Shown: positions 1 through 64,000 of the stretch, piece after piece
Numbering within the stretch: position 1 is the first letter of the stretch
Layout of the letters: each line of letters begins with the position of its first letter
NCBI GenBank assembly: GCA_965368975.1
Contig: CBDUPA010000006.1
Location: 192,001-256,000, forward strand
Source of the DNA: an uncultured bacterium
GTDB lineage: Bacteria; Acidobacteriota; Thermoanaerobaculia; Multivoradales; JAHZIX01
DNA: 64,000 bases
Reading direction: 5' to 3'
Made by a program: the position numbers and the translations under genes
The notes under the pieces: model-generated
Databases searched by the model: none
The model's input: only the letters and a program-made list of their open reading frames with translations
Told to the model about the DNA's origin: nothing

Positions 1-1
1 G

Positions 2-1273
2 TTCACCTATGACAACACCGTTGGCCTGACCTGGGCCGACATGAGCACGAACCAACGCAAGACCTCTGCCAAGAACACTGGCAACGTGGTGTGGAACGGT
101 GCAGCCGTGACCGCCGAAGCCGGCAATGTGCTGAGCAACGATGCGTCGCTGTTCATCAACTCACCAGGTGGTATCGCCGGTACCTATGACGCGCAGGCGG
201 CCTTCTTTGGACCGGCCCTGGACTTCACGGGTGTGACCGGTGATGTGGTTCTGGCTGCCGATGGTGCTGGCGCGGATGTCAACGATGGCTGCGAAGCGCT
301 GACCAACGGTGGCGCGATCAGTGGCAACGTTGCTCTGATCAACCGCGGCAACTGCACCTTCGCCCTGAAGGTGCTCAACGCCCAGGCCGTCGGTGCCACG
401 GCGGTGATCATCGCCAACAACGTGGCAGGCCTACCCCCAATGGGTGGCGACGACCCGACGGTGACGATCTCGTCGGTCGGAATCTCGCAGGCGGATGGCG
501 ACACGATCAAGAACAACCTGCCCGGCGTCAATGTGACGCTGGCGCTGGACTCGAACAAGGTGGCCGGTGCTGACAGTCAGGGCCGCGTGCGCATCTACGC
601 ACCGGACCCGATCGAGGGTGGCTCTTCCTTGTCCCACTTCGACACCGTGGCGTCCCCGAACTTGCTGATGGAGCCGTTCATCGGAGCCGATCTGACGACC
701 GACGTCGACCTGACCGACGAGCTGTTCACCGACATCGGCTGGACGCTGCTCAACCCGTCAGTGTGTGGCAACGGCGTGCGTGAGGGCTCCGAGGAGTGCG
801 ACGGCTCCGATCTCGGTGGTGCTTCGTGCAGCGACATCAGCTGCTCGGGCGGTTCCGTCAGCTGCACCGTGAGCTGCACCGTCGACTACAGCGCTTGCAG
901 TAGCTGCCCGGTGTGCAACTTCAACGGCGTCTGTGAGGCCGGCGAAGATTGCAACAACTGCGCCAGCGACTGTGTTTCCGGCACCACCGGCGGAGCGTCC
1001 TGCGGCAACGGCATCTGCGAAGCCGGCGACGGTGAAGACTGCGTCAGCTGCCCGAGCGACTGCAACGGCACGCAGGGTGGTAGGCCGTCCAACCGCTTCT
1101 GCTGCGGCGACGGTGACGGCACCAACCCGGTCAGCTGCGGTGATGCCCGCTGCACCCAGGGGAGCTTCCAGTGCACCGATACGCCGGTTGGCAGTGGCAC
1201 GTCCTACTGCTGCGGTGACGCCATCTGCAACGGTGCCGAGAACAGCACCAACTGTGCTCTGGATTGTCCCTGA
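2..1273 (+). CDS. PA-domain secreted protein with Cys-rich C-terminus, 5'-truncated by window edge; paralog of 2077..4002
   Basis: Frame is open from base 2 (FTYDNTVGLTWADM...). It has a PA motif (ALINRGNCTFALKVLNAQAVGA), a C-terminal CGNG..E..E.C repeat region, and is near-identical to the second half of 2077..4002. Confidence 0.85.
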   Translation, partial: FTYDNTVGLTWADMSTNQRKTSAKNTGNVVWNGAAVTAEAGNVLSNDASLFINSPGGIAGTYDAQAAFFGPALDFTGVTGDVVLAADGAGADVNDGCEALTNGGAISGNVALINRGNCTFALKVLNAQAVGATAVIIANNVAGLPPMGGDDPTVTISSVGISQADGDTIKNNLPGVNVTLALDSNKVAGADSQGRVRIYAPDPIEGGSSLSHFDTVASPNLLMEPFIGADLTTDVDLTDELFTDIGWTLLNPSVCGNGVREGSEECDGSDLGGASCSDISCSGGSVSCTVSCTVDYSACSSCPVCNFNGVCEAGEDCNNCASDCVSGTTGGASCGNGICEAGDGEDCVSCPSDCNGTQGGRPSNRFCCGDGDGTNPVSCGDARCTQGSFQCTDTPVGSGTSYCCGDAICNGAENSTNCALDCP

Positions 1274-1337
1274 GCAGCAGGTGTCCAGTTCACCGATGAA
1301 CGCAAGGCCCTGATTCAGGGCGGAAGCGTTGCCAGCG

Positions 1338-1370
1338 AAGGCCGGGATCCACAAGGATTCCGGCCTTTTC
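1338..1370 (+). terminator. Rho-independent terminator
   Basis: aaggccgggatcc-acaa-ggattccggcctt stem-loop ending in a T-run, about 65 bp after the stop at 1273. Confidence 0.75.
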
Positions 1371-1580
1371 TACTGCCATCTCGGGTGGATCTCGGGGTGG
1401 TCATCCACAATGTTGGACTTTTTTTCCAAACCGTGTCACGCCTAAGGTAGGCAAACGCACTTTAGCGTGTGAGGTGCGGTCCCTCCAACCTCGCCAAGTA
1501 TTAGTAGGATCAAGGGTTTACACTCGCTGTAGACCCTTGGTCCTTACTTTTGAATCCTTCCTTACAGTGAGGTGTCGTTC

Positions 1581-2087
1581 ATGTTCCAGCAGGTCTTGGG
1601 TAAGAACTATGCGGAGCGCATGATTAGCTTGTGCGCAATAGCAGTAGCATTCCTGGTCTTCGTGCCAGGAGGCTCGGTGGTGGCGGATGAAGCCGCCCAG
1701 CCAGTACAGGATCAGGTAACTGTCCAGACGGAGGTTACTCCTCTGACTGTGCAGCAAGATTCGATGCGGGTCTACAAGGACCCGGAGACGGGCCGCCTGA
1801 TGGCTCCGCCCCAGCACGTGCGCGAAGCCCTGGCTGCCCAGGCCGACAAGCAGCGTCAAGATCTCAACCAGAGCGCGGAAGGCCTGCAGGCTCGCGTGCA
1901 TCGTAACGGCATGGTGACCATGGACCTGGAAGGTCGCTTCCAGAGCCACTACATGGTGACCCGTAGCGAGGACGGCCAGCTGCAGCACTTCTGCACGGAA
2001 GGCGAGCTCGCCTTCTTCGAGAAGCTGATCGCCAACCACAACGCCCAGAAGAACGCCGAGACGCAGGAGGTGGCCAATGACCGCTAA
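1581..2087 (+). CDS. Small secreted protein (post-PEP-CTERM-1-like motif), possible protease partner or propeptide
   Basis: GAGGTG RBS before ATG 1581, N-terminal hydrophobic signal, motif MRVYKDPETGRLMAP; overlaps the start of the next gene. Confidence 0.6.
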   Translation: MFQQVLGKNYAERMISLCAIAVAFLVFVPGGSVVADEAAQPVQDQVTVQTEVTPLTVQQDSMRVYKDPETGRLMAPPQHVREALAAQADKQRQDLNQSAEGLQARVHRNGMVTMDLEGRFQSHYMVTRSEDGQLQHFCTEGELAFFEKLIANHNAQKNAETQEVANDR

Positions 2088-4002
2088 GCGCAACTTCACT
2101 GCTATCGCTGCCACGCTTCTTTTGCTGGCGGCTCCGTTCGCGGCGAGCGCCGCCACCATCACCGTCGTCAACCTCGACGGCCCGGGTGAAGGCTTCAACG
2201 ACACGACCCCTGCTACCCCGGTGGGCGGCAACACGGGCACCACGCTCGGTGAGCAGCGCGAGATCGTCTTCCAGACGGCGGCGAACATTTGGGGCGGTAT
2301 TCTCGACAGCAACGTCGAGATCGTCATCCGCGCCAACTTCAACCCGCTGAGCTGCGACGCCAGCTCGGCCGTGCTCGGCTCAGCCGGTACGGTGCAGGTG
2401 ACGGCCAACTTCGCCAACGCTCCGTTCTCCAACACCTGGTACCACATCGCCCTGGCCAACGCCATCGCCGGCACCGACCTGATCACCGGCGCTCCAGGCA
2501 GTAGCGGCGACGACATCTCGGCGAACTTCAACAGCTCGATCGACAACAACAACAACTGCTTGTCGGGCAGCAACTGGTACCTTGGCCTGGACAACAACGA
2601 GCCCGGCACCGACATCGACCTACTGACCGTCGTGCTGCACGAGTTTGGCCATGGTCTCGGCTTCTCGAACTTCGCCAACGAGAGCACGGGTGCCCTGCTG
2701 GGTCCGCCGAACTACCCCGGCATCTACAGCCAGTACACCTACGACAACACGCAGGGTCTGACCTGGGCGCAGATGACCAACAACCAGCGCGCCACCTCCG
2801 CCGTCAACACCGGCAACGTGGTGTGGACCGGTTCGGCGGTCACCGCCGAGGCGGCCAACTTGTTGGACAACGAAGCCTCGTTGTTCATCAACTCGCCGGG
2901 TGGCATCGCCGGTACCTACGACGCCCAGGCCGCCTTCTTCGGGCCAGCCCTGGACTTGACCGGTGTCACCGGCAACGTCGTGCTGGCGACGGACGGCACG
3001 GCTCCGGCCAACGACGGTTGCGAAGCGCTGACCAACGGTGGCGCCATCAGCGGCAACATTGCCCTGATCGACCGCGGCACCTGCACCTTCGCGCTGAAGG
3101 TGCTCAACGCCCAGGCCGCCGGCGCCACTGGCGTGATCATCGCCAACAACACGACCGGCCTGCCGCCGATGGGTGGCGACGACCCGAGCGTCACGATCTC
3201 GTCGGTCGGTATCTCGCAGGCTGACGGCACGACGATCAAGAACAACCTGCCCGGCGTCAACGTGACGCTGGCGCTGGACTCGAACAAGGTGGCGGGCGCC
3301 GACAGCCAGGGCCGGGTACGAATCTACGCTCCCAACCCGGTCGAAGGCGGCTCTTCGCTGTCGCACTTCGACACCGTGGCAACCCCGAACCTGCTGATGG
3401 AGCCGTTCATCGGCGACGACTTGACCACTGATGTCGACCTGACTGACGAGTTGTTCACCGACATCGGCTGGACGCTGCTCAATCCGTCGGTATGTGGCAA
3501 CGGCGTCCGTGAGGGTGCTGAAGAGTGCGACGGTTCCGACCTCGGTGGCGCTTCCTGCAGCGACATCAGCTGCTCGGGCGGTTCCGTCAGCTGCACCGGT
3601 AGTTGCACCGTCGACTACAGCGCCTGCAGTAGCTGCCCGGTGTGCAACTTCAACGGCGTCTGTGAGGCCGGTGAAGACTGCAACAACTGCGCCAGCGACT
3701 GTGTCTCCGGCACCACCGGTGGTGCCTCGTGCGGCAACGGCATCTGCGAAGCTGGCGACGGCGAGGATTGCCTCAGCTGCCCGAGCGATTGCAACGGCAA
3801 GCAGAACGGCAGGCCGTCCAGCCGCTTCTGCTGCGGCGACGGTGACGGCACCAACCCGGTTAGCTGCGGTGACAACCGCTGCACCCAGGGGAGCTTCCAA
3901 TGCACCGACACGCCGGTCGGCAGTGGCACGTCCTACTGCTGCGGTGACGCCATCTGCAACGGTGCCGAGAACAGCACCAACTGCAGCTTGGACTGCCCGT
4001 AA
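2077..4002 (+). CDS. Secreted zinc metalloprotease with PA domain and Cys-rich C-terminal repeats
   Basis: Signal peptide (..AASA), HEFGHGLGF zincin motif, PA domain (IDRGTCTFALKVLNAQAAGA), Cys-rich tail; GGAGG RBS. Confidence 0.85.
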   Translation: MTAKRNFTAIAATLLLLAAPFAASAATITVVNLDGPGEGFNDTTPATPVGGNTGTTLGEQREIVFQTAANIWGGILDSNVEIVIRANFNPLSCDASSAVLGSAGTVQVTANFANAPFSNTWYHIALANAIAGTDLITGAPGSSGDDISANFNSSIDNNNNCLSGSNWYLGLDNNEPGTDIDLLTVVLHEFGHGLGFSNFANESTGALLGPPNYPGIYSQYTYDNTQGLTWAQMTNNQRATSAVNTGNVVWTGSAVTAEAANLLDNEASLFINSPGGIAGTYDAQAAFFGPALDLTGVTGNVVLATDGTAPANDGCEALTNGGAISGNIALIDRGTCTFALKVLNAQAAGATGVIIANNTTGLPPMGGDDPSVTISSVGISQADGTTIKNNLPGVNVTLALDSNKVAGADSQGRVRIYAPNPVEGGSSLSHFDTVATPNLLMEPFIGDDLTTDVDLTDELFTDIGWTLLNPSVCGNGVREGAEECDGSDLGGASCSDISCSGGSVSCTGSCTVDYSACSSCPVCNFNGVCEAGEDCNNCASDCVSGTTGGASCGNGICEAGDGEDCLSCPSDCNGKQNGRPSSRFCCGDGDGTNPVSCGDNRCTQGSFQCTDTPVGSGTSYCCGDAICNGAENSTNCSLDCP

Positions 4003-4046
4003 CACGCGACGTTCAGCTCTGAGTCAGAGCTGAAGCGTCAGAGACG

Positions 4047-4078
4047 AGGCCGGGATCCTTTGGGATTCCGGTCTTTTC
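4047..4078 (+). terminator. Rho-independent terminator, near copy of 1338..1370
   Basis: aggccgggatcc-tttg-ggattccggtct followed by ttt; a second hairpin lies at about 4008-4039. Confidence 0.75.
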
Positions 4079-4112
4079 TATTGGGGCAACTCCCCACGTC
4101 GAGGGATCCCCC

Positions 4113-5162
4113 CTACCCAGAGCGTCCCAACGCCAGTTGACAAATCCGCTGGCACAGCTCGTCGAAGCTGATTCCCACGGCCGCCGCGCTCTGAGGCAGC
4201 AGGCTGTTGGAGGTCATGCCGGGCAGGGTGTTGACCTCCAGGCAGGCGATCTCACCGGTCGGGGTGACGATGAAGTCGACGCGTGAGAAGTCGCTCAGCT
4301 TGAGGGCGTAGTGCGCCCGCAGAGCCAGGCGGCGCAGCTCGTCGGCCAGCGCCTGGTCGATGTCGGCGGGGAAGATCTCCTGCGCCATACCGGGTGTGTA
4401 CTTGCATTCGTAGTCGAAGATCTCGTGCACGGGGATGATCTCGCCCACCGCCAACGCTCGATCACCCAGGATGCCGACGGTCAGCTCGCGACCGTCGACG
4501 AAGCGTTCGAGCATCACCTCGCGGTCATACTGGGCAGCTGTCTCGATCGCAGCCTGCAATTCGCCTGCGGCGCGTACCACCGTCAGGCCGACGGTGGAAC
4601 CGACGCGCAGCGGCTTGACCACGATCGGCCATCCGAGATCGTCACCGGCCCCCTCGTTGCCAGCATCGGCCAGCTCGTCCAGATCTTGCCGCGGCCACAT
4701 CTTCCAGTCGGCCGTCGGCACACCCGCGGCGCGGAACAGGTGCTTGCTGATGTCCTTGTCCATGGCCACTGTGCTGCCGAGCGCGTCGCTGCCGGTGTAG
4801 CGCACGCCGGCCATGTCGAGTAGGGCTTGCAGCTCCCCACCCTCACCTTGGCGGCCATGGAGAATCAGGAGCACCAGATCCGCCGCCTTGATGGCCGGCA
4901 GGTCCACCAGGCGTGGTCCGAGTTCTTGCTGTTCCAGCTGCCGCAATTGCTCGACCGTAGGGGGATCAGCACCTACGGTTGCGTCCAGCTGCTGTTCTTC
5001 GGTGGCATCCAGTTTACCGCTGCAGGTATCGACGACGGTCACAGAGTGGCCGAGGCGACGCAGTGCAGCGACGACCTGCACGGCTCCGGCGAGGGCCACG
5101 TTGCGTTCCGGTGTTGAACCACCTGTGAGCACGACGATGTTGACCGCTGGGATCTTTGCCAT
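4113..5162 (-). CDS. ddl: D-alanine--D-alanine ligase
   Basis: GGSTPERNVAL, LHGRQGEGG, MDKDISK, VKP..GSTVG, FDYECKY and LEVNTLPGMT..SLLP are ATP-grasp Ddl motifs. Confidence 0.92.
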   Translation of the reverse strand: MAKIPAVNIVVLTGGSTPERNVALAGAVQVVAALRRLGHSVTVVDTCSGKLDATEEQQLDATVGADPPTVEQLRQLEQQELGPRLVDLPAIKAADLVLLILHGRQGEGGELQALLDMAGVRYTGSDALGSTVAMDKDISKHLFRAAGVPTADWKMWPRQDLDELADAGNEGAGDDLGWPIVVKPLRVGSTVGLTVVRAAGELQAAIETAAQYDREVMLERFVDGRELTVGILGDRALAVGEIIPVHEIFDYECKYTPGMAQEIFPADIDQALADELRRLALRAHYALKLSDFSRVDFIVTPTGEIACLEVNTLPGMTSNSLLPQSAAAVGISFDELCQRICQLALGRSG

Positions 5163-5322
5163 GACGGCGAATCATAGCACCGGCGGTATCCCGTGATCCT
5201 GCCATGATCTCCTCAAGTCATCACTATTTGCTGGCGCGAAATCTCTGCAGCTGCTTGGTACGTCTCGCTGATCTGCGCGTATTTCCAAGAAGTAGCGGGC
5301 ACTTTGCTCCTTGTTACCGAAT

Positions 5323-5338
5323 CGGCATAAAGCTTGCT
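5323..5338 (+). promoter_or_regulatory. Candidate sigma-54 (-24/-12) promoter
   Basis: CGGCATAAAGCTTGCT matches YGGCAYR-N4-TTGCW, with GG (5324-5325) and GC (5336-5337) exactly 10 nt apart; predicted TSS about 5349. Confidence 0.55.
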
Positions 5339-5348
5339 TTCAATCCTT

Positions 5349-5474
5349 GAAGGTCGAACCCCGGCTCGGGACACTGCAACCCGCTCGATCCACCAAGGCC
5401 CGAGCAGATCGACCCACCACCTACCTGACAAACTCCCTGCATGTTTGGGGCTCTGCAAAGAGCCCCCTCTTTTT
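5349..5474 (+). ncRNA. Candidate sigma-54-dependent small RNA (~125 nt)
   Basis: Starts at the predicted TSS. Nested stems ggtcga(5352-5357)/tcgacc(5409-5414) and gctcggg(5364-5370)/cccgagc(5399-5405), then a C-rich linker and a terminator hairpin. Confidence 0.45.
5447..5474 (+). terminator. Rho-independent terminator
   Basis: ggggctct-gcaa-agagcccc (GNRA loop) followed by ctcttttt. Confidence 0.7.
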
Positions 5475-5478
5475 GTCT

Positions 5479-5510
5479 GTGCGCTGAGTTCGTGCGCTGA
5501 GTTCGTGCGC
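5479..5510. repeat. 13-bp tandem repeat (gtgcgctgagttc x2.5)
   Basis: Read directly from the sequence. Confidence 0.8.
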
Positions 5511-5530
5511 GTTTCCACTGTGCCCTGCAG

Positions 5531-5549
5531 CCAAGCACCCGGTGCTTGG
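5531..5549. promoter_or_regulatory. Perfect palindrome, candidate operator upstream of 5639
   Basis: ccaagcacc-c-ggtgcttgg, about 90 bp upstream of the propeller gene start. Confidence 0.4.
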
Positions 5550-5638
5550 GATACCATCTTGTGCGTGGAGTCCTTCCGCGCCGGCCACGGTCCAGTGGCC
5601 TCTCCCTGATCCATGCTGAGACTGGAGGCTGAACGAGC

Positions 5639-6859
5639 ATGAGGAATGTGTGCTTCGTCGTGGTGTTTTCCTGGCTGCTGACAGGTTGGTTGTTCGCTAC
5701 CGGTCCCGCGGCTGCGGCGGATTGGCCGCAGTTCCGTGGACCGCAGCGAGACGGTACGTCCACCGAGACCGGCCTGGCGACCGTGTGGCCGCAAACCGGC
5801 CCTCAACAGCTGTGGCGTGTCGAGATCGGTGAAGGCTACTCCGGGATCGTCGTGGTCGATGGTCGGCTGCTGACCATGTTCGCCGCCGGGGAAGACGAGG
5901 TGCTCGCCAGCTTCGATCCCGCCACCGGTAAGGAACAGTGGCGCGTGCGCATCGGCGCCAATTTCGAGACCCAGCTGGGCAACGGTCCGCGCGCCACCCC
6001 GACCGTGGCGGACGGAGTCGCGTATGCGCTCAGCTCCAATGGCCAGCTACACGCGATCCACGTAGCCGACGGCAAGGTCCTGTGGAGCCGCGATTTGCCC
6101 GAGACGCTCGGTGGTCGGCGGCCGAATTGGGGCTACGCCGCGCCCCCATTGGTCGACGGTGATCACCTGCTGATCGACGCCGGCGGTCTCGAAGGCCGCG
6201 GCTTCGCCAGCTTGTCACGCACCACTGGTGAGATCGTCTGGACCGCCACGGACGAGCGCAACGGTTACGCCGCGCCGCTACGTCTCGAACTGGCCGGCCG
6301 CTCGCAGTACGTCACGGTGACGCGCGACCACGTGCTCGGCCTGGACCCGCAGACCGGCACGGTTCTGTGGCAGCACCCGGCTGGCGACGGCACGATCGCC
6401 GGGGTTGTCGACGCGGGGGAGGATCGGGTCTTCGTGTCGGCACCGGAGGACGGTGCGATCGCACTGCGAATTCACAAGGATGGGGACGGCTTTCGGATCG
6501 AAGAGCTGTGGACGTCGAAGCGCTTCAAGAATCACTTCCAGACCTCGGTGTACTTCGAGGGTCACCTTTATGGATTCGACGCCGGTTCGCTCAAGTGCAT
6601 CGACGCCGCCAGTGGTGAGATGAGCTGGGGTAAGCGGGGCTTGGGCAAAGGGTCCCTGATCATCGCTGATGGTTTGCTGATCATCCTCGGTGAGCGCGGC
6701 CAGTTGGTGCTCGCCAAGGCGACGCCCGAGAGCTGGCAGGAGTTGGCGTCGGCGCAGATCTTCGAGGACAAGTCCTGGACGCCACCGGCTCTGGCTGACG
6801 GCCGTCTCTACCTGCGCAACCAATTCGAAATGGTCGCTCTGGACCTGACGGGAGAGTGA
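5639..6859 (+). CDS. PQQ-binding-like beta-propeller repeat protein (BamB-like)
   Basis: Signal peptide, DWPQFRGP N-terminal motif, repeated A.D..TG...W blades, C-terminal PALADGRLYLR. Confidence 0.85.
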   Translation: MRNVCFVVVFSWLLTGWLFATGPAAAADWPQFRGPQRDGTSTETGLATVWPQTGPQQLWRVEIGEGYSGIVVVDGRLLTMFAAGEDEVLASFDPATGKEQWRVRIGANFETQLGNGPRATPTVADGVAYALSSNGQLHAIHVADGKVLWSRDLPETLGGRRPNWGYAAPPLVDGDHLLIDAGGLEGRGFASLSRTTGEIVWTATDERNGYAAPLRLELAGRSQYVTVTRDHVLGLDPQTGTVLWQHPAGDGTIAGVVDAGEDRVFVSAPEDGAIALRIHKDGDGFRIEELWTSKRFKNHFQTSVYFEGHLYGFDAGSLKCIDAASGEMSWGKRGLGKGSLIIADGLLIILGERGQLVLAKATPESWQELASAQIFEDKSWTPPALADGRLYLRNQFEMVALDLTGE

Positions 6860-8103
6860 AGATGAAGCGCGCGATTCTCTTTCTGAGCCTGCTGTCGATG
6901 GCTGTGGGTCTCCTTCCCGCGGCCGGTTCGCTGGCAGCGGAAGACACCCCAACCCTATCGCTCGAACAGATTCTCAGCCGTCACGCGACCGCGCGTGGGG
7001 GTATCGATGCCTGGCGTCACCTGCAGACGATGAAGATCGAGGGCCAGTACATTGCCTTCGGCAAGAGTGGCCCTTTCGTCCTGTACCGGGCGCGCTCCGA
7101 AGCGGGCCAGATCGACAAGCTGCGCTTCGAGCGTCCCGAGCCGCCCTATGACGCCGTCATTGCGACCGATGGCGAGTCTTCGTGGTGGATCAACCCGTGG
7201 GTTGGCGTCGAGTGGGCGGTGCCGCTGCCCAAGGCGGAAGACGAGACACTGCTGGTCGACACCTACTTCGTGAATCCCTTGCTAGAAGCCACGGCCAAGG
7301 GCAACCAGGTCGAGCTGGTCGGGCGGACCGACTTCGAGGGGACCAATGCGTACGAGCTGAAAGTCGTACTGAGCAACGGCCTGGAGGAGACCTGGTACCT
7401 GGACGCCGAGACCTTTCTGGAACTCGGCAGTCTCGGTCATGCCGCGGACTACGGGGATCCCAAAGAGGCGAGGACCTTCTTCGACGACTTCCGCGACATC
7501 GATGGGCTGGTGATGCCCTTCTACATCGAGCGCGAATACGGCATCCGGCTACGCATCATCGAGGTGGAGTCCGTCGAGTTCAACCCCGAGCTGTCGGCCG
7601 ATCTCTTCCGTTTCCCGGTACCGCAGCCCGACGGCATGCAGCGCTTGGCGTCGCTGGCTGGGGACTGGGACGTCGCCGTGCGTAGCCGGGACAACCCTAG
7701 TTTCGCGTGGAAAGAGGGCGAGACCACCAGCACCGTCGAGGCAACGTTTCACGGTCTACAGCTGGTCGAGACACTGCGCCACGAGGTGGTGCAACCGCGG
7801 ACGTTCTTCCACACCCGCGCCTACGATCGCTTCCGCGAGGTCTACCGCGACACGTTGTTCTACGACGGCTTGTTCCATCCCCTGGTGCTCGAAGGTACCT
7901 TCGGCGAGGATGGCCGGTTGATCCAGGAGAGCGTTGGCGAGGGGGCTCCCTACGTCACGCGTCTGATCACCTCTGGTATCGCTGAAGAGGGGGGCATCAG
8001 TGAAGACGGCTTCAAGGTCGAAGAAGAACGCTCCTTCGATGGCGGCGAAACCTGGACGCCCGTAGTGGAGCTGACCTACACGCGCCGGCCGGCCGGGGAC
8101 TGA
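6856..8103 (+). CDS. Secreted protein: LolA/lipoprotein-sorting-like N-domain plus DUF1579-like C-domain
   Basis: Signal peptide; ILSRHATARGG..AW; WYLDAETFLE; DFRDIDGLVMPF; C-terminal LAGDW...SFDGGETW. Overlaps the upstream stop. Confidence 0.6.
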   Translation: MKMKRAILFLSLLSMAVGLLPAAGSLAAEDTPTLSLEQILSRHATARGGIDAWRHLQTMKIEGQYIAFGKSGPFVLYRARSEAGQIDKLRFERPEPPYDAVIATDGESSWWINPWVGVEWAVPLPKAEDETLLVDTYFVNPLLEATAKGNQVELVGRTDFEGTNAYELKVVLSNGLEETWYLDAETFLELGSLGHAADYGDPKEARTFFDDFRDIDGLVMPFYIEREYGIRLRIIEVESVEFNPELSADLFRFPVPQPDGMQRLASLAGDWDVAVRSRDNPSFAWKEGETTSTVEATFHGLQLVETLRHEVVQPRTFFHTRAYDRFREVYRDTLFYDGLFHPLVLEGTFGEDGRLIQESVGEGAPYVTRLITSGIAEEGGISEDGFKVEEERSFDGGETWTPVVELTYTRRPAGD

Positions 8104-8146
8104 CGCCCACCACGAGCGAGAGCCGCTCGGCGCGAGCGGTGCCGGC

Positions 8147-8395
8147 TCAAGGAACGAGCTGCGTACCGTCCGCGTCGAGCACTACGAGCGCCTCGACTGG
8201 ACATACCTCGCAGGCTTCGATCACCCGCTCCCGATCCAGCGTGCCGGGAGCGTCGTCCCGAAAGGTCACGATCTGCTGGTCGTCGAACTCCAGCAACTCT
8301 GGCGTGACGCGTGTGCATGAGCCGGAGCTGATGCAGCTGGTGCGCAGAATGCGCAGCGTGAACTCTCCAATCTTGCGTTCTTCCAGGTCGGACAT
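8147..8395 (-). CDS. Single-cluster ferredoxin (3Fe-4S/4Fe-4S type)
   Basis: CISSGSC...ACEVCPVEAL in an 82-aa protein with a GGAGAG RBS. Confidence 0.8.
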   Translation of the reverse strand: MSDLEERKIGEFTLRILRTSCISSGSCTRVTPELLEFDDQQIVTFRDDAPGTLDRERVIEACEVCPVEALVVLDADGTQLVP

Positions 8396-8448
8396 GCTCT
8401 CTCTCCGGTAATTCCAGGCTCCGATGATCTAGGTGAGGCTGCTCTGCC

Positions 8449-9381
8449 TCAGCGCCCTGGCGGCTGCTGTGGAGGGGGAGCGTACAACACTCGTCCGCCG
8501 CGCGTGTGCCGCCGCGGCTGTGACGTCGTCGCGCGCGGCTCGGAACCTGTGTCTCGTGCCTGGGGGCGCGGCGACCGTGCCTGCCCGGTACCTAGGCCGC
8601 CAGAGCCGTGGACAGTACCGCCGTGGCTGCCCTGCAAGTGCCACCAGACGTGGGGCACACCGTCGTAGCCATGGTGGGAGGTTCCGTAAGCGGGTGCACC
8701 GCCGCCGTAGAGCGGAAAGCCGCCGACAGGAATGCCGCTGACCGGATTGACCACCCCGGGCACGGTTCTGGCAGCAGACGTCTGGCGCGACGCTTCCAGC
8801 TGCAGCCGGGCCGTCTCCACTTGCAGGCGCGCGTCCTCCAGCTGCTGCAAGCGTCGCAGGGCAGTCTGTTGTTGTTCGGCCTGCAGCGTTCGTGCCCGCT
8901 CTTCGCTGGTCACCCAGTCGCCGCGGAAGCGCACCTCGCCGCGTAGGTCGCGCAGCTGCTCTTCGGTCACCCAGGTGCCGTCCGTGAGCCGCAGATAGCC
9001 GAGCAGGTGCCGTGCACCCTCGTGGTCCGGGTCGATCAGGATCACGCGCTCGAGCAGTCGCCGCTCTAGCGTTGCTTCACCGTTGTCTCGGCACCACAGA
9101 GCCAGCTCGAAGCGTCCCTCGGCGTCGCCGGGTTGCAGCGCCGCCAGAACGCGCTCGACCTCCTGTGCCGCCGTCGAGCCCCGCTCCACACGAGCGATCT
9201 GGTCCGCGGGTAACTCGAGGGTGCCGAACGACATCTCGATGCGCACCTTGCCGTTGCCCAGATCGGTCAGTGTTCCGTCTAGCTTACGGCCGGTGGTCAT
9301 CCAGATCTCGTCCGCGTGGATGGCGTGTGGCGGTAGGAGCGAGAGGCAGAGGAGGGCGGTGAGCAGTGTCGAGATTTTCAT
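8449..9381 (-). CDS. Hypothetical secreted protein with TPR-like segment
   Basis: MKISTLL... signal peptide; ADEIWMTTGRKLDG small beta-domain; IDPDHEGARHLLGY; low-complexity tail. Confidence 0.65.
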   Translation of the reverse strand: MKISTLLTALLCLSLLPPHAIHADEIWMTTGRKLDGTLTDLGNGKVRIEMSFGTLELPADQIARVERGSTAAQEVERVLAALQPGDAEGRFELALWCRDNGEATLERRLLERVILIDPDHEGARHLLGYLRLTDGTWVTEEQLRDLRGEVRFRGDWVTSEERARTLQAEQQQTALRRLQQLEDARLQVETARLQLEASRQTSAARTVPGVVNPVSGIPVGGFPLYGGGAPAYGTSHHGYDGVPHVWWHLQGSHGGTVHGSGGLGTGQARSPRPQARDTGSEPRATTSQPRRHTRGGRVLYAPPPQQPPGR

Positions 9382-9419
9382 GGCACTGAATACGGTAGCG
9401 CTCGAAGAAAGGACAGTCA

Positions 9420-10115
9420 ATCATCGCCCGCGAGGTCGGCAGGCTGGTCGGCTGGCGCGAGAAATTCTGGTCGCGGCGCTACCAGCATGTCGTGGTCAGC
9501 ACCGAACCAGCAGCGCAGATCGCGCGTTTACGGTACGTTCTGTCGCACGGCGTCAAGGAAGACCTGGTGCACCGGTCTGAAGATTGGCCGGGTGTCCAGG
9601 GGGTACGGTGTTTACTGCACGGTGAAGCGTTGCGGGGATACTGGTTCGATCGCACTGAGGAGTACAAGGCGCGGCAGCGCGGCGAGTCGTATGAGCGCCT
9701 GACGTACGCGACACCGGAGGCACTGTACTTGGACCCGCTACCGTGCTGGCGTCACTTGAGCGTCGAGGCGCGAAGGTCGAGAGTGCGGGAGTTGCTGCAC
9801 GGCATTGAGGTGGAGCATCGGGAGCGTCGAGGTGTGGAGAGGAGGGGAGTGCTGGGGGTGAATGGGGTCAAGGCCCTGGATCCGCACGAGTCGCCCCGAA
9901 AACCCAAGAAGTCCCTGGCACCCTGGTTTCATGCGGCAAGTCGGAAGGCGCGGCGCGAACTCAAGAAAGCGTACGAGCTGTTCTATGCGGCCTACCGCGG
10001 TGCGGCAGATGCGATGCGAGACGGGAATCGAGGCGTAGAGTTCCCAGAAGGGAGTTTCCCGCCGGCTTTGCCGTTCGTCACGCCCGATCAACTGGCACGA
10101 CCGCAGCCGGCCTGA
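9420..10115 (+). pseudogene. 5'-truncated REP-associated tyrosine transposase-like (Y1/HUH) gene
   Basis: Frame reads IAREVGRLVGWREKFWSRRY...RLRYVLSHGVKEDLV...DWPGV...FPEGSFPP, typical of a RAYT-like C-terminal half. An in-frame TAG at 9396 lies upstream and no N-terminal HUH motif is present. Confidence 0.65.
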
Positions 10116-10334
10116 GCCGGCTGCAGGGAATACGCCTGAAGTTCACGGTGCGGAAACGAGCTCAAGCTGCTCGGCAGACGACGTGTGTCCAGGAACGCTC
10201 AGAAGAGACCTAGTCAGACTGGTGCAGTGAGGTTCGGAGACAGATTCGGCAATGGAATCCAGTGGGGACTGCTGAGACGTGGTTAGATCGAGCTGATTCG
10301 ACACTGAAGGTACCTGAAATCTTAGAAGAGGCTG

Positions 10335-10374
10335 GCACCCTTGATAGCACCCTTGATATCGCACCCTTGATATC
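10335..10374. repeat. Tandem repeat gcacccttgata(tc) x3
   Basis: Read directly from the sequence; lies just upstream of the likely CRTAC1 start. Confidence 0.8.
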
Positions 10375-10384
10375 TTCGGGGTTC

Positions 10385-12214
10385 ATGGGACGTGTGATTT
10401 GGCGACCGGTGCTCGGGTTCTTGCTGCTCGCAGTTGCGGGGAGCGTAGCGGGCTTGGACGGAACGGGCCCTGACGCAGCAGGCTCTGCCCGCCCGGGCTT
10501 TGCCGACCTCTCCATGTCCGCTGGGCTCGACTTTGTCCATTTCAACGGCATGAGCGGCGAGTTCTACTATCCGGAAGTGGTGGGGGGAGGCGGTGCGCTG
10601 TTCGACATGGACAACGACGGTGATCTGGATCTGTATCTGGTCCAGGGCACGATGCTCGGCCCGGGAAAGACGTTGGAGCAATCCCGCTTCCCGCCTCGGC
10701 ACGCTGTCTTGACGGATCGCTTGTATCGCAACGACCTGACCCTCGACGCTGAGGGGCGACGCCTTCTCCGCTTCACGGACGTTACGGCTGAGGCGGGGCT
10801 GGCCGCTACGCGTGAGTACGGGATGGGGGTGGCGAGCGGGGACTACGACGGTGACGGTGACGTTGATCTCTACGTCACGGGTTTGCGCGACAACCGCCTG
10901 CTACGCAATCGGGGCGACGGTCGTTTCGAGGATGTGACGGCAGCGGCGGGTGCGGTGGAGCGGCGGTGGACGGTGGCGGCGAGTTTTCTCGACTTCGACC
11001 GCGACGGGTATCTCGACCTGTTTCTGGCCAACTATCTGCACTTCGACTTCGCCAACCACAAGGTCTGCCTCGACGCAACGGGAACGCAGGACTACTGCGG
11101 TCCGCAGAACTATCCACCGCTGCCGGACCGGCTGCTGCGCAACCGTGGTGACGGCACTTTCGAGGACGTGACCGCACGCGTCGGCCTGGACGCGGCGTCT
11201 GGGGCGGCGCTGGGGGCGGTGGCCCGTGACTTCGACGACGATGGCTGGCTCGACCTGTACGTGGCCAATGACTTGATGCCGAACCAGTTGTGGATGAATC
11301 GCGGCAGGGGCGGCTCAGCGATGCGACAGTTCGAGGATGAGTCGCTGCTGGCCGGTGCGGCCGTCAACGGTGAGGGCAAGGCGGAGGCCAGTATGGGGAT
11401 CGCGGCGGCGGATGCCGATGGCGACGGCGACGAGGATCTGCTGCTGGCGCACCTCGACGGTGAGACCAACACCCTCTACCTCAACGATGGCACCGGCCTC
11501 TTCGACGACCGCTCGCAAGCCAGTGGCCTCGGCAATGCCAGCTGGAACTACACGGCCTTCGGCGCCGGCTTCTTCGACGTGGACAACGATGGCGACCTCG
11601 ACTTCTTTGCCGCCAATGGTGCCGTCAAGACCTTGCCCGAGCTGGTGCGCAGGGGTGATCCGTACCCGCTGCACCAGCGCAACCAACTGTTCGAGAATCA
11701 GGGCGGGGGTCGCTTCGTCGAGCTGGTCGACGCCGGTCTGGACACCTCGGAAGTCAGCCGCGCGGCAATCTTCGGGGACGTCGACAACGACGGCGATACC
11801 GACATCGTGGTGGTCAACAATGGGGGGCCGGTTCGCCTGCTCCAGAATCGGCTGGCACCTCTCGGGAACTGGCTGGGCTTGCGGCTCCTGACGCCGGCCA
11901 ACCCGCGCCCGGAGAGCCCATTGCGCGACGCCTTGGGCGCCAAGGTGACACTGGTGCGGCAGGGAGCGCCGGACATGGTGCGCCGTGTGGCGACCGATGG
12001 CTCGTATGCCGCCGCGTCCGATCCGCGCGTTCTCTTTGGGCTGAGGGGGAGCCCGGAAGCCGCCAAGGTGACTGCGGTGCGGGTGCGTTGGCCGAGCGGC
12101 CGTGAAGAAGTCTTCCCGGCGCCGCCATCTGGTGTCTACACAGCCCTGGTCGAAGGGCACGGGCAGCCGGCAGTGGCAGAAGTCGCGGCCACTGTGGAAG
12201 ACGACTCGCCGTGA
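10385..12214 (+). CDS. CRTAC1 family protein (FG-GAP/VCBS repeats plus ASPIC/UnbV domain)
   Basis: Repeated D.DNDGDLDL, YCGP..Y, ASMGI, C-terminal GNWLGLRL..ALGA..V..VRVRWPSG; signal-like N-terminus from ATG 10385. Confidence 0.88.
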   Translation: MGRVIWRPVLGFLLLAVAGSVAGLDGTGPDAAGSARPGFADLSMSAGLDFVHFNGMSGEFYYPEVVGGGGALFDMDNDGDLDLYLVQGTMLGPGKTLEQSRFPPRHAVLTDRLYRNDLTLDAEGRRLLRFTDVTAEAGLAATREYGMGVASGDYDGDGDVDLYVTGLRDNRLLRNRGDGRFEDVTAAAGAVERRWTVAASFLDFDRDGYLDLFLANYLHFDFANHKVCLDATGTQDYCGPQNYPPLPDRLLRNRGDGTFEDVTARVGLDAASGAALGAVARDFDDDGWLDLYVANDLMPNQLWMNRGRGGSAMRQFEDESLLAGAAVNGEGKAEASMGIAAADADGDGDEDLLLAHLDGETNTLYLNDGTGLFDDRSQASGLGNASWNYTAFGAGFFDVDNDGDLDFFAANGAVKTLPELVRRGDPYPLHQRNQLFENQGGGRFVELVDAGLDTSEVSRAAIFGDVDNDGDTDIVVVNNGGPVRLLQNRLAPLGNWLGLRLLTPANPRPESPLRDALGAKVTLVRQGAPDMVRRVATDGSYAAASDPRVLFGLRGSPEAAKVTAVRVRWPSGREEVFPAPPSGVYTALVEGHGQPAVAEVAATVEDDSP

Positions 12215-14064
12215 GCCGGTATCTCGATGTGCGGTGTCTCGATGTGCGGTGGTTGGGTGGACGGTGGCGGTGCCTCGTGTCGGGACTGGTGCACGGCCTG
12301 TTCCTTGTGCTGCTGCTCGGCGCGGATGTCGACGAGAGACTGCCGGAACCCGAGCTCGACGGCATGGAGCGAGCCGTGCAGGCACAGCTGCGGGCGGTGC
12401 GGGATCGTGCGCTGGCGCGTCTCGATGACGGTGCCGACCTTCCGGAGGTCGCCGAGGCTCTGGGGGCGCTAGGACGTCTGTACCAGTTCTACGGCCTCGA
12501 CAGCAGCGCCGAGGCCGCGCTGCAGATGGCGGCCGCGCGGGCCCCGGACGTCGCCGACTGGGCGTATCACCTGGGCGTGCTCTACCAGCGGCAACGACGC
12601 CTGGACGAGGCCGCCACCAGCTTCGATCATGTCCTCGCCATGCAGCCGGACGACCTGCCGGCCGCGCTACGACGGGCCGAGGTCGCGCGCCTGGCGGGAG
12701 ACGATGCGCTGGCGACGCGGGGATTCGAGGCGGTGCTGGCTCGGGATCCCGATCCCGCCATCGGCGCGGCCGCGCACCTCGGCCTGGGGCGGTTAGCCGT
12801 GGGCACATCTGTGCTGGCCGCCAGGCAGCATTTCGAGCGAGCCGTGGCGCTGCAGCCCCGGGCGACGGCGGTCTTGCACGAGCTAGGCCTGGCTTGGCGC
12901 ACGCTGGGCGATCGCGACAAGGCGCGCCAGCTATTGCAGGCCGCTCGCGACGGAGGCAACCGTCCTCTAGCCTTCCCGGACCCACGTCTCGACGCACTCG
13001 AGACCCTGGCCACGGGGACCGCGCAGCACGTCTTGCAGGCCAATCAGGCGCTGCGTGCGGGCGACGTGGATGCCGCGGTAGATGCCTTCCGGCGGGCCCT
13101 CGACCTCGATCCACTGCACCTGCCGGCACGCCAGGGGCTCGCTGCCGCCTTGAGTCGGCGGGGCGATCTGGACGCCGCCGAGGCCGAGTACCGGCATGTG
13201 CTGGCGCAGGTACCTGATGCGGCCGGGGTCTGGTATGCGCTGGGCTCCATACTCAGCGAACAGGAACAGCTACCCGAGGCGATCGAGGCGCTGGAGCGGG
13301 CGCTCGAGCTGTTGCCCGAACACCGGGACGCGCACTTCAATCTCGGCCTGCTCCAGCTGCGTGCGGGCGATGCAGCGGGCGCACGGTCCAGCTTCGAGCG
13401 TGCGATCGAATTGGATCCGCAAGACGCCGAAGCTCGGCGACAGCTGGCGGCCGTACTGCAACAACTCGACCGGTCGGCGGAAGCAGCGGCCGAGCTGGAG
13501 TGGCTGGTGGCAGCGGATCCGGGCGATGCCGAAAGTCGCGAGGCACTGGCGGCCCTGTACTTGACGCGCGGCGGAGAGCTGGGCCGCGGTGGTCGGTTCT
13601 CGGCGTCATCGGCTGCTCTTGCCCGCGCCGTCGAGCTACAGCCGACCTCGATTCCGGCGCACTTCGGGCGCTTCACGGCCCTACTGCTGGCAGAGGACTA
13701 TGGCGACGCGCTGGCGGCGGTGGAGCACAGCCGCGCGGTCTTGGGTCAGCAAGGACTCGAGACCCTGCCCTTCGACCACGGCTTGGCGCGCTTGCTGGCG
13801 ACCTGCCCGGATCCCGCCCAGCGTGACGGCGAGCGAGCTCTAGAACTGGCGTTCGCCGTCTTCGAGGCGCATCCCAGCACCGAGCACGGCGAAACCGTAG
13901 CCATGGCGCTGGCCGAACTGGGCCGCTTCGACGAAGCCATCGGCTGGCAGCTGCGCGTCCTGGAGCAGCTAGAGCGTCTGGGGCGCGGTGCGCAGGCCGG
14001 GCCGGCGCAGCAGCGGCTTGCCAGCTACCGTGCCGGCCAGCCGGTACGCGCGCCCTGGAAGTAG
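12211..14064 (+). CDS. Tetratricopeptide repeat protein
   Basis: Multiple TPR units (AWYALG, AHFNLG, FERAIELDP); C-terminal LARLLATCPD...RDGERALELA; overlaps the CRTAC1 stop. Confidence 0.85.
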   Translation: MSRYLDVRCLDVRWLGGRWRCLVSGLVHGLFLVLLLGADVDERLPEPELDGMERAVQAQLRAVRDRALARLDDGADLPEVAEALGALGRLYQFYGLDSSAEAALQMAAARAPDVADWAYHLGVLYQRQRRLDEAATSFDHVLAMQPDDLPAALRRAEVARLAGDDALATRGFEAVLARDPDPAIGAAAHLGLGRLAVGTSVLAARQHFERAVALQPRATAVLHELGLAWRTLGDRDKARQLLQAARDGGNRPLAFPDPRLDALETLATGTAQHVLQANQALRAGDVDAAVDAFRRALDLDPLHLPARQGLAAALSRRGDLDAAEAEYRHVLAQVPDAAGVWYALGSILSEQEQLPEAIEALERALELLPEHRDAHFNLGLLQLRAGDAAGARSSFERAIELDPQDAEARRQLAAVLQQLDRSAEAAAELEWLVAADPGDAESREALAALYLTRGGELGRGGRFSASSAALARAVELQPTSIPAHFGRFTALLLAEDYGDALAAVEHSRAVLGQQGLETLPFDHGLARLLATCPDPAQRDGERALELAFAVFEAHPSTEHGETVAMALAELGRFDEAIGWQLRVLEQLERLGRGAQAGPAQQRLASYRAGQPVRAPWK

Positions 14065-14093
14065 CCACGTCCGGAAGAGGATTCGCCTCGAAG

Positions 14094-15116
14094 CTAGTGC
14101 GCGACGTGGCCCGCGTAATTCTGTTCACCGGCTTCGATCCGCACCGGCAGCTTGTTCTGGCGCGGTGGCAACGGGCAGGTGGCGTGGGGCGTGAAGGCGC
14201 ACGGCGGGTTGTAGGCGCGGTTGAAGTCGAGAATCACCTTGCCGTTCTCGTCCGGTGGATCGGCGTACAGGAAGCGGCCGCCGCCGTAGCTCTCGCGGCC
14301 GTTGGTCTTGTCTCCGAAGATGACGAACAACGGTTGACCCGCCTCGGCCACCGGATCCAGCAGGTAGGAGACGCCATCGATCTGGAACACCAGGGCTCCG
14401 GGGCAAGTCTCCTCGTAGGCGGTGCCCAGCACATTCGGCACGGTGATCTTCTTCGGCGGGTTGTACGGACGGTAGTTGGCCTCAATGCGCCAGGCCATGT
14501 CGGTGGGGAAGTGGTCCAGGCCCTGGAAGTCCGTCAACGCTTCCGCGGCGGTGTCCTTGAGGCGCAGGAAGCGCGCGTCGCCGCGCTGGATCAGGTAGAA
14601 GCTGAGATCGTCGCCCAGCTCGACCACCGTCTCGTTGCCGTCGGCGTCCGAGCGTAGCGTCAGCGTGGTCACCGGATCGTCGTTGTAGCGCAGACCGGCA
14701 TCCGGCTCCGCCTTCAGCACGACCTGGTCGGCGCTCACCTGCAGCACACCGGCACGGGCCGGTGCCTTGTCCGGGAACACCAATTCGTTGGTCTCGGCCG
14801 AGCCGAAGCGCAGACGCCCGCCGTTGACGCTCGCGTCGAGCGGGAACAGGCCGACCAGCGCCAGCCAGCCATTCTCGCTGCGCAGCCGCTGTTCGCGTTG
14901 CTCACGCCAGTCCGTCAGTTCGGCTAGATAAGCCTCGTCGAGGGTACCGTCATCAACGGTGTTTTCCTCAGCCGTGCTCGCGTCCGCGCCAGCACTCTGG
15001 GCTGACGCGGGGACCGCCACGCTCGCCAGCAGGGTTGCTGCTGCGAGCACGGCAGCTGCAAGGATGGCCCAGCTTCGGCCGAGAGCTTCAATGCGGAGAT
15101 CATCTGTGTTGCGCAT
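14094..15116 (-). CDS. DUF1684 domain-containing protein
   Basis: GWLALVGL, FGDKTNGRESYGGGRFL, LDFNRAYNPPCAFTPHATCPLPP..N.L...IEAGE. Confidence 0.88.
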   Translation of the reverse strand: MRNTDDLRIEALGRSWAILAAAVLAAATLLASVAVPASAQSAGADASTAEENTVDDGTLDEAYLAELTDWREQREQRLRSENGWLALVGLFPLDASVNGGRLRFGSAETNELVFPDKAPARAGVLQVSADQVVLKAEPDAGLRYNDDPVTTLTLRSDADGNETVVELGDDLSFYLIQRGDARFLRLKDTAAEALTDFQGLDHFPTDMAWRIEANYRPYNPPKKITVPNVLGTAYEETCPGALVFQIDGVSYLLDPVAEAGQPLFVIFGDKTNGRESYGGGRFLYADPPDENGKVILDFNRAYNPPCAFTPHATCPLPPRQNKLPVRIEAGEQNYAGHVAH

Positions 15117-15202
15117 GGCGACAAAGTAGCATTGCACCAGCCCCGCCGGCAACAGGATTTCTTGCACACCCAGATCCCACGAGCCTGTACGCGGGTGCAC
15201 GA

Positions 15203-16678
15203 ATGGCAGAGAATGCAGCCATGCTTCCCCGCCGCTGGCTCGAACAGCTCCAGGGTTCCGGCTTCCTCGCCTCGGTTAGCCGCGGTGCCGGCGTCGCCTT
15301 CTTTCTGCAACTGGCGGGTGCGGGCTCCGCGTACCTGCTGCAGGTCTTCCTGGCACGCTGGATGGGGACCCATGAGTACGGCGGCTACTCGTATGTCATC
15401 GCCTGGGTGACCACCCTGGCGATTCTCTCCAGCCTGGGCTTTCCCATCGCCTCGCTGCGCTTCGTGTCGCAGTATCGCGATCAGCAGGACTGGCCGCGAT
15501 TGCGCGGCGCGGTCATTGCGTTCCTGGGTTTGACCTTGTTCAACGGCACCGTGCTGGCCCTCGCCGGGCTCGGCGTCCTGCACCTGACGGCTGGGAGTGA
15601 CTGGCCTTTGTGGCCGGTATTCGTCGTTGGTCTGTGGCTGATGCCCTTGCATGGGCTGCTCCACGTGCAGAGCGAGATGGCGCGCGCGCTCGACCGGGTC
15701 GCCCTGGCGCAGGGGCCCTCCAAGGCTGGCCGGCCGCTAGCCATGCTGCTGGCGGCGGCGCTGGTGGTGTGGGTCGTGGGCCGCCTCGACGCGACCCTGG
15801 CGGTGTGGGCGGCCCTGGCGTCGCTGGCAGTGGTTGTCCTGCTGCAAACCGGTTCCCTGCTGCGTGCCCTGCCGCGCGCGATCTGGCGGGTGCGCGCCCA
15901 CTTCGAGCTGCGTCCCTGGATGCGCGTGGCCCTACCGGCGATGCTGGCGTCGAGCTTCGTGCTGCTGCTCAACCAGATGGACGTGCTGATGGTCGGCTGG
16001 TTCCTGCCGCAAGAGCAGGTTGGTATCTACCATGCCGCCAGCCGGACGGCGATGGTGATCAGCTTCCTGGGCTATGCCATCGACGTCGTCCTGGCGCAGC
16101 GCTTCGCCGTCTACCACACCCGCGGTGACCGCGACGGCCTGCAGCGTCTGGTCGCCGCCATGGCCCACCTGAGCTTCTGGCCCACCTTGTTGATGACCGC
16201 CGGCATGGTCGTGCTCGCGCCCTTCCTGCTGTCAATCTTCGGTGCTGAATTCGTCGTCGGCAAGAACGTGCTGATCCTGCTCTCCGCCTGCCACCTGTTC
16301 AACGCCGCCATCGGCCCCGTCGGCTACCTGCTGACGATGACCGGGCACCAGGACGACGACGCCCTGGGTCTGGGCATGGCCGCGGCGCTCAACTTCCTGT
16401 TCAACGCGCTGCTCATCCCGCGGTTCGGCATCTTCGGCGCCGCGCTCGCCACCACCCTGGCGTGGGTGATCCGTGGGCTCTTCCAGTGGCGCGCGGCGCG
16501 CAAGCGGGTCGGGGTGCGCGCGTCGATCATCTCGGCTTTGCTGATCTACGGCTGGCGCTGGCCGCTGCGTCCCCCGTCGGCGGAGCCGACACCAGAGACA
16601 CTTGCGGCGGAGCCGGCACCAGAGACGCCGTCGGCGGAGCCGGCACCAGATACACCGTCAGCGGAGTCCGAAAGCTGA
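15203..16678 (+). CDS. Polysaccharide flippase (Wzx-like, MATE/MOP superfamily)
   Basis: About 12 TM segments; LARWMG..EYG.Y, D.LMVG, VGIYHAA.R, LLIPRFGIFGAALAT. Confidence 0.85.
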   Translation: MAENAAMLPRRWLEQLQGSGFLASVSRGAGVAFFLQLAGAGSAYLLQVFLARWMGTHEYGGYSYVIAWVTTLAILSSLGFPIASLRFVSQYRDQQDWPRLRGAVIAFLGLTLFNGTVLALAGLGVLHLTAGSDWPLWPVFVVGLWLMPLHGLLHVQSEMARALDRVALAQGPSKAGRPLAMLLAAALVVWVVGRLDATLAVWAALASLAVVVLLQTGSLLRALPRAIWRVRAHFELRPWMRVALPAMLASSFVLLLNQMDVLMVGWFLPQEQVGIYHAASRTAMVISFLGYAIDVVLAQRFAVYHTRGDRDGLQRLVAAMAHLSFWPTLLMTAGMVVLAPFLLSIFGAEFVVGKNVLILLSACHLFNAAIGPVGYLLTMTGHQDDDALGLGMAAALNFLFNALLIPRFGIFGAALATTLAWVIRGLFQWRAARKRVGVRASIISALLIYGWRWPLRPPSAEPTPETLAAEPAPETPSAEPAPDTPSAESES

Positions 16679-18597
16679 TGTGCGGCATCGCTGGCATCGC
16701 AGGTCCCGCGGGTGTCGACGTGAGTCGACACCTGCCGGCCATGCGCGACGCCCTGGTGCACCGCGGGCCGGATGGTGAGGGTCTCGAGAGCTGGCCCGAA
16801 GATGGCGTGGCGCTCGGCCATCGACGCCTGTCGATCCTCGACCTCAGCGATGCCGGGGCACAGCCGATGTGCAACGAAGACGGCAGCGTCTGGGTGGTGT
16901 TCAACGGCGAGGTCTACAACTCGCCCGAGTTGCGCCGTGAGCTGCAGGAGCGCGGTCATCGCTTCGCCTCCCGCACGGACACCGAGGTGCTGGTGCACGG
17001 CTACGAGGAGTGGGCCTGTACGGGATCCGAGGCTGCCGGCGACCCGGGGATCGAGCGTTTCCTGAGTCGACTGACCGGCATGTTCGCCTTTGCGCTCTGG
17101 GATCGTCGCCGTCGCTGCCTGCTGCTGGTGCGCGACCGACTGGGCATCAAGCCGCTCTACTATGTCGTCCTGCCTGAATCGGGCCAGCAAGGCGAGCGAC
17201 TGCTCTTCGCCTCTGAGCTGAAGGCGCTGCTGGCGCATCCCGACGTGCCCCGCACCCTCGACCAGCGTGCCGTGCTCGACTACCTGGCCTATGGCTACGT
17301 GCCCGGTGACGGCTGCATCCTGTCCGGTCCGCGCAAGCTGCCGGCCGCGCACTACCTGCTATGGAACGCCGGAGATGTCGAGGTGCGGCGGTACTGGTCT
17401 TTGGCGGAGCCTGACTTCCCCGAGCCTGGCGCCGAAGAACTACGGGCGCTTCTGACGACCGCGGCGCGCGACCACCTGCTCAGCGACGTACCCCTCGGTT
17501 GCTTCCTCTCCGGGGGCGTCGACTCGACCTTGATCACTGCCCTGACCTCCGATGTGGCACCGCCGGACCTGCGCCTGCGCACGGTCAGCGTCGGTTTCGA
17601 CGCGGGCAGCAGCGAGCTACCGCAAGCCCGCCGGACCGCTGAGCGTCACGGCACCGAGCACCACGAGGAGCACGTCTCGGTCGACATGGCCGAAGACCTC
17701 TTCCCGCAGCTGGCCCGCACCTGGGACGAACCCCTGGCCGACGTCTCCACCCTGCCCACCCTGCGCCTGTGCCAAGCCGCCCGCCGCCACGTCAAAGTCG
17801 CGCTCTCCGGCGACGGTGGCGACGAGCTGTTCGCCGGCTACGGCTGGTACCGAGCGTCGCTGCGCACAGAGGCACGCTCGAACGGTGGCCTGGGTCGCGT
17901 TGCGACTCGCCTGCAGCCGCTGGTCGACCCACTGCGCGGCGTCCCCTACCTCGCCCGCCTCGGTGCCGTCCATCGTCACCTGGAACTGGATCCACTCCTT
18001 CGGCACCACTACCTGCGCGGTCTCTTCGACCCTTGGGAGCTGCAGCGCCTGGCCGGTTCCGAGCTGCGTGGAGAACTCGCGCACCACGACCCGCTATGGT
18101 TGTGGAAGCGCTGGTTCCGCCCCGAGCTGCCGCTGCTCACCGCGCTGCAGGTCCTCGACATCCACACCTACCTGGTCGACGACATCCTGGTGAAAGTCGA
18201 CCGCGCGTCCATGGCACATTCCCTGGAAGTCCGGCCACCGCTGCTCGATCACCGCGTGGCCGAGCTGGCCTTGCGCATTCCCGCCGGCCAGCAGCTGCAG
18301 CACGGTCAGGGCAAAGCCTTCCTGCGCCAGGCCGCCGGCGACCTGCTGCCGCGCGACGTCTTCGAGCGACCCAAGCGCGGCTTCAGTCCACCAGTCCGTC
18401 ACTGGTTCCGCAGTGGCTCTTCCGGAGTGGGCCTCTGGCACAAGACCCGTGACACCCTGCTGCACGGTCGCCTGGTCGGTGACGGCCTGCTCGATGCCGT
18501 TGCCGTCGAGCGCATGGTGCGCTACGGCACCGAACGCCGCTGGAGCAAGGTGTGGGCCCTCTTGACCCTGGAGCACTGGACCCGTGCCTGGCTCTGA
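16678..18597 (+). CDS. asnB: Asparagine synthase (glutamine-hydrolysing)-like amidotransferase, polysaccharide-associated
   Basis: MCGIAG Ntn start, HRGPDG, LGHRRLSILDL, FNGEVYN, LSGGVDS, SGDGGDELFAGY, DRASMAHSLEVR; TGATG overlap with the flippase stop. Confidence 0.92.
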   Translation: MCGIAGIAGPAGVDVSRHLPAMRDALVHRGPDGEGLESWPEDGVALGHRRLSILDLSDAGAQPMCNEDGSVWVVFNGEVYNSPELRRELQERGHRFASRTDTEVLVHGYEEWACTGSEAAGDPGIERFLSRLTGMFAFALWDRRRRCLLLVRDRLGIKPLYYVVLPESGQQGERLLFASELKALLAHPDVPRTLDQRAVLDYLAYGYVPGDGCILSGPRKLPAAHYLLWNAGDVEVRRYWSLAEPDFPEPGAEELRALLTTAARDHLLSDVPLGCFLSGGVDSTLITALTSDVAPPDLRLRTVSVGFDAGSSELPQARRTAERHGTEHHEEHVSVDMAEDLFPQLARTWDEPLADVSTLPTLRLCQAARRHVKVALSGDGGDELFAGYGWYRASLRTEARSNGGLGRVATRLQPLVDPLRGVPYLARLGAVHRHLELDPLLRHHYLRGLFDPWELQRLAGSELRGELAHHDPLWLWKRWFRPELPLLTALQVLDIHTYLVDDILVKVDRASMAHSLEVRPPLLDHRVAELALRIPAGQQLQHGQGKAFLRQAAGDLLPRDVFERPKRGFSPPVRHWFRSGSSGVGLWHKTRDTLLHGRLVGDGLLDAVAVERMVRYGTERRWSKVWALLTLEHWTRAWL

Positions 18598-19861
18598 ATA
18601 CGCTGGCTCTGACGTCGACCGCCCCTCCGGGCCGCGGATCCTGATGGTGCACAGCTCCAACCTGCGCGTGCCGGCGGCCAACACCGTGCAGGTCACGCGC
18701 ATGGGTGAAGCCTTCGTCCAGGCTGGTGCACAGGTCCGCCTGCTCTATCCAGCGTACGCGCAGGAAGGTGCGTTGGCCCCTGCCGAACTGGGAACTTATT
18801 ACGGCGTGCAAGAAGTCCTCGACGCCGGGGCCTTGCGCCTCGAACCCCTGCGCAGCCTCTTCACACAAGGCATGTTCCAACCGTCCTTCCCGTCGCGCCT
18901 GCTGCCCCTCTCCAAGGCCTTCGCCTTCCTCGTCGAGCTGCTGCGCCTGCGACTCTTCGCCACCTCGGACCTCCCCGACCTCATCTACACCCGCTGCTAC
19001 GCCGCCGCCTTCTTCCTACCCCGCCTGCGCTGCTTGCTCGGCCTGTCTCAGGCCGGGAAGCGCCCGCCGGTTGTTCTGGAAGTCCACGAGTTGCCTACAG
19101 ACCGCCAGCGCCTGCGGGCCATTCAGGGTGTCGATGCGCTGGTCGTGATCAGCCAAGCCCTGGCAGATGATCTCCGCCAGCGTCTCGACCCCCTCCCTCC
19201 GGTTCTCGTTGCTCCCGACGGAGTGCCGAGCAGCTGGCTCGAAGAGATTCCGCGAGACACGGCCCGCCAACAGATCGCCGAGACGCTGCAGCAGCAAAGC
19301 GTGCGCCTAGATTCTCGCCTGCCCCTGGCCGTGATCACCGGCAGCCTCCCCGCCGGTGCCGTCGACGTGCTTTTCCGCACCGCACGGGCACTGCGCGGCA
19401 AGGCCGAGATCCTCGCCGTCGGTGCGCCGCGTCGAGGTAGCGTCGAAGATCTGCGGGTCGCGGCACAGCGGGACGGTCTGTCGAATCTGCATTTCCTTGG
19501 CCCCGTGCCGCCGTCACAGGTGCGGACGAACCAGGCCGCCGCGGATGTGTTGTTGGCGGCCTACACCGGCGAACTCAGCTGGGCCGCTCATACGTCACCG
19601 CTCAAGCTCTTCGAATACATGGCCGCTGGACGGCCGATGGTGGTGTCGGATCTGCCGGTGCTGCGCGAGGTGCTGGAGCCGGATGGGAATGCGGTGTTGG
19701 TGCCGCTGGGGGAGGAGGGGGGATTGGCGGCTGGTGTCGAGAGGGTGTTGGGGGAGCGGGGATTGGGAGAGCGGGTGGCGTCGCGGGCGTTGAGGGATGT
19801 CGAGGAGTGGACTTGGGAGCGGCGGGCGGAGCGGGTGTTGGGGTTTGTTGATGGCGTTTAG
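18584..19861 (+). CDS. Glycosyltransferase family 4
   Basis: ANTVQV..M..AF, SPLKLFEYMAAGRPMVVSDLP..REVL, TWERRA. Confidence 0.88.
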   Translation: MPGSEYAGSDVDRPSGPRILMVHSSNLRVPAANTVQVTRMGEAFVQAGAQVRLLYPAYAQEGALAPAELGTYYGVQEVLDAGALRLEPLRSLFTQGMFQPSFPSRLLPLSKAFAFLVELLRLRLFATSDLPDLIYTRCYAAAFFLPRLRCLLGLSQAGKRPPVVLEVHELPTDRQRLRAIQGVDALVVISQALADDLRQRLDPLPPVLVAPDGVPSSWLEEIPRDTARQQIAETLQQQSVRLDSRLPLAVITGSLPAGAVDVLFRTARALRGKAEILAVGAPRRGSVEDLRVAAQRDGLSNLHFLGPVPPSQVRTNQAAADVLLAAYTGELSWAAHTSPLKLFEYMAAGRPMVVSDLPVLREVLEPDGNAVLVPLGEEGGLAAGVERVLGERGLGERVASRALRDVEEWTWERRAERVLGFVDGV

Positions 19862-19863
19862 AC

Positions 19864-22560
19864 TCAGCCGCTCGGATCTCCCGGCACCTGCAACTCCGGA
19901 GCTATGACCCCGTCCGGATGCACCACGGGCTCCTCGCTGGATTCTCCAGCCGGGTCGGGGGCGCCGGTGCTGGGCACGGGGAGCAAGGGCCCCTCGGCGA
20001 TCCGGTGCAGCAGCCAGTAGGCGAGGTCCAGGTTCTGGCGCTGGCGGTCGGTGGGGTCGCCGGTGAAACGGCTGCCCAGTTCGCGCTTGCTGAGCGTCAG
20101 GGAGTCGGTGAAGACACCCACGACACCGCTGCCGAAGCGGATCTCGCTGTACACGGGGATGCCGTTGCCGTCGGCGAGTAGGGTGTGCCCACCGTGGACG
20201 GCGAGTACCGGGCGCGATACGACGAAGCTGGTCTCGTCCTGCGCCACGTCTGCATCTTCGGAGGGTGCATCTTCGGCAGCAGCGTCTTCGGCAGGCGCAT
20301 CTTCGGACTCTGCAGCTTCAGACTCTGCTGCCTCGCTGTGCTCCAAGAGGTTCACCTCGACGCGCTCCAGCCTGACCTCGACGCCCAGGCCGAAGACGGC
20401 TAGCAGCTGCTCAGTGGCGGTGCCTCGGCTCAGCAGGCCGTCGAGGATCAGCAGACCGCCGCCGCCGCGCACGAAGGCTTGCAGCTGGGCTGATTGGCTC
20501 GGCGTTGGGGTGCGTGTCGGGTGTGCCAGCACCAGCATGTCGCGTCCACCAAGCCGATCGTCTCCCTGGCTGAGTGCCGCCGACAAGTCTTCGCCGACCC
20601 GCGGCAGGTAGTCGAGGCGCTGGGCGGCGACCAGCAGGCTGTCCAGGGCGACCAGGTCGTCGTCGCTGGCGAGGGTCAGGACGTGCGGCAAGTAGATGTC
20701 GGAGAGTTCGGTGTCGAAGACGACCTGCCGCGGTGGCGTGACGCCGTCGCGGTACGGGGGCAGGTCGAGGGTGGGGCCGGCGAGAGCCAGGACCACAGTA
20801 CCGGTGGCGAGGCCCAGCGCCAGGAAGCTGGCGGTTGCCAGCGTTGCACGACCTCGGTCGATCAGGCCGAGAGTCGCGACAGCGGCGAGCAGCAACAGGG
20901 TTGCCAGGGTGGGCAGGTGCCGGCTCGTCCACGCTGGCCGGCGGGCCAAGTACTCGACCGTCGCCACGGCGACTTCTCGGCGGCCGGGGAAGTAGAGAGA
21001 GAAGTTCGACAGCGGCGTGCTGTCGCTGAAGGCGGCGACGCGACCGGCGCCGTGGGCCAACGTCGCGTGCTGGGCGAAGAAGCCGAAGTCGTCCGGAGGG
21101 TCCAGGTGCAGGTTGCCGAAGAAGCCGGGGCGTGAGTAGTCCGCGGCTTCGGCGCCCAGGCCGTAGCCGAGCATCGGGATGCGGGCGCGCAGGGGCACGC
21201 GTAGGGTGCACGAGGTTTCGAATTCGAAGGCGCCAACGACGCTGGCGATCGGGTGGGGTAGCCAGCGGGGTGCGCGCCACTGCGACTGGGCTTCGCTCAC
21301 CTGAGCGAAGGTGTCGTCGGTGGCGAAGGAGAGACCGAAGCGCTGGGCCACGGGGTTGAGGTAGGTGGTCATGCCGAACAGGTTGGTGTGATCCCCGATC
21401 AGGAACAGCCCGCCGCCGCCGCGCACAAAGGCCTCGACGGCCTCGATCTCCGACGCCGCGAAGGGCTCGGTCGGGGTCTTGAGGATCAGCACGTCGGTGT
21501 CGGCGAGCGCTGCCGCGGTCAACGGGGCCTGCTGCCAGCGGTTCACCTCGTAGTGCTGTTCCAGCAAGCGGTAGAAAGAGCTGTAGGAATAGGAGATGAG
21601 CTGGCCGTAGGTTTCGGTGTCGAAGGGGGTGTCGGTAGGTTCCCAGGTGCCGTGACTGTCGTCGAAGAGCACGCGGACGTTGCCGTCCGGCCCCCCGAGG
21701 CGGTCACCGACAGGCACCCAACCGAGCGCTAGCACCCAGGCGATTCCCAGCACGGCGGCGGCGGCGCGGCGTCCCCGCGGGAACGCTGGTTCCGTTGGGC
21801 TCGTGGGCTGGAAGCGGCAGCGCGCGGGCAGCAGGCAGGCGGCGGGGAGCAGGGTGAGCAGGGTCCACCAGGGGCTGGTGACGAGTCCTTGGTCGGGCAG
21901 GTCGACCCAAGCCGCAGTGATCAGCAGTAGGCGGAGAAAGGCAGCGCCGAGCAGCGCCGCGGCCCAGCGTGCCAGGAACCTCCCTGGTCGGCGCAGCGGA
22001 ACCAGTAGCGCCACGCCGACACCGGCGGCCAGGGCCAGCAGCAGCGGAAGAGCGGCCAGCCGGCTCAGGGACGGCAGCAGCTCGAACACCGTGCCGCCGC
22101 TGTGGACGACCACCAAGCCCTGCTCGGCGACGGCGTTCAGACCCAGCAAGCGCAGCGCGCCGGCCAGCGTCGAGGCCAGGCCGGGCACTTCGCGCCAGCG
22201 TGCCAGCAGGCTGACCAGAGGCGTCAGTGCGAGCAGCTGCGCGAGTGCTATCGCCAGCACCAAGCCACCGCGATCGGCCAGGCGCTGCCGGCCGGTGGGC
22301 ACGGAGAGGCCCGAGGGTACGGAGAAGCCCGAGGGTACAGCCGCCGGCCTGCGAGCCCAGGCAGCCAGGGCGAGTCCAAGCAGTACTAGCAGGCTGCCGG
22401 TGAGGTACGCGGGAGTCTCGAGCTGGCCGCTGATCAGTTGCCAGCCGCAGGCGGCCAGCAGGGCGCCGCAGAGTAGCTGCCGTGGCGCCAGGGCCGGTAC
22501 CACGGCTGCAGGTGCTTCGATTTCGGGGACCTGCGGCGACGGAGCGGGGAGCGGGCTCAT
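19864..22560 (-). CDS. Polytopic membrane protein with two DUF4350/GldG-like (GATase1-like fold) domains; exosortase-like TM region lacking the catalytic Cys
   Basis: ATG 22560 overlaps the upstream TGA. TM-rich N-terminus, then VLFDDSHG, DVLILKTP...FV.GGGGLFLIGDHTN, G.GRVAAFSDS, and a second similar domain. Confidence 0.65.
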   Translation of the reverse strand: MSPLPAPSPQVPEIEAPAAVVPALAPRQLLCGALLAACGWQLISGQLETPAYLTGSLLVLLGLALAAWARRPAAVPSGFSVPSGLSVPTGRQRLADRGGLVLAIALAQLLALTPLVSLLARWREVPGLASTLAGALRLLGLNAVAEQGLVVVHSGGTVFELLPSLSRLAALPLLLALAAGVGVALLVPLRRPGRFLARWAAALLGAAFLRLLLITAAWVDLPDQGLVTSPWWTLLTLLPAACLLPARCRFQPTSPTEPAFPRGRRAAAAVLGIAWVLALGWVPVGDRLGGPDGNVRVLFDDSHGTWEPTDTPFDTETYGQLISYSYSSFYRLLEQHYEVNRWQQAPLTAAALADTDVLILKTPTEPFAASEIEAVEAFVRGGGGLFLIGDHTNLFGMTTYLNPVAQRFGLSFATDDTFAQVSEAQSQWRAPRWLPHPIASVVGAFEFETSCTLRVPLRARIPMLGYGLGAEAADYSRPGFFGNLHLDPPDDFGFFAQHATLAHGAGRVAAFSDSTPLSNFSLYFPGRREVAVATVEYLARRPAWTSRHLPTLATLLLLAAVATLGLIDRGRATLATASFLALGLATGTVVLALAGPTLDLPPYRDGVTPPRQVVFDTELSDIYLPHVLTLASDDDLVALDSLLVAAQRLDYLPRVGEDLSAALSQGDDRLGGRDMLVLAHPTRTPTPSQSAQLQAFVRGGGGLLILDGLLSRGTATEQLLAVFGLGVEVRLERVEVNLLEHSEAAESEAAESEDAPAEDAAAEDAPSEDADVAQDETSFVVSRPVLAVHGGHTLLADGNGIPVYSEIRFGSGVVGVFTDSLTLSKRELGSRFTGDPTDRQRQNLDLAYWLLHRIAEGPLLPVPSTGAPDPAGESSEEPVVHPDGVIAPELQVPGDPSG

Positions 22561-25295
22561 CTCGGCTCCTCGGCTGGCGCGGTGTCTTCGGCTGGCACTG
22601 GTTCTTCGGCTGGCGCAGTGTCTTCGGCTGACGCAGTCGCGGCGAGTGGCGGCGTGTCGACCACGGAGCGGCCGACATCGAGCAGCCGATCGAGTAGCTC
22701 GACGTTGGCGCGCTGGAACTCGAACTCGCCTTCGAAGTTCTCGTCCTCGAAGAAGCGACCGTCGCCGAAAACCAGGCAGCGGCCGGCTTCGAAGGGGCGC
22801 GACTCGACGATCAGGGCATCGCCTTCGAGGGCCACATGCACGGTGTGCGGCACACTGCCGCCGGCTTCGACCGGCCAGGCGTCGACGAAGCGTAGAGTCT
22901 GTGCTGAAGGGTTCAGCTCCACTTCCGCCGGGCCCAGCGGATAGTTGCCGATGCGTAGGTCGCAGGCTTCCAGCAGCCGGTTGGCCGCCGGGCGGCCGTG
23001 CGCACCCGCGGCGACCACCAGCGTGCCGCCGCGTTGCAGCAGGCGGGTCACGGCGCGCAGATAGGCGGCGGAGGGTGGTCGTGCCGGTGCCACGTGCAGC
23101 ACCAGCGACGCCTGGTCCAGTCGTTCGGGGTCCTGACGGTCCAGGCTCAGCGGCAGGTAGCCGGCGCGCATCAGCATGGGGGAGATGCCGCCCATGGCAC
23201 CTTCCTGGAAGAACTCCCGGGGCAGGCGATCGGCCAAGCCGCGCTGGATCCAGGCCAAGCGGTCGGGGGCGGGTACCTGCGGCCGTGCTACCGGCAGCCA
23301 GGTGGTGAGGGCGGCTGCCAACACCAGGCTCAGGGCGCTTGTCGTGGTCCAGCCCCAGGGCGGCGGAGCGGCGCGCCAGAGCACCAGTGCACCGAGTACC
23401 AGTGCGCCGACCGCCAGGATTGTGGCCAGCAGCGTCCACGGCCACTCGGCGGCGCCGGGGCGCGACAGGTAGCGGACGGTGCGCTCGACGAAGGGGTAGG
23501 CGTCCGGCAGGGACAGGGGCTGCAGGCTGGTGGTGTCGCCGAAGGCCACCACGGCGCCCTGGCCGACGCGGCCGCCGGCCACGAGCACGACGTCACCGAG
23601 GCGCTCGCCGCGCTGGTAGCGGTAGTCGCCCAGGAAGGCGCCTTGACCGTCGTTGGAGCGGTTGCCGAAGTCTCCGAAGCCGTAGCGGCCGACCACCAGT
23701 GGTTGCAGTGCGGAACCGCTGAGAGTCAGGGAAGCTCCGGTGCCGATCTGGGCTTCGTGATAGCTCGCCATGCCGGCGGTGATCGGATGCGGCAGGAAGT
23801 CGAGGCAGTGACGCCAGTGGCGCCGTAGGGCGAAGGCGGAGTCGAACTCGATGCGCGCGGACACCGGGGCCAGCAGCTGGTTCAAGGGGCCCATGATGCC
23901 GAAGATGTCGGTGTGGTCACCGAGCGCCAGCAGGCCGCCGCCGCCGCGCACCCACTGCCACAGGGCTGCCAGTTCGCCGTCGCCGTACATCTGCTGCGGG
24001 TTGATCACCACCAAAACCTGGACGCCCTGCAGCGCTTCGGCGGTCAGCTCACCGGTCAGCTCACGAGTGATGTAGTTGCTGCTTTCCAGGTAGCGGCGCA
24101 CGGCGCCGAACATGCCGACCTGCACCAGGCCGTAGCGTCCCACTGCCGGCGAGGTGAAGTCGAGGTGTCCGAGGTTGTGGAAGGCGACGACCGGGGTCCC
24201 GGTGCTCCTGGCTCCGCTCGTCTCACCGGTACCTTCAGCGGCACCGCCCGCGTCAGGTGCAGGGGGCAAGGATGCTGGGCGTAGCAGCAGCAGGCAGGCC
24301 AACACGAGAGCCGCGCCGCCGGCCCAGAGGCGCCAGGGTGAGTGGGCAGGAGCCGGCGTCGATGCCTGCGAGGCGCTGGGCACCTCGCTGGGCACCTGAC
24401 TGGGCACCTGACTGAGCAGACGTCCGCCGAACCACAGGAACAACCCCCACGGTAGCAACAGCGTCAAGGGCGCGAGCTGTCCCGGCGCCACGTTCCACGG
24501 ACGGTGCGGTTCCGGGATCACCAACAAGGTCCGTACGCCATCGGCGAGTAGGTGTTCCAGCCACGGCTGGAGCGCGAGGTAGACGGTCAAGCCCAGCGGC
24601 ACGGCCAGCAGCAAGGAGAGGCTCGCGCGGCGTGATTCTGCGGTGGCCGGTTCAGGCCGAGGCAGAAAGGGCCAACGCAGGCAGCCCAGGGCTAGCAGTA
24701 GGAAGGGCAATGCGAGCCAGAGGCCGGCCACGGTCGGCCCCAGGCGTAGGTCTTCACCGGCCAGCAGGGCGGCCGCGGCCGAGAGGCCGGAAGCGACGGC
24801 GTCCAAGGCGAGCCAGAGGCCAGCGAAGTGCCGGCTGAGGACCCAGATTCCCGCGCTCAGCAGGAGTGCCCGGACGAGGTGGAGCCGCCACGGCACGGGC
24901 GGTGCCGGTGGAGAGGACGATTCTAGGAAAGGGGTTTGGGTGGCCCACAGGATCAAGCCCAAGCACACGCCGGCCACGCGCGCGGTCTCACCGCTGTCGC
25001 TTGCAAGGGTCTCCAGGAGGAGCGGCAAGATGGGTAGCAGTACGGCGAGCCAGCGCCACAGCCGAGTGTGGCCGGAATGGGCGCGGCGTTCCAGGTCGAG
25101 GCCCCACATATCGAAGGCCAGGGGCACCAAGGCCAGCACGAGGAGCAGCCGGCCGGCCGCCGGGGTCAGTGGGCCGAAGCTACCGAAGGCCAGCAACAAC
25201 GCCAGGGTGGAACAGGCCAACGCGGTGCGCGGGGAAGAACCTCCGGCATCCGTCTGGACGCCGGAGGTCCGCGAGTTGTCAGCGGACGTGGTCAA
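22557..25295 (-). CDS. Polytopic membrane protein with two DUF4350/GldG-like domains (paralog of 19864..22560)
   Basis: About 9 TM segments, then VLVVINP...WVRGGGGLLALGDHTD, G.GAVVAFGDT, a TM hairpin, and a second domain (GRCLVFGD..F...N). Confidence 0.65.
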   Translation of the reverse strand: MTTSADNSRTSGVQTDAGGSSPRTALACSTLALLLAFGSFGPLTPAAGRLLLVLALVPLAFDMWGLDLERRAHSGHTRLWRWLAVLLPILPLLLETLASDSGETARVAGVCLGLILWATQTPFLESSSPPAPPVPWRLHLVRALLLSAGIWVLSRHFAGLWLALDAVASGLSAAAALLAGEDLRLGPTVAGLWLALPFLLLALGCLRWPFLPRPEPATAESRRASLSLLLAVPLGLTVYLALQPWLEHLLADGVRTLLVIPEPHRPWNVAPGQLAPLTLLLPWGLFLWFGGRLLSQVPSQVPSEVPSASQASTPAPAHSPWRLWAGGAALVLACLLLLRPASLPPAPDAGGAAEGTGETSGARSTGTPVVAFHNLGHLDFTSPAVGRYGLVQVGMFGAVRRYLESSNYITRELTGELTAEALQGVQVLVVINPQQMYGDGELAALWQWVRGGGGLLALGDHTDIFGIMGPLNQLLAPVSARIEFDSAFALRRHWRHCLDFLPHPITAGMASYHEAQIGTGASLTLSGSALQPLVVGRYGFGDFGNRSNDGQGAFLGDYRYQRGERLGDVVLVAGGRVGQGAVVAFGDTTSLQPLSLPDAYPFVERTVRYLSRPGAAEWPWTLLATILAVGALVLGALVLWRAAPPPWGWTTTSALSLVLAAALTTWLPVARPQVPAPDRLAWIQRGLADRLPREFFQEGAMGGISPMLMRAGYLPLSLDRQDPERLDQASLVLHVAPARPPSAAYLRAVTRLLQRGGTLVVAAGAHGRPAANRLLEACDLRIGNYPLGPAEVELNPSAQTLRFVDAWPVEAGGSVPHTVHVALEGDALIVESRPFEAGRCLVFGDGRFFEDENFEGEFEFQRANVELLDRLLDVGRSVVDTPPLAATASAEDTAPAEEPVPAEDTAPAEEPR

Positions 25296-25316
25296 GAAGC
25301 GCTACCGTCGAGCGTC

Positions 25317-26162
25317 TCAGGTGTTGCCGTCGACGTTGACCACGATCTGCCGGCCGGCTTCGTCCTCGACCACCACGATGTAACTGCCACCGGCCGGTGC
25401 CGCGGGGTCGAGAATACGCATCATGCGCTCGTTCCGTGCCTCGCCGCCGGCGATCAGGTTTTGAGACCCATCGGCTGCCAGGCGGTACAGGCGGTAGCTC
25501 TGTGCCTGCATGCCCGTGGTGATCCAGGTCACTTCAGTACCGCCGAAAGTCGGAGTGGCGTCGAGGCCGACGACGCGGCCCTGACCATGGTGCGCAGGGG
25601 TACAAGCCGCCGCTGCCGCCGCGCTGTCGCCCGGGCAGCTGCTGCACAGGGAGCCGGCGCAGGCGCTCTGGCCGCACAGGGAGCCGGCACAGGCGCTCTG
25701 CGAGCACAGCGAACCGGCACAACCGCTGACGCCACAGGCGCTGCCGCCGCACAGGCTGCCACCGCAGGCACTGCCGGCGCAGATGCTTCCGGCGCAAGCA
25801 CTGCCACCACATACGCTACCGGGACAGGCGGAGCCGGCGCAGGCACTGCCACCGCAGCCAGAACCGCCGCAGGCGGATGCGGTGCAACCACTGCCGATGC
25901 AAGCGCTGCCGATACAGGCGCTGACGCCCTCACTGACGAACAGAATGGCTTCCTGGACGGGTTCAGCACTCTCTTCGGGAGCGAGCAGGGGCTGGTTGAC
26001 GTCCAGGGTCATCTCAGCCAGCTTGTCCGCCAGCTGCCGATCGAACAGCGGTGAATCCGCGACCGACGTCTCCGCCGGAACACCGCGGGTGGCTTCCACC
26101 GACACCATGGCCCAGGTGGCGGCGACGAGGATCAGGCTCAGGATTACGAGTTTTTGTCTCAT
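25317..26162 (-). CDS. Secreted protein with Cys-every-fifth pentapeptide repeats and a C-terminal Fn3/Ig-like domain
   Basis: AAGGAG RBS before ATG 26162, signal peptide, 19 consecutive S-x-C-x-x units, C-terminal VTW......YRLYR....D......Y.V.VED. Confidence 0.8.
   Translation of the reverse strand: MRQKLVILSLILVAATWAMVSVEATRGVPAETSVADSPLFDRQLADKLAEMTLDVNQPLLAPEESAEPVQEAILFVSEGVSACIGSACIGSGCTASACGGSGCGGSACAGSACPGSVCGGSACAGSICAGSACGGSLCGGSACGVSGCAGSLCSQSACAGSLCGQSACAGSLCSSCPGDSAAAAAACTPAHHGQGRVVGLDATPTFGGTEVTWITTGMQAQSYRLYRLAADGSQNLIAGGEARNERMMRILDPAAPAGGSYIVVVEDEAGRQIVVNVDGNT
25638..25922 (-). repeat. 15-bp (pentapeptide) repeat array, 19 units SxCxx
   Basis: SACIG SACIG SGCTA SACGG ... 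SACAG SLCSS, read from the translation. Confidence 0.95.
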
Positions 26163-26182
26163 GGTTCTTTCTCCTTGTCCGA

Positions 26183-27067
26183 TCATCCGCCGTGACCGTT
26201 GGCCCTGATGCGCTCGTGGACCATGTCCGTCAGGTCCCTGTGCGCCTTGGGTAAGGCAAGTTCGAAGACATCGTCTTCGAGCTGAACGCCGAATTGCGTC
26301 CGCATATCCTGCTCGACGTAGAGATACGCGGGTTCACGCTGATCGCCCTCGGGGAGAGCTTCCTGGACCTCCATCTGGAGCTTGACCAGCAGCAGTTCGC
26401 GTGCGTCGATCCAGAACTGGCAGTTGCGGATCAAGCTGCCGTCGTTGGCCCGCACGTCTTCCAGGGACTGCAAGACGTACACGGGTTCGCCGTCGAGAGT
26501 GGCCGCGTAGGCACGGAACCTGGCGTTGAGGAAGACGTCATCGAACTCCAGGTGCCGGAGCGGACTACGGTACTTCGCCGGCAGGGCTTCGGGCAGGGCG
26601 TGGTGGCGAATCACAAAGGACTCGACGACCGGTTGCCGGCCCTCGCCCTGCTTGTCGAGGAAGCCGCTCTCGTGCAGCACTTTGGTTTCCTGACCAGAAT
26701 GTACCCAGACGAAGCGGCGGCTATCCGGTAGATCGAGATCGGCGTTGCCACGGAAGGCTTCCTGGACGGTGTCCGACTCGACCGCCTCGACGCGGGCCTG
26801 GTCACCTTTGAGATGGGCTACGTAATCACCGTCGGTGGTGACATCCGCCTGGTCCAGGCTGCTCACGGTCACCGTCTGATCGATGTCGACCTGCCGCGGA
26901 TCGTCGAAGAAGCTTTGGTAACGCTCGTTCACCGCCTGCATGATGCGGTGCGCGTCCAACCCTTCGTCGGCCTGCGCCACGGGGACGCCGAGCGCTCCGA
27001 ACAGCAATGTGGCCATGGCGAGGATGGTGGCGAAGGTGCCGATCCTCGAGACTCTGGCTGTCTGCAT
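26183..27067 (-). CDS. Secreted LolA/RseB-like fold protein
   Basis: AAGGAGG RBS, signal peptide (..AQA), LDGEPVYVL, FWIDARELLLVKL, EDDVFELALP, a pattern typical of LolA-like carriers. Confidence 0.55.
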   Translation of the reverse strand: MQTARVSRIGTFATILAMATLLFGALGVPVAQADEGLDAHRIMQAVNERYQSFFDDPRQVDIDQTVTVSSLDQADVTTDGDYVAHLKGDQARVEAVESDTVQEAFRGNADLDLPDSRRFVWVHSGQETKVLHESGFLDKQGEGRQPVVESFVIRHHALPEALPAKYRSPLRHLEFDDVFLNARFRAYAATLDGEPVYVLQSLEDVRANDGSLIRNCQFWIDARELLLVKLQMEVQEALPEGDQREPAYLYVEQDMRTQFGVQLEDDVFELALPKAHRDLTDMVHERIRANGHGG

Positions 27068-27264
27068 GTCCTACCTCCTTATCCTGGCACGATGCACCGA
27101 TCACGGGCTGCCCCGAATGGGCAACCGTTCCCGGTCCACTGTGAGCGGGATGTTGAACTCGCGGGTTCTCGCGAGTAGCTACCGTGCTTGAAGGGATGTG
27201 AAATTAAGGGGAAGTTCACGTTGAGGCTACCATGCAGCCGCGAAGTGCGCAAGTGAGTTCGGAC

Positions 27265-28461
27265 TCAGAACTCCCGCCCCTGCCGCAGCCCCCGGCGCTC
27301 CGCAGCCCGCACCATCCGCCGCTTGTGGGCGCTCCAGCCGTAGCCGGCGAACAGCCCCAAGACGCCGACGCAGAAGCCGACGAAGAGGGTAAAGGTAAAC
27401 CCGTCGACGCCTCCAGCCCCACTGCGGGTCACCGCACTGAGCCGCCGCCGTGCGCGCTCCTCGGCTGACGGGCCATCTTGCAGTTCTTCGCGGATCGTCC
27501 GTTCGCTGTCGTCACGGCGGTCGACGAAGGTGCGGTCTGGACGATCGAGACCGCCGTTGTTCCAGGCGGAAATGGGGAGCTTCTCCTGCAAAGCGGGGTC
27601 GTCGGCGCGAATCACCTTGACTGGACGCAGGCCGCGTTCGGGCCAGGGGTTGAAGCCGAGGGAGCCGCAGTCGACCCAGGCTTGACCGCAGCCGTCGGGA
27701 TTGCCGGTGCCGTCGACATGCAGCAAACGCGTATTGCTGGGACCTGGGATCCATGCGGATCCGTCCGGCGGCTGGAAAGACGCGAGGTCACCGGGAAAGC
27801 GGGTGACGGCGTTGCTCAGGTGGCCCTCCATGTCGCCAGGAGTCGAACTGAGCCAGGAGACGAACCAGGCTTCGTAGCCGAGACCTTGCAGCAGGGTCGT
27901 CAGCAGGACGGCGGCATCGTCGCAGTCGCCTTGTTCGTCGACCAGGAATTCGATGCCGAACTTGGGGTACTCGGTCCAGCCGGTGGTGGTGTCGAAACTG
28001 TAGTTGATGCCCTGCACCAGGCCGTGGACGAAGGCGACGCGCGAGGCTTGGGAGGTGACGCCGGCGGCCTCGAAGTGACGGGCGAGGGCGACGGTGAGCG
28101 GGCGCAGGTCGCTGGCAGTGACGTCGAGAACGCGGCGGATGGAGTCGTGGGGATCGTTGCGGCGCAGGCTGTAGGCGTCGACGCCGACGGCGAGCTCGGC
28201 CCAGGCGAGTTCGCGCTCGGTGCACGGAACGCGGTCGGTGGGGCAGAAGGGCCAGGCGCGGTAGATGCGGCCGGAGTCGGGTGCGGGCAAGTCGTTGCCA
28301 TGCGAGCGACCGTCGTCATGCAGTCGTACCCAGGGTAGAGCGTCCGCGGCGAGCAGTGGCTCGGTGACGCTCGGCAGGACGAGGTTCGCACCTAGGAGAA
28401 AGCAGGCGAGCGGCAGGGGATGGGTGCGCGGCCCGTGGCGAGTGACATGGCTGTGCGGCAT
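27265..28461 (-). CDS. Membrane-anchored transglutaminase-like (Cys-His-Asp) protein
   Basis: Signal-like N-terminus, FVHGLVQGINY, EFLVDEQGDCDDAAVL, GHL, HVDGT; C-terminal TM plus Arg-rich tail. Confidence 0.75.
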   Translation of the reverse strand: MPHSHVTRHGPRTHPLPLACFLLGANLVLPSVTEPLLAADALPWVRLHDDGRSHGNDLPAPDSGRIYRAWPFCPTDRVPCTERELAWAELAVGVDAYSLRRNDPHDSIRRVLDVTASDLRPLTVALARHFEAAGVTSQASRVAFVHGLVQGINYSFDTTTGWTEYPKFGIEFLVDEQGDCDDAAVLLTTLLQGLGYEAWFVSWLSSTPGDMEGHLSNAVTRFPGDLASFQPPDGSAWIPGPSNTRLLHVDGTGNPDGCGQAWVDCGSLGFNPWPERGLRPVKVIRADDPALQEKLPISAWNNGGLDRPDRTFVDRRDDSERTIREELQDGPSAEERARRRLSAVTRSGAGGVDGFTFTLFVGFCVGVLGLFAGYGWSAHKRRMVRAAERRGLRQGREF

Positions 28462-29618
28462 CAGAACTTCCTTCGTGCACGCTCGGCGCGCCGTGTCTGC
28501 TGGCGTGCCAGGCGTTGCTGTCGAGTGCGCCAGCTGCTCCAGCCGAGCAGGCCGAGCAACGCCAGGAGCACGGCCGAGATGACGTAGAGGGTGCCGTCTT
28601 CCTGCTGGCCTGGCAGGCACTCGAGGCCGAGGGCGCGCGCCTGGGCGCAGATGTCGGGCTGGGTGGAGGTGGGGCCGGCTTCGGTGTCGGTATCGGTGTC
28701 ACGGGACGGCCGTGGGGTGGTCGGCGTCCGCGGATCGGTTGGGGTCGTGGATGGCAGACTGCCGCCGGGTTGCCAACCGTCGGCGAGCATTTCGTCCCAG
28801 GTCCAGGTGGTGATCGGTTCCTCGAGCTCGCCGGGCCAGACGGCGCGCACCAGCGGGACCAGGTAGCCGCCGTCGACGTTGCGCGTCCAGTCGGCGCCGC
28901 TGCTTCCGCTGCTGCCGCCGGCATCTTCGCGCGACAGCCAGACGCCGAAGACTTCCGGTGTCGGTGCGTCTGAAGTCGTGGTCGAGCCGGTGCCGCCGGC
29001 TGGGTAGCGTGCCAGGTGGACGGGGATGCCCAGGGTCTGTAGGGCCTGCACAGCAGTGAAGGCGGTGGACAGGGTGTCCGCGTGGACGGCGTCGGCGAGC
29101 ACTTCCCAGCCTTGCCACAGCCGGGAGTAGCGGCTCGGGGGGCCGGCGCGGTGGGCCGCGACGGGGCGCAGCGTGGCGACCAGGCACGTAGCGGTGAACA
29201 GAGGGTCGTCCTCGGCTAGCAAGCCGCGCTGGCGTAGCGCCGCGACGAGCACGCGCAAGTGCGGTTCGTTGGCCGCGGCGACCTGGGCCGGCGTCTGTTC
29301 ACGGCCAGCCTGATCGAGCCAGGCGTCCGGGCCGTGCACCACCATCAGGTAGGGATCCTGCTTGGGTGGCAGGGTGCGCACCCACTGCCGGTGCCAGCGG
29401 CCCTTCTGGTCGAAATTACGGTTCTGGACGACGCCCGGTAGCAAGTCGATGGTCAGGTCTTGGGCGAAGGCGGGGAAGGCGACGAAGAGCATCGCCATCA
29501 AATGGAGAAGGATCCCCTTCTGTGTAGGGGCGGCCCCATGTGGCCGCCCTGCGGCGCAGCCGCATCCGGATCCAGAGGGCGGCCACATGGGGCCGCCCCT
29601 ACAACGGAGGGCGGACAT
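28461..29618 (-). CDS. Membrane-anchored secreted protein, probably a degenerate transglutaminase-like paralog
   Basis: Signal peptide ending AFA-Q; EVLADAVHADTLSTAF..ALQTLG aligns by eye to the neighbour's catalytic segment; Pro/Thr linker; C-terminal TM plus Arg-rich tail. Confidence 0.6.
   Translation of the reverse strand: MSALRCRGGPMWPPSGSGCGCAAGRPHGAAPTQKGILLHLMAMLFVAFPAFAQDLTIDLLPGVVQNRNFDQKGRWHRQWVRTLPPKQDPYLMVVHGPDAWLDQAGREQTPAQVAAANEPHLRVLVAALRQRGLLAEDDPLFTATCLVATLRPVAAHRAGPPSRYSRLWQGWEVLADAVHADTLSTAFTAVQALQTLGIPVHLARYPAGGTGSTTTSDAPTPEVFGVWLSREDAGGSSGSSGADWTRNVDGGYLVPLVRAVWPGELEEPITTWTWDEMLADGWQPGGSLPSTTPTDPRTPTTPRPSRDTDTDTEAGPTSTQPDICAQARALGLECLPGQQEDGTLYVISAVLLALLGLLGWSSWRTRQQRLARQQTRRAERARRKF
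29523..29603. repeat. GTAG-family REP doublet (REPIN-like), 28-bp perfect inverted arms
   Basis: tgtaggggcggccccatgtggccgccct (29523-29550) and its exact reverse complement (29576-29603), separated by a 25-bp spacer. Confidence 0.85.
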
Positions 29619-29627
29619 CACCACCCT

Positions 29628-32600
29628 CTAACCCAGCGGCGGCGGTTCGTCGTCCAGCAGGGCGACGATTTCCGCGACCTCTTCGGCGTGGTGCCATTGG
29701 TCGCCGAAGCTGCGGGTCCACACCTTGTGCTCGCTTGCCGGTGCGGCCTGGATGCGCGCGGCGACGTCGGCGGCGCTCAACTTGCCGCGACGTTCGCCGT
29801 CGCAGGCGTAGTGGTACAGCGTACCGGCGGTCAGCGGTGGTGGCTCGTCCTCGGCGCGTAGCGGCGGGGGGGCGTCGCTGTCGGCCACCGGTTCCTGCTC
29901 GGCGCCCTGCTCGGCGTCCTGCTGCGCCGCGAAGGCGTCCCAGCGGATGGCCAGGCGCGGGAAACGGACCTCGGGGTTGCCCTGCGCATCGCGGCCGCGC
30001 GGCACGACGCCGGCGGTCTGCAGCTTGCCGATCTCGGTCTCGACGGCACCCTGCAGGGTCCATTCTTCCAGCCGGTGGGTGTCTGGCACCTTGGCGGTGG
30101 TGGCGACCAGTTGGCTGGTGTCGCGGTAGGTGGGTTCGGTCCAGCTGTGCAGATCCTCGAGCAGGGCTTTGACCGCCAGCGCTGCCTCGGGCCCCAGGCT
30201 GGCCTGGCTGGTGACCTGGCGCCGCCATTCGCCACGCAGGTGGTCGCACACCAGATTCTGCATCGAACCGACGGCGGTGCCTTCGTCGCGGCCCAGGCCA
30301 GGGGCGACTTGCACCGGGAAGATGCAGTAGTAGTAGTAATCCGCCAGGGCCACGAGGTGGGCCCAGCCGCCGCGTTCCGTCTGCAGCAGCCGCTTGAGCG
30401 CCGCCTCGACCTCGGTGCGCAGCTGCTGCACCAGCACCGTGTCGCTCATCAGGCGGTCGATCACGCGGCCTTCGGGGCCGAGGTCACGCCACTGCACTTC
30501 GAACGGGCCAACCCGTCGACGCCACTGGTAGACCATGCGCTGGTCGTCGTCGGGGCGCAGGCGCACGCTGCACACCAGGCCGAGCATCAGTGCCTGGATG
30601 AACAGGCGCCAGGCGACCTGGAAGGTGGGCAGCTGCTGCGTGCTGTAGGGCAGGATGGGCTGGAATTGGTGGTAGTCCTGGTGGATGTGCAGCGGTGTGT
30701 CGCGCGCCACCAGGGAGTCGTAGTGCTTGCGCAGCTCGGAGACCTCGCTCAGGTAGTAGACCGGGAAGGCGTTGAGTTCGCTGTAGAAGATCAGCTCGCA
30801 CGGCTCGTAGGCCTGCACACGGCGCGGCTCGAAGGGGGCGTCGGCATACTGCTGCAGGAAGTCGACCAGCTCCTGGACCACTTCTTCCTCGTGCGGCTGG
30901 CCGGTGGTGGTGCAGCCGATGAAGGCATCGCCGTGCGGTTGGTGCAGGTTGACCAACTCGTCGGCCTGGTTCTTGCTGCCCCAGGGCAGGCCCTTCTCGT
31001 ATAGCTGCTCGAACAGGTCGCGCCGCTTGGGACGATCGTAGTACTTGCCGAGCACGGCGCACAGTGAGTGCCGTTCGATGAAGCCGTCGACGGCGTCTTC
31101 CGGATCCTCGACGAAGGCGGCGGTGCGCCCCTTGTCGCCGCGCAGGGCGTAGAAGGCTTGCGCCGCCAGCTCGTCGCGGAAGTCTTCGAACTCGGCGTTC
31201 AACTTGTCGCCGATACGTTGCAGCGTGTCGAGGCCCATGCGCCGCAGCGCGCGGTCGAGCACCAGCTGCAGGCGTTCGATCTTGGTCTCTCGCGCGCGTC
31301 CGAGGTAGGGCTCGAGCAGGTCGCCCATCTCGCCCGGTACGTCGATCTCGACGATCACCGATGACTCTTGGGGCTGGGCGTAGAACTCGGCCAGCCGCTG
31401 GTACTCGGACTCGAGCAGGAACATGCGCTCGGCGATGCGTTCGAGGTTGCCGAGCTGGTCGCGCAGGACGTCGCGGATGCCGTCGACGGCGCGCTTGCCC
31501 TCGCCGCAGATCAGTTCGTTGGCCTCGGCGCGCCAGTAGTCGTAGAAGGCTTCCGAGGCGCGCTGCACGGCGGCCTCGTGGGTGTCGACCGCGGAACCGA
31601 AGCCGCGCGAGGCGCGGTCGGCGTTCTTCAACCGCTTGTGCCAGTTCTGCAGCTCGATGTCGGCGCGTCCGCGCAACTTTTCCTGCTGCTGCTTGAAGTA
31701 GTCGCCGTAGAAGGCCTGGTCGGCGGGACGGTCGAGCAACTCGAGCAGGTCGCGCAGGATGGCCATGACACCTGAGATGCCGACCGCCGGACGGCGGCGG
31801 AAGTCCTCGATCACCTTGGGCAGCGCCGTGTGCACCTCGTCGATCAGTTCCTTGCGATTCTGCCGGATGCGGCGCACCCAGTCGCCCTCACTGCCCGGGG
31901 AGTTGGGGTCGCCCCACAGGCTGGCGACGCGCTTGAAGACGTCCTCGCCCAGCTCGACGGTGGCCTTGTCGGTGTACATGTTCTCGGCCAGGCCGTTGAT
32001 CTCTTCCTGGAAGCGGCGCAAGTGCTGGTAGACGTCGCTGACGTGGCCGCCGGCACCGCTCTGGCGCGCCAGACGGTCGCGGATCTGCCAGTGACGGCGA
32101 CGACCGGCGTCGGTCTCGCGGTCGCCCTGGAAGAAGCCGGATTCGAAGCAGAAGCGGTCGCGGTGGTGGGTGATCACGTCCTTGAGACCGCCGACGCGGC
32201 CCGGGTCCATCAGCCCCACCATCAGCCCCGCCAGGTCGTACTTGCAGCGGTTGAGCAGACGCCAGGACGGGAACACCAGCTTGCTCAGGCCGACGGTGGC
32301 AAAGGCGTTGCGCCACTCGTCGGTGTGCGTTTCCTGGGTGCTGCCGTCGGAGCGCTGCAGGCGGTAGGTGTAGGTGACGGCGCTGCGCAGGTATTGCTCG
32401 CGGTTGACGCGCACGCCCTGCACCCAGCCGGCCATCGGCCCGGCGCCAAAGTCGAGGAAGAGGATCTCCCCCAGCGTGCGGTAGCAGTCGTTGAGGTCGC
32501 CCAGGTACTGGCCGGAGGCGTTGGTGCCCGAAATCAGCACGTAGCGGTCGTACAGGCCGCGGACCTCCTGCGCCACCTCGTTGGGTTGCCAGCGGGCGAG

Positions 32601-33398
32601 GAAGGGGTGTGTCAGGTAGTGGTTCAGCTCCAGCAACGCGGCGCAGCCGTTGGCCGCCAGCTTGGGGTAGCTCTGCCCCTGTTCGACGTTCTTGAAGCCG
32701 CCGGGCAAGACCAGGAAGCCTTCGATCTTGGGCTTGGACGTCGAGCCGAGGGTGCGCCGCACCAGTGCCGCGACGTCGAGCACCATGCCCGAGCCGGTAC
32801 CGCCGGCCAGGCCCGCGACGATCACCACGCGCACCGGCGACGAGGTGTCGAGGCGGCCGGAGTCCAGGCGGTTGGAGGTCACCTTGCGGTGGGCGCGGTC
32901 GAGGCCACTGGCGATCAACTCGTGGTTGGTGAAGAAGGCGAGGCGCGACAGCGGCCGGATCTGGCCGGCGCCGGCTTCGATCTGGAAATCCTCGCTCGGC
33001 AGAGCGCGCTCGTCCCACCACTCACGGATCTGCGGATGGTGGATGAGGTTGGGGCCGACGTAGTTCTTGAACTCGATCTTGACGTCGACGCGTTCGTCTT
33101 TGTCGAAACTGAGCGCGCGGTCCAGCGGGCTGCGCCGCTCTTCTTCGGCCGAGACTTCTTTGGAACGCACGTCGGTGTCGATGGACAAGAAGGCGGTGCC
33201 GTCGAGCGCATCGACCGCGCCGTAGCGCTCCAGCAGCATGCGCCGCAGGTGCAGCAGGGCCTTGGCACCGGTGCCGCCGAGGCCGACGAAGATGGTGCGC
33301 GGGTAGATGCCCTTGTCTCGCTTCCGGGCCTCTTCTTCGAGCTTGCGGGAGTAGTCGTCGTCAACGAATTCACCGACGACTTGATACGGATTGGCCAC
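29628..33398 (-). CDS. Tubulin/FtsZ-like (Tubulin_2-type) large protein with helical region and C-terminal GYF-like (DUF4339) domain
   Basis: AGGAGG RBS; IFVGLGGTG, FLSIDTD, GAGQIRPLSRLAF, AGLAGGTGSG, AANGCAALLEL; C-terminal YHY..DGERRG..S......VW..SFGDQW..AEEV.EI. Confidence 0.85.
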   Translation of the reverse strand: MANPYQVVGEFVDDDYSRKLEEEARKRDKGIYPRTIFVGLGGTGAKALLHLRRMLLERYGAVDALDGTAFLSIDTDVRSKEVSAEEERRSPLDRALSFDKDERVDVKIEFKNYVGPNLIHHPQIREWWDERALPSEDFQIEAGAGQIRPLSRLAFFTNHELIASGLDRAHRKVTSNRLDSGRLDTSSPVRVVIVAGLAGGTGSGMVLDVAALVRRTLGSTSKPKIEGFLVLPGGFKNVEQGQSYPKLAANGCAALLELNHYLTHPFLARWQPNEVAQEVRGLYDRYVLISGTNASGQYLGDLNDCYRTLGEILFLDFGAGPMAGWVQGVRVNREQYLRSAVTYTYRLQRSDGSTQETHTDEWRNAFATVGLSKLVFPSWRLLNRCKYDLAGLMVGLMDPGRVGGLKDVITHHRDRFCFESGFFQGDRETDAGRRRHWQIRDRLARQSGAGGHVSDVYQHLRRFQEEINGLAENMYTDKATVELGEDVFKRVASLWGDPNSPGSEGDWVRRIRQNRKELIDEVHTALPKVIEDFRRRPAVGISGVMAILRDLLELLDRPADQAFYGDYFKQQQEKLRGRADIELQNWHKRLKNADRASRGFGSAVDTHEAAVQRASEAFYDYWRAEANELICGEGKRAVDGIRDVLRDQLGNLERIAERMFLLESEYQRLAEFYAQPQESSVIVEIDVPGEMGDLLEPYLGRARETKIERLQLVLDRALRRMGLDTLQRIGDKLNAEFEDFRDELAAQAFYALRGDKGRTAAFVEDPEDAVDGFIERHSLCAVLGKYYDRPKRRDLFEQLYEKGLPWGSKNQADELVNLHQPHGDAFIGCTTTGQPHEEEVVQELVDFLQQYADAPFEPRRVQAYEPCELIFYSELNAFPVYYLSEVSELRKHYDSLVARDTPLHIHQDYHQFQPILPYSTQQLPTFQVAWRLFIQALMLGLVCSVRLRPDDDQRMVYQWRRRVGPFEVQWRDLGPEGRVIDRLMSDTVLVQQLRTEVEAALKRLLQTERGGWAHLVALADYYYYCIFPVQVAPGLGRDEGTAVGSMQNLVCDHLRGEWRRQVTSQASLGPEAALAVKALLEDLHSWTEPTYRDTSQLVATTAKVPDTHRLEEWTLQGAVETEIGKLQTAGVVPRGRDAQGNPEVRFPRLAIRWDAFAAQQDAEQGAEQEPVADSDAPPPLRAEDEPPPLTAGTLYHYACDGERRGKLSAADVAARIQAAPASEHKVWTRSFGDQWHHAEEVAEIVALLDDEPPPLG

Positions 33399-33426
33399 GG
33401 TGTGGACCTCCTTGTGCGTTCAGGCT

Positions 33427-34008
33427 TCAGCTATCCCGGACGATGGCCAGAGTGTAGATCAGATGGATCAGCCAGGCGCCGCCGAGTACCGCCAACCCTA
33501 CCCAATACGAAGAATGCCAGCAGTCGGTCAACCAATGGGCCAGGCCGGCGGTGCCGAGGGCGGTGAGCACGACGGTCAGCGAGATGCCGAGGTGGCGACC
33601 GAGCATCGAGTTGCGGTCCTGGGCGATGAAGCGGCGCTCGAACACGCGCACCAGCAGGAAGAAGAGGAGCACGAGCAGGGTCAGGAAACCGACGCCGATC
33701 ATCACCTTCTCCTGCGTCGACGGCGGGCAGCACTCGCCGGCCGGGCAGATGCTGCTGCCGATCAGCTCGGCCAGGGACTCTTCCTCACCGCTGCCGGGTG
33801 GGGTGATGTCTTCCGTGGTCACGTCTTCACTGGTCAAGTCTTCACTGGTGACCGTGGTCGGTGGTGGTGCCGGCTCCGGCCCGGTGGCGGGTTCCTGGGC
33901 CGAGAGGGGACTGATCGTCAGCAAGAGGCTGATCGTCAGCAAGAGGCTGGTCATCAGCAAGAGGGGGAGCAGGCCGGAGACGTGGGTTCGCGAGTGCGCT
34001 GAGATCAT
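33427..34008 (-). CDS. Small membrane protein (signal peptide, acidic Pro/Thr linker, Cys motif, 3 TM)
   Basis: AGGAAAGG RBS; ICPAGECCPP followed by three hydrophobic helices. Confidence 0.7.
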   Translation of the reverse strand: MISAHSRTHVSGLLPLLLMTSLLLTISLLLTISPLSAQEPATGPEPAPPPTTVTSEDLTSEDVTTEDITPPGSGEEESLAELIGSSICPAGECCPPSTQEKVMIGVGFLTLLVLLFFLLVRVFERRFIAQDRNSMLGRHLGISLTVVLTALGTAGLAHWLTDCWHSSYWVGLAVLGGAWLIHLIYTLAIVRDS

Positions 34009-34031
34009 GGGCTAACCTTTCCTAACATGGA

Positions 34032-36107
34032 TTACCAATCGCTGTTGCCGCGACCGCTGATGCCGCGACCCTTCCAGCCGCGGCGCACGTCGAGCCGGTA
34101 TTCGAAGCCGTCGCCATCGCCGTGACCGGTGGCCAGAATCCAGCTGCCGCCGTCCTTGCGCAGCCGGTGACCGGGACGGGCCTTGAACCGAGCGCGCGGC
34201 CCCCAGCCGCGGTGCAGACGGGCACGTACGGCGCCGTCGATGTCGAGGTCACGGCGGCTGAGGCGCGGCAAGCTGAGGCGTGCGTGCTCGACGCCGTCCA
34301 CCCATACGGTGTACTGCAAGCGCTGGAAACGCAAGACGGCGAGCAGCACCAGTAGCAATAGACTACCGCCGCCGAGCAGCACCAGCAGCCCGAACAGCTG
34401 GCCGTTGTTGGACAGCACCGCGGCGGCCGGATACTCGGCCCACAGGTACCCTTGCTGGCGACCGCGGAAGAGAGCCGGCAGCTGGGCAGTGCCGTAGATG
34501 CCCTGCAGCCGCGCAGGGTCGATCGCCAGGCTGGTGCGGATGTCGCGCATCTCGGCCACCATGCGGCCGTCGAGCAGGATCTGCGGCGTCAGGGCGACGT
34601 CCAGCAGGTGCTGGCGCCCGCCACCCTTGAGACTACTTGCGACGTCGATCGGCGGCAGGCGGAACAGCACCTCGACCGTCGCGCTGCCCAGTGGCGGCAG
34701 CGGGCCGACCTCGATTGGTGCATCGGCACCGCCGCGCGTAGTCGGGCGGCCTTCGCCCTTGACCAGCCACTGCAGTGGCTCCATCTGCCCGGCGCACACG
34801 GCCGACGCCCAGGGCAGGCGCTGGCGCTCGAACGGCTTGCGCGGCAGCATCACCTGGTTGTGCAGGCTCAGGTGTGCGCTGTCGACGCTCTGGTGGCGCA
34901 GCGTGTTGCGCACCCGGATCTCGGCCAGGCACAGCAGCGCGTCGCCGTACTCGGCGCTACGGTCACAGTTGAGCGCCTGGCCGCCGTGCAGCTGGAAGTC
35001 GAGACTCAGCACTTCGGTGTCGATCGGTTTGAGGCGTAGAGGCACACCGGCGACATCCGGCAAGGTCGCGCTCGGATCCGCGGTAGCGGCGTGCCCTGCG
35101 ACCTCGGCGGCGACGTCGCGCAGCGCAGCGTTCCACAACAAGCCGTCGGCGGTTGGGCCGCTTCCTCCCGTGTTGGCTCCTGCGGGCTCGGTACCGCCGA
35201 GGCGGTGGGAGGCGGCGCTGTCCGGCCGCTCGAAGGCTGAGACATACATGCCGTAGACGAACAGTGACGTGCCGCACATCCAGCTGCAGGTCTGCGCTTC
35301 GAGCACCGGATAGGTGGCGATCATCTGGATGCGCGGATCGACCTTGAGCGTGTTGTAGAAGGCGAGATTGCGCTGCGCGTCTTCGGCACTGACGCCCGCA
35401 CCGCCGGTGTCGACGATGTTATCGGTCACCAGCCAGACGATCGCCTCGCCGATCTCGTCCGTGGCCACCGCGGTCACCGTCTCGATCAGCGCCTGCCGGC
35501 TCTCCGTGGTCAAGTAAGCGGTGCCGTCGACCTGCCTCGGGTGTCCCGGGATCTGCGCCAGCCAGTCGGCGATTTGCGCCGCCGAGGCGGTGGAGACGGG
35601 GCGCTCGAAGGTCAGCTGCTCGGCGCCGGTGAAGCGCTCTACGCTGCCGTCGCCGCCCAGGCGCCAGGCGTGGGCGTTGAACAGCAGGATCTCGAGTTGG
35701 ATGTCCGTGCCGACCGGGCTGGCGGCGTCGAGCCAGCGGCCGAGCAGCTGGTGGAAACGTGGCAGCTGGTAGTAGAAGGTGCGCTCGGCACACACGGCGC
35801 AGCCGGCGTCCGGCTGGCGGTTGTAGCCGGGGTACATGCTGCCCGAGTAGTCGAGCATCAGGATCATCTTGGTGGGTGCTGGCGCGTCGCCCGCTGCCCG
35901 CCGCCGCCGCAGCACGCCGCCGGCGCTCGGATCCTCGACGGCACGGAAGCTCTGGCGGCGGATCGTACCGTCGGACAGCATGGCCTCGCTCTCGTCCGGG
36001 CACACGCGCACACTGGCCTCTGTGACGTGTACCGCAGCCGTGCTGAGCACGACCCAGGCCAACGCGATCCCAAAGCCGCGGAAGCCGCGGATGGTCTCAG
36101 AATTCAT
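34032..36107 (-). CDS. Membrane-anchored vWA-like domain protein
   Basis: GGAGG RBS before ATG 36107; signal peptide; MLDYSGSM MIDAS-like motif, WLVTDNI; C-terminal TM plus basic cytoplasmic tail. Confidence 0.7.
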   Translation of the reverse strand: MNSETIRGFRGFGIALAWVVLSTAAVHVTEASVRVCPDESEAMLSDGTIRRQSFRAVEDPSAGGVLRRRRAAGDAPAPTKMILMLDYSGSMYPGYNRQPDAGCAVCAERTFYYQLPRFHQLLGRWLDAASPVGTDIQLEILLFNAHAWRLGGDGSVERFTGAEQLTFERPVSTASAAQIADWLAQIPGHPRQVDGTAYLTTESRQALIETVTAVATDEIGEAIVWLVTDNIVDTGGAGVSAEDAQRNLAFYNTLKVDPRIQMIATYPVLEAQTCSWMCGTSLFVYGMYVSAFERPDSAASHRLGGTEPAGANTGGSGPTADGLLWNAALRDVAAEVAGHAATADPSATLPDVAGVPLRLKPIDTEVLSLDFQLHGGQALNCDRSAEYGDALLCLAEIRVRNTLRHQSVDSAHLSLHNQVMLPRKPFERQRLPWASAVCAGQMEPLQWLVKGEGRPTTRGGADAPIEVGPLPPLGSATVEVLFRLPPIDVASSLKGGGRQHLLDVALTPQILLDGRMVAEMRDIRTSLAIDPARLQGIYGTAQLPALFRGRQQGYLWAEYPAAAVLSNNGQLFGLLVLLGGGSLLLLVLLAVLRFQRLQYTVWVDGVEHARLSLPRLSRRDLDIDGAVRARLHRGWGPRARFKARPGHRLRKDGGSWILATGHGDGDGFEYRLDVRRGWKGRGISGRGNSDW

Positions 36108-38097
36108 CGTGCCTCCGGTCCGCCTGCCGCCGCCGCAAGGGGAGTAGTTCCAGCTGGTAGGAGGTGCCGAGCCCGTCGCGCTCGGTGCTCTCCCAGGCGT
36201 GGCCCCCGACGCTGCGCACCGTGAAGCCGGAAGCGCCGGTGACGCGCGGCCGGCCGCCGAGGCCCAGCTTGGCGCGGGCGATCGAGCGGCCGTCGGTCTG
36301 CAGGTCGCTCCAGCGCCAGCGTACCAGCCGCACGCGGCCGCGCTCACTGCCATCGATGTGCAGCTGGCGGTAGACCGGGCGCAGCCACCAGGTGATGGCG
36401 AGGAAGAGCAGCACGGCCAGCAGCAGGAGCAGCAGCAACAGCAGCGACGCCGTCTGCGTCGGGTTGTGGACGCCCATCTGCAGGCAGATGCTGGTCGCCA
36501 GCTCGTCCGTGCTCGGGTTGCGGAAGATCGCCGGCATCGCCTCGACGCCGTACACCGAGCCGAGCTGGGCGTCCTCGATCACCATGGCGGTTTCGAGGTC
36601 GTAGATGTCGACGTGCATGGCGCCGAACATGGCGAAGTACTCGTGCTGCGCGTTCTCCCAATAGTCGGCCAGCGTGTGACGCTCGGTGGTCACCGGGCCG
36701 ACGTCGAGGACGATCGGCAGCGTGCGTCGTTCGCCCGGTGCCAGCGGTTCCTCCAGCAGCTTTTCGGCACGTACACTGCCGGCGCACAGGGGCACCGCGG
36801 TGTGCAGGCGCCGGACCTGCTGGCCGGGTAGCTGGCCGTAGGCGTCGGTGCGGCTGTTGTGCAGGACCAGGCGCAGCGACTCGACGGTGCGGTGGGGCAG
36901 CAGGTTCTCGATCTCCAGGTCGGCCCGGCACTGGCGCGGCTGGCCGACGCGCGCCGGCGGGCAGCGCACCTCGCTGGCGAAGGCCAGGCGCACCACATCC
37001 ATGTACGCGGGCTTGAGCTTGAACGGCTCGCCGGGTGATGGAGACTGTGGATCGGCGAAGGTCTCGAAGATCGCTTGGTGGGCCGATGTGCCGAGGCGGG
37101 CGCCCGGATTCTGCGGCCCGGTGAGCTGCTGGTAGGTGCGTTCGTCGAGCCGCTCGCGACTCGAGTAGTAGAGGCCGTAGACCATCAACGTCTGGTCGCA
37201 TAGCCACGCGTCACCACCGGCCGGAGCCCGGTGCAGTGGCCAGGCGTAGACCACTTGCCAGCGTGGATCGGATTCGAGGATGCGGTAGAAGCGGCGGTTG
37301 AGTTCCGGCTCGCGGCCGTCGCCGGTCTCGATGATGTTGTCGGTCACCACCCAGGCGACGCCGTCGCGGGCCTCGTAGCTCTCGAACAGCACGCGCAGCG
37401 CTGGAAGTACGTGGTCGAGACGCGTTTCGCGCGCGTCGCCGAAGCCGGCGCGGAACGGATCTGCGGGCAAGGTGCCGTGCAACTCGGGTGCGGTCAGCCG
37501 CTTCAGCGCCGCTGCGGCGCCGCGCGGTGCGATCGGCAGGCCACCGTCGAAGGCATTGGTGGCTGGATCGAAGCTGTGAGGCCCGGAGGCGTCGTCCAGC
37601 GCGGTACCATCCAGCGCGATGACCTGGCGGTTGAACACCAACGTGTGGACCGGGTCGCGTTCGCCGACACCACTCAGCAGCCCGTCGCGCAGCAGGGAGG
37701 CAAAGCCTGGATGGCTCCACAAGTACTGGCGCTGGCCCGAGTCTCCCGCGTCTGTGCAGCGGCGGAACATGCTGCCCGAGTAGTCCAGCACCAGCGCGTG
37801 CAGCAGTGGTCGTCCGTCGCTGTCCGTGGTCTCAGGTCCCAAAGGCAGGGGCGCACCGTCGAGCAGACCCCCGGCCGTGCGGTCGGCGGCGTCGCGTTCC
37901 GGGACCAGTACGGCGGCCTGGTTGGCGCGGCATTCGCGCACCTTTTCGGCGCCGAAGACCGACTGCGGCGAGCAGGCGTCGCCAGCACCGCGCGGCTCGA
38001 ACTGTCCGCAGCCGGTGACGCTGAGCCCGAGGCACAGGGTGCCCAGCCCCAGGAATCCCAGCCTCAGGAGGCCGACTAGTCGCCGGTGGGCAATCAC
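36097..38097 (-). CDS. vWA-like domain lipoprotein with C-terminal TM (paralog of 34032..36107)
   Basis: GTG 38097 overlaps the upstream TGA; lipobox-like LSVTGC; VLDYSGSM, WVVTDNI; poly-Leu TM. Confidence 0.7.
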   Translation of the reverse strand: MIAHRRLVGLLRLGFLGLGTLCLGLSVTGCGQFEPRGAGDACSPQSVFGAEKVRECRANQAAVLVPERDAADRTAGGLLDGAPLPLGPETTDSDGRPLLHALVLDYSGSMFRRCTDAGDSGQRQYLWSHPGFASLLRDGLLSGVGERDPVHTLVFNRQVIALDGTALDDASGPHSFDPATNAFDGGLPIAPRGAAAALKRLTAPELHGTLPADPFRAGFGDARETRLDHVLPALRVLFESYEARDGVAWVVTDNIIETGDGREPELNRRFYRILESDPRWQVVYAWPLHRAPAGGDAWLCDQTLMVYGLYYSSRERLDERTYQQLTGPQNPGARLGTSAHQAIFETFADPQSPSPGEPFKLKPAYMDVVRLAFASEVRCPPARVGQPRQCRADLEIENLLPHRTVESLRLVLHNSRTDAYGQLPGQQVRRLHTAVPLCAGSVRAEKLLEEPLAPGERRTLPIVLDVGPVTTERHTLADYWENAQHEYFAMFGAMHVDIYDLETAMVIEDAQLGSVYGVEAMPAIFRNPSTDELATSICLQMGVHNPTQTASLLLLLLLLLAVLLFLAITWWLRPVYRQLHIDGSERGRVRLVRWRWSDLQTDGRSIARAKLGLGGRPRVTGASGFTVRSVGGHAWESTERDGLGTSYQLELLPLRRRQADRRHDEF

Positions 38098-39806
38098 GAG
38101 ACCGTCTCCAGCTGCAAGCGGTAGCAGTGCACGCTCATCCCCTGGCCCAGGAAGACGTCGCGGCCGAGCAGGGCCAGGCCTTGGGGGGCTTCGTAGGCGC
38201 CGGGGACACGAATTCGTGACGGCGTGCCGAGATCGGCCCAGCCCAGGCCCTGGGCGCCCAGGCGCAGGCCATCCTGGAAGCGGGCCAGGACACCCGCCGA
38301 GCACACCAGCGGTGCTTCGCGCGCGCCCTGCAACCGTTGCTCCGGACCGCGCAACGGTTGGAGCACCGAGGCGGCGCTGCTGTAGCGCGGGAAGATCGCC
38401 ACCATGCGGTCGGTCGACACCGCCAGCAGATGGCCACCGATGTTCTGCTGGTGGCGCGAGCCGTGGCCGATGGCGAAACCCATCAGGTCGCCGAGTTCGC
38501 CCAGGTCCCGCCGTTCCCAGCTCCACGGCTCGCCGCGCACGATGTCCGCCAGCGTCGCACGCAGCATCTCGACCCGACCGCCGGTCTCACTCGAGACCCA
38601 CACTTCCGGCCGCTCGCGCGGGTCCGGCACCACCTGCAGGGTCGGCAGGCTCGAGGGCTCGAGGTCGAGCGGCGACTCGGGCGTGTAGCGGGTCGGCACC
38701 AGCTCGCGCGGCTCACTGTTTGGCTGCAGCAGTCCGTCTGGCTGCAGCAGTCCGTCTGGCTGCAGCAGTCCGTCTAGCTGCAGCAGTGACGTCAGTACCT
38801 CGCGCTCCAGCATCGACACGGTACCGCGACCGTCGACCCACAGTAGCCGACCGGTGGCGGCGTCGAAGGTGGGCGGGCGCATGACGCCGGGCGCCGGGCA
38901 GCGTGCCAGCAGGGTGCCGGCGGGGTTGAATAGCAGAATCTCTCCGTCCGCGAAGGCCTGTCGTTCCAGGTCCGGGCGGCCCTGCAGCAGTGCGAACAGC
39001 ACGCCGTCCGCGCTTCCAGCTGGCTGCAGATCCAGCCCCAGCGGGGGTCCCAGAAACTGGCAGCCGGTATCCGGCGGGTGCGCGCGGGTAGGATGTTCGC
39101 TCGCCATGCCGCGGAAGTAGAGGTAGGGCGCGAGGTCGCGGAATACCGCCTGGTGCGCGGCGGCGACCAGCATGCGCGAGCCGCGAAGGACCGGCGGGTG
39201 CAGCACGGCGTGGGCGGGGTCGGTAGGGTCAGTGGAGCGGTCCGGCCACTCCAGGGGGCGCTGTAGCCGTGGCGTGCCGTCCTGGGCGTCGAAGATGCCG
39301 AGCCAGCCGCGCGCGGTGGTGGCGACCACCTGGCCGCGCACCACGTTGACGCCCACCACGTGATCCTCGGAGGTTCCGACGTCGTCGCCGGCTGCCAGCA
39401 GGCTGCGCTGCCAGCCCTCGCGCAGCACGAAGCGTTGATCGGCGCGCGGCGGGCCAAAGATGTTGCCCAGCGGATCGCGCGGGCTGTGCGCACGCCCGGC
39501 ACTGCCGCCGGCCTCGTTCCAATCGAGCAATGAATCGCCGCGCAGGGCGCTGCCGGTGCGAGTCGAGAAGGCACTCCAGGGACGTCGATAGACCTCGGCG
39601 GCCGCGGTGCTCTCCGGCGCTGGCTGGTCGTTCTGCTGCTGAACGGCCTCGTAAGGCCGCGCACAGGCGTCGCACCAACCCAGGGCCGGCAGGAAATGCA
39701 GCGGCTGCACGGGTTGTGCGCAGTCCGGGTAAGGGCAGCGCTCCGGCGGTCGGAAGCGCCGGTTGTCGGGGTCCCACTCGGGGCCGCTGAGGTGTGGACT
39801 CTTCAT
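38094..39806 (-). CDS. Zn-finger (CPxxxC...CxxC) plus probable beta-propeller protein
   Basis: ATGA overlap; CPYPDC..CDAC; blade-like segments (GQVVATTARGWLGIFDAQDG, GRLLWVDGRG). Confidence 0.55.
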   Translation of the reverse strand: MKSPHLSGPEWDPDNRRFRPPERCPYPDCAQPVQPLHFLPALGWCDACARPYEAVQQQNDQPAPESTAAAEVYRRPWSAFSTRTGSALRGDSLLDWNEAGGSAGRAHSPRDPLGNIFGPPRADQRFVLREGWQRSLLAAGDDVGTSEDHVVGVNVVRGQVVATTARGWLGIFDAQDGTPRLQRPLEWPDRSTDPTDPAHAVLHPPVLRGSRMLVAAAHQAVFRDLAPYLYFRGMASEHPTRAHPPDTGCQFLGPPLGLDLQPAGSADGVLFALLQGRPDLERQAFADGEILLFNPAGTLLARCPAPGVMRPPTFDAATGRLLWVDGRGTVSMLEREVLTSLLQLDGLLQPDGLLQPDGLLQPNSEPRELVPTRYTPESPLDLEPSSLPTLQVVPDPRERPEVWVSSETGGRVEMLRATLADIVRGEPWSWERRDLGELGDLMGFAIGHGSRHQQNIGGHLLAVSTDRMVAIFPRYSSAASVLQPLRGPEQRLQGAREAPLVCSAGVLARFQDGLRLGAQGLGWADLGTPSRIRVPGAYEAPQGLALLGRDVFLGQGMSVHCYRLQLETVS

Positions 39807-40597
39807 CGGCCGACGATCACCTGCGCGCGTTGGGGTTCTTGGTCGGCACGGGCATAGCGACGTCCGACCACCTTGAGGGCGACGACCAGACCGGCCGCTC
39901 CGCCGATATCCCGGCCGCCGAGGGCGTGGTGGCGGTCGGGGTCGAAACGGGTCTCGAACGGCACGACCGGATCCAAGCGGTACCAGCCCTGGCGCTGGCA
40001 CAGCTGGCCGAAGTCGTCGTAGAGCCATCCTCGCAGCCGCTTCACCAGGTCGTCGCCGTGGCCCTCGTGGGCTTGCTGCGCCGCGACGGAAAGGTGGCGC
40101 GCCAGCTGGTTGAGCAGTTCCGGCAGGTCACTGTCCGCCCACGCCGCGAGTCGATCAGCTTCGATCGCCTCCACCAGGCGCTGCAGGCGCGTCAGCATCG
40201 GCGCGCCAAAGTCCTGGTGGAGGCGACGTCGCGCTTCGTCGTCGGCGCACAGTGTTGCCAGCTCGGGTGCTTGCTGGTGTAGTCGCAGCAGCAGCAGGCC
40301 GATCTCGCCCTGCGGTAGGCGTTCCAGATCGTGACGAATGGCCTCGTAGTCGACGCCGCTCTGCGTCTCGGCCGCGGGTTCGGTGGGTTTGGTGCCAGGG
40401 TGGCTGCCGGGATGGTTGTCGGTGGACTGGTTGCCGTTGCCGTCGAGAGAAGCGCTGGTCCTGTCGTCGCGCAGGGCTTGCAGGAGCTGGCGGTCTTCCT
40501 CCTGCCGGCGTTCCAGCCGCCGCAGCCTCCAGCCGAGGAGGCCATAGAGGGCGAGCGCCAGGACGGCGAGCAGGGCGGCGAGCAGGGAGGGCATCAT
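39803..40597 (-). CDS. Membrane-anchored GrpE-like nucleotide exchange factor
   Basis: N-terminal TM and short coiled coil; C-terminal TRFDPDRHHA..G.VV....VG.....RAQVIV resembles the GrpE head; ATGA overlap with the Hsp70-like gene. Confidence 0.65.
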   Translation of the reverse strand: MMPSLLAALLAVLALALYGLLGWRLRRLERRQEEDRQLLQALRDDRTSASLDGNGNQSTDNHPGSHPGTKPTEPAAETQSGVDYEAIRHDLERLPQGEIGLLLLRLHQQAPELATLCADDEARRRLHQDFGAPMLTRLQRLVEAIEADRLAAWADSDLPELLNQLARHLSVAAQQAHEGHGDDLVKRLRGWLYDDFGQLCQRQGWYRLDPVVPFETRFDPDRHHALGGRDIGGAAGLVVALKVVGRRYARADQEPQRAQVIVGR

Positions 40598-43500
40598 GAC
40601 AGCGGCACTCCTTTGGATTCCTTGCCATCGGCGACGATCCACAGATCGGCCGGGCCGCGCACCTGGATCACCAGGTCGCTGGCTGGCTCGAACTGGAAGC
40701 GCACGTAGGGTTGATGGTCGCGGTACAGCTCCAGGCGGTCGATCTTCGCTGGCTCTTGCAGGTGCACCTCCGCTGGTAGCTCGGTGTTGCGCTCCAGTCC
40801 GGGGACGGTGCGGAAGCGACGGCGGCCGGCCTTGCGTTGCAGGTCGAAGTTGAGGCGCTGGTGCAGCGTGTTGCGCAGGTGCAGCCAGCGGCCTTCTTCG
40901 CGGCTCAGCTGCCACAGCGCTGCCCCGATGGCGACGCAGTGTTTGGGGTCGAAGGGGACGTCCAGGCTGGCCTTGCCCGAGCTGGCTCTATCCGAAGTCG
41001 GGGGTTCGACCAGGATCAACGGCGTGTCCGCTGGTCGACGCTGGGCGACGGCTTCTTTGACGCCCTGGCGGATCACCGGCACGCGCACGCCCTGGCCGGT
41101 GAACAGCAGGGTGGTGACCTCGGACCACTGCCAGCCGGCGCGCTCGACGACGCTGTCGAGCAGTGGCAGGACCGCTGCCAGTCGTGTGCTGACCAGGTCC
41201 TCGAACGTGGCGCGGTCGATGGTGGTGGTAAAGTCCGGCTCGGCTGCTGGGCTGGCGTTGCTGGAGATACTGGTGTTGCTGGAGATACTGGTGTTGCTCG
41301 AAACATTGGCCAGGAGAGACGGGCCGAGCTCCAGCGTCAAGCTCGCTTGCTGTGCCTCGGAGAGCCGCTTCTTGGCCACCTCGGCGGCTCGCAGCAAGCC
41401 GCTGGCACCGCTGTAAAGGTCGATCGCCAGATCTTCCAGCTGTTCGTCGCGCCAGCCGGACCACGGTTCCTGGTAGCGCGCGCGCTGCCGGAAGCCGCTC
41501 TGGAACTCGCTGAACAGTCGAGCTTGCAGAGCGTAACGAATCTCGTCGAGCAGCTGTAGAAGCTCGGCCGGGTGGCTCCCGTCGTTCTCACCGCGCACCT
41601 GTGCCAGCAGCCACTCGGCGAGCAGCACGTCGAGGTCGTCGCCGCCCAACCGCCGGCCAGCATTGCTCTTCAACTCGACGGTCACCGGCACGTCCTCGCC
41701 GACATCGTTCGGATCGGTGCCGGCGTAGCGGTCGAGGTCGTGCACTTCGACCGCCGCCAGGTCCGTGGTGCCGCCGCCCATGTCGAAGCACAGCACGCGT
41801 TCGATCGGCAGGAACGGCTCCCCGGCCGCCACCTGGCGCCGCTCACGGGCGTCGACGTAGGCCAGCACCGCGGCGCTGGCTTCGTCGACGCAGCGCTCGG
41901 CGAAGAAGGCGTCGACCTGCACCTGATCGAGGTTGACGCCGACGCTGTGCGCCGTTTCCATGAGCGCCCGGCGCATCGGCTCTGTGACCTCCACCGGGTG
42001 GCTGAACACGGCCTTCTGGAACACCACCCGCTCCCCCTGCAGGCGCAGGTCGCGCTGGGCGTCGGGGTCGAGGAGGGTGACGCCGCGCTCGGCGCGGCCG
42101 AGCAGTTCGCCGATGAAGATATCGAGCAGCTGCTGAGCGCTGTAGCGGGCGCGCTGAAAGCCGTCACCGTGCCGGTAAAGGAAATTGTAGGCGGTCGCCG
42201 GATCGCGCGCGATCACCGTCTTGATGCTGCGCACCAGATTGGCGGGGTCGATACCGGCGGAGTGGTGCGCTTGTTGACCGAAGAGGAAGCGGTTCTGCGC
42301 GCCGTCGTGAGGACTCTCGGCATCCGCCAGAAAGTACATCAGCGACGCCAGCGACGGCCGCCGCTGCTCCAGTTCCAAGAGCAGGGGATAGGCGCGCTCG
42401 TCGCCCAGAATGCACACCACTGAGCTGGAGGTGCCGAAGTCGATGCCGGCGGCGAAGTGATCGGCGACACGGCCGAACTCGACGCTGATGTCCAGCGCCA
42501 GCCCGGTTTCCAGGCTCCGCCCGGTGTCGTTCTCGGCTGTAGGCGTCCACCCATCGTGCTCCAAAATCAGCCGCCGCTGTCCCCATTCTTCGCCAGCCAA
42601 GTGTCGCGGCCGGAGTTCGGGGTGGACCCGTAGTTCGAGCGTTCGTTCTTCACCGGCCTCCAGCAGGTCGCCCAGTTCGACGCCGCGGATGCTCAGCCAA
42701 TCGGGCGACCAGTCCGGATCGGGCACCGGCCGCCAGTCGCCGTCGTGCGGCTGCAGCACATGCAGATCTCCCAAGCGCAGCGGTACCTGGCCGGCATTGC
42801 GCACCGTGAGGGTGTGCTCCTCACGCAGTCGCGAGAACGGAATGGTCAGCTCGGGCGGACCGTGGGTCACCAGCCGAGGTGCGCGCACGACACTGCCGCG
42901 CAGCCGGCAGTCGAGGAGCAGCTCTTCGCCCTGATGACGGCAGCGCAGCTCGATACGGCCATCGAACCAGATGGGTTCGTCCGAGCCGGTACTGGCCGAG
43001 CCGATGCTGGACGAGCCGATGCTGGCCGAGCCGGTACCGCCCGCCTCGAGGTTGCGCAGCAGCTCCACGTCTTCCTCGCCGCGCAGGTCGATGTGCAGGG
43101 TCAACTCGTCGTTCGCGTCCACCGGCAGGGGCAGGTCCAGAGGTTGCGCATGTAGCAGGCGGGTCGCGTCGAGACGCTGGTGGCCGGCGGGTGTCTCTTC
43201 ACCCGCGTCGCGTACCCGGATCTCTAGCAATTCGAGCGCGTCGGCGGATTCGTTGCGCAGCACCAGCGTCTGCCGCACGCCCTGCGCGCGCACCAGCTCG
43301 ACGGGCAGGAAGCGGTAGAGCGCACCCCCCGGCAGCAGGCGCGGCTGGCGCACGAGCAGCAGGTCGAGCTCGAGGTTCTGCTGAAAGCTGTCGTGCAGCG
43401 TGATCGTGGCGACCAGTTCCTGACCCGCCTCGGCGTCACGGTCGTAGGCTTGTTGCAGGCGGAAACTGTCGATCGGCAGGTCGAGTCGCTGGGGTTCCCC

Positions 43501-43830
43501 TCCGGGTGCCAGCTGCAGCACGCGCTCGGTCAGTTCGTCGCGCAGGACCCAGGCTGGCAGGGTGCGGATGGTGTCGTCGGTCAGGACCAGCGCGGCGGCG
43601 GTGACGCCCTCGTTGATCAGCTGGACTTGCACGTGGCGGGCGTTGCGCTGCACCGCCACGCGTCCGCTGGTCTCTTGCCAGCTGCCCAAGCGCTGGTTGC
43701 CGCCCGCGTCGGTGCCGGCGGCGCGCCAGCGAACGCGCGTCAACGGCCGACCGCACACCGCGCAGTAGGCGTCGGCCGGGCTGACCGCGTTGGCGCAGCG
43801 CGGACAGGTCGGGCGGTCCGGCGTCGTCAC
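40594..43830 (-). CDS. Hsp70-family ATPase with N-terminal zinc ribbon and Ig-like domains
   Basis: CPRC..CAVC; Ig-like segments (QLINEG, LRNES, VRNAG); GIDFGTSSS, DEASAAVLAY, FDMGGGTTD, LGGDDLD, AEVAKKRLS, DPKHCVAIGAA. Confidence 0.85.
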   Translation of the reverse strand: MTTPDRPTCPRCANAVSPADAYCAVCGRPLTRVRWRAAGTDAGGNQRLGSWQETSGRVAVQRNARHVQVQLINEGVTAAALVLTDDTIRTLPAWVLRDELTERVLQLAPGGEPQRLDLPIDSFRLQQAYDRDAEAGQELVATITLHDSFQQNLELDLLLVRQPRLLPGGALYRFLPVELVRAQGVRQTLVLRNESADALELLEIRVRDAGEETPAGHQRLDATRLLHAQPLDLPLPVDANDELTLHIDLRGEEDVELLRNLEAGGTGSASIGSSSIGSASTGSDEPIWFDGRIELRCRHQGEELLLDCRLRGSVVRAPRLVTHGPPELTIPFSRLREEHTLTVRNAGQVPLRLGDLHVLQPHDGDWRPVPDPDWSPDWLSIRGVELGDLLEAGEERTLELRVHPELRPRHLAGEEWGQRRLILEHDGWTPTAENDTGRSLETGLALDISVEFGRVADHFAAGIDFGTSSSVVCILGDERAYPLLLELEQRRPSLASLMYFLADAESPHDGAQNRFLFGQQAHHSAGIDPANLVRSIKTVIARDPATAYNFLYRHGDGFQRARYSAQQLLDIFIGELLGRAERGVTLLDPDAQRDLRLQGERVVFQKAVFSHPVEVTEPMRRALMETAHSVGVNLDQVQVDAFFAERCVDEASAAVLAYVDARERRQVAAGEPFLPIERVLCFDMGGGTTDLAAVEVHDLDRYAGTDPNDVGEDVPVTVELKSNAGRRLGGDDLDVLLAEWLLAQVRGENDGSHPAELLQLLDEIRYALQARLFSEFQSGFRQRARYQEPWSGWRDEQLEDLAIDLYSGASGLLRAAEVAKKRLSEAQQASLTLELGPSLLANVSSNTSISSNTSISSNASPAAEPDFTTTIDRATFEDLVSTRLAAVLPLLDSVVERAGWQWSEVTTLLFTGQGVRVPVIRQGVKEAVAQRRPADTPLILVEPPTSDRASSGKASLDVPFDPKHCVAIGAALWQLSREEGRWLHLRNTLHQRLNFDLQRKAGRRRFRTVPGLERNTELPAEVHLQEPAKIDRLELYRDHQPYVRFQFEPASDLVIQVRGPADLWIVADGKESKGVPLS

Positions 43831-45341
43831 GCGCCTCTCTCCGAGGGGGACTGTGGTTTCGTTCGAGCTTGTGCGTCTGGCGGAGCTTCCCCGTGCAGTG
43901 GAGCTTCCCCGTGCAGCGGAGCTTCAATATCGACGCGCACCAAGTCGCCGTGACGCAGGGCGGGCGAGAGCACGCGATAGCGTCGGCCGTGCGCATCGAG
44001 TGGACGCAGCTGGCCTCCCACCGCGACGCCGTTGACCACCAGCTGCAGGCGCTCCGGCGGCACGCCCTCGTCGAGCACCAGGATGTCCGGCCGGAAGTCG
44101 TCGAGCGGCGTAAACGGAGGAGCTTCGGGCAGATCCTGCAGAGGAGGAGTGCTCGTCGCGGGCTCGTCGTGGCTGGCGGACTGGGGTGAGGGCTGGGGCG
44201 CCGGCGTCGGGGGTACCTGCGTCGGGGGTACCTGCCTCGGAGTCAGGGCTTGTGGCGGGGGCGGTGGTAGTGGTGCGGACGTAGGGGCTGCGTTCTGGGG
44301 CGTCGGGTCGGCGTGCACCGCCGTGGCCAGGTGACGCTTCAAGCTGTTGACGATTTCGCGCTGCGGCCGTTCCTGCAGCCAGTCGCCGTAGCGCTGCGTC
44401 AGGTCCGTGTGCAGTTCCAGGTGCTCGGGGTCCAGCTGCCGGGCGGACAAGCCCTGGCCGTCGAGAAAGCGTCGCAAGTCGTCGAGGGCGTCGGAAGGCC
44501 GGCCACCCTCGCGCAGCAACACCGTCGGCCCCTCACTCCAGCGTACTTCCTGCACCGGCACACCCTGCGAGTCGACGAGTAGCTGCGGCTTGGCGAGACG
44601 TTGCCACCAGGACGGCGGGTCGATCTCGGGCAGCAGGCGCACGCGCACGCGCGTCGCTCGGAGGCGGTGCAGCGACGGATCACTCGAAAGGAAGACATCA
44701 CAGCCGTGCAGCTGCAAGTCCGTCGTACCCGTCGCCTGTGCCGCCAGTCCGTAGGCGATGCGCTGTTGCCACGCCCAGGTTTCCGCTCGTGGCGGCTCGA
44801 CGTTTGCAGGCAGCTCGTCGAGCCAGGCCTGGAGGATCGCTGGTGTCACGCTCCAAGCGCGCGCCAGCGCGGTGGACGCCGGCACCACCAGCGACCGGAA
44901 GGGCTCGATGATGCGCAACCAGCCTCCCGCTTCGACGACGATGCGCGTATCGACCGCATCGTGAGACGCGTCGACCACCGCCTGGCGCAGGATTGGCTCG
45001 GCCGGCACCACCGTCCAGCCCGCTTCGTCCCAGGCTCCGAGCAGCTGCCGTCCGCGCGCCGCATCACGCCAGGCTTCGGGGACCAGCAACAGGTCCGGTC
45101 CGCCGCGCCGCGCCGTCGCCAGGCGCGCGAACTCCGCGCTCATCTGCCGCCAGGCCGCTGCCTCGGTGCTGGACGCCGGCTCGCTGTCCACACTTGACTC
45201 GACCGTGATTTCGACCCCCATCGCCGGGTCCGGCAGGCCGCAGGCGAGGTCCGCATCCAGGGCGGCGAAGAGGTCAAGGTGCGACGGCTCGACGGTGCCC
45301 GCGAGGGACCCGCAGCCGAGCACCAATGGTCTAGGTTTCAC
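43827..45341 (-). CDS. Probable degenerate Hsp70/actin-like fold protein with Pro-rich linker
   Basis: LVLGCGS, LLLVPEAW..R.......AG....EP, IVVEAGG and VLLREGG echo the Hsp70 motif order; first gene of the operon. Confidence 0.45.
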   Translation of the reverse strand: MKPRPLVLGCGSLAGTVEPSHLDLFAALDADLACGLPDPAMGVEITVESSVDSEPASSTEAAAWRQMSAEFARLATARRGGPDLLLVPEAWRDAARGRQLLGAWDEAGWTVVPAEPILRQAVVDASHDAVDTRIVVEAGGWLRIIEPFRSLVVPASTALARAWSVTPAILQAWLDELPANVEPPRAETWAWQQRIAYGLAAQATGTTDLQLHGCDVFLSSDPSLHRLRATRVRVRLLPEIDPPSWWQRLAKPQLLVDSQGVPVQEVRWSEGPTVLLREGGRPSDALDDLRRFLDGQGLSARQLDPEHLELHTDLTQRYGDWLQERPQREIVNSLKRHLATAVHADPTPQNAAPTSAPLPPPPPQALTPRQVPPTQVPPTPAPQPSPQSASHDEPATSTPPLQDLPEAPPFTPLDDFRPDILVLDEGVPPERLQLVVNGVAVGGQLRPLDAHGRRYRVLSPALRHGDLVRVDIEAPLHGEAPLHGEAPPDAQARTKPQSPSERGA

Positions 45342-45456
45342 GAAGCGGACTCCTGGCTCGTGGACGCGAGAACTCGAGAAGGCTGCGATGGGGTGGCAAG
45401 CATGGAAAACAGGGTCTCAGTATATCTCGCTGTTCCGGCTGGTAGGCTCTCGTGTC

Positions 45457-46680
45457 ATGGCTCCCTCTTCACAGGAGACGTTACAGCGCAGCGCAATGTT
45501 CCACACTCGCTATACGCAAGCGGGAGGAGAGGAACGCTCCACCGCCGTCGAGACCGCGACACTACGGGCGCACGGGATCGAGGTCGAGGAGTTCCAGCTC
45601 GCCAACCAGGACGTGCTGAATGCCGGCCGCCTCGCCACCGTGCGCGGTCTCTGGCGTTCGGCCTTCAACCGCCAGGTCTACGAGCAGGTACGGCAATTCT
45701 GCCGGCGGGTTCGGCCGCAGGTGGCGCACGTGCAGAACTTCTGGTGGGCGATGTCACCAGCTGTCCATGCTGCCTGCCACGCCGAAGGTGTCGCCACCGT
45801 GCAGACACTGCGCAACTATCGCCTGCTGTGCGTCAACGCGCTCCTGCAGCGCGAAGGCGCCCCGTGCGAGGCGTGCGTCGGCAAGGCGCCATGGCGCGGC
45901 GTGCTGCACCGCTGCTACCACGGATCGGCCGTGGGCAGTGCCCTGGTGGCGCGCATGATCACGCACAACCGCAGGCGTGCCACCTGGCACCGCGATGTCG
46001 ACGTCCTGGTCGCCTTGACGAACTTTGCCCGTGGCAAGTTGATCGAGGGCGGCTTGCCGGCCGAGCGCCTGGTCGTCAAACCCAACTCGGCCCCCGATCC
46101 CGGCGCGGCGACGCCGCCGGGCCAGGGTGCTGTGTTCCTGGGGCGGTTGTCGGCGGAGAAGGGCCTGCACACCCTGCTCGACGCCTGGCGTTGCCTACCG
46201 GAGGTGCCGTTGACGATTCTCGGCGACGGTCCCTTGCGGGCCGAACTGGAAGCGCGCGTCGCCGAGCCGGAGTTACGGCACGTGCGGTTGCTCGGCCAGC
46301 AGCCGGCCGACCAGGTCACGGCGGCGGTGCGGGAGAGTGCCTTCCTGGTGATGGCCAGCGAGTGGTATGAGGGTTTTCCCCGCGTGCTGGTGGAGGCCTT
46401 CTCCCTCGGGCGCCCGGCGTTGGTGCCGAAACTTGGTTCGATGGCCGAGATTGTCGACGATGGCCGCACCGGTCTGCACTTCGAGCCGGGCGATGCCGTC
46501 AGCCTGGCGGCGCAGGCATGTCTCTTGGCCGAAGATCGCGATCGACTCCTGCAGCTGGCCACAGCGGCTCGCGCCGAGTACGAGGCTTGCTACACGCCGG
46601 ATCGCGACGCCGAGCGCCTGCTGGGGATCTATCGCCAAGCTCTCGATCAGCAGGCGATCAATACGCACCGCGCCCGCTGA
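45457..46680 (+). CDS. Glycosyltransferase family 4
   Basis: GGEE, HVQN, TLRNYRLLC, FLGRLSAEKG, SEWYEGFP.VLVEAF. Confidence 0.88.
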   Translation: MAPSSQETLQRSAMFHTRYTQAGGEERSTAVETATLRAHGIEVEEFQLANQDVLNAGRLATVRGLWRSAFNRQVYEQVRQFCRRVRPQVAHVQNFWWAMSPAVHAACHAEGVATVQTLRNYRLLCVNALLQREGAPCEACVGKAPWRGVLHRCYHGSAVGSALVARMITHNRRRATWHRDVDVLVALTNFARGKLIEGGLPAERLVVKPNSAPDPGAATPPGQGAVFLGRLSAEKGLHTLLDAWRCLPEVPLTILGDGPLRAELEARVAEPELRHVRLLGQQPADQVTAAVRESAFLVMASEWYEGFPRVLVEAFSLGRPALVPKLGSMAEIVDDGRTGLHFEPGDAVSLAAQACLLAEDRDRLLQLATAARAEYEACYTPDRDAERLLGIYRQALDQQAINTHRAR

Positions 46681-48028
46681 GCACCGCCGATAGCGTCCGG
46701 CCCAGCAGGTGCAGGTCGAGCCACAGCGACCAGTTGCGGATGTAGTAGGTGTCCAGCGCCTGCTGCTCGTCGACACCGCCCTCGCTGCGCACCGTTACCT
46801 GCCACAGTCCGGTAATCCCCGGGCGTACGCGTCGACGTAGCTGCCGGAAAGTATCGGTGAAGCGTTGCAGGTGGTAGTCCGGAAACGGTCGGGGCCCCAC
46901 CAGGCTCATCTGGCCCAGCACTACGTTGGCCAGCTGTGGCAGCTCGTCGAGCGAGTAGCGGCGCAGGAACTTGCCGATCCAGGGCAGCACACGCGGATCG
47001 TCGTGCAGCTTGTAGCGTTTCTGCCATTGCCGCCGCAACTCGGGGTCGGCATCGAGATGTCGTTCGAGCCGTGCTTCCGCATCGCGGTACATGGTGCGCA
47101 CCTTCCACACCGTGATCCGGTGTCCGCCCAGACCTTCGCGTCGTTGCACGAAGAAGGGCCAGCCCGGATCCGTGATCATCACGGCCAGCGCTGCCAGCAG
47201 AATCAGCGGCAGAGCCAGCAGCAGAAAAAGCGTGCCGGCGGTCAGGTCGAGCGTGCGCTTGAGCAGCCGATTGCGTCGCTGTAGCAGGTTGTTGGTGTAC
47301 TCGATTCCCAGCACGCCACCGCCCAGGTTGCGGATCTGCACCCCTTCCACTGGTAGGTCGTCGATCTGGCGGAGCAGAACCAGGTGCCGAAACAGCTGTC
47401 GTAGCTGGTCGAGGGCTTCGGCATAAGGCCGGTTGGCGCGGCGGTCGAAGTGCGAAGGGTCGAGCAGGGCCACCCGGATCCCCGCCTGCGCTGCTTCCTC
47501 CGCTTCCCCGATCGTCGCCAGCATCGCGACCGCCCGGTACCCCATCTCCGCCGCCTCTTCCCTCAGCTCCGGCGTCACCCCGACCCCGCCGATCACGATC
47601 ACCGGCTCCGGCCACCACGTCCAACGCGCCACGATGCGAAGCACCACGCCACGCACCAGCGGCACCACCGCCAGGCTGATGACCGCGGCCAGCGCGAAGG
47701 TGATGCGGGAGTAGAGGTACGGCGTCTGGCTGGCGAAGCTGAGGGCGGCCAGCAGCAGGAACCCAAAGCCGGTCGTCAACACCTGGCGCCGCAGCGTCTC
47801 GACCGGCCCGAGACCGAAGCCGGGGTAGAGGCCGGCGAAGGCGTAGCCGAGCAAGAAGAGAAAGAGCAACGGCCACAGCCCGGAATACAGCGATGGCGGT
47901 TGCCCGTGCACCGGCAGCGCCCACAGCGCATAGGCGAGAAACGCCGCGAGCGTCAGGCCGAGGGCGTCGGCCGTCAGCAGGATGGCGTTGCGGGCGAGGC
48001 GGAAGGGGAGATGGCGGACGGGCTTCAC
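46658..48028 (-). CDS. wbaP: Undecaprenyl-phosphate sugar phosphotransferase (WbaP-like priming glycosyltransferase)
   Basis: N-terminal TMs; LKRTLD, KVRTM, DDPRV...GKFLRRYSLDELPQL.NV..G.MSLVGPRP, PGITGLWQV, YIRNWSLWLDL. Confidence 0.85.
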   Translation of the reverse strand: MKPVRHLPFRLARNAILLTADALGLTLAAFLAYALWALPVHGQPPSLYSGLWPLLFLFLLGYAFAGLYPGFGLGPVETLRRQVLTTGFGFLLLAALSFASQTPYLYSRITFALAAVISLAVVPLVRGVVLRIVARWTWWPEPVIVIGGVGVTPELREEAAEMGYRAVAMLATIGEAEEAAQAGIRVALLDPSHFDRRANRPYAEALDQLRQLFRHLVLLRQIDDLPVEGVQIRNLGGGVLGIEYTNNLLQRRNRLLKRTLDLTAGTLFLLLALPLILLAALAVMITDPGWPFFVQRREGLGGHRITVWKVRTMYRDAEARLERHLDADPELRRQWQKRYKLHDDPRVLPWIGKFLRRYSLDELPQLANVVLGQMSLVGPRPFPDYHLQRFTDTFRQLRRRVRPGITGLWQVTVRSEGGVDEQQALDTYYIRNWSLWLDLHLLGRTLSAVLSGRGAY

Positions 48029-48043
48029 GCGGGCAGTGTACAG

Positions 48044-51000
48044 TTACTCACCACCCTCGATCTCCACCCGGCCCCCCGCCGAGTAGGCGACGAACTCGGG
48101 CGCGTACATCGACTGTACCTGCGCCGGAGCGGCCTGGAAGCTGCCAGCGGTGGTGGCTCTCAGGCGGTACTTGAAGGTGTACTCGCCGACGGGCAGGCGT
48201 TCGAAGAAGAAGTTGGTGCCGCTGTCGCGCACTTCCTCGTACCACCAGATGCCGAGGTCCCACTGGACGCCCGAACTCAGGGTTTCCGGTTCGAAGCCGG
48301 CGGGCCGCGGATCGCGCAGGTGGACGTACTCGGCGGCGTGCTTGGAGCGCAGCGAGACCTGGACTTCTACCTGGTCGCCGATCTCGACGCGTGTACCGTC
48401 GGCCAGGGGACGCAGTACCCAATCGCTGCCGCCGCCAGAACCCGAGCGCTCGCGCTTGAAGTAGGCACGCTCGACGTGGAAGAAGTTGCCGCGTGCTTCC
48501 TTCGGCGGAGTCTCGGTGGAGAAGTGCCAGGTAGCGGAAGCGAAGAGGAAGCCGGGGGTGTCCTTCTCGACCACGATGGTGCTGTCCGTCGCGGGATCGA
48601 TCTCGTCGCCTTCGAGCTGCCACTGGACGCCCTTGCCGGTGAAGGTGTCGGGGTCGAACTCGAAGTCGCGTTGCCGGTCGCCGATGCGCACCTGCACGGC
48701 TTCGCGCACGGCCAGCAGGTCTTCAGCCTGCAGGTAGTGAACCAGGCCATAGATGGCTTCGGCGGTGGCGCGGGTGGACTTCCAGTGGTTGAGCTTCTTG
48801 TTCAGGAACAGCCACTGCACCAGGCCGTGACGCAGCTCATTGTCCGGCTGCAGTTCGAGCAGCGCGCGCAGCACGAAGGCGTGGCTCTCGACGGTGTCGT
48901 TGTACCAGAGCCAGGCGCGATCCTCGGGCGCCCAGAAGGTACCCTCGTCCTCGGTGGTCCGGGCGGAGTCGAGGATGCTGTCGAAGACCAGGCGCGCGTC
49001 CTCGGTGCGGTCGGCTCGGTGCAGAGCCAGGCTGAGATAGGCCTTGAGTCGTGGACTGTTGTTCTTCCAGCTCTCGAACGCGGCAGCGAGCATGGTGGCG
49101 CGGTCGCCGTCCGTGAAGTTGTTGCCGGTCCACGATGCGTCGGGGTAGCTAGAGAGCACGTAGCTCATGTACGTGAGGATGTGTGGCGAGGCCTTGCCCT
49201 GCTTGAGCTGCTCGACCAGCTCGCGGTCCCAGTAGCGCTTCATGTAGCCCCAGGCTCGCACGACCATGTCCTTGGGCACCTCGACGCCGAATTCGAGCGC
49301 GCGCGAGAAGCCGTCGAGCAGGTAGAGGGTTATGTAGGTCGAGGGCGGACCGCCAGGCCACCAGGGGAAGCCGCCTTGCGCGGTCTGTGCTTCTCGGAGC
49401 TTGGCCAGCGCTGCCTGGCGCAACTGGCCGGTGCGTCGCGGGTCGAGAACGTTGAGCAGGTCGTACGGGACTTCGCCGCCGCCCTGGGCCATCTGCACCC
49501 ACGGGGTCTCTTCGAGCGCCAGCGCGCGGTTCGGATCGGGGCCGTCCCAGGCTTCGAAGACGGTGTCTCGGCTCGACAGCTGCTCGGCCATGCGCGCGAC
49601 GGCAGGGTAGTCGCCGTAGAGCGTGGACAAGATGCCGGTGGAGACGAAGCGGTTGAGGGTCTGCTCGGTGCACTCGTAGGGGTAGTCGACCAGGTACGGC
49701 AGCGCCTGCAGCACGCCGTAGAAGAGCTGCGCGTCGAGGGTGACGACCAGCTGCTCTTGCAGCATCGTCGGGTCGGTGCTTGCCGAGCTGGCCTGTGCTG
49801 CCAGGTCGGCGAAGTGCAACTCACGCCGTGCACTCTCGCCTGCGCCGGAGTGCAGGGTGGCGAAGCGCGACTGGATCAGGTGAATGCGGCCAGGTAGCAG
49901 AGGTAGGGGGCGCTGCTCGCCGTCCTGGAAGCTGCCGGCCCGCGCCACGGCGCGCACCACGACCTCCCCGACACCACGCGGGTTGACGAGCGGGAAGGTG
50001 AAGGTCGTGCTGCCGCCCGGGTCGAGCTGGAAGTCGAGGCCACGAGTGTCGGCGGTAGTGAGGCCGAAGTCGGCGAGACGCGACGGCCCCAGCTCGCTCG
50101 TGTCTGGGCTGGTGTCACTGCCGTCTGCCGGGGCGGTGAGCGGAGCGAAGAGGCCGAAGTCGAGTTGCCCTTCGAAGGCTTCGTCACCGGCGTTCTGCAC
50201 CACCACTTTGATCCGTGCTGCGTCGCCTTCGCGCAGGAAGCGGGGCAGGTAGGGGCGCACCAGCAGTTCCTTGACGCTGCGCGTCGTCTTGTGCACGGCA
50301 CCGCCGCGCAGGTCCTGGGTGACGGCGTGCGCCCACACATTCCACTCGGTGACCGAGTCGGGGACGGTGAACTCGAAGCTGACGCTGCCGTCATCGCCGG
50401 TGAGTAACTGAGGTACCCAGAAGGCGGTCTCGGCGAAGTCCTTGCGCACGGGCTCCTGCTCTGCGCCCGGCGGTGGCGGTGGAGGGGGTGGTGCATCGTC
50501 GACGGAGCTGAGGGCGCGCAGTTCCTCCTCGGTTCCGACTTCCATCGCCGCACCCACCGCGAGCGACTCGGCGACCATGGGTGCATCGGCGACAGCGATA
50601 GCATCCGCTTCGAACATCGGTGGCGACGGCGCCGACGGGACGCGCATCTTCATGGCACGCGAGCGCGGGCCGATGCCGCCGATACCGAAGTTGTCGAAGT
50701 ACTTGAGGCGATCCGTGCGCAAGGGGCTAGAGCTGGGCAGTTCGCCGAAGCCCTGGTTGTGCTGCCAGGCCATCCAGGCCTGGCCGAGTCCGCTCTCGAG
50801 GGTTTGCCACTGCGCGTGCGTCGGGTAGAGGGCCTGGACGTCGACCGGGTTGTGGCCAGCGAAGATGTCGAGGCTGCGGTCGTACATGTAGGCCAGAACC
50901 TCGGCGGCACCAGCGCTCAGGGCCTGCTCGTCGTCACTGCGTACCGTCACCTTCCAGGTCTCGCTCTGTCCGGGGCGCAGACGGTCGCGGAAGGTGGAGA

Positions 51001-54000
51001 ACTCGACCTGCAGCCGGCGGTCGTGCCAGGGCACCTGGATGTGCTCTTGCAGGCGTAGCTGCTGGTGATCGCGCAGGCTGGTGAGGGTGACGCTGAAGCC
51101 GCCGCGATCGGCCAGGGTGACCGGGATCTCGATCAGCTGCGGGTCGCGGCCGGCGGTCAGCACTTGGCGGTTCAGGCGTCGCAAGCCGCGGAAGACTTCG
51201 AGCACCAGGGGTTGACCCTCGAGGCCGGAGGCGGCCAGCAGGCGCAGCGTCTCGCCCGCGCGCACGCTGGTCTTTTCGGCCTGCAAGAGGAGCGGCAACC
51301 GGGGCGCGCTGGCGCCCGCTTGCGTCGCGGCGACGATCAAGTCGTTGCAGGTTTCGAATAGGCGGCCGAACGGGTCTTCGGTGTGGTAGCACAGGCGCCA
51401 GGCACCGGGCGGCAAGAGGCCGAGGTCGAGACTCGCGGGCTCCACGTGGTGCTGCAGCTCACCGCGGCTGCGCTCTGGGCCGGCGGGCCAGCCGCGGAGA
51501 ATGGCCTGCGTGTGGATCTCGGTACTCCAGCGCGGGCGCAATCGATCACCGGGAGTGGCATAGGGATTCTCTTCGCCGTTCTCTTCTTTGTGCTCTTCAT
51601 TGGGCCGGGGCCGCTGGGTCGGCCTATTGATTGGCATGTCGGCTGGTAGCACGACCTCGTCCGGGGCTTGCAGGGGGGCCAGCGTCCAGGTGCCGCTGCC
51701 GGCGCGCGCGATGCCGTCCAGATCGGTACGTCGCACCGTCACGCGCACCGGATCGCCCTCGACGTAGAAGCCAGCCGCCAGGTCGATACGGGCATCGACG
51801 GCGCTGAAGCCGAGATGGAAGGTCCGCGAGCCGGAGCGGGTCTCGCCGCCCTCGTCCGTGACGTCGACATCCAGACGATAGCGGTAGGTGACCCCGTCTT
51901 CAGCGTCGCGTTCGTCGGCTTCGGGAGTGAAGTTGACGTCGAAGGTACCGTCGTCGGCCAGCGTGCCGCTGCCGTCGGCGATCACCTGTTCCTCGCCACC
52001 TGGTGCGCCGCCCCACCAGAACCACCAGGGCGGGAAGCGCGGTACACGCGTGACGCGCCAGCTCACCTCGCCGGCATTCACCGGCAGGCCGAAGTAGTAG
52101 CGGGCCTCGGCGGTCAGCTCGGCCGGCCGGTTGAGGCGCAAGGGCTCGGCAGCGTCCTGCACCGTCACCTCGAAGGTCGGACGCTTGTACTCCTCCACCT
52201 GGATCGACGTCCAGCCCTGGCCTGCGGCGGACAGGCTCCAGGAGCCGAGCAAGCGACCGGCCGGGATGTTGAACGTACCAGCAGCGCTGCCAAAGGCGTT
52301 GGTGCGCACCGTGACCTCGGCCGCTTCCTGGCCGTTGGCATCTTCCAGCCGCACGGTCAGGTGGTGATCCGGCAAGGTCTTGAACTCGCCGTTCTCGGCG
52401 TGGCCTCGGTAGACCACGGCTTTCCAGTGCACCTGCTGGCCGGGCCGGTAGATGCTGCGGTCGGTGTAGAGCAGCGCCCGCGTGACGACTTCGTTGCTGT
52501 CGTAGATGGGGCGCACCCACATGTGCTCGGCGCCGATCGCCACATCCTGACCGTGGCGTCCCAGCAGGGCGAACGGACCGTCCCCCAGCGCCGATGCTGG
52601 AAAGAGCGCACGACCGTCCTCGCCGGTACGTCGCGTCGCCGCGAGCTGGTGGCCGCCTCGGTTCCAGTTGAGCTTGTAGAAGCTGACCCCGGCGCCTTCG
52701 AGCAGGTCGCCGGTGGCACCCGAGCGGGCCGTGACCTCGAAGCGGCGCGCGCCGTCTTCGTCCAGCTGGCGCATCAGCAAGACCAGATCCCCGACGATCA
52801 CGTTGACCGCGGTGCGCCGGCTGCCGTGCTTGGAAGAACTGAACTCCAAGAAGCCGCGGTTGGTCGAGGCGGCGATCACGTACAGGCCGGGTTCGAGCGT
52901 CTCGGGCAGGGTCACGTAGGCTAGATGGTTACGGTAGTCGCGTGTCGGCGGCAGTTCGACGTCCCAGGCGTCGATGTAGTCGTGGTTCTCCAGGATGTTG
53001 GGAATCTCGCTGCTGTCCGGTAGCAGCGAGCGACCGGTCGCGCCATCGACCTGCGCGAAGAGGTTGACGGGGTAGGCGCGGAAGTAGAGCGCTTCCAGGT
53101 TCTTGTAGTTCACCTGGATCGAGCGGCGGCCGGGGGCGTCGCTCTTCATGGTGGTGAGGTTGTACTCGGGTACCTCAATGCGCGCGATCAGCTCTTTGCA
53201 GCGGATGCCGCCAGGACTCTGCGGGTGGGCCTCGCGGCCCTGCCGCGCGAGCTCGCGGGCTTGGATCAACGCACCGGGGGTGTCGAGCTGTTGCACGAAG
53301 GTCGCCAGCTGCCACTGGCCGTAGGACCACCAGGCATGCTCTTGACCCAGCTGGTCGAGCCGTGCCGCCAGGTCTTCGCGCAGCAGCGCGCGGTCGCCGT
53401 CCTTGTCGAAGTGATACCAGAGCTGTTCGGCACGCGCCCGATGAGCCTCGAACGCCGCCTCCGGACGCTTGTGCTGCCGGTGCCAAGCTTCCAGGTCGGC
53501 CAGCACCGCGCTCAGACGGCGCAGGGGATGGCCGTCAAGGCCGTCGAGCGGAGCGTCCAGTGCCGAGATCGACGCCCCGGCGAGCAACTCACTGACGTCC
53601 AGGCGCCAGGTCAGGCTCGAGCTGTCCGCCGGCCAGTAGCTGCTGTTGGCCAGCAGCTCCGCCCACAGGTAGCTCGCCGTGTCGCGCAGCGTGCCACGAA
53701 TGTGCGGCGGGAACTGGTTGGGGTCGATGTACTCGTCGAGCTCGCCGATCGGCGTCGCGCCCCAGGCTTCGCGTTGTGCCCACACGTCCTGGTAGGCACG
53801 GTGGGCCTCGTCCAGGAGCTGGTCGAGCGTCCAGGCCTTGAGGTCGAGCTCATCGCTCGTCGACTCGACACGCTCGCGTTGACGGATCTCCCAGGAATAC
53901 GCCTGGATGTAGGAGGTCAGCGCGTGCGCATAGTACAGCTGCACCGGCAACCCTAGCTTGGGCTCTACAGGCCAGGGCTCGGCCCGTAGATCGCGCACCG

Positions 54001-54319
54001 CCGTCTCAAAGCCGTGAAGCCCGATACGTAGCTGCGTGCGACGGATCAAGGCTCGTCCCTGGTACTCCTCGTCGCCCATCTGCCGCGCCTCGATCAGCAG
54101 CTTCTCGACCTGGTCCAGTGCGGCCTGGTACTTGTGCTCCTCGATCAGCTGGTCGACGGCTTGCCAGCGAGCGTCGTAGGTCATGGTGTCCTCCTGAGCC
54201 GAACCGTCCGGAATCAGTGTTTCCAGCGCAATGAGACGGGTGTCGATCCCCAGTCTTACCACGAAGACGGTGACCCCGAGGACGGCGGCGAGTACGAACC
54301 ATTTCAACGATCGGCGCAT
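48044..54319 (-). CDS. Bacterial alpha-2-macroglobulin
   Basis: AAGGAGG RBS before ATG 54319; YTDRSIYRPG (MG2), VEEYKRPTFEV, VRKDFAETAFW, thioester motif PYECTEQ (CTEQ at 49661-49672), C-terminal QSMYAPEF. Confidence 0.92.
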   Translation of the reverse strand: MRRSLKWFVLAAVLGVTVFVVRLGIDTRLIALETLIPDGSAQEDTMTYDARWQAVDQLIEEHKYQAALDQVEKLLIEARQMGDEEYQGRALIRRTQLRIGLHGFETAVRDLRAEPWPVEPKLGLPVQLYYAHALTSYIQAYSWEIRQRERVESTSDELDLKAWTLDQLLDEAHRAYQDVWAQREAWGATPIGELDEYIDPNQFPPHIRGTLRDTASYLWAELLANSSYWPADSSSLTWRLDVSELLAGASISALDAPLDGLDGHPLRRLSAVLADLEAWHRQHKRPEAAFEAHRARAEQLWYHFDKDGDRALLREDLAARLDQLGQEHAWWSYGQWQLATFVQQLDTPGALIQARELARQGREAHPQSPGGIRCKELIARIEVPEYNLTTMKSDAPGRRSIQVNYKNLEALYFRAYPVNLFAQVDGATGRSLLPDSSEIPNILENHDYIDAWDVELPPTRDYRNHLAYVTLPETLEPGLYVIAASTNRGFLEFSSSKHGSRRTAVNVIVGDLVLLMRQLDEDGARRFEVTARSGATGDLLEGAGVSFYKLNWNRGGHQLAATRRTGEDGRALFPASALGDGPFALLGRHGQDVAIGAEHMWVRPIYDSNEVVTRALLYTDRSIYRPGQQVHWKAVVYRGHAENGEFKTLPDHHLTVRLEDANGQEAAEVTVRTNAFGSAAGTFNIPAGRLLGSWSLSAAGQGWTSIQVEEYKRPTFEVTVQDAAEPLRLNRPAELTAEARYYFGLPVNAGEVSWRVTRVPRFPPWWFWWGGAPGGEEQVIADGSGTLADDGTFDVNFTPEADERDAEDGVTYRYRLDVDVTDEGGETRSGSRTFHLGFSAVDARIDLAAGFYVEGDPVRVTVRRTDLDGIARAGSGTWTLAPLQAPDEVVLPADMPINRPTQRPRPNEEHKEENGEENPYATPGDRLRPRWSTEIHTQAILRGWPAGPERSRGELQHHVEPASLDLGLLPPGAWRLCYHTEDPFGRLFETCNDLIVAATQAGASAPRLPLLLQAEKTSVRAGETLRLLAASGLEGQPLVLEVFRGLRRLNRQVLTAGRDPQLIEIPVTLADRGGFSVTLTSLRDHQQLRLQEHIQVPWHDRRLQVEFSTFRDRLRPGQSETWKVTVRSDDEQALSAGAAEVLAYMYDRSLDIFAGHNPVDVQALYPTHAQWQTLESGLGQAWMAWQHNQGFGELPSSSPLRTDRLKYFDNFGIGGIGPRSRAMKMRVPSAPSPPMFEADAIAVADAPMVAESLAVGAAMEVGTEEELRALSSVDDAPPPPPPPPGAEQEPVRKDFAETAFWVPQLLTGDDGSVSFEFTVPDSVTEWNVWAHAVTQDLRGGAVHKTTRSVKELLVRPYLPRFLREGDAARIKVVVQNAGDEAFEGQLDFGLFAPLTAPADGSDTSPDTSELGPSRLADFGLTTADTRGLDFQLDPGGSTTFTFPLVNPRGVGEVVVRAVARAGSFQDGEQRPLPLLPGRIHLIQSRFATLHSGAGESARRELHFADLAAQASSASTDPTMLQEQLVVTLDAQLFYGVLQALPYLVDYPYECTEQTLNRFVSTGILSTLYGDYPAVARMAEQLSSRDTVFEAWDGPDPNRALALEETPWVQMAQGGGEVPYDLLNVLDPRRTGQLRQAALAKLREAQTAQGGFPWWPGGPPSTYITLYLLDGFSRALEFGVEVPKDMVVRAWGYMKRYWDRELVEQLKQGKASPHILTYMSYVLSSYPDASWTGNNFTDGDRATMLAAAFESWKNNSPRLKAYLSLALHRADRTEDARLVFDSILDSARTTEDEGTFWAPEDRAWLWYNDTVESHAFVLRALLELQPDNELRHGLVQWLFLNKKLNHWKSTRATAEAIYGLVHYLQAEDLLAVREAVQVRIGDRQRDFEFDPDTFTGKGVQWQLEGDEIDPATDSTIVVEKDTPGFLFASATWHFSTETPPKEARGNFFHVERAYFKRERSGSGGGSDWVLRPLADGTRVEIGDQVEVQVSLRSKHAAEYVHLRDPRPAGFEPETLSSGVQWDLGIWWYEEVRDSGTNFFFERLPVGEYTFKYRLRATTAGSFQAAPAQVQSMYAPEFVAYSAGGRVEIEGGE

Positions 54320-54413
54320 GACGGACCTCCTTGCCTCATTAGACACGACTGGAGCATCCGAGGAAACCGCCCCGTTCCGTCATGAGCCTATTGCTTGGTC
54401 GAGAACAGCCTTG

Positions 54414-55670
54414 TCAGCCGTCCAGGTAGTTCTTTGCTCCCCGGACTTCCTCGAGAACAGTCGGATCTTTGTCCGACGCGAGCGCCTCGTCCAGCACCCG
54501 TCGCGCCGCGTCACTTCCCAAACGTCCCAACGCCCAGGCCGCGTGACCGCGCACGACGGGTGACGGATTGGACGCCAGCGCCTCCGCCAGGGCCGGCACG
54601 TAGCGTTCTTCACCGCCCCCTTGACTGCCCTCTTGACTGCCCTTTTGACTGCGGTGAGCCATGGCCAAGGTCGCGTTGCGCTGCAAACCATCGAGACGAG
54701 CGCGTTGCATGGCGCTGCCGCGGAAGCGCTCCTTGTACTCGTGCTCGTCGAGACGCAATAGCTGGATGAGATCGAGATCGGCGCGTTGTGGGGCGAGGTG
54801 GAGGTCAGGGTGGTCGGCGGCAGGGGAGTCGCGGATGTTCCAGGGGCAAACGTCCTGGCAGATGTCACAGCCGAAGACCCAGCCATCGAGCTTGTCGCGC
54901 CACTCCGGCGGGATGGCGCCGCGGTGTTCGATGGTCCAGTAGCTGATGCAGCGGTTGGCGTCGAGGCGGTAGGGTTCGCGCAGGGCGTCAGTGGGGCAGG
55001 CGTCGAGGCAGCGGGTACAGCGGCCGCACAGGTCGGTCAGGGGTTCCGAAACGGACTGGGGCTCCATCTCGGCATTCGGCTCCACCTCCAGCGTCAAGAA
55101 GATCTCACCGAGCAAGAACCACGAGCCTTGACGACTCAGCAGGCAGGTGTTCTTGCCCGTCACGCCGATACCGGCGCGGGCGGCCAGGGCACGTTCCAGG
55201 ACGGGACCGGTGTCGACGTAGATGCGCGTGTCGCAGCCGGGGAAGGCTTGGCGGATGCGCTTGGCCAGCTTCTTGAGCCGCTTGCCCATCAGGTTGTGGT
55301 AGTCACGGCCGTGGGCGTAGCGGGCGACCTTGGGCCACAGGTCATTGTCCGGGGCCGCAGCGGTGGGTGCCTCGCCTTGGAGGGGGCTGTATTGCAGGGC
55401 GACGCAGAGCGCCGCGCGGGCGCCCTCGAGCACCTTGGCCGGTTCGAGCCGCTCCTCGACGCGCTCGGCGAGGTAACCCATGCCGGCGTGTTCGCCGCGC
55501 TCCAACCAACGCAAGAACGCGCCGCCCTGCTCACCGAACGGCTCCAAAGTCGCAACGCCGGCGCGGTCGAAGCCGGCGTCGCGGGCCCACTCCTCGAGCA
55601 AGCTGGGAGTGAGCAAACTAGGCGTGAGCAAGTTCGAGGTGAGCAGGGTGGCGCGCTCTTGGGAGCTCAT
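54414..55670 (-). CDS. queG: tRNA epoxyqueuosine(34) reductase
   Basis: ARYAHGRDYH, YVDTGPVLER, CGRCTRCLDACPT, CISYWTIE, GCDICQDVCPWN, HEAT-like tail. Confidence 0.93.
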   Translation of the reverse strand: MSSQERATLLTSNLLTPSLLTPSLLEEWARDAGFDRAGVATLEPFGEQGGAFLRWLERGEHAGMGYLAERVEERLEPAKVLEGARAALCVALQYSPLQGEAPTAAAPDNDLWPKVARYAHGRDYHNLMGKRLKKLAKRIRQAFPGCDTRIYVDTGPVLERALAARAGIGVTGKNTCLLSRQGSWFLLGEIFLTLEVEPNAEMEPQSVSEPLTDLCGRCTRCLDACPTDALREPYRLDANRCISYWTIEHRGAIPPEWRDKLDGWVFGCDICQDVCPWNIRDSPAADHPDLHLAPQRADLDLIQLLRLDEHEYKERFRGSAMQRARLDGLQRNATLAMAHRSQKGSQEGSQGGGEERYVPALAEALASNPSPVVRGHAAWALGRLGSDAARRVLDEALASDKDPTVLEEVRGAKNYLDG

Positions 55671-55709
55671 GCTTCCCTGCGAATCAGGGCGTGTCAGCTC
55701 AGGATCGTG

Positions 55710-56543
55710 TCAGGGGCAGGTCGCGAAAGCCGAAGTGTCGGTCACTGCATCGGCGGGCTTACCCAGCTCGTTGAAGTAGCTGCGGCTCTCGAAGGTCTCC
55801 AGGTCGATGACAGTCAACGTGTATTCGACGTCGGTGGCCGCGGCGGCGAAGACCCAGTAGTGGTCGTTGTAACTGCAGCCGTCCAGTACCTTGACCAGCA
55901 TTTCCCAGTTGCTCGGATCGAAGAAGTAGAACGTGGTCGAGTCTTCCGAGCGGTTGCCGGCCAGGCGTCCGATACCGGTTTGACCGTTGGCCCTGCGCCA
56001 GTCCACGAAGACGCAGAAGCGGCCCAGGTTGAGCGCGTTCGAATCGTCGCCATCGTCGGACAGATAGACCTCGTCGCCGAGGAAGCAAGAAGACGGCACT
56101 GGCTGGCCGTCGCCAGTGATCTGGTTGAGAACCAGGCCGGCTTCGCCTGCTGCAGAGCCGGTGGTGACCACGTGATAGACCACGCCGGCCACCATCTGGA
56201 TCGTGATCGCCGAGAAGCCGGTACCGGCGATGGAGTCGTCGCTGGCGGCGACCAGATTGTCGAGCGGCCGAGCCGGATCGAAGCGCCCGGCATAGAGCGC
56301 CAGGAAGCCGTCGAACGCCTGGTTGCTGGTGATCGTGTATTCGCCGCTCTGGTCGACGAAGAGGGCCAGCGAACTATAGGTGACGACCTCACCCGAGAGC
56401 CCCGAGAGGTCCTCCGATGGCCGGTTCCAGGTGTTGGCGGTCGAGGCCGTGTCGTCGTTCCATTGGAAGGTGTCTGCGACAGCGGCGGGGGTCAGGGCCA
56501 GCAGCGCCAGGGCGGCGAGCGTCAGGAAGCAGCGCGGTGTCAT
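55710..56543 (-). CDS. Secreted protein (PPC-like domain plus FFDPxNxE..VKVLDGC domain)
   Basis: Signal peptide; FDGFLALY...NLVAASDD; FYFFDPSNWEMLVKVLDGC..N..YWVFAAAATDVEY. Confidence 0.7.
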   Translation of the reverse strand: MTPRCFLTLAALALLALTPAAVADTFQWNDDTASTANTWNRPSEDLSGLSGEVVTYSSLALFVDQSGEYTITSNQAFDGFLALYAGRFDPARPLDNLVAASDDSIAGTGFSAITIQMVAGVVYHVVTTGSAAGEAGLVLNQITGDGQPVPSSCFLGDEVYLSDDGDDSNALNLGRFCVFVDWRRANGQTGIGRLAGNRSEDSTTFYFFDPSNWEMLVKVLDGCSYNDHYWVFAAAATDVEYTLTVIDLETFESRSYFNELGKPADAVTDTSAFATCP

Positions 56544-56703
56544 GAAGGAGTCTCCTCTCGGAAGGTTTCAGCTCTGCATGGAGTGTATAACAAGCAGGTG
56601 CGGTCCGGGATCGAACTGCAAAAGTATAACCCGGCGGGCTAGAATCCGTTTGTCTAAAGGACGGCTCTTGCCCACGCCCCTGATAACCGACAGGAGATCC
56701 AAC

Positions 56704-58110
56704 ATGAAGCCGGTTCCCATCCTTGTCGCCGTTGGCGCACTCGTCGCTGTGCTGGCGATCTGCGTTTCTTCGTCCTTGGCCAGCTCCGCCGAGCCCGTGT
56801 CCTCCGAAACGGTGCCAGAGCAGAGGGTCGCCTTGTTGACAACGGAGGGCGACGGAGCGAGCTATTGGCCACGCTGGCGCGGGCCGTCGGGACAGGGGCA
56901 GGTCGAGGACATGGGCTATGTCGATACCTGGTCGAGTACCGAGAATGTGCTGTGGAAGAGTGTTGTGCCTGGCCGCGGCAACTCGTCGCCGATTGTCTGG
57001 GGTGACCGCATCTTCGTGACCGCTTCGTACAAGGGCGGCGATCGGCGGGCGATCTTTGCCTTCGATCGCGGTACTGGCGAACAGATCTGGGTTGTCGATG
57101 TACCTTCCGATGCGCGTGACGAGGACTATCACCCCAAGAACTCTCTGGCTTCTTCGACGCCGACCACGGATGGCGAACTCGTCTACGGCTACTTCGGCAA
57201 CGATGGCGTGATGGCGGTGGACTTCGACGGCAAGGTCGTCTGGCACCAGCCGCTCGGTCTATTCAACGCCTTCCACGGCACGGCCTCGTCGCCGCTGCTG
57301 TACAAGGACCGGCTCATCGTGGTCCAGGACGCGCGCAACAATGCCTTCATCGCGGCCTTCGACAAGAAAACCGGCGAGGAGCTGTGGCGCACCAAGCGGC
57401 GGGCGCAGGTGGGGTGGAACACGCCGATTCCCGTGCGCGTCGAGGGGCAGGACCAGATCGTGGTCAGCAGCATGCAGCAGGTGATCGCCTACGACCCACA
57501 GACCGGGCTCGAAATTTGGCACGCGCGCGGCAACACCTTCGAGGCCATTCCGACACCGGTGGTTGGGCACGATCTCATCTACGCATCGTCGGGTCGTGCG
57601 GGTCCGACCCTGGCGATTCGGCCGTTGCGCGGGGACGGCCACCGTTCGGGCAAGAGCCCCAAGGCCGAGATCGTCTGGCGTGCGTCCAAGGGTTCGCCCT
57701 TCGTGCCGTCGCCAATTCTCGACGGCGACCATCTCTTCATGGTCAATGACATGGCCAGCATCGCCACCTGCTACGACGCGCGCAGCGGCGAAGTGCTGTG
57801 GCAGGGACGCCTGGGCCGCGCCAGCCGCGAAGGGTTCTCGGCCTCGCCTGTGCTAGTGGGGAACAAGGTCTACTTCACCAATGACGAGGGCGTCACTTTC
57901 GTGCTCGCTTCCGGCGCCGAGTTCGAGATCCTGCACACGAACGATCTCGAAGAACCGGTGCTCGCCTCGCCAGCCCTGGTCGATGGCATTTGGTACTTCC
58001 GTACCGCCAGGCACCTGCTGGCGATCGGGCGGCCTGAATCTTCTGAGACTGGATCTTCTTTGACTCAATCTTCGTTGATTCAGGCCACCCCCGCTCAGGG
58101 TGCCCGCTAG
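56704..58110 (+). CDS. PQQ-binding-like beta-propeller repeat protein
   Basis: AGGAG RBS before ATG 56704; WPRWRGPSGQG, GNSSPIVWGDRIF, ASSTPTTDGE, repeated blades. Confidence 0.85.
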   Translation: MKPVPILVAVGALVAVLAICVSSSLASSAEPVSSETVPEQRVALLTTEGDGASYWPRWRGPSGQGQVEDMGYVDTWSSTENVLWKSVVPGRGNSSPIVWGDRIFVTASYKGGDRRAIFAFDRGTGEQIWVVDVPSDARDEDYHPKNSLASSTPTTDGELVYGYFGNDGVMAVDFDGKVVWHQPLGLFNAFHGTASSPLLYKDRLIVVQDARNNAFIAAFDKKTGEELWRTKRRAQVGWNTPIPVRVEGQDQIVVSSMQQVIAYDPQTGLEIWHARGNTFEAIPTPVVGHDLIYASSGRAGPTLAIRPLRGDGHRSGKSPKAEIVWRASKGSPFVPSPILDGDHLFMVNDMASIATCYDARSGEVLWQGRLGRASREGFSASPVLVGNKVYFTNDEGVTFVLASGAEFEILHTNDLEEPVLASPALVDGIWYFRTARHLLAIGRPESSETGSSLTQSSLIQATPAQGAR

Positions 58111-60341
58111 CAGTCTTCTTCGGCCGGCACATCCCACACGTTGCCACCGGTCAGGTTCTGCCAAGAGTTTGAGCTGGCGTGCCGGTTGCGGCGCTGTTCG
58201 AGCCAGCGACGGCCGTGGATTCGCACATTGACCAGGTCCTGAGCGCTGAGGTCGTCGAAGCCGTCCTGGCGTAGCGCACGAATGAGGTCTGCGTCGACAC
58301 CGTGGATGCGGAAGCGCACCAGATCCTGAGGACTCAGCTGCGCGTAGCCTTCGTTGGCCAGGCCGCGGATGAATTCCGCCGATACGTTGTGGACGCGGAA
58401 GCGCACCAGATACTCACTGGAGAGTCCCTGGTAGCCGAGGCTCGTCAGCTGCTCCAGGTAGTCTACGTTGACTCCGTGGACTCGGAAACGCACCAGATAC
58501 TCGCCCGAGAGCTGCTCATAGCCGGCTGTCCGCAAGGTCTCGATGAAGTCCGGTGACACGCCGTGGATGCGGAAGCGCACCGCCTGTTCCAGGCTTAGAT
58601 CATCGTAACCTGCGTCCGCCATGGCGCCCAGGAACTCCGGTGTCGCCTCGTGAATGCGCAGCTTGACCAGTTGCGCTGGGGACACATCGTTGTAACCCAA
58701 AGCGGTGAGTTGACGGATCATCTCCGCACTGACGTCGTGGATGCGGAAGCGCACCAGATCCTTCAGCGCCAGGCCGTCGTAGCCCAGCGTCGTGAGTTCG
58801 TCCAGGAAAGACCGCGAGACGTCGAACAGAGCCAACTTGGCTTGCTGTTCGGTCGACAGCGGGTCATAGCCGCGGCGCTCCAGGTCCCGGGCGTAGTCAG
58901 CGTTGGGTTCGAACCGATAGGTCCCGCCACCTTCGTTGCCGGTGCTACCACTGCCGTTGAAGCGGCCCTCGAAGACGAAGGTGCCAGCGTCGCGGCGCAG
59001 CTCGAAGCGAGTGTCGGGGCCTCCAATCTGACCCGAGAACTCGGTCAGCGGCAAGGTAGAGCCGTGGAACCAATGCTCGTCGCCGTCGTCGACCCGCAGT
59101 TGCAGCCACAGCTGATCTTGCTTGATCTCGGCGCTCCAACTGCCACCGGCCGGTAGCTCGCCAAAGTCCACGCGGTCGGGTTCTTGGGACGGTTCCGGGT
59201 AGGGCTCGGGCGAAGGTTCCGGGCCGAAATTCACTTCCGAAGTCTCGAGCTCCATTGGGTCGGGACCCGGCGCTGCGTGCGCACCACTGAGCTGCACCGT
59301 CACGCCGGCGCCCAGCACCAGCACCACGAGAAGACCGGCGAGCCAAGCTTCGGGACGGCTCTTCGGAGCCTCGGCCGGTAGTAGCAACCGACGCACGCGG
59401 CCGAGCAGGGAGTGACCTTCCATGCCGCCGTCAGCCGCCATCGCCAGGCGTAGCGGCACGCGCAGCGTTTCCAGCTGTGTCAACGCGCGTGCGTACTCCA
59501 CGCGGTCACCGCACAGCTGCACTGCCAGATCGTCGCAGCAGTGCTCGCGCTCGACCCGTACTCGCCGCGACAGCCACCACACCGCGGGGTGGTAAAAGAG
59601 CAGCGTCTCGACCGCCGTCTGGAGCAGGTTGACCAAGTAGTCGTGGCGCCGCACGTGCGCCAGCTCGTGTGCCAGGATCGACTCGAGCTGCCGCGGTGTC
59701 AGGCCGGTGAATGTGCTCACCGGCACTAGCACCACCGGCCGCAGCCAGCCCACTACCGCCGGTACCGGCGCCAGCGTCGACGCCAGCAACCGCACTGGAC
59801 GCGTCACGCCCAGGCGGTCGGACAATTCGTCGAGGCGAGCTTGCCAAGCCTCGTCCGCCGGCCGCGTACCCTGACGGCGCAGCCGTTGCACCAGCCACCA
59901 ACCGCCCGTCTGGCGCGCTGCCAGTAGCACCACGCCCGCCAGCCACGCTGCGAGCAGCCAGGGCAGAACCGGTTCCAGCTGGGACAGGCTCGGTACCCAG
60001 TTCGAGGCTGCCGGCACGGCGCCGGGTCGTGTCGCTCGCGCATCGTTCGCTGACAGGGTTGCAACGCTGAGTTTCGTGGGGGCCGCCGTCGAGGCACTCG
60101 CCTCGTCCGTCGCCGAGATCGCTCGCGCGGCAGTCCAGGCCTGCCAGGTGGTCGCCACCGGCAGAGCGAGCATCAGCATCAGGCCGCCGCCGGCCACGGC
60201 GTAGCGCACCCGCGCGTTGGTGCGCCGCAGGGCTGCCAAGACACCTCCAATCAGCAGAGCTACCAACGTACCTTGCCACAGAAAGTGCACCAGGGCCCAA
60301 GCCACCGCCTGCATCGCTTCATTCGATTCCCACACCATCAT
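58107..60341 (-). CDS. M56 family metallopeptidase (BlaR1/MecR1-like) with C-terminal 29-aa repeats
   Basis: WALVHFLWQG, ILAHELAHVRRHD, FYHPAVWW, EREHCCDD; C-terminal 8x (GY..LS...LVRFRIHGV). Confidence 0.9.
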   Translation of the reverse strand: MMVWESNEAMQAVAWALVHFLWQGTLVALLIGGVLAALRRTNARVRYAVAGGGLMLMLALPVATTWQAWTAARAISATDEASASTAAPTKLSVATLSANDARATRPGAVPAASNWVPSLSQLEPVLPWLLAAWLAGVVLLAARQTGGWWLVQRLRRQGTRPADEAWQARLDELSDRLGVTRPVRLLASTLAPVPAVVGWLRPVVLVPVSTFTGLTPRQLESILAHELAHVRRHDYLVNLLQTAVETLLFYHPAVWWLSRRVRVEREHCCDDLAVQLCGDRVEYARALTQLETLRVPLRLAMAADGGMEGHSLLGRVRRLLLPAEAPKSRPEAWLAGLLVVLVLGAGVTVQLSGAHAAPGPDPMELETSEVNFGPEPSPEPYPEPSQEPDRVDFGELPAGGSWSAEIKQDQLWLQLRVDDGDEHWFHGSTLPLTEFSGQIGGPDTRFELRRDAGTFVFEGRFNGSGSTGNEGGGTYRFEPNADYARDLERRGYDPLSTEQQAKLALFDVSRSFLDELTTLGYDGLALKDLVRFRIHDVSAEMIRQLTALGYNDVSPAQLVKLRIHEATPEFLGAMADAGYDDLSLEQAVRFRIHGVSPDFIETLRTAGYEQLSGEYLVRFRVHGVNVDYLEQLTSLGYQGLSSEYLVRFRVHNVSAEFIRGLANEGYAQLSPQDLVRFRIHGVDADLIRALRQDGFDDLSAQDLVNVRIHGRRWLEQRRNRHASSNSWQNLTGGNVWDVPAEEDC

Positions 60342-60757
60342 CGTTCGTCTCCTTCGCCGGCCTGGGTCTGCATATCGTCGAGCAGCCGGCGTATTTGTGC
60401 CAGCTCGGCCTCGGATGCCGGCTGGCTGGCCAGCGCCTGCATCACCAGCCGTCCGGCCGAACCGCCGAAGGCGCGGTCGACCAGGTCGTCCAGCAGGTGG
60501 CGCTGTGTGTCTTCTTCACTGATGCGGGGCTGGTACACGTGCGCACGCTGCGAGGCGTCGCGCACCACCAGGCCCTTGTCGGTCATGATCTGCAGCAGCT
60601 TGAGCACCGTCGTGTAGCCGACGTTTGCACGCCGGGACAGCTCCTCGTGGACCTGTCGCACCGTGCTGGCTCCGCGTTGCCACAGTACCCGTAGGATGCC
60701 GAGTTCGGCGTCCGTGGGTCGTGGAAGGGTCGTGATTGCCGCGGTCGTTTGTGCCAT
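60338..60757 (-). CDS. BlaI/MecI/CopY family transcriptional repressor
   Basis: PTDAEL.IL.VLW..G..TVRQV, YTTVLKLLQIM.DKGLV.R, AFGGS. Confidence 0.92.
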   Translation of the reverse strand: MAQTTAAITTLPRPTDAELGILRVLWQRGASTVRQVHEELSRRANVGYTTVLKLLQIMTDKGLVVRDASQRAHVYQPRISEEDTQRHLLDDLVDRAFGGSAGRLVMQALASQPASEAELAQIRRLLDDMQTQAGEGDER

Positions 60758-60766
60758 GGTGAGGAG

Positions 60767-60809
60767 AGATTATACGAAGGTCTTCGTAATGTCAACGAAA
60801 TCCTTCGTA
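60767..60809 (-). promoter_or_regulatory. Sigma-70 promoter overlapped by two BlaI-type operator palindromes
   Basis: Minus strand TTGACA (60790-60795), with TATAAT at 15 bp or TAATCT at 17 bp; TACGAA-N4-TTCGTA (60773-60788) and AACGAA-N4-TTCGTA (60794-60809). Confidence 0.75.
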
Positions 60810-60850
60810 GTTTCATCTGTGCGGTGCTCCGATCGTGATCGGTAAGACTC

Positions 60851-62146
60851 TTACCGGCGGCGTTCGGCCGCCAGGCGGGCGACCGGTACGGCCAGGAGGA
60901 GCGTCAAGATACCCGCGAGCACGGCCAGCAGCGCCTCGTTGGGCAAAGGCATGCCGGTCGCGCCCGCGAACGCCTTGGCAATGCCGACGACGCCGAGCAG
61001 TACCGTCGCCGCTACCACCGGCGCCAAGAGCACGTTGGCGAATCTGCTGTTGAGTGCGTCGCCCATCAGCTTGCGGTCGTTGACCGTCAGTAGCAGGAAG
61101 ACCGCCACCAGAGGTAGCAGAATGCCGTTGAGCGCCTGCGCAAGCAGAATCGCCGGCACCGGACGGACATCGGCCAGTCCGAAGCCGATACCAACCGCCA
61201 GGACCGCCAGCCAGACGCCGCGGAAGCGCAGTGAAGTTGGTGCCCAGCTCTCATCTTCCTCCGAAGAGGCGAAGAGGCTGCGCGCGGTGACCGCCGCGGC
61301 CAGCGGCGCCGTCACTGCCGACGACAAGCCCGCAGCCAGCAAGCCGGCTGCGAACAGTGTGCGTGCCCACGGACCCAGGCGCGCGTCGAGCACCGCGGCC
61401 AGCGCGTCGAACGAGAAATTCCCTTGCACCGCCGTGCCGACCACCAGGATGCCCATCGAGATGAGGCCGCCCAGGAAGACCGCCACCGCCAGACCCAGGC
61501 GGACCTCGCCCAGCGTCTGGTCACGCGCCAGGCCGGAGCCCAGGAAGAGGTTGTAGGGCACCACCGTCGTGCCGACCAGGCCGATCACCAGCAACCCGGC
61601 GCCATTCGGCAGGCTGGGCACTATCAAGCCGCGTACGAGGTCGGAGAGCGGCGGTGCCAGGCGTATCGAGGTGACCAGGAACGCGACGCTCATCACCGCC
61701 ACCAGCAAGCTCAAGCTCGGCGCCACCTGGCGCGGCGACCCGAGGCCGAGCAGCAACACCGCGACGCCGCCGCACAACAGCGTCAAGGTGGTACGCGACA
61801 GGTCCCAGCCCAGTGCCGCACCCGCCACGCCGCCCAGAATGTTGCCTGCCTCGTAGGCGGCGCAGCCCAGCACGATGGCGCCAAGCACTACCGCCAACAC
61901 GATCACGCCCTTCCAGCCCCCTTGGTAGCGGGCGCGCAGAGCCTGTCCCAGATTGCGTCCCGAGGCGACCGTCAAGCGTGCGCTGGCCTCCTGCAGCACC
62001 AGGCAGGCGATGGTCGAGAAGCCGAGTGCCCACAGCAGAGCATAGCCATGCCCTGCCCCCGCGGACGCCGCCGTGGCCACCGTGCCGGGGCCAATAAAGG
62101 CTGCAGCGATGATCGACCAGAAGAGGATGGAGAGTAGTTTCCTCAA
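60851..62146 (-). CDS. NRAMP-family (MntH-like) divalent cation transporter
   Basis: AAAFIGPGTV.T....GA..GY.LLW, QEASARL, GTTVVPYNLFL, AQALNG.LLP; about 11 TM. Confidence 0.8.
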   Translation of the reverse strand: MRKLLSILFWSIIAAAFIGPGTVATAASAGAGHGYALLWALGFSTIACLVLQEASARLTVASGRNLGQALRARYQGGWKGVIVLAVVLGAIVLGCAAYEAGNILGGVAGAALGWDLSRTTLTLLCGGVAVLLLGLGSPRQVAPSLSLLVAVMSVAFLVTSIRLAPPLSDLVRGLIVPSLPNGAGLLVIGLVGTTVVPYNLFLGSGLARDQTLGEVRLGLAVAVFLGGLISMGILVVGTAVQGNFSFDALAAVLDARLGPWARTLFAAGLLAAGLSSAVTAPLAAAVTARSLFASSEEDESWAPTSLRFRGVWLAVLAVGIGFGLADVRPVPAILLAQALNGILLPLVAVFLLLTVNDRKLMGDALNSRFANVLLAPVVAATVLLGVVGIAKAFAGATGMPLPNEALLAVLAGILTLLLAVPVARLAAERRR

Positions 62147-62171
62147 GACGATTCCCTCAAGACGACATATC

Positions 62172-63374
62172 TCACCGCAGCTTCACCCCATACGGCTTGA
62201 GCGCCTGACGCGCGACGACCGTCTTGTGGACCTCGTCCGGTCCATCGTAAATGCGTGCGCCGCGTTCCTGAGTGTAAAACCAGGAGAGCACCGTATCGTC
62301 CGTGACGCCCAGCGCTCCGTGCACCTGCACCGCGCGGTCGATCACGCGCATCATCACGCCGGCAACATAGAACTTGATCGTGGAAATGAAGGGTCGAGCT
62401 GCTCTAGCGCCGTTGCGGTCGATCTCCCACGCCGCGCGCAGCACCATCAGCCGCGACGCATCGATCTCCGCCCGGCTCTCGGCAATCCAGTTCTGCACCG
62501 TCTGCCGCTGCGCCAGCGGTTCCCCGGGCGACAGCTCCCGGCTTGCCGCGCGCCGGCACATCAGGTCGAAGCTGCGCTCGCAGATACCAATCCAGCGCAT
62601 GCAGTGGTGGATGCGTCCCGGTCCAAGCCGGGCCTGGGCGATCGCGAAGCCGGCGCCCGCCAGGCCCAACAGGTTCGTGCGCGGCACCCGGCAATGCCGG
62701 TAGCGCACCTCCGCGTGACTCGCCCAGCCGTCACCCACGTGGCCGAATACCGGGATGTTGCGCACGAGCTCGAAACCTTCCGTGTCCGTCGGCACCAGAA
62801 TCTGGCTCGCCCGCTGGTGCGCCGCCGCTTGCGGTTCCGTCACCGCCATCACCACCGCGAACGCGGCGCCGTCCGCCGAGCTGGTGAACCACTTGTGTCC
62901 GTCGATCACCCAATCGTCACCGTCAGTCACCGCGATGGTGTCCAGGTTGACCGGGTTCGAGCCCGCCAAGTGTGGCTCGGTCATCGAAAAACAGCTGCGG
63001 ATGCGTCCGTCGAGCAGCGGCGCCAGGAAGCGCTCCTGCTGCGCCGGGGTCCCGTACTCGATCAGAATCTCCATGTTGCCCGCGTCCGGCGCCTGGCAAT
63101 TGCAGGCGTAGTGCCCGAAGGGCGAGCGTCCCAGCTGCTCACTGAGCAAGCCATGCTCCAGCACCGACAACCCGAGCCCGCCATGCGTCGTCGGAATCTG
63201 CGGCAGCCAGAGCCCAAGCTCTCGCGCCATCTCACGCTTCGCGGCCAGCATCTTCTCGGCGGCGCTGAAGGGGCCGTGCAGGTACTCCGCCTCCAGCGGG
63301 ATCAGCTCCGCGTCCACAAAGGTGCGGGCACGGTCAAGGAGCTGCTGCATCTCGGGCGAGGGGGCGAAGTTCAT
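62172..63374 (-). CDS. Acyl-CoA dehydrogenase family protein
   Basis: NCQAPDAGNMEIL, RSCFSMTEP, GHKWFTS, AQARLGPGRIHHCMR, RIYDGPDEVH; ATGA overlap. Confidence 0.92.
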   Translation of the reverse strand: MNFAPSPEMQQLLDRARTFVDAELIPLEAEYLHGPFSAAEKMLAAKREMARELGLWLPQIPTTHGGLGLSVLEHGLLSEQLGRSPFGHYACNCQAPDAGNMEILIEYGTPAQQERFLAPLLDGRIRSCFSMTEPHLAGSNPVNLDTIAVTDGDDWVIDGHKWFTSSADGAAFAVVMAVTEPQAAAHQRASQILVPTDTEGFELVRNIPVFGHVGDGWASHAEVRYRHCRVPRTNLLGLAGAGFAIAQARLGPGRIHHCMRWIGICERSFDLMCRRAASRELSPGEPLAQRQTVQNWIAESRAEIDASRLMVLRAAWEIDRNGARAARPFISTIKFYVAGVMMRVIDRAVQVHGALGVTDDTVLSWFYTQERGARIYDGPDEVHKTVVARQALKPYGVKLR

Positions 63375-64000
63375 GGAGCGTCTCCGGGGCCGTCGTTCAG
63401 CGTGATGCGGATGGCGTCGCGGACGGCTTGCCAGGTCTCGGGGCTGGGGGAGCCGGAGCGGAGGTCGGCGAGGGTGGCTTCGTCCAAGTTGGCGCCCTGT
63501 TGGTTGGCGAGAGAAGCGGCGCGGACGAGGTAGTCGGGATGGTCGATCAGGTGCTCGGGGTCTTCGCGGTGGCTCAGGAGATGAGCCCAGGCGATCCACT
63601 GGCCGAAGTCGAAGGCGTCGCGCAGGGCAGGGTCTGAATCGATCTTGCTTTCGATTCTTTCAGCCCCGTCTGCGAGGGTTTCCTGGGTCTCGAGAGATTC
63701 CCAGAGGCCGCCTCGATCATCCCAGTCGTCGCTCGAGGTCAAGTTCCGAATGAGCTGGAATTCGATCCCCACATCTGGAGTCTCGGCCGCCAAAGTCCAC
63801 CTCCATTCGACGAGTCGAACCCCCAGCCGGAAGGCAGCTCTCCGGTTGACACTGGTCGGCACATACCCCGTCCGGCTGCGTGTCCGGTTCCAGTCGTGCG
63901 CGAACTCGAGATCCCCAAGTTCTTCTACCCCGGGTGATGCTGGTGTCGAAGCTCCCGTCAGCCAGCGCAAGGTCGGCGTCTGCAGCAGCAAGACCGTCAA
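63371..64000 (-). CDS. Hypothetical protein, 5'-truncated by window edge
   Basis: Open frame from the window end; its stop overlaps the acyl-CoA dehydrogenase start. Confidence 0.55.
   Translation of the reverse strand: MTVLLLQTPTLRWLTGASTPASPGVEELGDLEFAHDWNRTRSRTGYVPTSVNRRAAFRLGVRLVEWRWTLAAETPDVGIEFQLIRNLTSSDDWDDRGGLWESLETQETLADGAERIESKIDSDPALRDAFDFGQWIAWAHLLSHREDPEHLIDHPDYLVRAASLANQQGANLDEATLADLRSGSPSPETWQAVRDAIRITLNDGPGDAP

Follow-up and report, generated by a model that had tools for sequence, protein, structure and literature searches.

What is the role of a secreted protein in which every fifth residue is a cysteine, when the radical SAM enzyme expected beside such a protein is missing? 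This question is raised by a four-gene operon in a 64,000-nucleotide stretch of DNA, here called the window (positions 192,001 to 256,000 of contig C6), from an uncultured bacterium of the phylum Acidobacteriota. A first-pass annotation described a LolA-like secreted protein, a Cys-repeat protein and two DUF4350-like membrane proteins, and every part that it observed in this gene set holds. It also placed the operon apart from the CefA/CefB systems, suggested that the membrane pair might export, modify or anchor the ladder protein, and offered metal binding or a surface layer as possible roles, points which fare differently below.

The operon and its cysteine ladder

The four genes lie on the minus strand and are tightly coupled, in the order LolA-fold protein, Cys-repeat protein, MemA and MemB. 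Gaps between genes are 20 and 21 nt, and the TGA of memA and the ATG of memB overlap as ATGA, where the start of MemB was placed; a 1193-aa open reading frame for MemB was rejected as an over-extension. The ATG of the Cys-repeat gene at position 26162 is preceded at 8 nt by AAGGAG, a Shine-Dalgarno sequence.

The Cys-repeat protein (P0001 of the gene caller, 281 aa, 25317..26162) begins with a predicted Sec signal peptide, residues 1 to 26 (26085..26162), to which both the hydrophobic N-terminus and a helix predicted over residues 2 to 26 point, with a putative cleavage site at VEA/TR. This is followed by a conserved pre-repeat motif, DSPLFDRQLADKLAEMT (26007..26057), predicted by AlphaFold2 to form an amphipathic helix at residues 38 to 52 and common to the long, short, TC-variant and RHS-fused forms of the protein. 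The ladder itself consists of exactly 19 consecutive S-x-C-x-x units spanning residues 81 to 175 (25638..25922), with both the Ser and the Cys invariant in all 19. Shuffling the protein 20,000 times never produced as many as four consecutive units, and since the repeat DNA has diverged (65-87% matches) the array is not a slippage artefact. Residues 68 to 192 are left unstructured by AlphaFold2 (pLDDT 31-40) and predicted to be disordered; a pentapeptide-repeat beta-helix of the A(D/N)LXX type is still compatible with this region, and no Pfam family is matched by the protein at E<=0.1.

The chain ends in a C-terminal Fn3/Ig-like domain (25329..25577), modelled as a seven-strand beta-sandwich with pLDDT above 90 over residues 196 to 278. 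The best Foldseek match is FN3tt 7jgu, at E 5.7e-4 with rmsd 3.7 over 87 columns and a TM of 0.59 relative to the target. Phage lambda tail-tip FN3 domains come next, and the Fn3-like protein 3mpc is also matched; a Pfam search of the domain gave no match. The signal peptide, the count of 19 unbroken units and the Fn3/Ig-like domain are thus as they had been read from the letters.

A radical SAM enzyme is absent from the window

Cys-every-fifth peptides are the subject of two curated models, CefA (NF038108) and its radical SAM partner CefB (NF038107), for which a literature search found no paper. The likeness to CefA lies in the spacing of the cysteines, one in every five residues, and in the small residues that separate them, and the CefA model aligns to the ladder. 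It scores only 17.1 bits on the window protein (E 0.0039), below its cut-off of 30. Relatives of the Cys-repeat protein straddle that cut-off at 17 to 35 bits, with P0010 (32.6 bits) and P0029 (34.9 bits) passing. The CefA model describes a short RiPP precursor of 65 positions with no extra domains, whereas the window protein has 281 residues with a Sec signal, a conserved helix before the repeat and an Fn3 domain. The constant partners of the window protein are, moreover, two membrane proteins that lie outside the CefA/CefB definition.

None of the 35 PF04055 matches in the genome falls within C6:192001-256000, in agreement with the first-pass annotation, which had reported no radical SAM gene in the 64 kb. 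The search for CefB-like enzymes that it proposed for the rest of the genome likewise found none at the cut-off, the best score being 142 bits against 600, on another contig. In five other carrier genomes, some of which are incomplete MAGs, CefB scores at most 49 bits, with no match at E<=0.001 in two of the five. Canonical CefA/CefB membership is therefore rejected, as CefA reaches 17.1 of 30 bits, CefB at best 142 of 600, and no CefB gene is adjacent.

The wider picture of a system free of radical SAM enzymes stands for the window but needs qualifying elsewhere. The genome has a TIGR04463-like gene on contig C13 (203 bits against a cut-off of 525; 142 bits with the CefB model), which has no Cys-rich neighbour and sits among its own double-glycine-leader peptide genes, and another on C18 (CefB model 123 bits). 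A distant, low-GC locus, L027, has two radical SAM/SPASM genes for which TIGR04463 is the best or near-best match (229 and 221 bits; CefB 213 and 225 bits). It also has a 330-nt repeat, 90% identical, upstream of memA and of the first radical SAM gene, and these genes appear to be co-regulated with the cluster. An arrangement of the CrpC type, in which a TIGR04463 radical SAM gene stands beside a Cys-rich gene, is missing from the window, and sub-threshold relatives adjoin only in L027.

It is conceivable that the Cys-repeat protein is a RiPP-like substrate, whose thioether cross-links would be put in before Sec export by a radical SAM/SPASM enzyme from another part of the genome, leaving the membrane pair as exporter only. 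There is a precedent in Methanococcus voltae, where, according to the available text of the report, the TIGR04463 enzyme CrpC installs ranthionine links on the large Cys-rich protein CrpA (PMC13692751). CrpA resembles the Cys-repeat proteins in being a Cys-repeat substrate of protein size whose N-terminal part is conserved and leader-like; its repeat is of 17 residues with C-x-x-Q/D, however, and the available text mentions neither a membrane pair nor a LolA-like gene (PMC13692751). While the L027 genes with their shared repeat and the genes on C13 and C18 are consistent with such processing, all of the radical SAM scores fall far under the curated cut-offs of 525 (TIGR04463) and 600 bits (CefB), the C13 gene has peptide genes of its own, CefB is at or below 49 bits in the five other carrier genomes (incomplete MAGs among them), and the window operon is without any radical SAM gene. 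We regard processing in trans as improbable.

The ladder gene travels with the membrane pair

A distinct system was proposed on the basis of the window alone, and the test suggested for it, whether SxCxx repeat proteins co-occur with the membrane pair elsewhere, comes out in its favour. With the search run from both genes, 12 of 13 informative loci have the Cys-ladder gene next to the membrane pair; the loci come from Myxococcota, Alphaproteobacteria, Lentisphaerae, metagenomes and the phylum of the window itself. When the search began with the Cys-repeat gene, MemA/MemB-type genes are adjacent in nine of ten informative loci (the window, L010-L013, L016 and L025-L028), the one miss being L028, a ladder gene without the pair. 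Starting from MemB, carriers make up 5 of 401 genomes of the phylum, and in each of the three other carriers examined there memB adjoins a Cys-rich gene that bears the SPLF motif, in one case a T-C variant. Five further Cys-repeat/MemB pairs (P0013/P0082, P0016/P0090, P0019/P0098, P0039/P0091 and P0029/P0163) were also counted for the association, as the two members of each pair agree in the length of their longest contig. A full-length relative is found in 0 of 40 relatives, a patchy distribution. The core of a poly-Cys protein and two large membrane proteins thus recurs in several bacterial phyla without the expected radical SAM enzyme, and together with the sub-threshold CefA and CefB scores this upholds the idea of a separate system. 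A full-text literature search found no paper describing the gene association.

Gene order or adjacency is maintained in four or more phyla, with protein identities of 24-45%, which exclude one recent transfer as the source of the loci. The 13 loci inspected are a small part of the MemB family, which counts 982 representative clusters at E<=1e-30, and this leaves some room for the four genes being neighbours by chance and not functioning together. That reading is contradicted by the synteny, held at such divergence and accompanied by translational coupling, and is very improbable.

Two large membrane proteins of the GldG/DUF4350 kind

MemA (912 aa, 22557..25295) and MemB (898 aa, 19864..22560) are polytopic and had been taken for paralogous DUF4350-like proteins, an assignment that the family searches bear out. 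MemB passes the Pfam cut-offs for PF14258 (57.4/30.4 bits), PF09822 (40.6/34.7) and PF23355 (30.3/27.2), and MemA that for PF14258 (34.7/30.4), with PF09822 at 27.1 bits lying below its cut-off of 34.7. The two are 29% identical over 231 residues (E 7e-20), and both keep a GGG(L)...GDHT motif, GGGLLALGDHTD in MemA (23907..23942) and GGGLFLIGDHTN in MemB (21382..21417). MemA carries two DUF4350/GIFT-like domains and has orthologues in 11 other loci. MemB begins with about seven N-terminal TM helices, and two GIFT-like domains follow, separated by a TM hairpin. Its two large domains are net acidic and set between short arginine-rich loops, and are predicted to face the periplasm.

MemB thus belongs to the same domain family as GldG/ABC_transp_aux (PF09822) and DUF4350 (PF14258) proteins. 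For the related arCOG01314, the predicted role given in the available text is "secretion or membrane remodelling" (PMC5898192). MemA and MemB differ from these systems in that each protein carries two copies of the domain, joined to a membrane domain of 7-10 helices, and in forming a paralogous pair without MoxR, DUF58 or DUF4129. Unlike GldAFG-type ABC transporters, the window has no ABC genes; among its 26 ORFs scanned with Pfam, there is no ABC-2 permease, no ABC ATPase and no outer-membrane component. The matching ABC-2 permease and GldA/DrrA-like ATPase occur in L027 only, directly 3' of memB. The N-terminal membrane domains match no Pfam family, and an exosortase/archaeosortase identity (PF09721) was rejected for them, as comparison with 12 exosortase-family sequences from relatives gave hhalign probabilities of 0.9% for MemB and 0.07% for MemA, with no conserved Cys.

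An alignment of MemB across phyla has 74 invariant columns, and in six phyla-spanning sequences the invariant polar residues cluster in the first GIFT-like domain, in the motifs DDSHG.WE, KTPT, GGGL...GDHT, DDTF, HPI and GRV.AFSDST.FSNFS. This clustering, the invariance of Ser and Cys in all 19 units, and the retention of the pair also in L011, where an RHS protein bears the cargo, would fit MemA and MemB being periplasmic enzymes that modify the ladder, a maturation after export that replaces radical SAM chemistry and yields the modified protein as its product. Yet neither protein matches a known catalytic family in Pfam or NCBIfam, and the nearest solved relatives of the GIFT-like domain, the IFT52 GIFT domain (E 5.6e-5) and Glyco_hydro_42M, are non-catalytic modules. 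On balance, enzymatic modification of this kind is unlikely.

A LolA-fold partner for the long form

The gene at 26183..27067 encodes a predicted periplasmic protein of 294 aa with an N-terminal hydrophobic signal-like segment. By sequence it belongs to no curated LolA-type family, with no Pfam or NCBIfam family at E<=0.1 and nothing in the PDB below E 0.2 by sequence profile. Its AlphaFold2 model (mean pLDDT 76.8) is predicted to form the open beta-barrel with lid of the LolA superfamily, and it is matched by Foldseek at probability 1.00 to LolA, RseB, LprG and VioE. VIA-align gives Z 14.1 against 4mxt (rmsd 3.3 over 176 residues), 12.4 against LolA 8v1k and 12.2 for a third match, the three at rmsd 3.2-3.6 over 159-176 residues. 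The LolA-like label of the first-pass annotation is therefore borne out at the level of fold. The likeness to LolA, LolB, RseB and LprG (Z 10-14 over about 170 residues) has its limits: the operon protein is about 100 residues longer than LolA and is encoded beside a non-lipoprotein client. Its gene is present in all seven loci with the long, Fn3-bearing form of the Cys-repeat protein and in none of the six with the short or RHS form, so that it goes only with the former.

The same ladder is carried by RHS proteins

In RHS/YD-repeat polymorphic toxin systems, a variable C-terminal cargo follows the Rhs-associated core and a cognate gene lies downstream; the cargo is usually, though not necessarily, a toxin. 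At least five RHS proteins (L011, P0029, P0032, P0035 and P0045) have the pre-repeat motif and the Cys ladder as their C-terminal cargo. Behind the Rhs-associated core, which TIGR03696 matches at 39-61 bits (cut-off 32.5), come the SPLF motif, a ..NP....DPTGE motif and then the ladder. The stand-alone forms can be aligned with this region through their own pre-repeat part. In L011, the RHS gene is followed by a small membrane ORF, memA and memB with 4-nt overlaps. These relatives, L011 and four database proteins, resemble RHS toxin systems in the position of the cargo and in having partner genes directly downstream, and the same module also occurs in stand-alone form with a signal peptide, as in the window. 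They differ in that a disordered, low-complexity Cys ladder of putative toxicity takes the place of an enzyme domain as cargo, and in that the downstream partners are two conserved membrane proteins of 800-900 aa.

The placement on RHS proteins points to a secreted effector or cargo rather than to metal binding or a surface layer. These earlier suggestions find no support in the loci, where no metal-handling gene is conserved. More broadly, the ladder may serve outside the cytoplasm as a thiol-rich material, soaking up metals or oxidants as a sponge or forming a surface or matrix protein cross-linked by disulfides; MemA/MemB would export or anchor it, and it would be aimed at no competitor. 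About 20 evenly spaced thiols in a disordered and, by prediction, Sec-exported chain would suit such a role. So would the Myxococcaceae locus L010, where memB overlaps at its stop with a TlpA-like thioredoxin gene and the neighbours include DsbD and an AhpC/TSA protein, as expected of cysteines needing reduction or isomerisation. Such thioredoxin/DsbD neighbours occur in only one of 12 loci, however, a sponge leaves the RHS placement unexplained, and radical SAM cross-linking in L027 would use up the thiols. This leaves thiol material as a minority possibility.

A proposed mobile secreted effector and its handling

The operon is probably an undescribed secreted-effector system. Our preferred reading, which we hold tentatively at a probability of about 0.4, is that of a mobile secreted poly-Cys effector that is handled in the envelope by a dedicated membrane pair and is independent of radical SAM enzymes in this genome. 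The four genes form one operon, which would encode a horizontally mobile envelope module. Sec would export the Cys-repeat protein, whose mature part would consist of the short conserved helix (SPLF..L), a disordered (G-S-x-C-x)19 ladder and the Fn3-like domain. This mature part is the stand-alone version of the module that some bacteria bear as RHS C-terminal cargo, and for that reason its most likely role is that of a secreted effector resembling bacteriocins or polymorphic toxins in type. MemA and MemB may form a hetero-oligomer with their GldG/GIFT-like domains facing the periplasm, where they would receive the Cys-repeat protein and pass it outward, shield the membrane of the producer, or both, combining export with self-protection. 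The LolA-fold protein would be a periplasmic carrier needed only by the Fn3-bearing long form. The cysteines would undergo no dedicated radical SAM processing in this genome and would be present as free thiols or disulfides.

Against this reading stand the size of MemA and MemB (800-900 aa), the 74 invariant columns of MemB and the GGG(L)...GDHT motif kept by both; judged by their sequences, the two look more like an enzyme or machine than a small, fast-evolving immunity protein. The lack of an outer-membrane component or ABC ATPase among the 26 scanned ORFs and the unpaired ladder gene of L028 also count against it. A bolder and quite unlikely variant is that MemA/MemB is a new kind of periplasmic maturation-and-export machine that cross-links the Ser/Cys ladder in an ordered way after Sec without radical SAM chemistry. 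The ladder would then be a polymorphic effector cargo of a new class that travels free, with a LolA-fold carrier or in RHS shells.

MemB-type proteins are named from bacteria that are in culture and harmless, namely Methylobacterium nonmethylotrophicum, Polyangium sp. and Sagittula salina, and a Cys-repeat protein from the first of these, so the question can be tested at the bench. The association provides a candidate client for a large family of membrane proteins that carry no annotation beyond "DUF4350" or "GldG family", and it indicates that Cys-every-fifth proteins need not be radical SAM RiPPs. With its motif tied to RHS cargo, the poly-Cys ladder would be a secreted effector of a new kind and of unusual chemistry.

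Operon Organization and Genomic Surroundings

The system is made up of four co-directional genes on the minus strand at 19864-27067. A gene for a 294-aa LolA-fold protein (26183-27067, TGA stop) comes first; 20 bases on, the gene of the 281-aa Cys-repeat protein (25317-26162) begins with an ATG at 26162 that has an AAGGAG 8 nt ahead of it. After a further gap of 21 nt comes memA (22557-25295, 912 aa), whose TGA is overlapped by the ATG of memB (19864-22560, 898 aa) as ATGA, a layout that bears out the four-gene operon proposed in the first-pass annotation. A memB ORF of 1193 aa extends too far; the called gene product, P0079, is 898 residues long. A consensus scan of 19000-28000 returned no sigma-70-like promoters or intrinsic terminators, which is neutral for or against a single transcript. 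Among sequencing runs, no RNA run with this sequence is listed; four DNA runs, all of one study, contain about 0.1 of the sampled words.

Two minus-strand ORFs just upstream of the operon (27265-28620 and 28461-29624) each carry a C-terminal membrane anchor, and one of them has a weak transglutaminase-core match (20.5 bits, under the cut-off); neither is conserved beside the operon in other loci. Genes for a Wzx-type flippase, an asparagine synthase, and a group-1 glycosyltransferase (15035-19861, plus strand) converge on the operon's 3' end, and none of them stands beside the system elsewhere. By tblastn, the transglutaminase-like gene at 27265-28620 and the downstream polysaccharide genes had no match in the other loci. 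Further out, a protein of 1256 aa that carries a Tubulin_2 domain at its N-terminus (PF13809, E 4.8e-58; 29628-33398, minus strand) heads a run of large co-directional ORFs without a Pfam match (33427-45341, minus strand), inside which is a 1078-aa protein with an HSP70-like segment. A 2100-aa bacterial alpha-2-macroglobulin with MG2, A2M, and bMG10 domains is encoded at 48044-54346 (minus strand), with QueG after it at 54414-55670.

The Cys-Repeat Protein and its Ladder

The ladder of the Cys-repeat protein runs for exactly 19 S-x-C-x-x units without a break (residues 81-175; window positions 25638-25922), as had been read from the sequence at the outset. Ser and Cys are invariant in 19/19 units, while Ala prevails at position 2 and Gly at position 5. 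Not one of 20000 shuffles of the protein reached even four consecutive units, and the underlying DNA repeat is diverged, with 65-87% matches. A genome-wide six-frame scan of the 7.1-Mb genome found no second Cys-every-fifth ORF, and Pfam assigned the protein to no family.

Structurally, the AlphaFold2 model, built from a 20-sequence alignment, begins with an N-terminal helix (residues 2-26) that coincides with a hydrophobic signal-like segment, followed by a second helix at residues 38-52. Residues 68-192 are without structure (pLDDT 31-40), so that a beta-helix reading of the pentads finds nothing over the repeat in the model, and residues 196-278 form a confident beta-sandwich (pLDDT above 90) that Foldseek matches to FN3 domains (7jgu, E 5.7e-4; phage lambda tail-tip protein; 3mpc). 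The signal peptide and the C-terminal Fn3/Ig-like domain noted earlier both hold up. Taken with simple hydrophobicity and charge counts, used here for signal-peptide cleavage and membrane topology, the modelling shows a predicted Sec-type N-terminus and a ladder predicted to be disordered.

Conservation of the Gene Association

Database searching at E<=0.001 gives 76 relatives of the Cys-repeat protein. Those of full length come from Myxococcaceae, Methylobacterium, Xanthobacteraceae, and Planctomycetes, and all combine the ladder and the Fn3 domain with a signal peptide and an SPL(F/Y)..(R/Q)L helix. When genome and metagenome contigs were scanned, 28 loci emerged, 18 of which were set aside (L014, L015, L017-L024, and L030-L037) as plain tandem repeats of the GGSAC/AGSAC type, read in arbitrary frames from high-GC DNA and lacking a signal peptide or the conserved pre-repeat (SPLF) region. 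The basis for this was the 11 best-scoring hmmsearch frames, from 11 loci, and the ORFs of L014, L018, L020, L036, and L037; for L019, L021, and L022 the decision was made solely from weak hmmsearch scores (23-49 bits). L029 stays in the family and is uninformative on the membrane pair, as its contig ends.

MemA- and MemB-type genes adjoin the Cys-repeat gene in 9/10 loci (the window, L010-L013, L016, and L025-L028), the sole miss being L028, where a ladder gene stands without the pair. In the reverse direction, a MemB profile places the family in 5/401 genomes of the window's phylum, including the unpublished G194. Three carriers besides the window, G194 not among them, were examined for neighbours, and in 3/3 a secreted Cys-rich SPLF gene adjoins memB, bringing the informative loci to 13 in total. 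The Cys-rich gene of one carrier, G294, is a variant in which irregularly spaced T-C repeats replace S-x-C and the SPLF motif is kept. At this locus (L068, contig C22 of a 31%-GC genome of the window's phylum; 88-1473 and 6779-7255), a sigma-54-type enhancer-binding protein gene precedes memA-memB. A further five Cys-repeat/MemB protein pairs were matched on equal size of the longest source contig, and in one of these the NCBI locus tags are four positions apart. The Cys-repeat and MemB proteins of the cultured non-pathogen Methylobacterium nonmethylotrophicum stem from contigs of equal length and so appear to lie on a single contig. Co-occurrence of ladder and membrane pair elsewhere had been set beforehand as the refutation test for the association, and it was found in both directions of search. 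Set beside these counts, adjacency of the four genes by chance is extremely improbable.

A full-length Cys-repeat or LolA-like gene is present in 0/40 close relatives of the window's genome, one of which has a 24-bit match to the repeats only. Because the system is rare and patchy and reaches several phyla at 24-45% identity, its distribution is as expected of a mobile accessory unit.

At L010 (Myxococcaceae; 6605-8455 and 16461-19964), two HtrA-like protease genes flank the system, a TlpA-like thioredoxin gene overlaps the memB stop, and an AhpC/TSA protein and DsbD also flank. The TlpA-like and DsbD neighbours are the main support for a thiol, metal, or matrix role of the ladder, but they occur in L010 alone, and we regard such a role as unlikely.

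The Ladder as RHS Cargo

A Lentisphaerae locus, L011, encodes an RHS protein of 1959 aa with the ladder and a beta domain at its end; a 102-aa membrane ORF, memA, and memB come next, overlapping by 4 nt. Four database proteins (P0029, P0032, P0035, and P0045) are arranged in the same way, with the Rhs-associated core (TIGR03696, 39-61 bits) first, then SPLF..R..V..GMD..GY.Y.G.NP....DPTGE and ..WNP.S.S..SGC, and then the ladder. The pre-repeat region of the stand-alone proteins aligns with this stretch of the RHS form, including a degenerate DP..T remnant. What lies past the DPxG motif of an RHS protein is released as its cargo, in most cases a toxin. These arrangements show a Cys-ladder module that also serves as predicted RHS cargo.

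The LolA-Fold Protein

The LolA-fold protein has no match in Pfam or NCBIfam, and a profile search of PDB sequences with its family gave nothing below E 0.2. Its model (pLDDT 76.8) is matched by Foldseek with probability 1.00 to LolA, RseB, LprG, and VioE, and with VIA-align 4mxt reaches Z 14.1 (176 residues at rmsd 3.3) and Francisella LolA reaches Z 12.4, in agreement with the LolA-like neighbour described initially. The gene is found in 7/7 loci with the Fn3-bearing long form (the window, the P0002/P0078 contig, L010, L012, L013, L016, and L029) and in 0/6 loci with short or RHS-fused forms; across these 13 loci it accompanies the long form only. A predicted complex of LolA-fold residues 36-294 with Cys-repeat residues 165-281 scored 0.02 against a mark of 0.32. 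The presence of a LolA-fold neighbour draws attention to a possible likeness of the ladder units, and of the first V-S-A-C, to the lipobox consensus.

The MemA/MemB Membrane Pair

Both MemA and MemB exceed the Pfam cut-off for DUF4350, and MemB is also above those of ABC_transp_aux (GldG type) and the IFT52 GIFT domain. Aligned over 231 residues, the two reach 29% identity (E 7e-20), and they have a motif in common (GGGLLALGDHTD / GGGLFLIGDHTN), which confirms the earlier view of a paralogous polytopic pair. In each, an N-terminal polytopic domain is followed by two GIFT-like domains with a transmembrane hairpin between them. As the short loops of MemB are arginine-rich without acidic residues and its two large domains are net acidic, both large domains are probably periplasmic. 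Relatedness between the N-terminal domains of MemA and MemB is not detectable (probability 10.7%). Pfam searches with the isolated membrane domains at E<=10 gave nothing meaningful, and an atlas search with MemB residues 1-292 gave no usable match. An exosortase-like origin of these domains was rejected at hhalign probabilities of 0.9% and 0.07%. Invariant polar residues in the MemB alignment (A3) would fit periplasmic enzymes that modify the ladder protein, a reading we think quite unlikely.

At E<=1e-30 the MemB family takes in 982 representative clusters, and at E<=1e-10 it grows to 2356. At least 267 of its clusters at 90% identity are annotated merely as DUF4350 or GldG family, with proteins so named in Polyangium sp., Methylobacterium nonmethylotrophicum, and Sagittula salina.

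Radical SAM Enzymes and the CefA/CefB Comparison

None of the genome's 35 PF04055 matches falls in the window, so the reported lack of a radical SAM gene in these 64 kb stands. The Cys-repeat protein scores 17.1 bits against the NCBIfam model of CefA, the Cys-every-fifth RiPP precursor (cut-off 30). As for a cognate CefB-like maturase acting in trans, a possibility raised at the outset, no CefB reaches the cut-off in the genome, and the best matches to the CefB model are genes on contigs C13 (142 bits) and C18 (123 bits). The C13 gene, the better of the two, has TIGR04463 as its best family (203 bits vs a cut-off of 525) and sits among double-glycine-leader peptide genes without cysteines. Five small ORFs with such leaders, of the pattern ..EL(S/T)E.(D/E)(L/M)E.(V/L)AGG or ..ESL(S/T).E..QM.AGG, lie at about 7750-8000 and 15685-16304 of this region (L071; C13, 99000-117000), surrounding the TIGR04463-like gene and large ABC-type ORFs. 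It is a RiPP-like locus in its own right.

Across five other carrier genomes the CefB model scores at most 49 bits, the level of control genomes such as E. coli, with no match at all in two; as several are MAGs, absence is probable rather than proven. Since no CefB reaches the cut-off here and the other carriers stay at or below 49 bits, a dedicated radical SAM partner is not a constant of the system, and maturation of the ladder by a distant radical SAM enzyme is very unlikely. The operon is not a member of CefA/CefB. The closest characterised chemistry, as far as the available text of PMC13692751 goes, is that of CrpC, a TIGR04463 enzyme shown there to cross-link a protein-sized Cys-rich substrate.

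The low-GC locus L027 shows that a radical SAM partner can be recruited. Its order is memA, a short Cys-repeat gene, memB, an ABC-2 permease, a GldA/DrrA-like ATPase, and two radical SAM/SPASM genes, whose best models are TIGR04463, Clo7bot, and CefB (213-233 bits; cut-offs 525-600). No separate small Cys-rich ORF is found near the radical SAM genes. Ahead of memA, and again ahead of the first radical SAM gene, stands a 330-nt direct repeat with 90% identity (318-641 and 9046-9371), which may be a regulatory region common to both or a gene start that was duplicated. Near the ladder gene of L028 are a 113-aa fragment similar to the N-terminal part of CefB-type maturases (3978-4319) and an 804-aa ORF that contains part of a radical SAM region (5378-7792); the locus may be a decayed RiPP cluster.

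Proposed Function

A full-text search for 'Cys-every-fifth' returned no papers, and none of the passages on DUF4350 that were consulted describes the operon's gene association. Nearest among them is a complex built on DUF4350, for secretion or membrane remodelling, that was predicted for archaea in 2015 (PMC5898192). The reading we prefer, at a probability of roughly 40%, is of a secreted effector with the ladder as its active part, handled by a MemA/MemB complex and, in its long form, escorted by the LolA-fold protein. The Cys-repeat protein would be exported by Sec, and its pre-repeat helix would then dock on the periplasmic domains of MemA/MemB. This complex may move the protein outward, stop its action on the producer, or both, and the LolA-fold protein would escort the long form. 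Judged from its sequences, the operon draws on known kinds of parts, a Cys-ladder protein, RHS-type cargo, and GldG-type membrane components, brought together in a putative function.

What the first reader, a model, noticed from the sequence alone, without database searches (positions are those of the whole stretch)
27265..45341. Ten-gene tubulin-like / Hsp70 / GrpE / vWA / transglutaminase envelope-spanning operon
Seen: ten co-oriented genes, most joined by overlapping or near-adjacent stop/start codons. Order: degenerate Hsp70-like, Zn-ribbon+Ig+Hsp70, TM-GrpE-like, Zn-finger/propeller, vWA lipoprotein, vWA-TM, 3-TM protein, 1256-aa tubulin-like+GYF, TGase-like (inactive), TGase-like (active). 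Known: divergent FtsZ/tubulin families (FtsZl1/Tubulin_2) occur in operons with vWA proteins and have been proposed to act in membrane remodelling or biological conflict. Inference: this version couples a cytoplasmic GTPase and a dedicated Hsp70/GrpE pair to extracytoplasmic vWA modules and a Cys-His-Asp enzyme. It could be a trans-envelope sensing, defence or morphogenesis machine. No J-domain, kinase or TRAFAC GTPase is visible. I do not know of a characterised system with this composition.
Basis: partly seen in the sequence, partly recalled or inferred. Interest (0 to 1): 0.9.

Follow-up and report, generated by a model that had tools for sequence, protein, structure and literature searches.

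The report
Tubulin-like/Hsp70/vWA/protease envelope operon
A rare ten-gene operon of soil Acidobacteriota joins a tubulin-like GTPase, a custom Hsp70 with its own GrpE-like partner, membrane-spanning vWA receptors and a periplasmic cysteine protease; its job is untested, and it looks most like predicted bacterial conflict systems.

Summary
Ten co-oriented minus-strand genes (27265-45341) are joined by overlaps of 1-11 nt or gaps of at most 28 nt.

Domain calls, by strength:
- Confirmed: Tubulin_2/FtsZl1 with GYF (g8), Hsp70 ATPase domain with zinc ribbon (g2), GrpE-like (g3), two vWA-TM paralogues with intact MIDAS (g5, g6), and a LapG/BTLCP-like cysteine protease (g10) beside an inactive paralogue (g9).
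- Only leads: g1 as an actin/Hsp70-fold protein, and g4 as a zinc-ribbon plus beta-propeller protein.

The g1-g8 order recurs in three long contigs, and parts of it in four short ones. All named ones are Acidobacteriota. One contig also carries g9 and g10.

A sister architecture occurs in four related genomes. It keeps Hsp70, GrpE-like, ZnR-propeller, vWA-TM and Tubulin_2. It replaces GYF with zinc ribbons and the TGase-like protease with a trypsin-like one.

The families are tiny: 42-63 clusters among billions of proteins. PADLOC gives no hit.

The closest precedents are the FtsZl1-vWA operons (2010) and the DO-GTPase tubulin and Hsp70/GrpE themes (2020). Here the DO-GTPase and GAP1 are missing and the two themes are merged. 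I file it as a new variant of a predicted, uncharacterised kind.

Function is inferred: a trans-envelope, NTP-gated sensor with a protease output.

The parts
43827..45341 (-). g1, 504 aa, cytoplasmic. Predicted actin/Hsp70-like (ASKHA) fold with degenerate nucleotide motifs (about residues 1-345), a proline-rich linker (about 345-415) and a small C-terminal beta domain.
   Evidence: AF2 pLDDT 80.5. Foldseek has no hit at E <= 0.001, but most listed rows are ASKHA chains: Kae1, actin, Hsp70 NBD, MreB, PPX. The family has only 42 representatives among 1.84 billion proteins. hhalign to g2 is not significant.
40594..43830 (-). g2, 1078 aa, cytoplasmic. N-terminal zinc ribbon, an Ig-like (HYDIN/ASH-type) region, an Hsp70 nucleotide-binding domain with intact phosphate and adenosine motifs, and a short C-terminal beta region. 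No lid was matched.
   Evidence: Pfam HSP70 E 1.6e-13 and Zn_Ribbon_1 E 0.012. NCBIfam DnaK E 4.6e-16. PDB 1dkg_D E 4.4e-15. Conserved GIDFGTTNS, DMGGGTTD, FTGQGxRVP and VAIGAA. The Ig-like region rests on leads only: Atlas 0.82-0.86, and PF22544 E 8.2e-7 in the sister-system homologue.
39803..40597 (-). g3, 264 aa. N-terminal membrane anchor (residues 4-22) and a cytoplasmic GrpE-like nucleotide-exchange domain.
   Evidence: A profile of 8 orthologues hits GrpE 4ani_A at E 3.5e-4, including the FDPxxHxAV motif. Pfam GrpE matches 2 of 8 orthologues, best E 0.0035. TM segment.
38094..39806 (-). g4, 570 aa, cytoplasmic. N-terminal four-Cys zinc ribbon (CPYPDC...WCxxC), then probably a beta-propeller.
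   Evidence: The Cys residues are invariant in 9 sequences. PQQ_2 E 0.012. Atlas lead to BamB/PQQ_2 at 0.84. The sister-system homologue has DZR E 0.0012. No PDB sequence hit.
36097..38097 (-). g5, 666 aa. Lipoprotein signal, extracytoplasmic vWA and beta-sandwich region, TM helix, cytoplasmic beta-rich tail ending in F. A paralogue of g6 (27% identity).
   Evidence: Alignment with g6. Lipobox and GTGA start. TM 551-569. Found as a second copy only in the window, L013 and L011/L002.
34032..36107 (-). g6, 691 aa. Signal peptide, extracytoplasmic vWA domain with a complete MIDAS (D86, S88, S90, T201, D229), beta-sandwich domains, TM helix (574-592), and a cytoplasmic beta domain of about 95 aa ending in W.
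   Evidence: AF2 pLDDT 90, pTM 0.81. Foldseek vWA hits at probability 0.96-0.99 but E 1.8e-3 to 1e-2. hhalign to 12 own-genome VWA_2 domains gives probability 90.7-93.3%, E 1.2e-6 and 3.9e-8; the reversed control gives 0.1%. MIDAS conservation. No Pfam or PDB sequence hit.
33427..34008 (-). g7, 193 aa. Small integral membrane protein: signal peptide, variable acidic stretch, a conserved C-x-PPSTQE motif, and three hydrophobic segments after it in the alignment.
   Evidence: Alignment of 6 orthologues. Hydrophobic segments.
29628..33398 (-). g8, 1256 aa, cytoplasmic. FtsZl1/Tubulin_2 GTPase domain (36-391; GLGGTG and AGGTGSG loops), a long conserved middle and C-terminal region, and a C-terminal GYF domain flanked by PPPL motifs.
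   Evidence: Tubulin_2 E 4.8e-58. Motifs invariant in 10 homologues. GYF_2 matches 4 of 10, best E 1.6e-7, but the window copy scores E 0.023. No PDB sequence relative.
28461..29618 (-). g9, about 385 aa (start 29618 or 29498). Signal peptide, an extracytoplasmic inactive paralogue of g10, C-terminal TM, and a basic cytoplasmic tail ending in F.
   Evidence: Alignment with g10. The window copy lacks the catalytic Cys; the L016 copy keeps the Cys but lacks the His. TM 302-320 in the numbering of the 345-aa form that starts at 29498.
27265..28461 (-). g10, 398 aa. Signal peptide, an extracytoplasmic transglutaminase-fold cysteine protease of the LapG/BTLCP type (invariant C180, H214, D250), C-terminal TM, and a basic cytoplasmic tail ending in F.
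   Evidence: A profile of 45 homologues hits 4fgo_A at E 1.2e-5 across the GDC[DE]D catalytic-Cys segment. Transglut_core matches 18 of 45, best E 1.8e-5. The window copy scores E 5.1e-4, below the cut-off.

Best explanation
The locus is one operon. It encodes a membrane-spanning, nucleotide-gated multiprotein system of the FtsZl1-vWA and tubulin-Hsp70 'conflict system' kind, in a form that has no DO-GTPase.

Shown:
- The domain identities and the predicted topology.
- Conservation of the g1-g8 core.
- A sister architecture in which the adaptor and the protease are swapped.

Inferred working model:
1. The MIDAS-bearing vWA ectodomains of g5 and g6 bind a peptide or protein ligand in the periplasm or at the envelope.
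2. Their single TM helix and cytoplasmic beta domain pass this on to the cytoplasmic parts. Those are the ZnR-propeller g4, the ZnR-Ig-Hsp70 g2 and the tubulin-like g8.
3. g8 assembles on GTP as a membrane-proximal scaffold. Its GYF domain may hold the proline-rich linker of g1.
4. The Hsp70-like ATPase g2 is cycled by the membrane-anchored GrpE-like g3, with the pseudo-ATPase g1. This sets a threshold for assembly or takes the assembly apart.
5. The output is extracytoplasmic proteolysis by the membrane-tethered LapG-like protease g10, with its inactive paralogue g9. Clustering of the TM proteins through their cytoplasmic tails may trigger it. Those tails all end in an aromatic residue.

The most likely biological role is envelope surveillance or defence against an invader. 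A role in processing cell-surface proteins is the main rival.
For: Operon structure: nine junctions between -11 and +28 nt.

Synteny:
- g1-g8 occur in the same order in L012, L014 and L016. L012 and L014 are Holophagales and Acidobacteriota MAGs; L016 is a 474-kb metagenome contig.
- g3-g8 occur in L013, g5-g8 in L011/L002, and g2-g4 in L017.
- g9 and g10 follow g8 in L016, at 35% and 50% identity.

Sister systems in G001, G003, G025 and G039:
- Shared parts: Ig+Hsp70 (HSP70 E 3e-39), a TM-GrpE-like protein, DZR+propeller, an A2-family vWA-TM protein and Tubulin_2.
- Differences: C-terminal zinc ribbons replace GYF. A membrane-anchored trypsin-like protease follows the tubulin gene. It lies directly downstream in the four loci that I translated: L018, L020, L021 and L023. 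Only the L020 copy was scanned against Pfam.
- A variable terminal protease on a constant core is the pattern of an effector.

Topology: TM and signal segments; g6 model with pLDDT 90.

C-terminal residue:
- vWA-TM family: W or F in 52 of 61.
- g10 family: F or W in 39 of 45.
- g1 family: 0 of 32.
- g3 family: 0 of 8.

GYF and g1 co-vary. Both are present in the window-type loci that reach those genes. The g1 profile found no match in the eight fetched neighbourhoods, which include the sister loci.

Patchy, rare distribution:
- g2 was found in 1 of 401 phylum genomes, the window's own.
- The vWA-TM family was found in 1 of 401, again the window's own.
- Global family sizes are 63, 42 and 48 clusters.
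- Flanking genes are not shared between loci.

Literature: FtsZl1-vWA operons (PMC2875224, main text parts 1-2 read). Tubulin plus two vWA, and Hsp70 plus GrpE plus an NBD-only Hsp70, as predicted conflict-system modules, with GYF-trypsin genes in planctomycete versions (PMC7159879, sections 27 and 29 read).
Against: - No experiment and no expression data exist for any member. No physical contact was shown.
- PADLOC gave 0 hits for all ten proteins.
- The window's flanks carry housekeeping and envelope genes: Ddl, AsnB, glycosyltransferases, alpha-2-macroglobulin and QueG. No mobile-element or known defence genes were seen. This is not an obvious defence island.
- g1's fold and g4's propeller rest on weak evidence.
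- GrpE homology is modest: E 3.5e-4, and the Pfam hits are below threshold.
- Whether FtsZl1 proteins polymerise is unknown. The 2010 paper could not identify their T6-H7 elements.
- In L012 and L014 no protease gene was recognised downstream of g8, so the protease output is not universal.
- In the two phylum searches only 2-3 candidates per genome were scored. The rarity figures are therefore lower bounds on occurrence.
Confidence: 0.5

Rival explanations
1. It is a housekeeping or developmental cell-surface machine, not a defence system. By analogy with LapD/LapG, cytoplasmic nucleotide-dependent components would control a periplasmic LapG-like protease. The protease would trim or release a surface adhesin or matrix protein held by the vWA ectodomains. 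This is inside-out signalling for biofilm, adhesion or membrane remodelling.
For: The g10 profile matches 4fgo_A at E 1.2e-5; I identify that chain as LapG from recall. The window neighbours are exopolysaccharide-type glycosyltransferases, a sugar transferase, an alpha-2-macroglobulin and GldG-like DUF4350 proteins. No mobile or known defence genes lie nearby. PADLOC gave no hits. Makarova and Koonin proposed membrane remodelling for FtsZl1-vWA operons (PMC2875224).
Against: The neighbours are not conserved in the other loci. The system was found only in the window's own genome in two samples of 401 phylum genomes. The protease is swapped for trypsin in the sister system and not recognised in L012 and L014. 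No LapA-like substrate or LapD-like receptor was seen. An inactive paralogue and variable copy numbers are more typical of conflict systems.
Confidence: 0.27
2. It is a dedicated biogenesis or quality-control chaperone system. The Hsp70-like g2, GrpE-like g3 and g1 would serve only to fold, insert or export the large vWA membrane proteins and the tubulin-like protein. The cluster would have no signalling output.
For: A bespoke Hsp70 and a membrane-anchored exchange factor are encoded directly upstream of the membrane proteins, with translational coupling. g2 has a short region after the NBD that resembles the start of an Hsp70 substrate-binding domain. That resemblance is my reading of the sequence and was not tested.
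Against: No J-domain partner was found. g2 carries a zinc ribbon and Ig-like modules that are atypical of folding chaperones. This reading does not explain the conserved tubulin-like GTPase, the ZnR-propeller, or the swap of protease types.
Confidence: 0.1
3. The cluster is a chance juxtaposition of unrelated genes or of two independent systems, for example Hsp70/GrpE on one side and tubulin/vWA/protease on the other.
For: Kaur et al. describe the tubulin and the Hsp70/GrpE themes as non-overlapping (PMC7159879, section 29). g9 and g10 are missing from two orthologous loci.
Against: g1-g8 keep the same order across loci at 26-63% protein identity. The Hsp70, GrpE-like, propeller, vWA-TM and tubulin order is also kept in the sister architecture, where the g8 homologues align at 23% over the whole alignment. 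Stop and start codons overlap.
Confidence: 0.03

Closest known systems
FtsZl1 (Pfam Tubulin_2)-vWA operons, Makarova and Koonin 2010 (PMC2875224)
   Same: The tubulin-like protein is long, with an N-terminal FtsZ-like GTPase domain and a large C-terminal extension. It is encoded with vWA proteins that keep the MIDAS motif and with several membrane proteins. These operons are also sporadic in distribution and were predicted to work at the membrane.
   Different: None of the frequent partners is in the window operon: no P-loop GTPase, no protein kinase and no OmpA protein. The vWA domains are extracytoplasmic, and Pfam vWA models do not detect them. An Hsp70-like ATPase, a GrpE-like protein, an ASKHA-like protein, a ZnR-propeller and a LapG-like protease pair are added. 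The tubulin-like protein carries a GYF domain.
DO-GTPase/GAP1-N2 conflict systems, tubulin theme and Hsp70/GrpE theme, Kaur et al. 2020 (PMC7159879)
   Same: Shared modules are the tubulin homologue with a C-terminal helical region, the two vWA proteins (one with an extracellular vWA), and Hsp70 with GrpE plus a second NBD-only Hsp70-like protein. N-terminal zinc ribbons, TM-rich components and inactive enzyme paralogues also recur. GYF and trypsin modules are noted in the planctomycete versions.
   Different: The defining DO-GTPase and GAP1 genes are not in the operon. GAP1 was not found anywhere in the genome. No FNIII-repeat protein was detected. The two themes, described there as non-overlapping, are merged here. 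The lineage is Acidobacteriota, which is not among the lineages that section 29 names. The terminal gene here is an extracytoplasmic BTLCP-like protease.
LapG / bacterial transglutaminase-like cysteine proteinases (4fgo_A 'Periplasmic protein'; the names LapG and BTLCP are recalled)
   Same: g10 shares the segment around the catalytic Cys (GDC[DE]D), has an invariant Cys and His, carries a signal peptide and is predicted to be periplasmic.
   Different: g10 is tethered by a C-terminal TM helix with a cytoplasmic tail. It is paired with an inactive paralogue. No LapD- or LapA-like partner was seen. Only about 50 residues align significantly.
DnaK-GrpE chaperone pair
   Same: The g2 NBD has all the nucleotide-binding motifs, and its best PDB hit is the DnaK NBD from the DnaK-GrpE complex, 1dkg_D. 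g3 has the GrpE C-terminal motif.
   Different: No canonical substrate-binding domain or lid was matched and no J-protein is present. g2 has an N-terminal zinc ribbon and Ig-like modules. g3 is membrane-anchored and is triplicated in L016.

Membership tests
FtsZl1-vWA system (Makarova and Koonin 2010) | FtsZl1/Tubulin_2-type protein with GTP-binding loops and a long non-FtsZ C-terminal region | tested here: met
   Tubulin_2 E 4.8e-58. GLGGTG and AGGTGxG are invariant in 10 homologues.
FtsZl1-vWA system (Makarova and Koonin 2010) | vWA-domain protein with an intact MIDAS in the same operon | tested here: met
   hhalign probability 90.7-93.3% against own-genome VWA_2 domains, controls 0.3% or less. 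D86, S88, S90 and T201 are at least 90% conserved and D229 is invariant. Pfam vWA models themselves do not hit.
FtsZl1-vWA system (Makarova and Koonin 2010) | Frequent partners: divergent P-loop GTPase, Ser/Thr kinase, OmpA-family protein (not obligatory) | tested here: not met
   No Walker A in any of the ten proteins. The Pfam scan at E <= 0.1 listed no Pkinase or OmpA family. A kinase lies next to the sister locus L018. L012 has a weak OmpA hit, E 0.0036.
DO-GTPase/GAP1-N2 conflict system (Kaur et al. 2020) | DO-GTPase gene(s) in the neighbourhood | tested here: not met
   The operon has no P-loop. DO-GTPase1 has no match over the cut-off in the genome. DO-GTPase2 matches only on other contigs, C46 and C4. 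In G430, G431, G001 and G039, 0 of 4 genomes have a match over the cut-off.
DO-GTPase/GAP1-N2 conflict system (Kaur et al. 2020) | GAP1 protein (GAP1-N2, GAP1-M) | tested here: not met
   PF20014 and PF20013 gave 0 matches in the window's genome, which is 99.3% complete.
DO-GTPase/GAP1-N2 conflict system (Kaur et al. 2020) | FNIII-repeat protein | tested here: inconclusive
   The Pfam scan listed no FNIII family. The g2 N-terminal region gives only leads to Ig-like HYDIN/ASH domains.
DO-GTPase/GAP1-N2 conflict system (Kaur et al. 2020) | Variable modules: tubulin plus two vWA; Hsp70 plus GrpE plus an NBD-only Hsp70 | tested here: met
   The NBD-only Hsp70 equivalent (g1) is supported only by weak fold matches.
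Hsp70/DnaK family (g2) | Actin-like ATPase NBD with phosphate-1, phosphate-2 and adenosine motifs | tested here: met
Hsp70/DnaK family (g2) | Canonical substrate-binding domain with lid, and a J-protein partner | tested here: not met
   The best-scoring Pfam and NCBIfam stretches reported cover NBD positions only. The Pfam scan listed no DnaJ family for any of the ten proteins.
GrpE family (g3) | Sequence match to GrpE, including the C-terminal beta-domain motif | tested here: inconclusive
   The profile hits 4ani_A at E 3.5e-4 and 1dkg_A at E 4.4. Pfam GrpE matches 2 of 8 orthologues at E 0.0035 or weaker, and not the window copy.
Transglutaminase-like cysteine protease, LapG/BTLCP type (g10) | Catalytic Cys-His-Asp and a signal peptide | tested here: met
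   C180, H214 and D250 are invariant in 45 sequences. 4fgo_A E 1.2e-5. Transglut_core matches 18 of 45. Which Asp is catalytic was not settled.
Known anti-phage defence systems (PADLOC-DB 2.0.0) | Any component matching a PADLOC model | tested here: not met
   0 families for all ten proteins at E <= 0.1.

The most novel reading that the evidence does not exclude
This is a new class of bacterial trans-envelope signalling or immunity machine. A tubulin-like polymer and a private Hsp70/GrpE cycle, with no P-loop GTPase switch, would gate an extracytoplasmic protease. The single-pass membrane components (vWA receptors, protease, pseudo-protease) would dock to the cytoplasmic machine through a shared aromatic residue at their C-terminus. 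The g8 GYF domain would capture the proline-rich linker of the pseudo-ATPase g1. The core would be modular: GYF is exchanged for zinc ribbons and the BTLCP protease for trypsin in the sister lineage.
Probability: 0.25. Interest if true: 0.85.

Novelty: new variant of a known kind. Interest (0 to 1): 0.62.

Why it matters
My four literature searches and the papers I read report no experiment on any FtsZl1/Tubulin_2 protein. The profile search of PDB sequences found no solved relative.

This locus gives a compact and completely defined version of such a system. It has clear predicted topology, an enzymatic output that can be assayed (a Cys protease), and a natural comparison set: a sister system with swapped adaptor and protease.

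It shows that the tubulin and Hsp70/GrpE modules, previously tied to DO-GTPases, can occur together without them. That bears on what the thresholding NTPase in such systems really is.

If the model is right, it would link a bacterial cytoskeletal GTPase and an Hsp70 cycle to transmembrane signalling.

Tried and rejected
- Direct sequence searches for g5/g6 gave nothing. Pfam, NCBIfam and PADLOC had no hits, and a PDB profile search had no meaningful hit. The vWA assignment came only from profile-profile comparison and the model.
- hhalign of the g1 family against the g2 family is not significant: probability 0.04% and 0.33%. The g1 profile against PDB sequences gave nothing.
- The g4 profile against PDB gave only an insignificant zinc-ribbon match.
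- The g8 family profile against PDB gave nothing at E <= 0.3.
- The promoter and terminator scan was uninformative: 0 promoter-like sites, and terminator-like sites at the level of the shuffles.
- Complex prediction of g4 with the cytoplasmic tail of g6 (residues 590-691) returned no answer. It is not evidence either way.
- The look-up of sequencing runs listed no RNA holder. It returned two soil-metagenome DNA runs with small word shares, 0.11-0.12, which I did not lay.
- I rejected the idea that g9 and g10 belong to the conserved core. They were found only in the window and L016.
- I rejected the idea that the downstream genes 25317-27067 belong to the operon. There is a 197-nt gap and no homologue in the other loci. 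This is weakly based, because most of those loci end earlier.
- Supplementary files of PMC2875224 and PMC7159879 were not seen. They list neighbourhoods and could already contain GTPase-less tubulin/Hsp70 loci.
- Literature searches: 'FtsZl1'; vWA/Hsp70/tubulin/GrpE/conflict systems; PF13809/Tubulin_2; tubulin + von Willebrand + Hsp70 + anti-phage, 0 papers; DO-GTPase/GAP1-N2. None showed a characterised system of this composition.

Full report
**Observation**

The window has 62-71% G+C. Ten ORFs lie head to tail on the minus strand between 27265 and 45341. With starts refined from orthologue alignments and from the sequence, the junctions g1 to g10 are -4, -4, -4, -4, -11, +23, +28, +9 and -1 nt. 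A 197-nt gap follows g10. Upstream, a glycosyltransferase gene runs in the opposite direction.

**What each gene encodes**

- **g8 (1256 aa)** is a clear FtsZl1/Tubulin_2 protein, E 4.8e-58.
  - Its GLGGTG and AGGTGSG loops are invariant across ten homologues.
  - The window's own C-terminal GYF match is sub-threshold, E 0.023. GYF_2 is nevertheless matched by 4 of the 10 aligned homologues, best E 1.6e-7.
  - Some orthologues carry two GYF copies.
- **g2 (1078 aa)** has an Hsp70 nucleotide-binding domain.
  - Pfam gives E 1.6e-13. The best PDB hit is the DnaK NBD 1dkg_D, E 4.4e-15. All nucleotide motifs are conserved.
  - A zinc ribbon lies at the N-terminus, at weak Pfam E-values.
  - A region of about 400 residues follows. 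It gives only leads to HYDIN/ASH-type Ig-like domains: Atlas 0.82-0.86, and PF22544 E 8.2e-7 in the sister-system homologue.
  - No substrate-binding domain or lid was matched.
- **g3** has an N-terminal TM anchor. The profile of its C-terminal domain hits GrpE 4ani_A at E 3.5e-4, including the FDPxxHxAV motif. Pfam GrpE is reached only weakly, by 2 of 8 orthologues.
- **g5 and g6** are paralogues at 27% identity.
  - Pfam, NCBIfam and PDB sequence searches see nothing in them.
  - An AlphaFold model of g6, built on 61 homologues, is confident: pLDDT 90, pTM 0.81.
  - Its parts in order are an N-terminal helix (taken as the signal), an alpha/beta domain, beta-rich domains, a long helix over the TM segment, and a beta-rich tail that I place in the cytoplasm.
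  - Foldseek lists vWA chains at probability 0.96-0.99 but weak E-values. They include factor B, VWF A2 and 4fx5.
  - Profile-profile comparison of residues 60-320 with 12 bona fide VWA_2 domains from the same genome gives probability 90.7-93.3%, E 1.2e-6 and 3.9e-8. The reversed control gives 0.1%, and four unrelated families of this operon give 0.3% or less.
  - The MIDAS residues D86, S88, S90 and T201 are at least 90% conserved, and D229 is invariant.
- **g10** is a transglutaminase-fold cysteine protease.
  - A profile of 45 homologues hits 4fgo_A at E 1.2e-5, across the catalytic-Cys segment. That chain is deposited as 'Periplasmic protein'. I recall it as Legionella LapG.
  - Transglut_core is matched by 18 of 45 members.
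  - C180, H214 and D250 are invariant.
- **g9** is its inactive paralogue. The window copy lacks the Cys, and the L016 copy lacks the His.
- **g7** is a small conserved membrane protein.
- **g1** belongs to a family with only 42 representatives among 1.84 billion proteins.
  - Its model (pLDDT 80.5) has no Foldseek hit at E <= 0.001.
  - Most of the listed rows are actin/Hsp70-superfamily chains.
  - Sequence profiles show no link to g2. 'Degenerate Hsp70-like' is therefore a reasonable but weakly supported label.
- **g4** has an invariant four-Cys ribbon and only leads to a PQQ/BamB-type propeller.
- No protein has a Walker A motif. The Pfam scan listed no J-domain or kinase family.

**Conservation**

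- tblastn with the ten proteins finds g1-g8 in the same order in three places: a Holophagales MAG contig (L012), an Acidobacteriota MAG contig (L014) and a 474-kb metagenome contig (L016).
- Partial sets occur on shorter contigs: g3-g8 on L013 (Thermoanaerobaculia), g5-g8 on L011/L002, and g2-g4 on L017.
- Identities range from 26% (g1) to 63% (g8).
- L016 also has g9 and g10 after g8, three tandem g3 copies and one extra gene.
- L012 and L014 have only one vWA-TM gene and different downstream genes: DUF1598 and an NMT1/OmpA-like protein in L012, and nothing recognisable in L014.
- Flanking genes are not shared between loci.

**A sister architecture**

More distant g8 homologues occur in four related genomes: G001, G003, G025 and G039. 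They are 27-31% identical to g8 in the search and 23% over the whole alignment. They sit in a parallel architecture:

- Ig-like+Hsp70 (about 985 aa).
- A TM protein with a GrpE-like C-terminus.
- A double-zinc-ribbon plus propeller-like protein.
- A vWA-TM protein of the same family.
- A small protein.
- Tubulin_2 with C-terminal zinc ribbons in place of GYF.
- A membrane-anchored trypsin-like protease directly downstream in L018, L020, L021 and L023. Only the L020 copy was scanned against Pfam.

The core is therefore old and modular. The adaptor on the tubulin-like protein and the extracytoplasmic protease are the exchangeable parts.

**Rarity**

- In an even sample of the phylum, g2 and the vWA-TM family were each found in 1 of 401 genomes, the window's own. 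Only 2-3 candidates per genome were scored.
- Among 41 relatives, one other genome (G020) has a full-length 60%-identical g8.
- Globally, the vWA-TM family has 63 clusters, the g10 family 48 and the g1 family 42.
- Every source name seen is Acidobacteriota, Thermoanaerobaculia or Holophagales.

**A feature not noted before**

The single-pass proteins g5, g6, g9 and g10 all end, on the predicted cytoplasmic side, in an aromatic residue. Across families the last residue is as follows:

- vWA-TM family: W or F in 52 of 61.
- g10 family: F or W in 39 of 45.
- g1 family: 0 of 32.
- g3 family: 0 of 8.

I read this as a possible shared docking signal. It is untested.

**Comparison with what is known**

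- Makarova and Koonin (PMC2875224) defined FtsZl1 and its operons with vWA proteins, P-loop GTPases, kinases and OmpA proteins. They proposed membrane remodelling.
- Kaur et al. (PMC7159879) described DO-GTPase/GAP1-N2 systems with three variable themes that they call non-overlapping.
  - The first is tubulin plus two vWA proteins.
  - The second is Hsp70 plus GrpE plus an NBD-only Hsp70.
  - The third is a kinase/PP2C/vWA theme.
  - They also noted GYF and trypsin modules in planctomycetes.
- The present operon merges the first two themes and lacks the defining parts.
  - DO-GTPase1 has no match over the cut-off in the genome.
  - DO-GTPase2 matches only on other contigs.
  - GAP1-M and GAP1-N2 have none.
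  - DO-GTPase2 is over the cut-off in 0 of 4 other genomes that carry the orthologous or sister systems.
- PADLOC has no match.
- My searches found no experimental work on any such system. No PDB sequence relative of the tubulin-like protein was found.

**Mechanism**

All of this is inference. The vWA-MIDAS ectodomains would bind a ligand outside the cytoplasmic membrane. Their cytoplasmic domains would engage the ZnR-propeller, the ZnR-Ig-Hsp70 and the tubulin-like GTPase. GTP-dependent assembly would be thresholded or reversed by the Hsp70-like ATPase and its membrane-anchored exchange factor. This would control the tethered periplasmic protease.

- For a conflict or defence role: the sporadic distribution, the unshared flanks, the exchangeable effector, the inactive paralogue and the variable copy numbers.
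- Against it: no PADLOC hit, no mobile or defence neighbours, and EPS and envelope genes nearby. These keep a LapG-like surface-processing role alive.

**Verdict**

The system is a new, GTPase-less, merged variant of a predicted but uncharacterised kind.

Noticed in passing
window 25317-26186 (-): A 289-aa predicted secreted protein with about 20 tandem Cys-x-Gly-Ser-x repeats (CIGSACIGSGCTASACGGSGC...). It has no Pfam match. Its start overlaps by 4 nt the stop of the upstream secreted protein at 26183-27067 (-).
   Followed up: partly
window 19864-25295 (-): Two large paralogous proteins (1193 and 912 aa) with DUF4350 / ABC_transp_aux / GIFT domains (GldG-like; that name is recalled), directly downstream of the Cys-repeat gene.
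   Followed up: no
window 48044-54346 (-): A 2100-aa bacterial alpha-2-macroglobulin (MG2, A2M and bMG10 domains). It lies two genes upstream of the operon, next to a Bac_transf sugar transferase at 46658-48028. It is not conserved beside the orthologous loci.
   Followed up: partly
G000:C12:121307-124670 (own genome, other contig; within L022): A second Tubulin_2 paralogue, with a VWA_2 match 2.3 kb upstream. This is a classical FtsZl1-vWA pair in the same genome. The HMMs of the Hsp70, GrpE-like and vWA-TM families of this operon do not hit it.
   Followed up: partly
G000:C46:6579-7148 and G000:C4:32599-33204 (L039, L040): Two DO-GTPase2 (PF19993) matches over the cut-off elsewhere in the genome. 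No GAP1-M or GAP1-N2 match occurs anywhere. Their neighbourhoods were not examined.
   Followed up: no
L016 6545-9978: Three tandem copies of the GrpE-like gene g3 in the metagenome orthologue. An additional gene of about 400 aa, with no window counterpart in the tblastn, lies between g8 and g9 (L016 about 18300-19524).
   Followed up: partly
L012 5686-7342: The g4 orthologue in the Holophagales MAG is split over two reading frames. This is a frameshift or an assembly error.
   Followed up: no
L018 14305-16896 (-): A Ser/Thr kinase with TPR repeats (863 aa) lies directly upstream of the sister-type system in G001. This recalls the kinase association reported for FtsZl1 operons.
   Followed up: no
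window 5639-6859 (+) and 56380-58110 (+): Two PQQ_2/BamB-type beta-propeller proteins elsewhere in the window, E 1.6e-30 and 6.1e-36. They are much clearer propellers than g4.
   Followed up: no

Follow-up and report, generated by a model that had tools for sequence, protein, structure and literature searches.

Closest among the described systems is FtsZl1 (FtsZ-like 1), which Makarova and Koonin set out as a family (2010; PMC2875224) and which corresponds to Pfam Tubulin_2 (PF13809). In that description the signature loop of the family is GGGTG(S/T)G, the region T6-H7 was not alignable, sequence analysis could not detect a complete two-domain tubulin fold and the authors were sceptical of canonical filaments; a vWA-domain protein was found in the majority of FtsZl1 operons but not in all, and other partners were kinases, P-loop GTPases and OmpA proteins. 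The term GYF has 0 occurrences in the text of that paper (PMC2875224). No bench characterisation of the FtsZl1 family was found in the literature searched.

Canonical FtsZ has, past a disordered linker, a conserved C-terminal peptide that docks FtsA and ZipA, and eukaryotic GYF domains (CD2BP2, GIGYF2 and Smy2; PF02213) bind proline-rich ligands with a consensus of the PPG-hydrophobic type. The bacterial GYF domain of GltJ from Myxococcus xanthus (PDB 7Z3C) is N-terminal in a membrane protein, situated beside a zinc ribbon, and binds a proline-rich sequence on another protein, AglZ, with micromolar affinity (PMC11135422). Given that the GltJ domain did not bind the CD2 peptide, a canonical eukaryotic GYF ligand, and uses a different surface, motif specificity can not be transferred. 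Balaji and Aravind (2007) proposed that flanking proline-rich stretches are ligands of bacterial GYF domains and linked such proteins to transmembrane (TM) proteins, and the idea of a self-flanking proline ligand is already published as a general suggestion; a tubulin/FtsZ architecture is not mentioned in the main text (PMC2034487).

In the window, which is the whole 64,000-nucleotide stretch of DNA that was analysed, the open reading frame at positions 29628..33398 encodes a protein of 1256 aa from a GTG start (all features of the operon described below lie on the reverse (-) strand of the window). An AAGGAGG is located within 16 bases 5' of the start and the GC3 of the frame is 0.90; this is a real gene, and its product is a giant relative of tubulin and FtsZ. 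The protein matched PF13809 with E 4.8e-58 and 197.6 bits (cut-off 27) over residues 36-391 (32226..33293), covering profile positions 1-352 of 356, and the same match was obtained in a genome-wide search. This places the protein, which is presumably cytoplasmic, in the FtsZl1 branch of the tubulin/FtsZ superfamily. As in described FtsZl1 proteins of ~1000-1300 aa, an N-terminal FtsZ-like GTPase-type domain with a GGGTG(S/T)G-type loop is followed by a long stretch of helices and, after it, another domain at the C-terminus, a normal FtsZ is present alongside, and the operon is rich in membrane proteins and probably in vWA proteins. Since the canonical FtsZ is encoded separately, elsewhere in the same genome, the giant protein is not the division protein. 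In contrast to the FtsZl1 proteins described in 2010, a GYF_2/PPPL tail is appended here, and the place of the kinases, P-loop GTPases and OmpA proteins is taken by a small protein with 3 TM segments, an ATPase of Zn-ribbon/Hsp70-like type and a protein that is transglutaminase-like.

For comparison, 44 relatives (P0003-P0046) with 32-63% identity across the aligned part were collected; a few of these sequences are partial, and 43 sequences were aligned as orthologues for the conservation counts. The two nucleotide-binding loops that a sequence-only reading had placed in the first ~220 aa were found at residues 39-44 (GLGGTG, T1-type; 33267..33284) and 198-204 (AGGTGSG, T4 signature loop; 32787..32807). 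G41, G42 and G44 of the former and G199, G200, T201, G202 and G204 of the latter were invariant in the 43 aligned orthologues, as were the glycines of a T3-like GAGQ loop. A local hhalign comparison paired T1, T3, T4 and H5 with their FtsZ counterparts (GLGGTG with GVGGGG and AGGTGSG with GGGTGTG) at E 5.8e-4 and a probability of only 29%, the alignment being unreliable past H5. Residues 1-1195 were modelled with AlphaFold2 at a mean pLDDT of 84.8 and a pTM of 0.76. This model gave 348 chains at E<=0.001 in Foldseek (best E 1.6e-5), with FtsZ, CetZ, tubulin and TubZ among the matches, and VIA aligned 278-354 residues of the model to CetZ, TubZ, tubulin and FtsZ at ~4 A with Z 20-23.6. Together with the Pfam result, this bore out the tubulin-like N-domain.

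In these VIA matches, which rest on the predicted model only, the aligned residues span almost the entire FtsZ, CetZ and tubulin chains, the FtsZ chains stopping at model residues 880-881 and CetZ/TubZ at 898-901. The predicted structure therefore suggests that the two-domain tubulin fold, which was not detected by the sequence analysis of 2010, is complete, and that the second domain may sit beyond a helical insertion of ~400-480 aa. Based on the ends of the structural matches, the alpha/beta segment at residues 823-898 (30705..30932) is the candidate for this second, activation-type domain. In the superfamily, an acidic catalytic residue of the T7 loop completes the active site of the neighbouring subunit. 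No conserved Asp/Glu of T7 type was seen in residues 803-822, ahead of the candidate S7 strand and second domain. Given this result and the unalignable T6-H7 region of FtsZl1, it is doubtful that the protein would carry out self-activated GTP hydrolysis or form protofilaments.

The long, largely helical region noted earlier was also recovered, with helices from residue 456 to 802 (30993..32033) by DSSP on the AlphaFold2 model and pLDDT values there mostly of 85-95. It is followed by a C-terminal body domain of mixed alpha/beta structure (residues 922-1164; 29907..30635; DSSP on the same model) and by an acidic, proline-containing linker that is predicted to be disordered (residues 1159-1192; 29823..29924; pLDDT under 50).

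The GYF_2-like module at the C-terminus (residues 1193-1248; 29655..29822) was examined by a Pfam scan of the tail, AlphaFold2, Foldseek, VIA and a family HMM. With the full-length protein as query there was no match to PF14237 (GYF_2) at E<=0.01, and the isolated last 90 aa matched profile positions 1-49 of 50 but, at 19.6 bits (E 8e-4), fell short of the cut-off of 25.8 bits, i.e. the expected PF14237 assignment failed for this protein itself. A precomputed PF14237 match was present at the homologous position in 18 of the 44 relatives, and the family HMM found at least one GYF module in 42 of the 43 orthologues. The module was modelled at pLDDT 93-94 with the order strand-strand-helix-strand-helix. 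The best Foldseek row was the GYF domain of GltJ (7z3c) but with E 2.2, and in VIA three solved GYF domains were among the six best rows (7z3c with Z 3.6, 1wh2 with Z 3.6 and 7rup with Z 3.4, at ranks 4-6 of 10), the top three being TOC-TIC subunits and not named GYF domains; the values for the module (Z 3.4-4.7) are in a range where chance arrangements arise. W1235, H1224 and V1226 were conserved in at least 90% of the orthologues. W1235 could be matched, by eye only, to the Trp of GYF strand 3, which is exposed and a conserved feature of GYF domains according to Balaji and Aravind (PMC2034487). The matches in relatives, the confident model and the VIA rows speak for a GYF-like module as had been proposed.

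Three PPPL motifs are present in the protein, all within the last 80 residues: residues 1177-1180 (DAPPPL; 29859..29870), 1186-1189 (DEPPPL; 29832..29843) and 1252-1255 at the very end (DDEPPPLG-COOH; 29634..29645). From the composition 0.014 PPPL would be expected. When the full sequence was shuffled 20000 times, and the last 100 aa likewise 20000 times, no shuffled sequence reached three. In the terminal motif P1254 was invariant and P1252 and P1253 were conserved at 90% or more (43 aligned orthologues), and in closer orthologues a PPPL recurs at positions -72 to -79, counted from the C-terminus, just ahead of the final GYF module. All 82 PPPL motifs of the 43 orthologues were located within the last 260 aa and none in the bodies of ~1000 aa; 35/43 had PPPL within the last 12 aa, and the context was fixed and acidic (DEPPPLD repeats). 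A PPP motif was found downstream of the last GYF module in 41 of the 42 orthologues with GYF, where it can not be a linker given that no folded module lies beyond, and the lone orthologue without GYF had no PPP motif in its tail; these counts come from kindred sequences and the loss of GYF is a single event. Among 130 FtsZl1 cluster representatives of at least 900 aa, PPP was present in the last 120 aa of 28/35 with GYF and 6/95 without (Fisher's exact test, p = 2.7e-16, with kin that are not independent). In the more distant representatives the GYF tails are likewise flanked by proline motifs, and those without GYF end in a folded domain. Proline-rich stretches often accompany appended domains as linkers, and part of the association is therefore trivial. 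The protein's own PPPL motifs, put forward earlier as candidate ligands, thus proved to be conserved and confined to the tail.

With a GYF module and conserved PPPL motifs in one tail, the protein probably holds on either to other copies of itself or to a partner, below a set of membrane proteins. The full reading that we propose, for which we see roughly even chances, is that the FtsZl1 protein would be a nucleotide-regulated scaffold under a membrane complex, with the GYF module gripping PPPL of the same protein family. The chain would start with an N-domain of GTP-binding type and continue through a long arm of helices and an alpha/beta body to a disordered acidic linker and a tail, in which (D/E)PPPL motifs stand on either side of one GYF_2 adaptor module, the final motif being at the extreme C-terminus. 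It would be produced together with the adjacent 3-TM protein G and, here, also with the vWA-like proteins E and F, the anchored exported proteins H and I and the cytoplasmic Zn-ribbon proteins, one of which has an Hsp70-like ATPase domain. The GTPase body could then act in a GTP-dependent manner while attached to the membrane complex, and binding of PPPL by GYF might occur in trans, cross-linking copies into a higher-order assembly, or in cis as a latch that is freed upon activation. The number of GYF modules per chain ranges from one to four and that of PPP motifs from one to several, so assembly through these contacts would be multivalent.

As in GltJ, this would be a bacterial GYF_2-type module without the G-Y-F residues that is cytoplasmic and tied to a membrane machine, the structural match being weak (Z 3.6, 18% identity). 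Here the module is C-terminal on a tubulin-like protein with its candidate ligand on the same chain, and the Zn ribbons belong to other products of the operon, B and D. Compared with the proline-rich stretches of Balaji and Aravind, the motif is more specific, namely a PPPL at the terminus with acidic residues beside it. The small alpha/beta fold class is shared with eukaryotic GYF domains (1wh2 and 7rup above), which bind ligands of another type than PPPL, and Pfam places the module in GYF_2 rather than GYF. The tubulin-superfamily body, the disordered linker and the short, conserved peptide at the end, by which the protein could be tethered to partners, recall FtsZ, but here the tail contains a folded adaptor module and the peptide is of PPPL type.

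The tubulin-like gene is part of an operon of ten genes, which also encodes two membrane proteins of vWA-like type, a transglutaminase-like protein and an ATPase of Zn-ribbon/Hsp70-like type, and the starts of genes B to I overlap or abut the preceding stops. Gene A (43827..45341; a weakly conserved ORF of 504 aa with uncertain start) is probably first in the operon because the next gene upstream, a glycosyltransferase at 45166-46680, is on the other strand. Gene B (40594..43830; 1078 aa) has a zinc ribbon in its N-terminal part and, in its C-terminal part, a nucleotide-binding domain of Hsp70/DnaK-like type (HSP70 E 1.6e-13). Gene C (39803..40597), whose ATG overlaps the stop of B, encodes an N-terminal TM segment and a helical cytoplasmic part; its identification as GrpE was not supported. 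Gene D (38094..39806), starting in the stop of C, has a conserved N-terminal Cys4 zinc-ribbon-like motif. Genes E (36097..38097) and F (34032..36107) are paralogues. The F protein is bitopic: its signal-like segment is followed by an invariant Cys, and it has a single TM and a cytoplasmic tail of ~100 aa. The vWA assignment of E and F is a lead only: D-x-S-G-S-M is invariant in both and the Atlas gave VWA_2 clusters at only 0.86-0.89, there was no vWA match against Pfam and PDB profiles, and in hhalign the vWA protein of the same genome was aligned over 16 columns (probability 2.9%). A second FtsZl1 locus of the same genome has a vWA gene upstream (Pfam near threshold). Gene G (33427..34008) encodes a small 3-TM membrane protein of 193 aa with a signal-like segment, a CCPP motif, a hydrophobic C-terminal half and a conserved basic, cytoplasmic-looking loop (ER.FI...GRH); by tblastn it is immediately upstream of the tubulin-like gene in 18 loci, and it has this place in nearly all related loci reaching that far. 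Downstream follow H (28461..29624), whose exported domain is anchored by a TM segment at the C-terminus, and I (27265..28461), exported, similarly anchored and transglutaminase-like by a sub-threshold match. The operon is flanked by polysaccharide-synthesis genes and alpha-2-macroglobulin.

These neighbours raise the alternative, which we consider unlikely, that each of the two tail elements has its own partner: the acidic PPPL peptide at the terminus would dock onto a different protein, much as the C-terminal peptide of FtsZ does with FtsA and ZipA, for example onto the cytoplasmic loop of G, the cytoplasmic tails of E and F or the Hsp70-like B, and GYF would bind a proline-rich region elsewhere, e.g. 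in gene A. The invariable neighbour G with its conserved basic loop and the conserved cytoplasmic tails of E and F are compatible with this, as is gene A, which is 12% proline. The PLPPPPP stretch earlier noted in the first operon gene does exist at about residue 359 of gene A, but it is not a conserved motif, given that one of four gene A orthologues has neither PPP nor PPxPP and the other three have differing stretches. A second class of loci (L008-L010) is without genes A and B-F, which were likewise not found in L006, L013 and L014, yet GYF and PPPL are kept, and GYF and PPP were gained or lost jointly in the FtsZl1 sequences examined. The stretch in gene A is therefore a weak candidate for contacts with an operon partner, and its suggested role as the GYF ligand was not upheld.

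It seems quite improbable that the proline motifs do no more than provide stiff, extended spacers and a disordered end and that GYF recognises a non-proline target through its open beta-sheet face. Such an open-face mode has been proposed for GYF domains (PMC2034487) and GltJ employs a non-canonical surface (PMC11135422). The tail end was placed without confidence in the AlphaFold2 model (pLDDT 43-67), and proline-rich linkers are common beside small appended domains. Against this, no spacer is needed past the last folded domain where 41/42 orthologues have PPP, and the exact PPPL in the final 12 residues of 35/43, the fixed acidic context and the bodies free of PPPL in all 43 favour the gripping of PPPL by GYF.

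Of 30 related genomes searched, 1 contained a true orthologue (60% identity) and four others had only paralogues with 27-35% identity; orthologues occur in Acidobacteriota, Myxococcota and 'Pseudomonadota' MAGs, with locus contents varying around a core of G and the tubulin-like gene. A function in conflict/defence or surface-sensing rather than in the cytoskeleton or membrane remodelling, in which the tubulin-like NTPase would serve as a switch and the part of sensors or effectors would fall to the exported vWA-like and transglutaminase-like proteins, would agree with this patchy distribution and variable gene content and is compatible with the GYF-PPPL mechanism, but is quite improbable given that 0/10 operon proteins matched PADLOC models at E<=0.01 and that the neighbours scanned included no mobile-element genes, the flanks being those of polysaccharide synthesis and alpha-2-macroglobulin.

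The tubulin-like protein was encoded by a single long ORF (29628-33398, minus strand, 1256 aa) that began with GTG and had the sequence AAGGAGG inside the 16 bases 5' of this start codon. The GC3 of this ORF was 0.90 in a region with a GC content of 67-71%, which fits the expectation for a real gene. The tubulin-like N-terminal domain proposed in the sequence-only reading was confirmed, with residues 36-391 matching the Pfam family Tubulin_2 (PF13809; E 4.8e-58, 197.6 bits against a cut-off of 27) and the nucleotide loops GLGGTG and AGGTGSG located at residues 39-44 and 198-204, respectively. The classical Pfam Tubulin model gave only 19.6 bits. In the accessible text of Santana-Molina et al. 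(PMC9871819) the Tubulin_2 "FtsZ-like" group is equated with the FtsZ-like proteins of Makarova and Koonin, whose 2010 paper (PMC2875224, text as accessible) describes FtsZl1 as coexisting with a normal FtsZ and its operons as containing vWA proteins, kinases, P-loop GTPases, OmpA proteins and many membrane proteins. The source genome also contained a canonical FtsZ, on a different contig, and a second FtsZl1 locus (L031, G000:C12:116000-134000; ORFs 5179-7902, 7943-11818 and 11815-15870, plus strand) encoding in order a vWA protein (VWA_2, E 1.4e-5), directly downstream of it a 1291-aa Tubulin_2 protein without GYF, and an unassigned 1351-aa protein. This second locus was closely preceded by lanthipeptide dehydratase genes and followed by a DEAD-type helicase. 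In the searchable part of the literature no bench study of FtsZl1 and no report of its function, structure or assembly mode was found, the post-2016 matches being FtsZ mutant names or passing mentions. The tubulin-like protein is a member of a known, uncharacterised family, and the underlying ideas are already in print; new relative to the family are the GYF/PPPL tail, a fixed small membrane partner, an Hsp70-like context and possibly a split tubulin fold.

A word-based search returned 91 proteins, 44 of which (P0003-P0046, from Acidobacteriota, Myxococcota and 'Pseudomonadota' metagenome bins) were relatives, a few of them partial sequences, aligned across most of the length with 32-63% identity to the tubulin-like protein. 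Invariant columns in A1, the alignment of 43 orthologues, were found in the T1-type loop (G41, G42 and G44), the T3-type GAGQ (G143, G145 and Q146) and the T4 signature (G199, G200, T201, G202 and G204). The loops were matched by local hhalign to GVGGGG, GLGAG and GGGTGTG in 13 FtsZ sequences from related genomes (13 of 14 loci, one being dropped since it had no ORF with the signature), together with the T5/H5 region, at low confidence (E 5.8e-4, probability 29%) and unreliably past H5. Given that the nucleotide loops are present, GTP binding by the tubulin-like protein appears plausible. An exhaustive search with residues 1-450 identified 4152 cluster representatives at E<=0.001, 58 of them at E<=1e-30. 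FtsZl1 is thus a sizeable branch within the tubulin superfamily, and the group of the tubulin-like gene forms one small clade of it. A true orthologue (60% identity over the whole length) was present in one of 30 related genomes, and four others had only paralogues with 27-35% identity; the distribution of the gene is patchy.

The C-terminal GYF domain suggested from the sequence stood as to its identity, by way of profile evidence from the relatives, and fell short in the direct Pfam scan. No match to GYF_2 (PF14237) was obtained at E<=0.01 with the whole protein, and the last 90 residues alone gave E 8e-4 over profile positions 1-49 of 50, with 19.6 bits against a cut-off of 25.8. A precomputed PF14237 match was present in 18/44 relatives and was aligned in A1 to residues 1193-1248, and an HMM derived from this column block detected at least one module in 42 of the 43 sequences (one in 11, two in 29, three in one and four in one). 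AlphaFold2 (residues 1076-1256, 12 rows) predicted the module with a pLDDT of 93-94 and the order strand-strand-helix-strand-helix, the preceding linker being below 50. When the module was compared with the PDB by Foldseek, the top row was the GltJ GYF domain (7z3c) at E 2.2 and no row reached 0.001. VIA-align gave 10 chains with Z>=2, the top three of which were TOC-TIC subunits (Z 4.7, 4.0 and 3.9), and the GYF entries were 7z3c (Z 3.6, 71 residues aligned), the Arabidopsis GYF 1wh2 (Z 3.6) and the GIGYF2 GYF 7rup (Z 3.4); such values of 3.4-4.7 do not on their own exclude chance. Sequence searches of the PDB returned chance rows only for the tail alone (E 0.077 or worse) and one irrelevant row for the family profile A1 (E 0.032). 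Because the fold scores combine with the profile evidence from the relatives, the module is taken to be a divergent bacterial GYF_2 domain.

The three PPPL motifs of the sequence-only reading were recovered at residues 1177, 1186 and 1252 (DAPPPL, DEPPPL and the terminal DDEPPPLG). The number of PPPL expected from composition was 0.014, and three were reached in 0/20000 shuffles of the whole protein and in 0/20000 shuffles of the last 100 residues. All 82 PPPL motifs of the 43 orthologues fell in the C-terminal 260 residues, the bodies of ~1000 residues having none; PPPL occurred inside the last 12 residues in 35/43 and PPP inside the last 20 in 39/43, with P1254 invariant in A1 and P1252 and P1253 conserved at >=90%. 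The motif had an acidic context (DEPPPLDDEPPPLDDDEPPPL in one clade, PPPD variants in others). Among the 42 GYF-bearing orthologues 41 had PPP after the last module, the exception being P0044 with IPPD, and the sole orthologue without GYF (P0024) had a tail without PPP. A wider FtsZl1 set was examined with an iterated local HMM (the 130 representatives of >=900 aa among the 150 best of the 4152 matches, 20 shorter ones being dropped), and GYF-like modules were found in 35/130. PPP was present in the last 120 residues of 28/35 proteins with a module vs 6/95 without (Fisher p 2.7e-16) and PPPL in 10/35 vs 1/95 (Fisher p 6e-6), p-values that are overstated because the sequences are related and those without GYF end in a folded domain. 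PPPL flanked the GYF module on both sides in P0101, P0118, P0221 and P0206, whose N-domains are 31-37% identical. Judged from these sequences, GYF tails recur within FtsZl1 and the GYF/PPPL pattern extends past the orthologue clade.

The tubulin-like gene was one of ten minus-strand ORFs that extended from 45341 down to 27265 and whose stops and starts overlapped or abutted. The first, gene A (43827-45341), contained the PLPPPPP stretch reported for it, and was proline-rich and weakly conserved. Gene B (40594-43830, 1078 aa) encoded an N-terminal C-x2-C...C-x2-C zinc ribbon in 4/4 orthologues and a C-terminal half matching Hsp70 (E 1.6e-13), with DnaK nucleotide-binding-domain matches at residues ~644-933. 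Gene C (39803-40597) encoded an N-terminal TM segment and a helical part; its identification as GrpE, suggested by eye from the sequence, was dropped, given no Pfam GrpE at E<=10, PDB phmmer matches only at E>1 and a single Atlas cluster (0.80) in which 16% of members carried GrpE. The product of gene D (38094-39806) had an N-terminal Cys4 zinc-ribbon-like motif conserved in 4/4 orthologues, and this 644-aa ORF also contained a short in-frame tandem repeat (DGLLQP x3, residues ~417-436). Gene G (33427-34008) encoded a small membrane protein, gene H (28461-29624) an exported, C-terminally anchored protein and gene I (27265-28461) a C-terminally anchored transglutaminase-like protein (E 6e-4). 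NCBIfam families gave 0 matches for 7 operon proteins, and a scan of 26900-46000 yielded 0 promoter-like and 7 terminator-like sites, with no excess over shuffles.

The paralogues E (36097-38097) and F (34032-36107) each encoded a protein with a signal-like segment, a single TM segment, a cytoplasmic tail of ~100 aa and two invariant features, a Cys and the motif D-x-S-G-S-M, and homologues also occurred in the related loci L003, L004, L005, L012 and L017. The Cys was located just past the signal-like hydrophobic segment in a lipobox-like consensus, LAAGC. We take D-x-S-G-S-M to be MIDAS-like (pattern DxSxS), and E and F are read as probable vWA receptors of divergent sequence whose C-terminus is a conserved peg, the vWA assignment itself being a lead only; a PDB profile search gave no relevant match for vWA. 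The possibility that E and F are motif-less copies of the tubulin-like fold was rejected (hhalign of A1 against A4, probability 0.2%).

By tblastn against the related loci, G was found immediately 5' of the tubulin-like gene in 18 loci, and this constant pairing with a small membrane protein suggests the site of action of such proteins. Genes B-F occurred in one locus class (L004, L005, L007, L012, L017 and in part L003), and homologues of H and I were found in L007-L010, L013 and L015 (I only in L015). In a second locus class (L008-L010) the pair of G and the tubulin-like gene was preceded by an ATE_C-type aminoacyl-transferase-like gene and followed by homologues of H and I, a TerB-like protein, a Na/Ca exchanger and an M48 peptidase.

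Conservation and loss of GYF and PPPL go together, both elements are multivalent, and neither depends on the variable operon partners; on these grounds the most likely target of the GYF module is the PPPL motifs of its own protein family. Such a contact could occur in trans, cross-linking copies of the tubulin-like protein, or in cis, acting as a latch; a complex prediction with two copies of residues 1165-1256 (own alignment) scored 0.00 against a mark of 0.42, was run without controls and is not evidence either way. Of the earlier idea of contacts between GYF and proline-rich sequences, the self-ligand is reasonable in view of the co-conservation and co-loss, and an operon partner as ligand is weak, gene A being weakly conserved. 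As an alternative, the module and the terminal peptide may have separate partners, the peptide docking for instance on G or on the tails of E and F; these tails are basic and end in D-x-W or D-x-F in 8/8 sequences printed, and G is the constant neighbour. The whole cluster might instead have a defence or sensing role, for which PADLOC gave 0 families for the 10 operon proteins. In a further alternative the proline motifs would be mere spacers; a motif with no folded domain after it cannot serve as a linker.

AlphaFold2 modelling of residues 1-1195 with a 43-row alignment (mean pLDDT 84.8, pTM 0.76) predicted an alpha/beta domain to ~440, near-continuous helices at 456-802, a beta-alpha-beta-beta-alpha unit at 823-898, a mixed domain to 1164 and disorder beyond. 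Foldseek found 348 PDB chains at E<=0.001, the matches listed all being FtsZ, CetZ, tubulin or TubZ (best row E 1.6e-5; 351-388 alignment columns). VIA-align on these candidates gave Z 20-23.6 with 278-354 residues aligned at ~4 A, and since the alignments span almost the whole target chains, both tubulin domains appear to be represented in the model. The alignments ended at model residues 880-881 for FtsZ, 898-901 for CetZ and TubZ and 917-921 for tubulins, all past the helical region. We infer from the model that the helical arm and the beta-rich part from ~340 may form an insertion of ~400-480 residues between the nucleotide-binding and the second domain, and do not state this more firmly because VIA-align gives only the first and last aligned residues and because the short Foldseek alignments also fit a contiguous match to ~32-420. 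The second domain would be at 823-898 in the split fold and at 340-440 in a contiguous one. Local hhalign with the 13 FtsZ sequences matched the N-domain only, and a search for the FtsZ C-domain in residues 800-920 gave E 0.13 or worse. No conserved acidic residue able to act as the T7 catalytic residue was seen in 803-822, and hydrolysis via an inter-subunit site and polymerisation are candidate properties only. If the second domain does follow a large helical insertion, this would explain why it was missed by the sequence methods of 2010, and the question of FtsZl1 polymerisation would be reopened.

The best-supported picture would be a cytoplasmic nucleotide-binding FtsZl1 scaffold attached to membrane-spanning and exported proteins, a role proposed for the family by Makarova and Koonin (PMC2875224, text as accessible). 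The filament of the sequence-only reading is a weak proposition. An extended version, to which we assign a low probability, is that GYF and the acidic PPPL peptides at the terminus act together as an intrinsic, multivalent 'hook-and-loop', by which a split-fold GTPase with a helical arm would be cross-linked tail to tail, instead of or besides forming head-to-tail protofilaments. The product would be a lattice or condensate controlled by nucleotide and situated beneath a complex of vWA-type transmembrane receptors. If true, this would represent a bacterial outside-in platform with a logic comparable to that of focal adhesions. The combination, in one tail, of a peptide-binding module and its probable ligand offers a simple handle on FtsZl1 association.

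There is precedent for such binding in the GYF domain of GltJ, which, according to the main text of that report, binds a proline-rich sequence of AglZ via a beta-sheet with micromolar affinity and does not bind the eukaryotic CD2 peptide (PMC11135422). In the same text the share of bacterial GYF proteins with a neighbouring Zn ribbon is given as ~44%; the ribbons are here on the separate proteins B and D of the same operon. Bacterial GYF proteins fused or adjacent to TM proteins are described in the main text of PMC2034487. Tubulin or FtsZ is not mentioned in the main texts of these two papers, nor GYF in the accessible text of the 2010 FtsZl1 paper (PMC2875224), and the supplements of all three may list the fusion.

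The flanks of the operon contained polysaccharide-synthesis genes, an alpha-2-macroglobulin gene and QueG, and no mobile-element genes were seen in them within the window. Downstream of the operon, a 289-aa ORF (25317-26186, minus strand) had a signal-like N-terminus and ~100 aa of Cys/Gly/Ser/Ala repeats (GSACxGS-type), and gave no Pfam match below E 1. Two large overlapping ORFs followed on the same strand (19864-25295), listed at 1193 and 912 aa with unrefined starts and carrying DUF4350, ABC_transp_aux and GIFT-type domains. The bacterial alpha-2-macroglobulin (48044-54346, minus strand; 2100 aa) had MG2, A2M and bMG10 domains and contained eight consecutive prolines near residue 1286.
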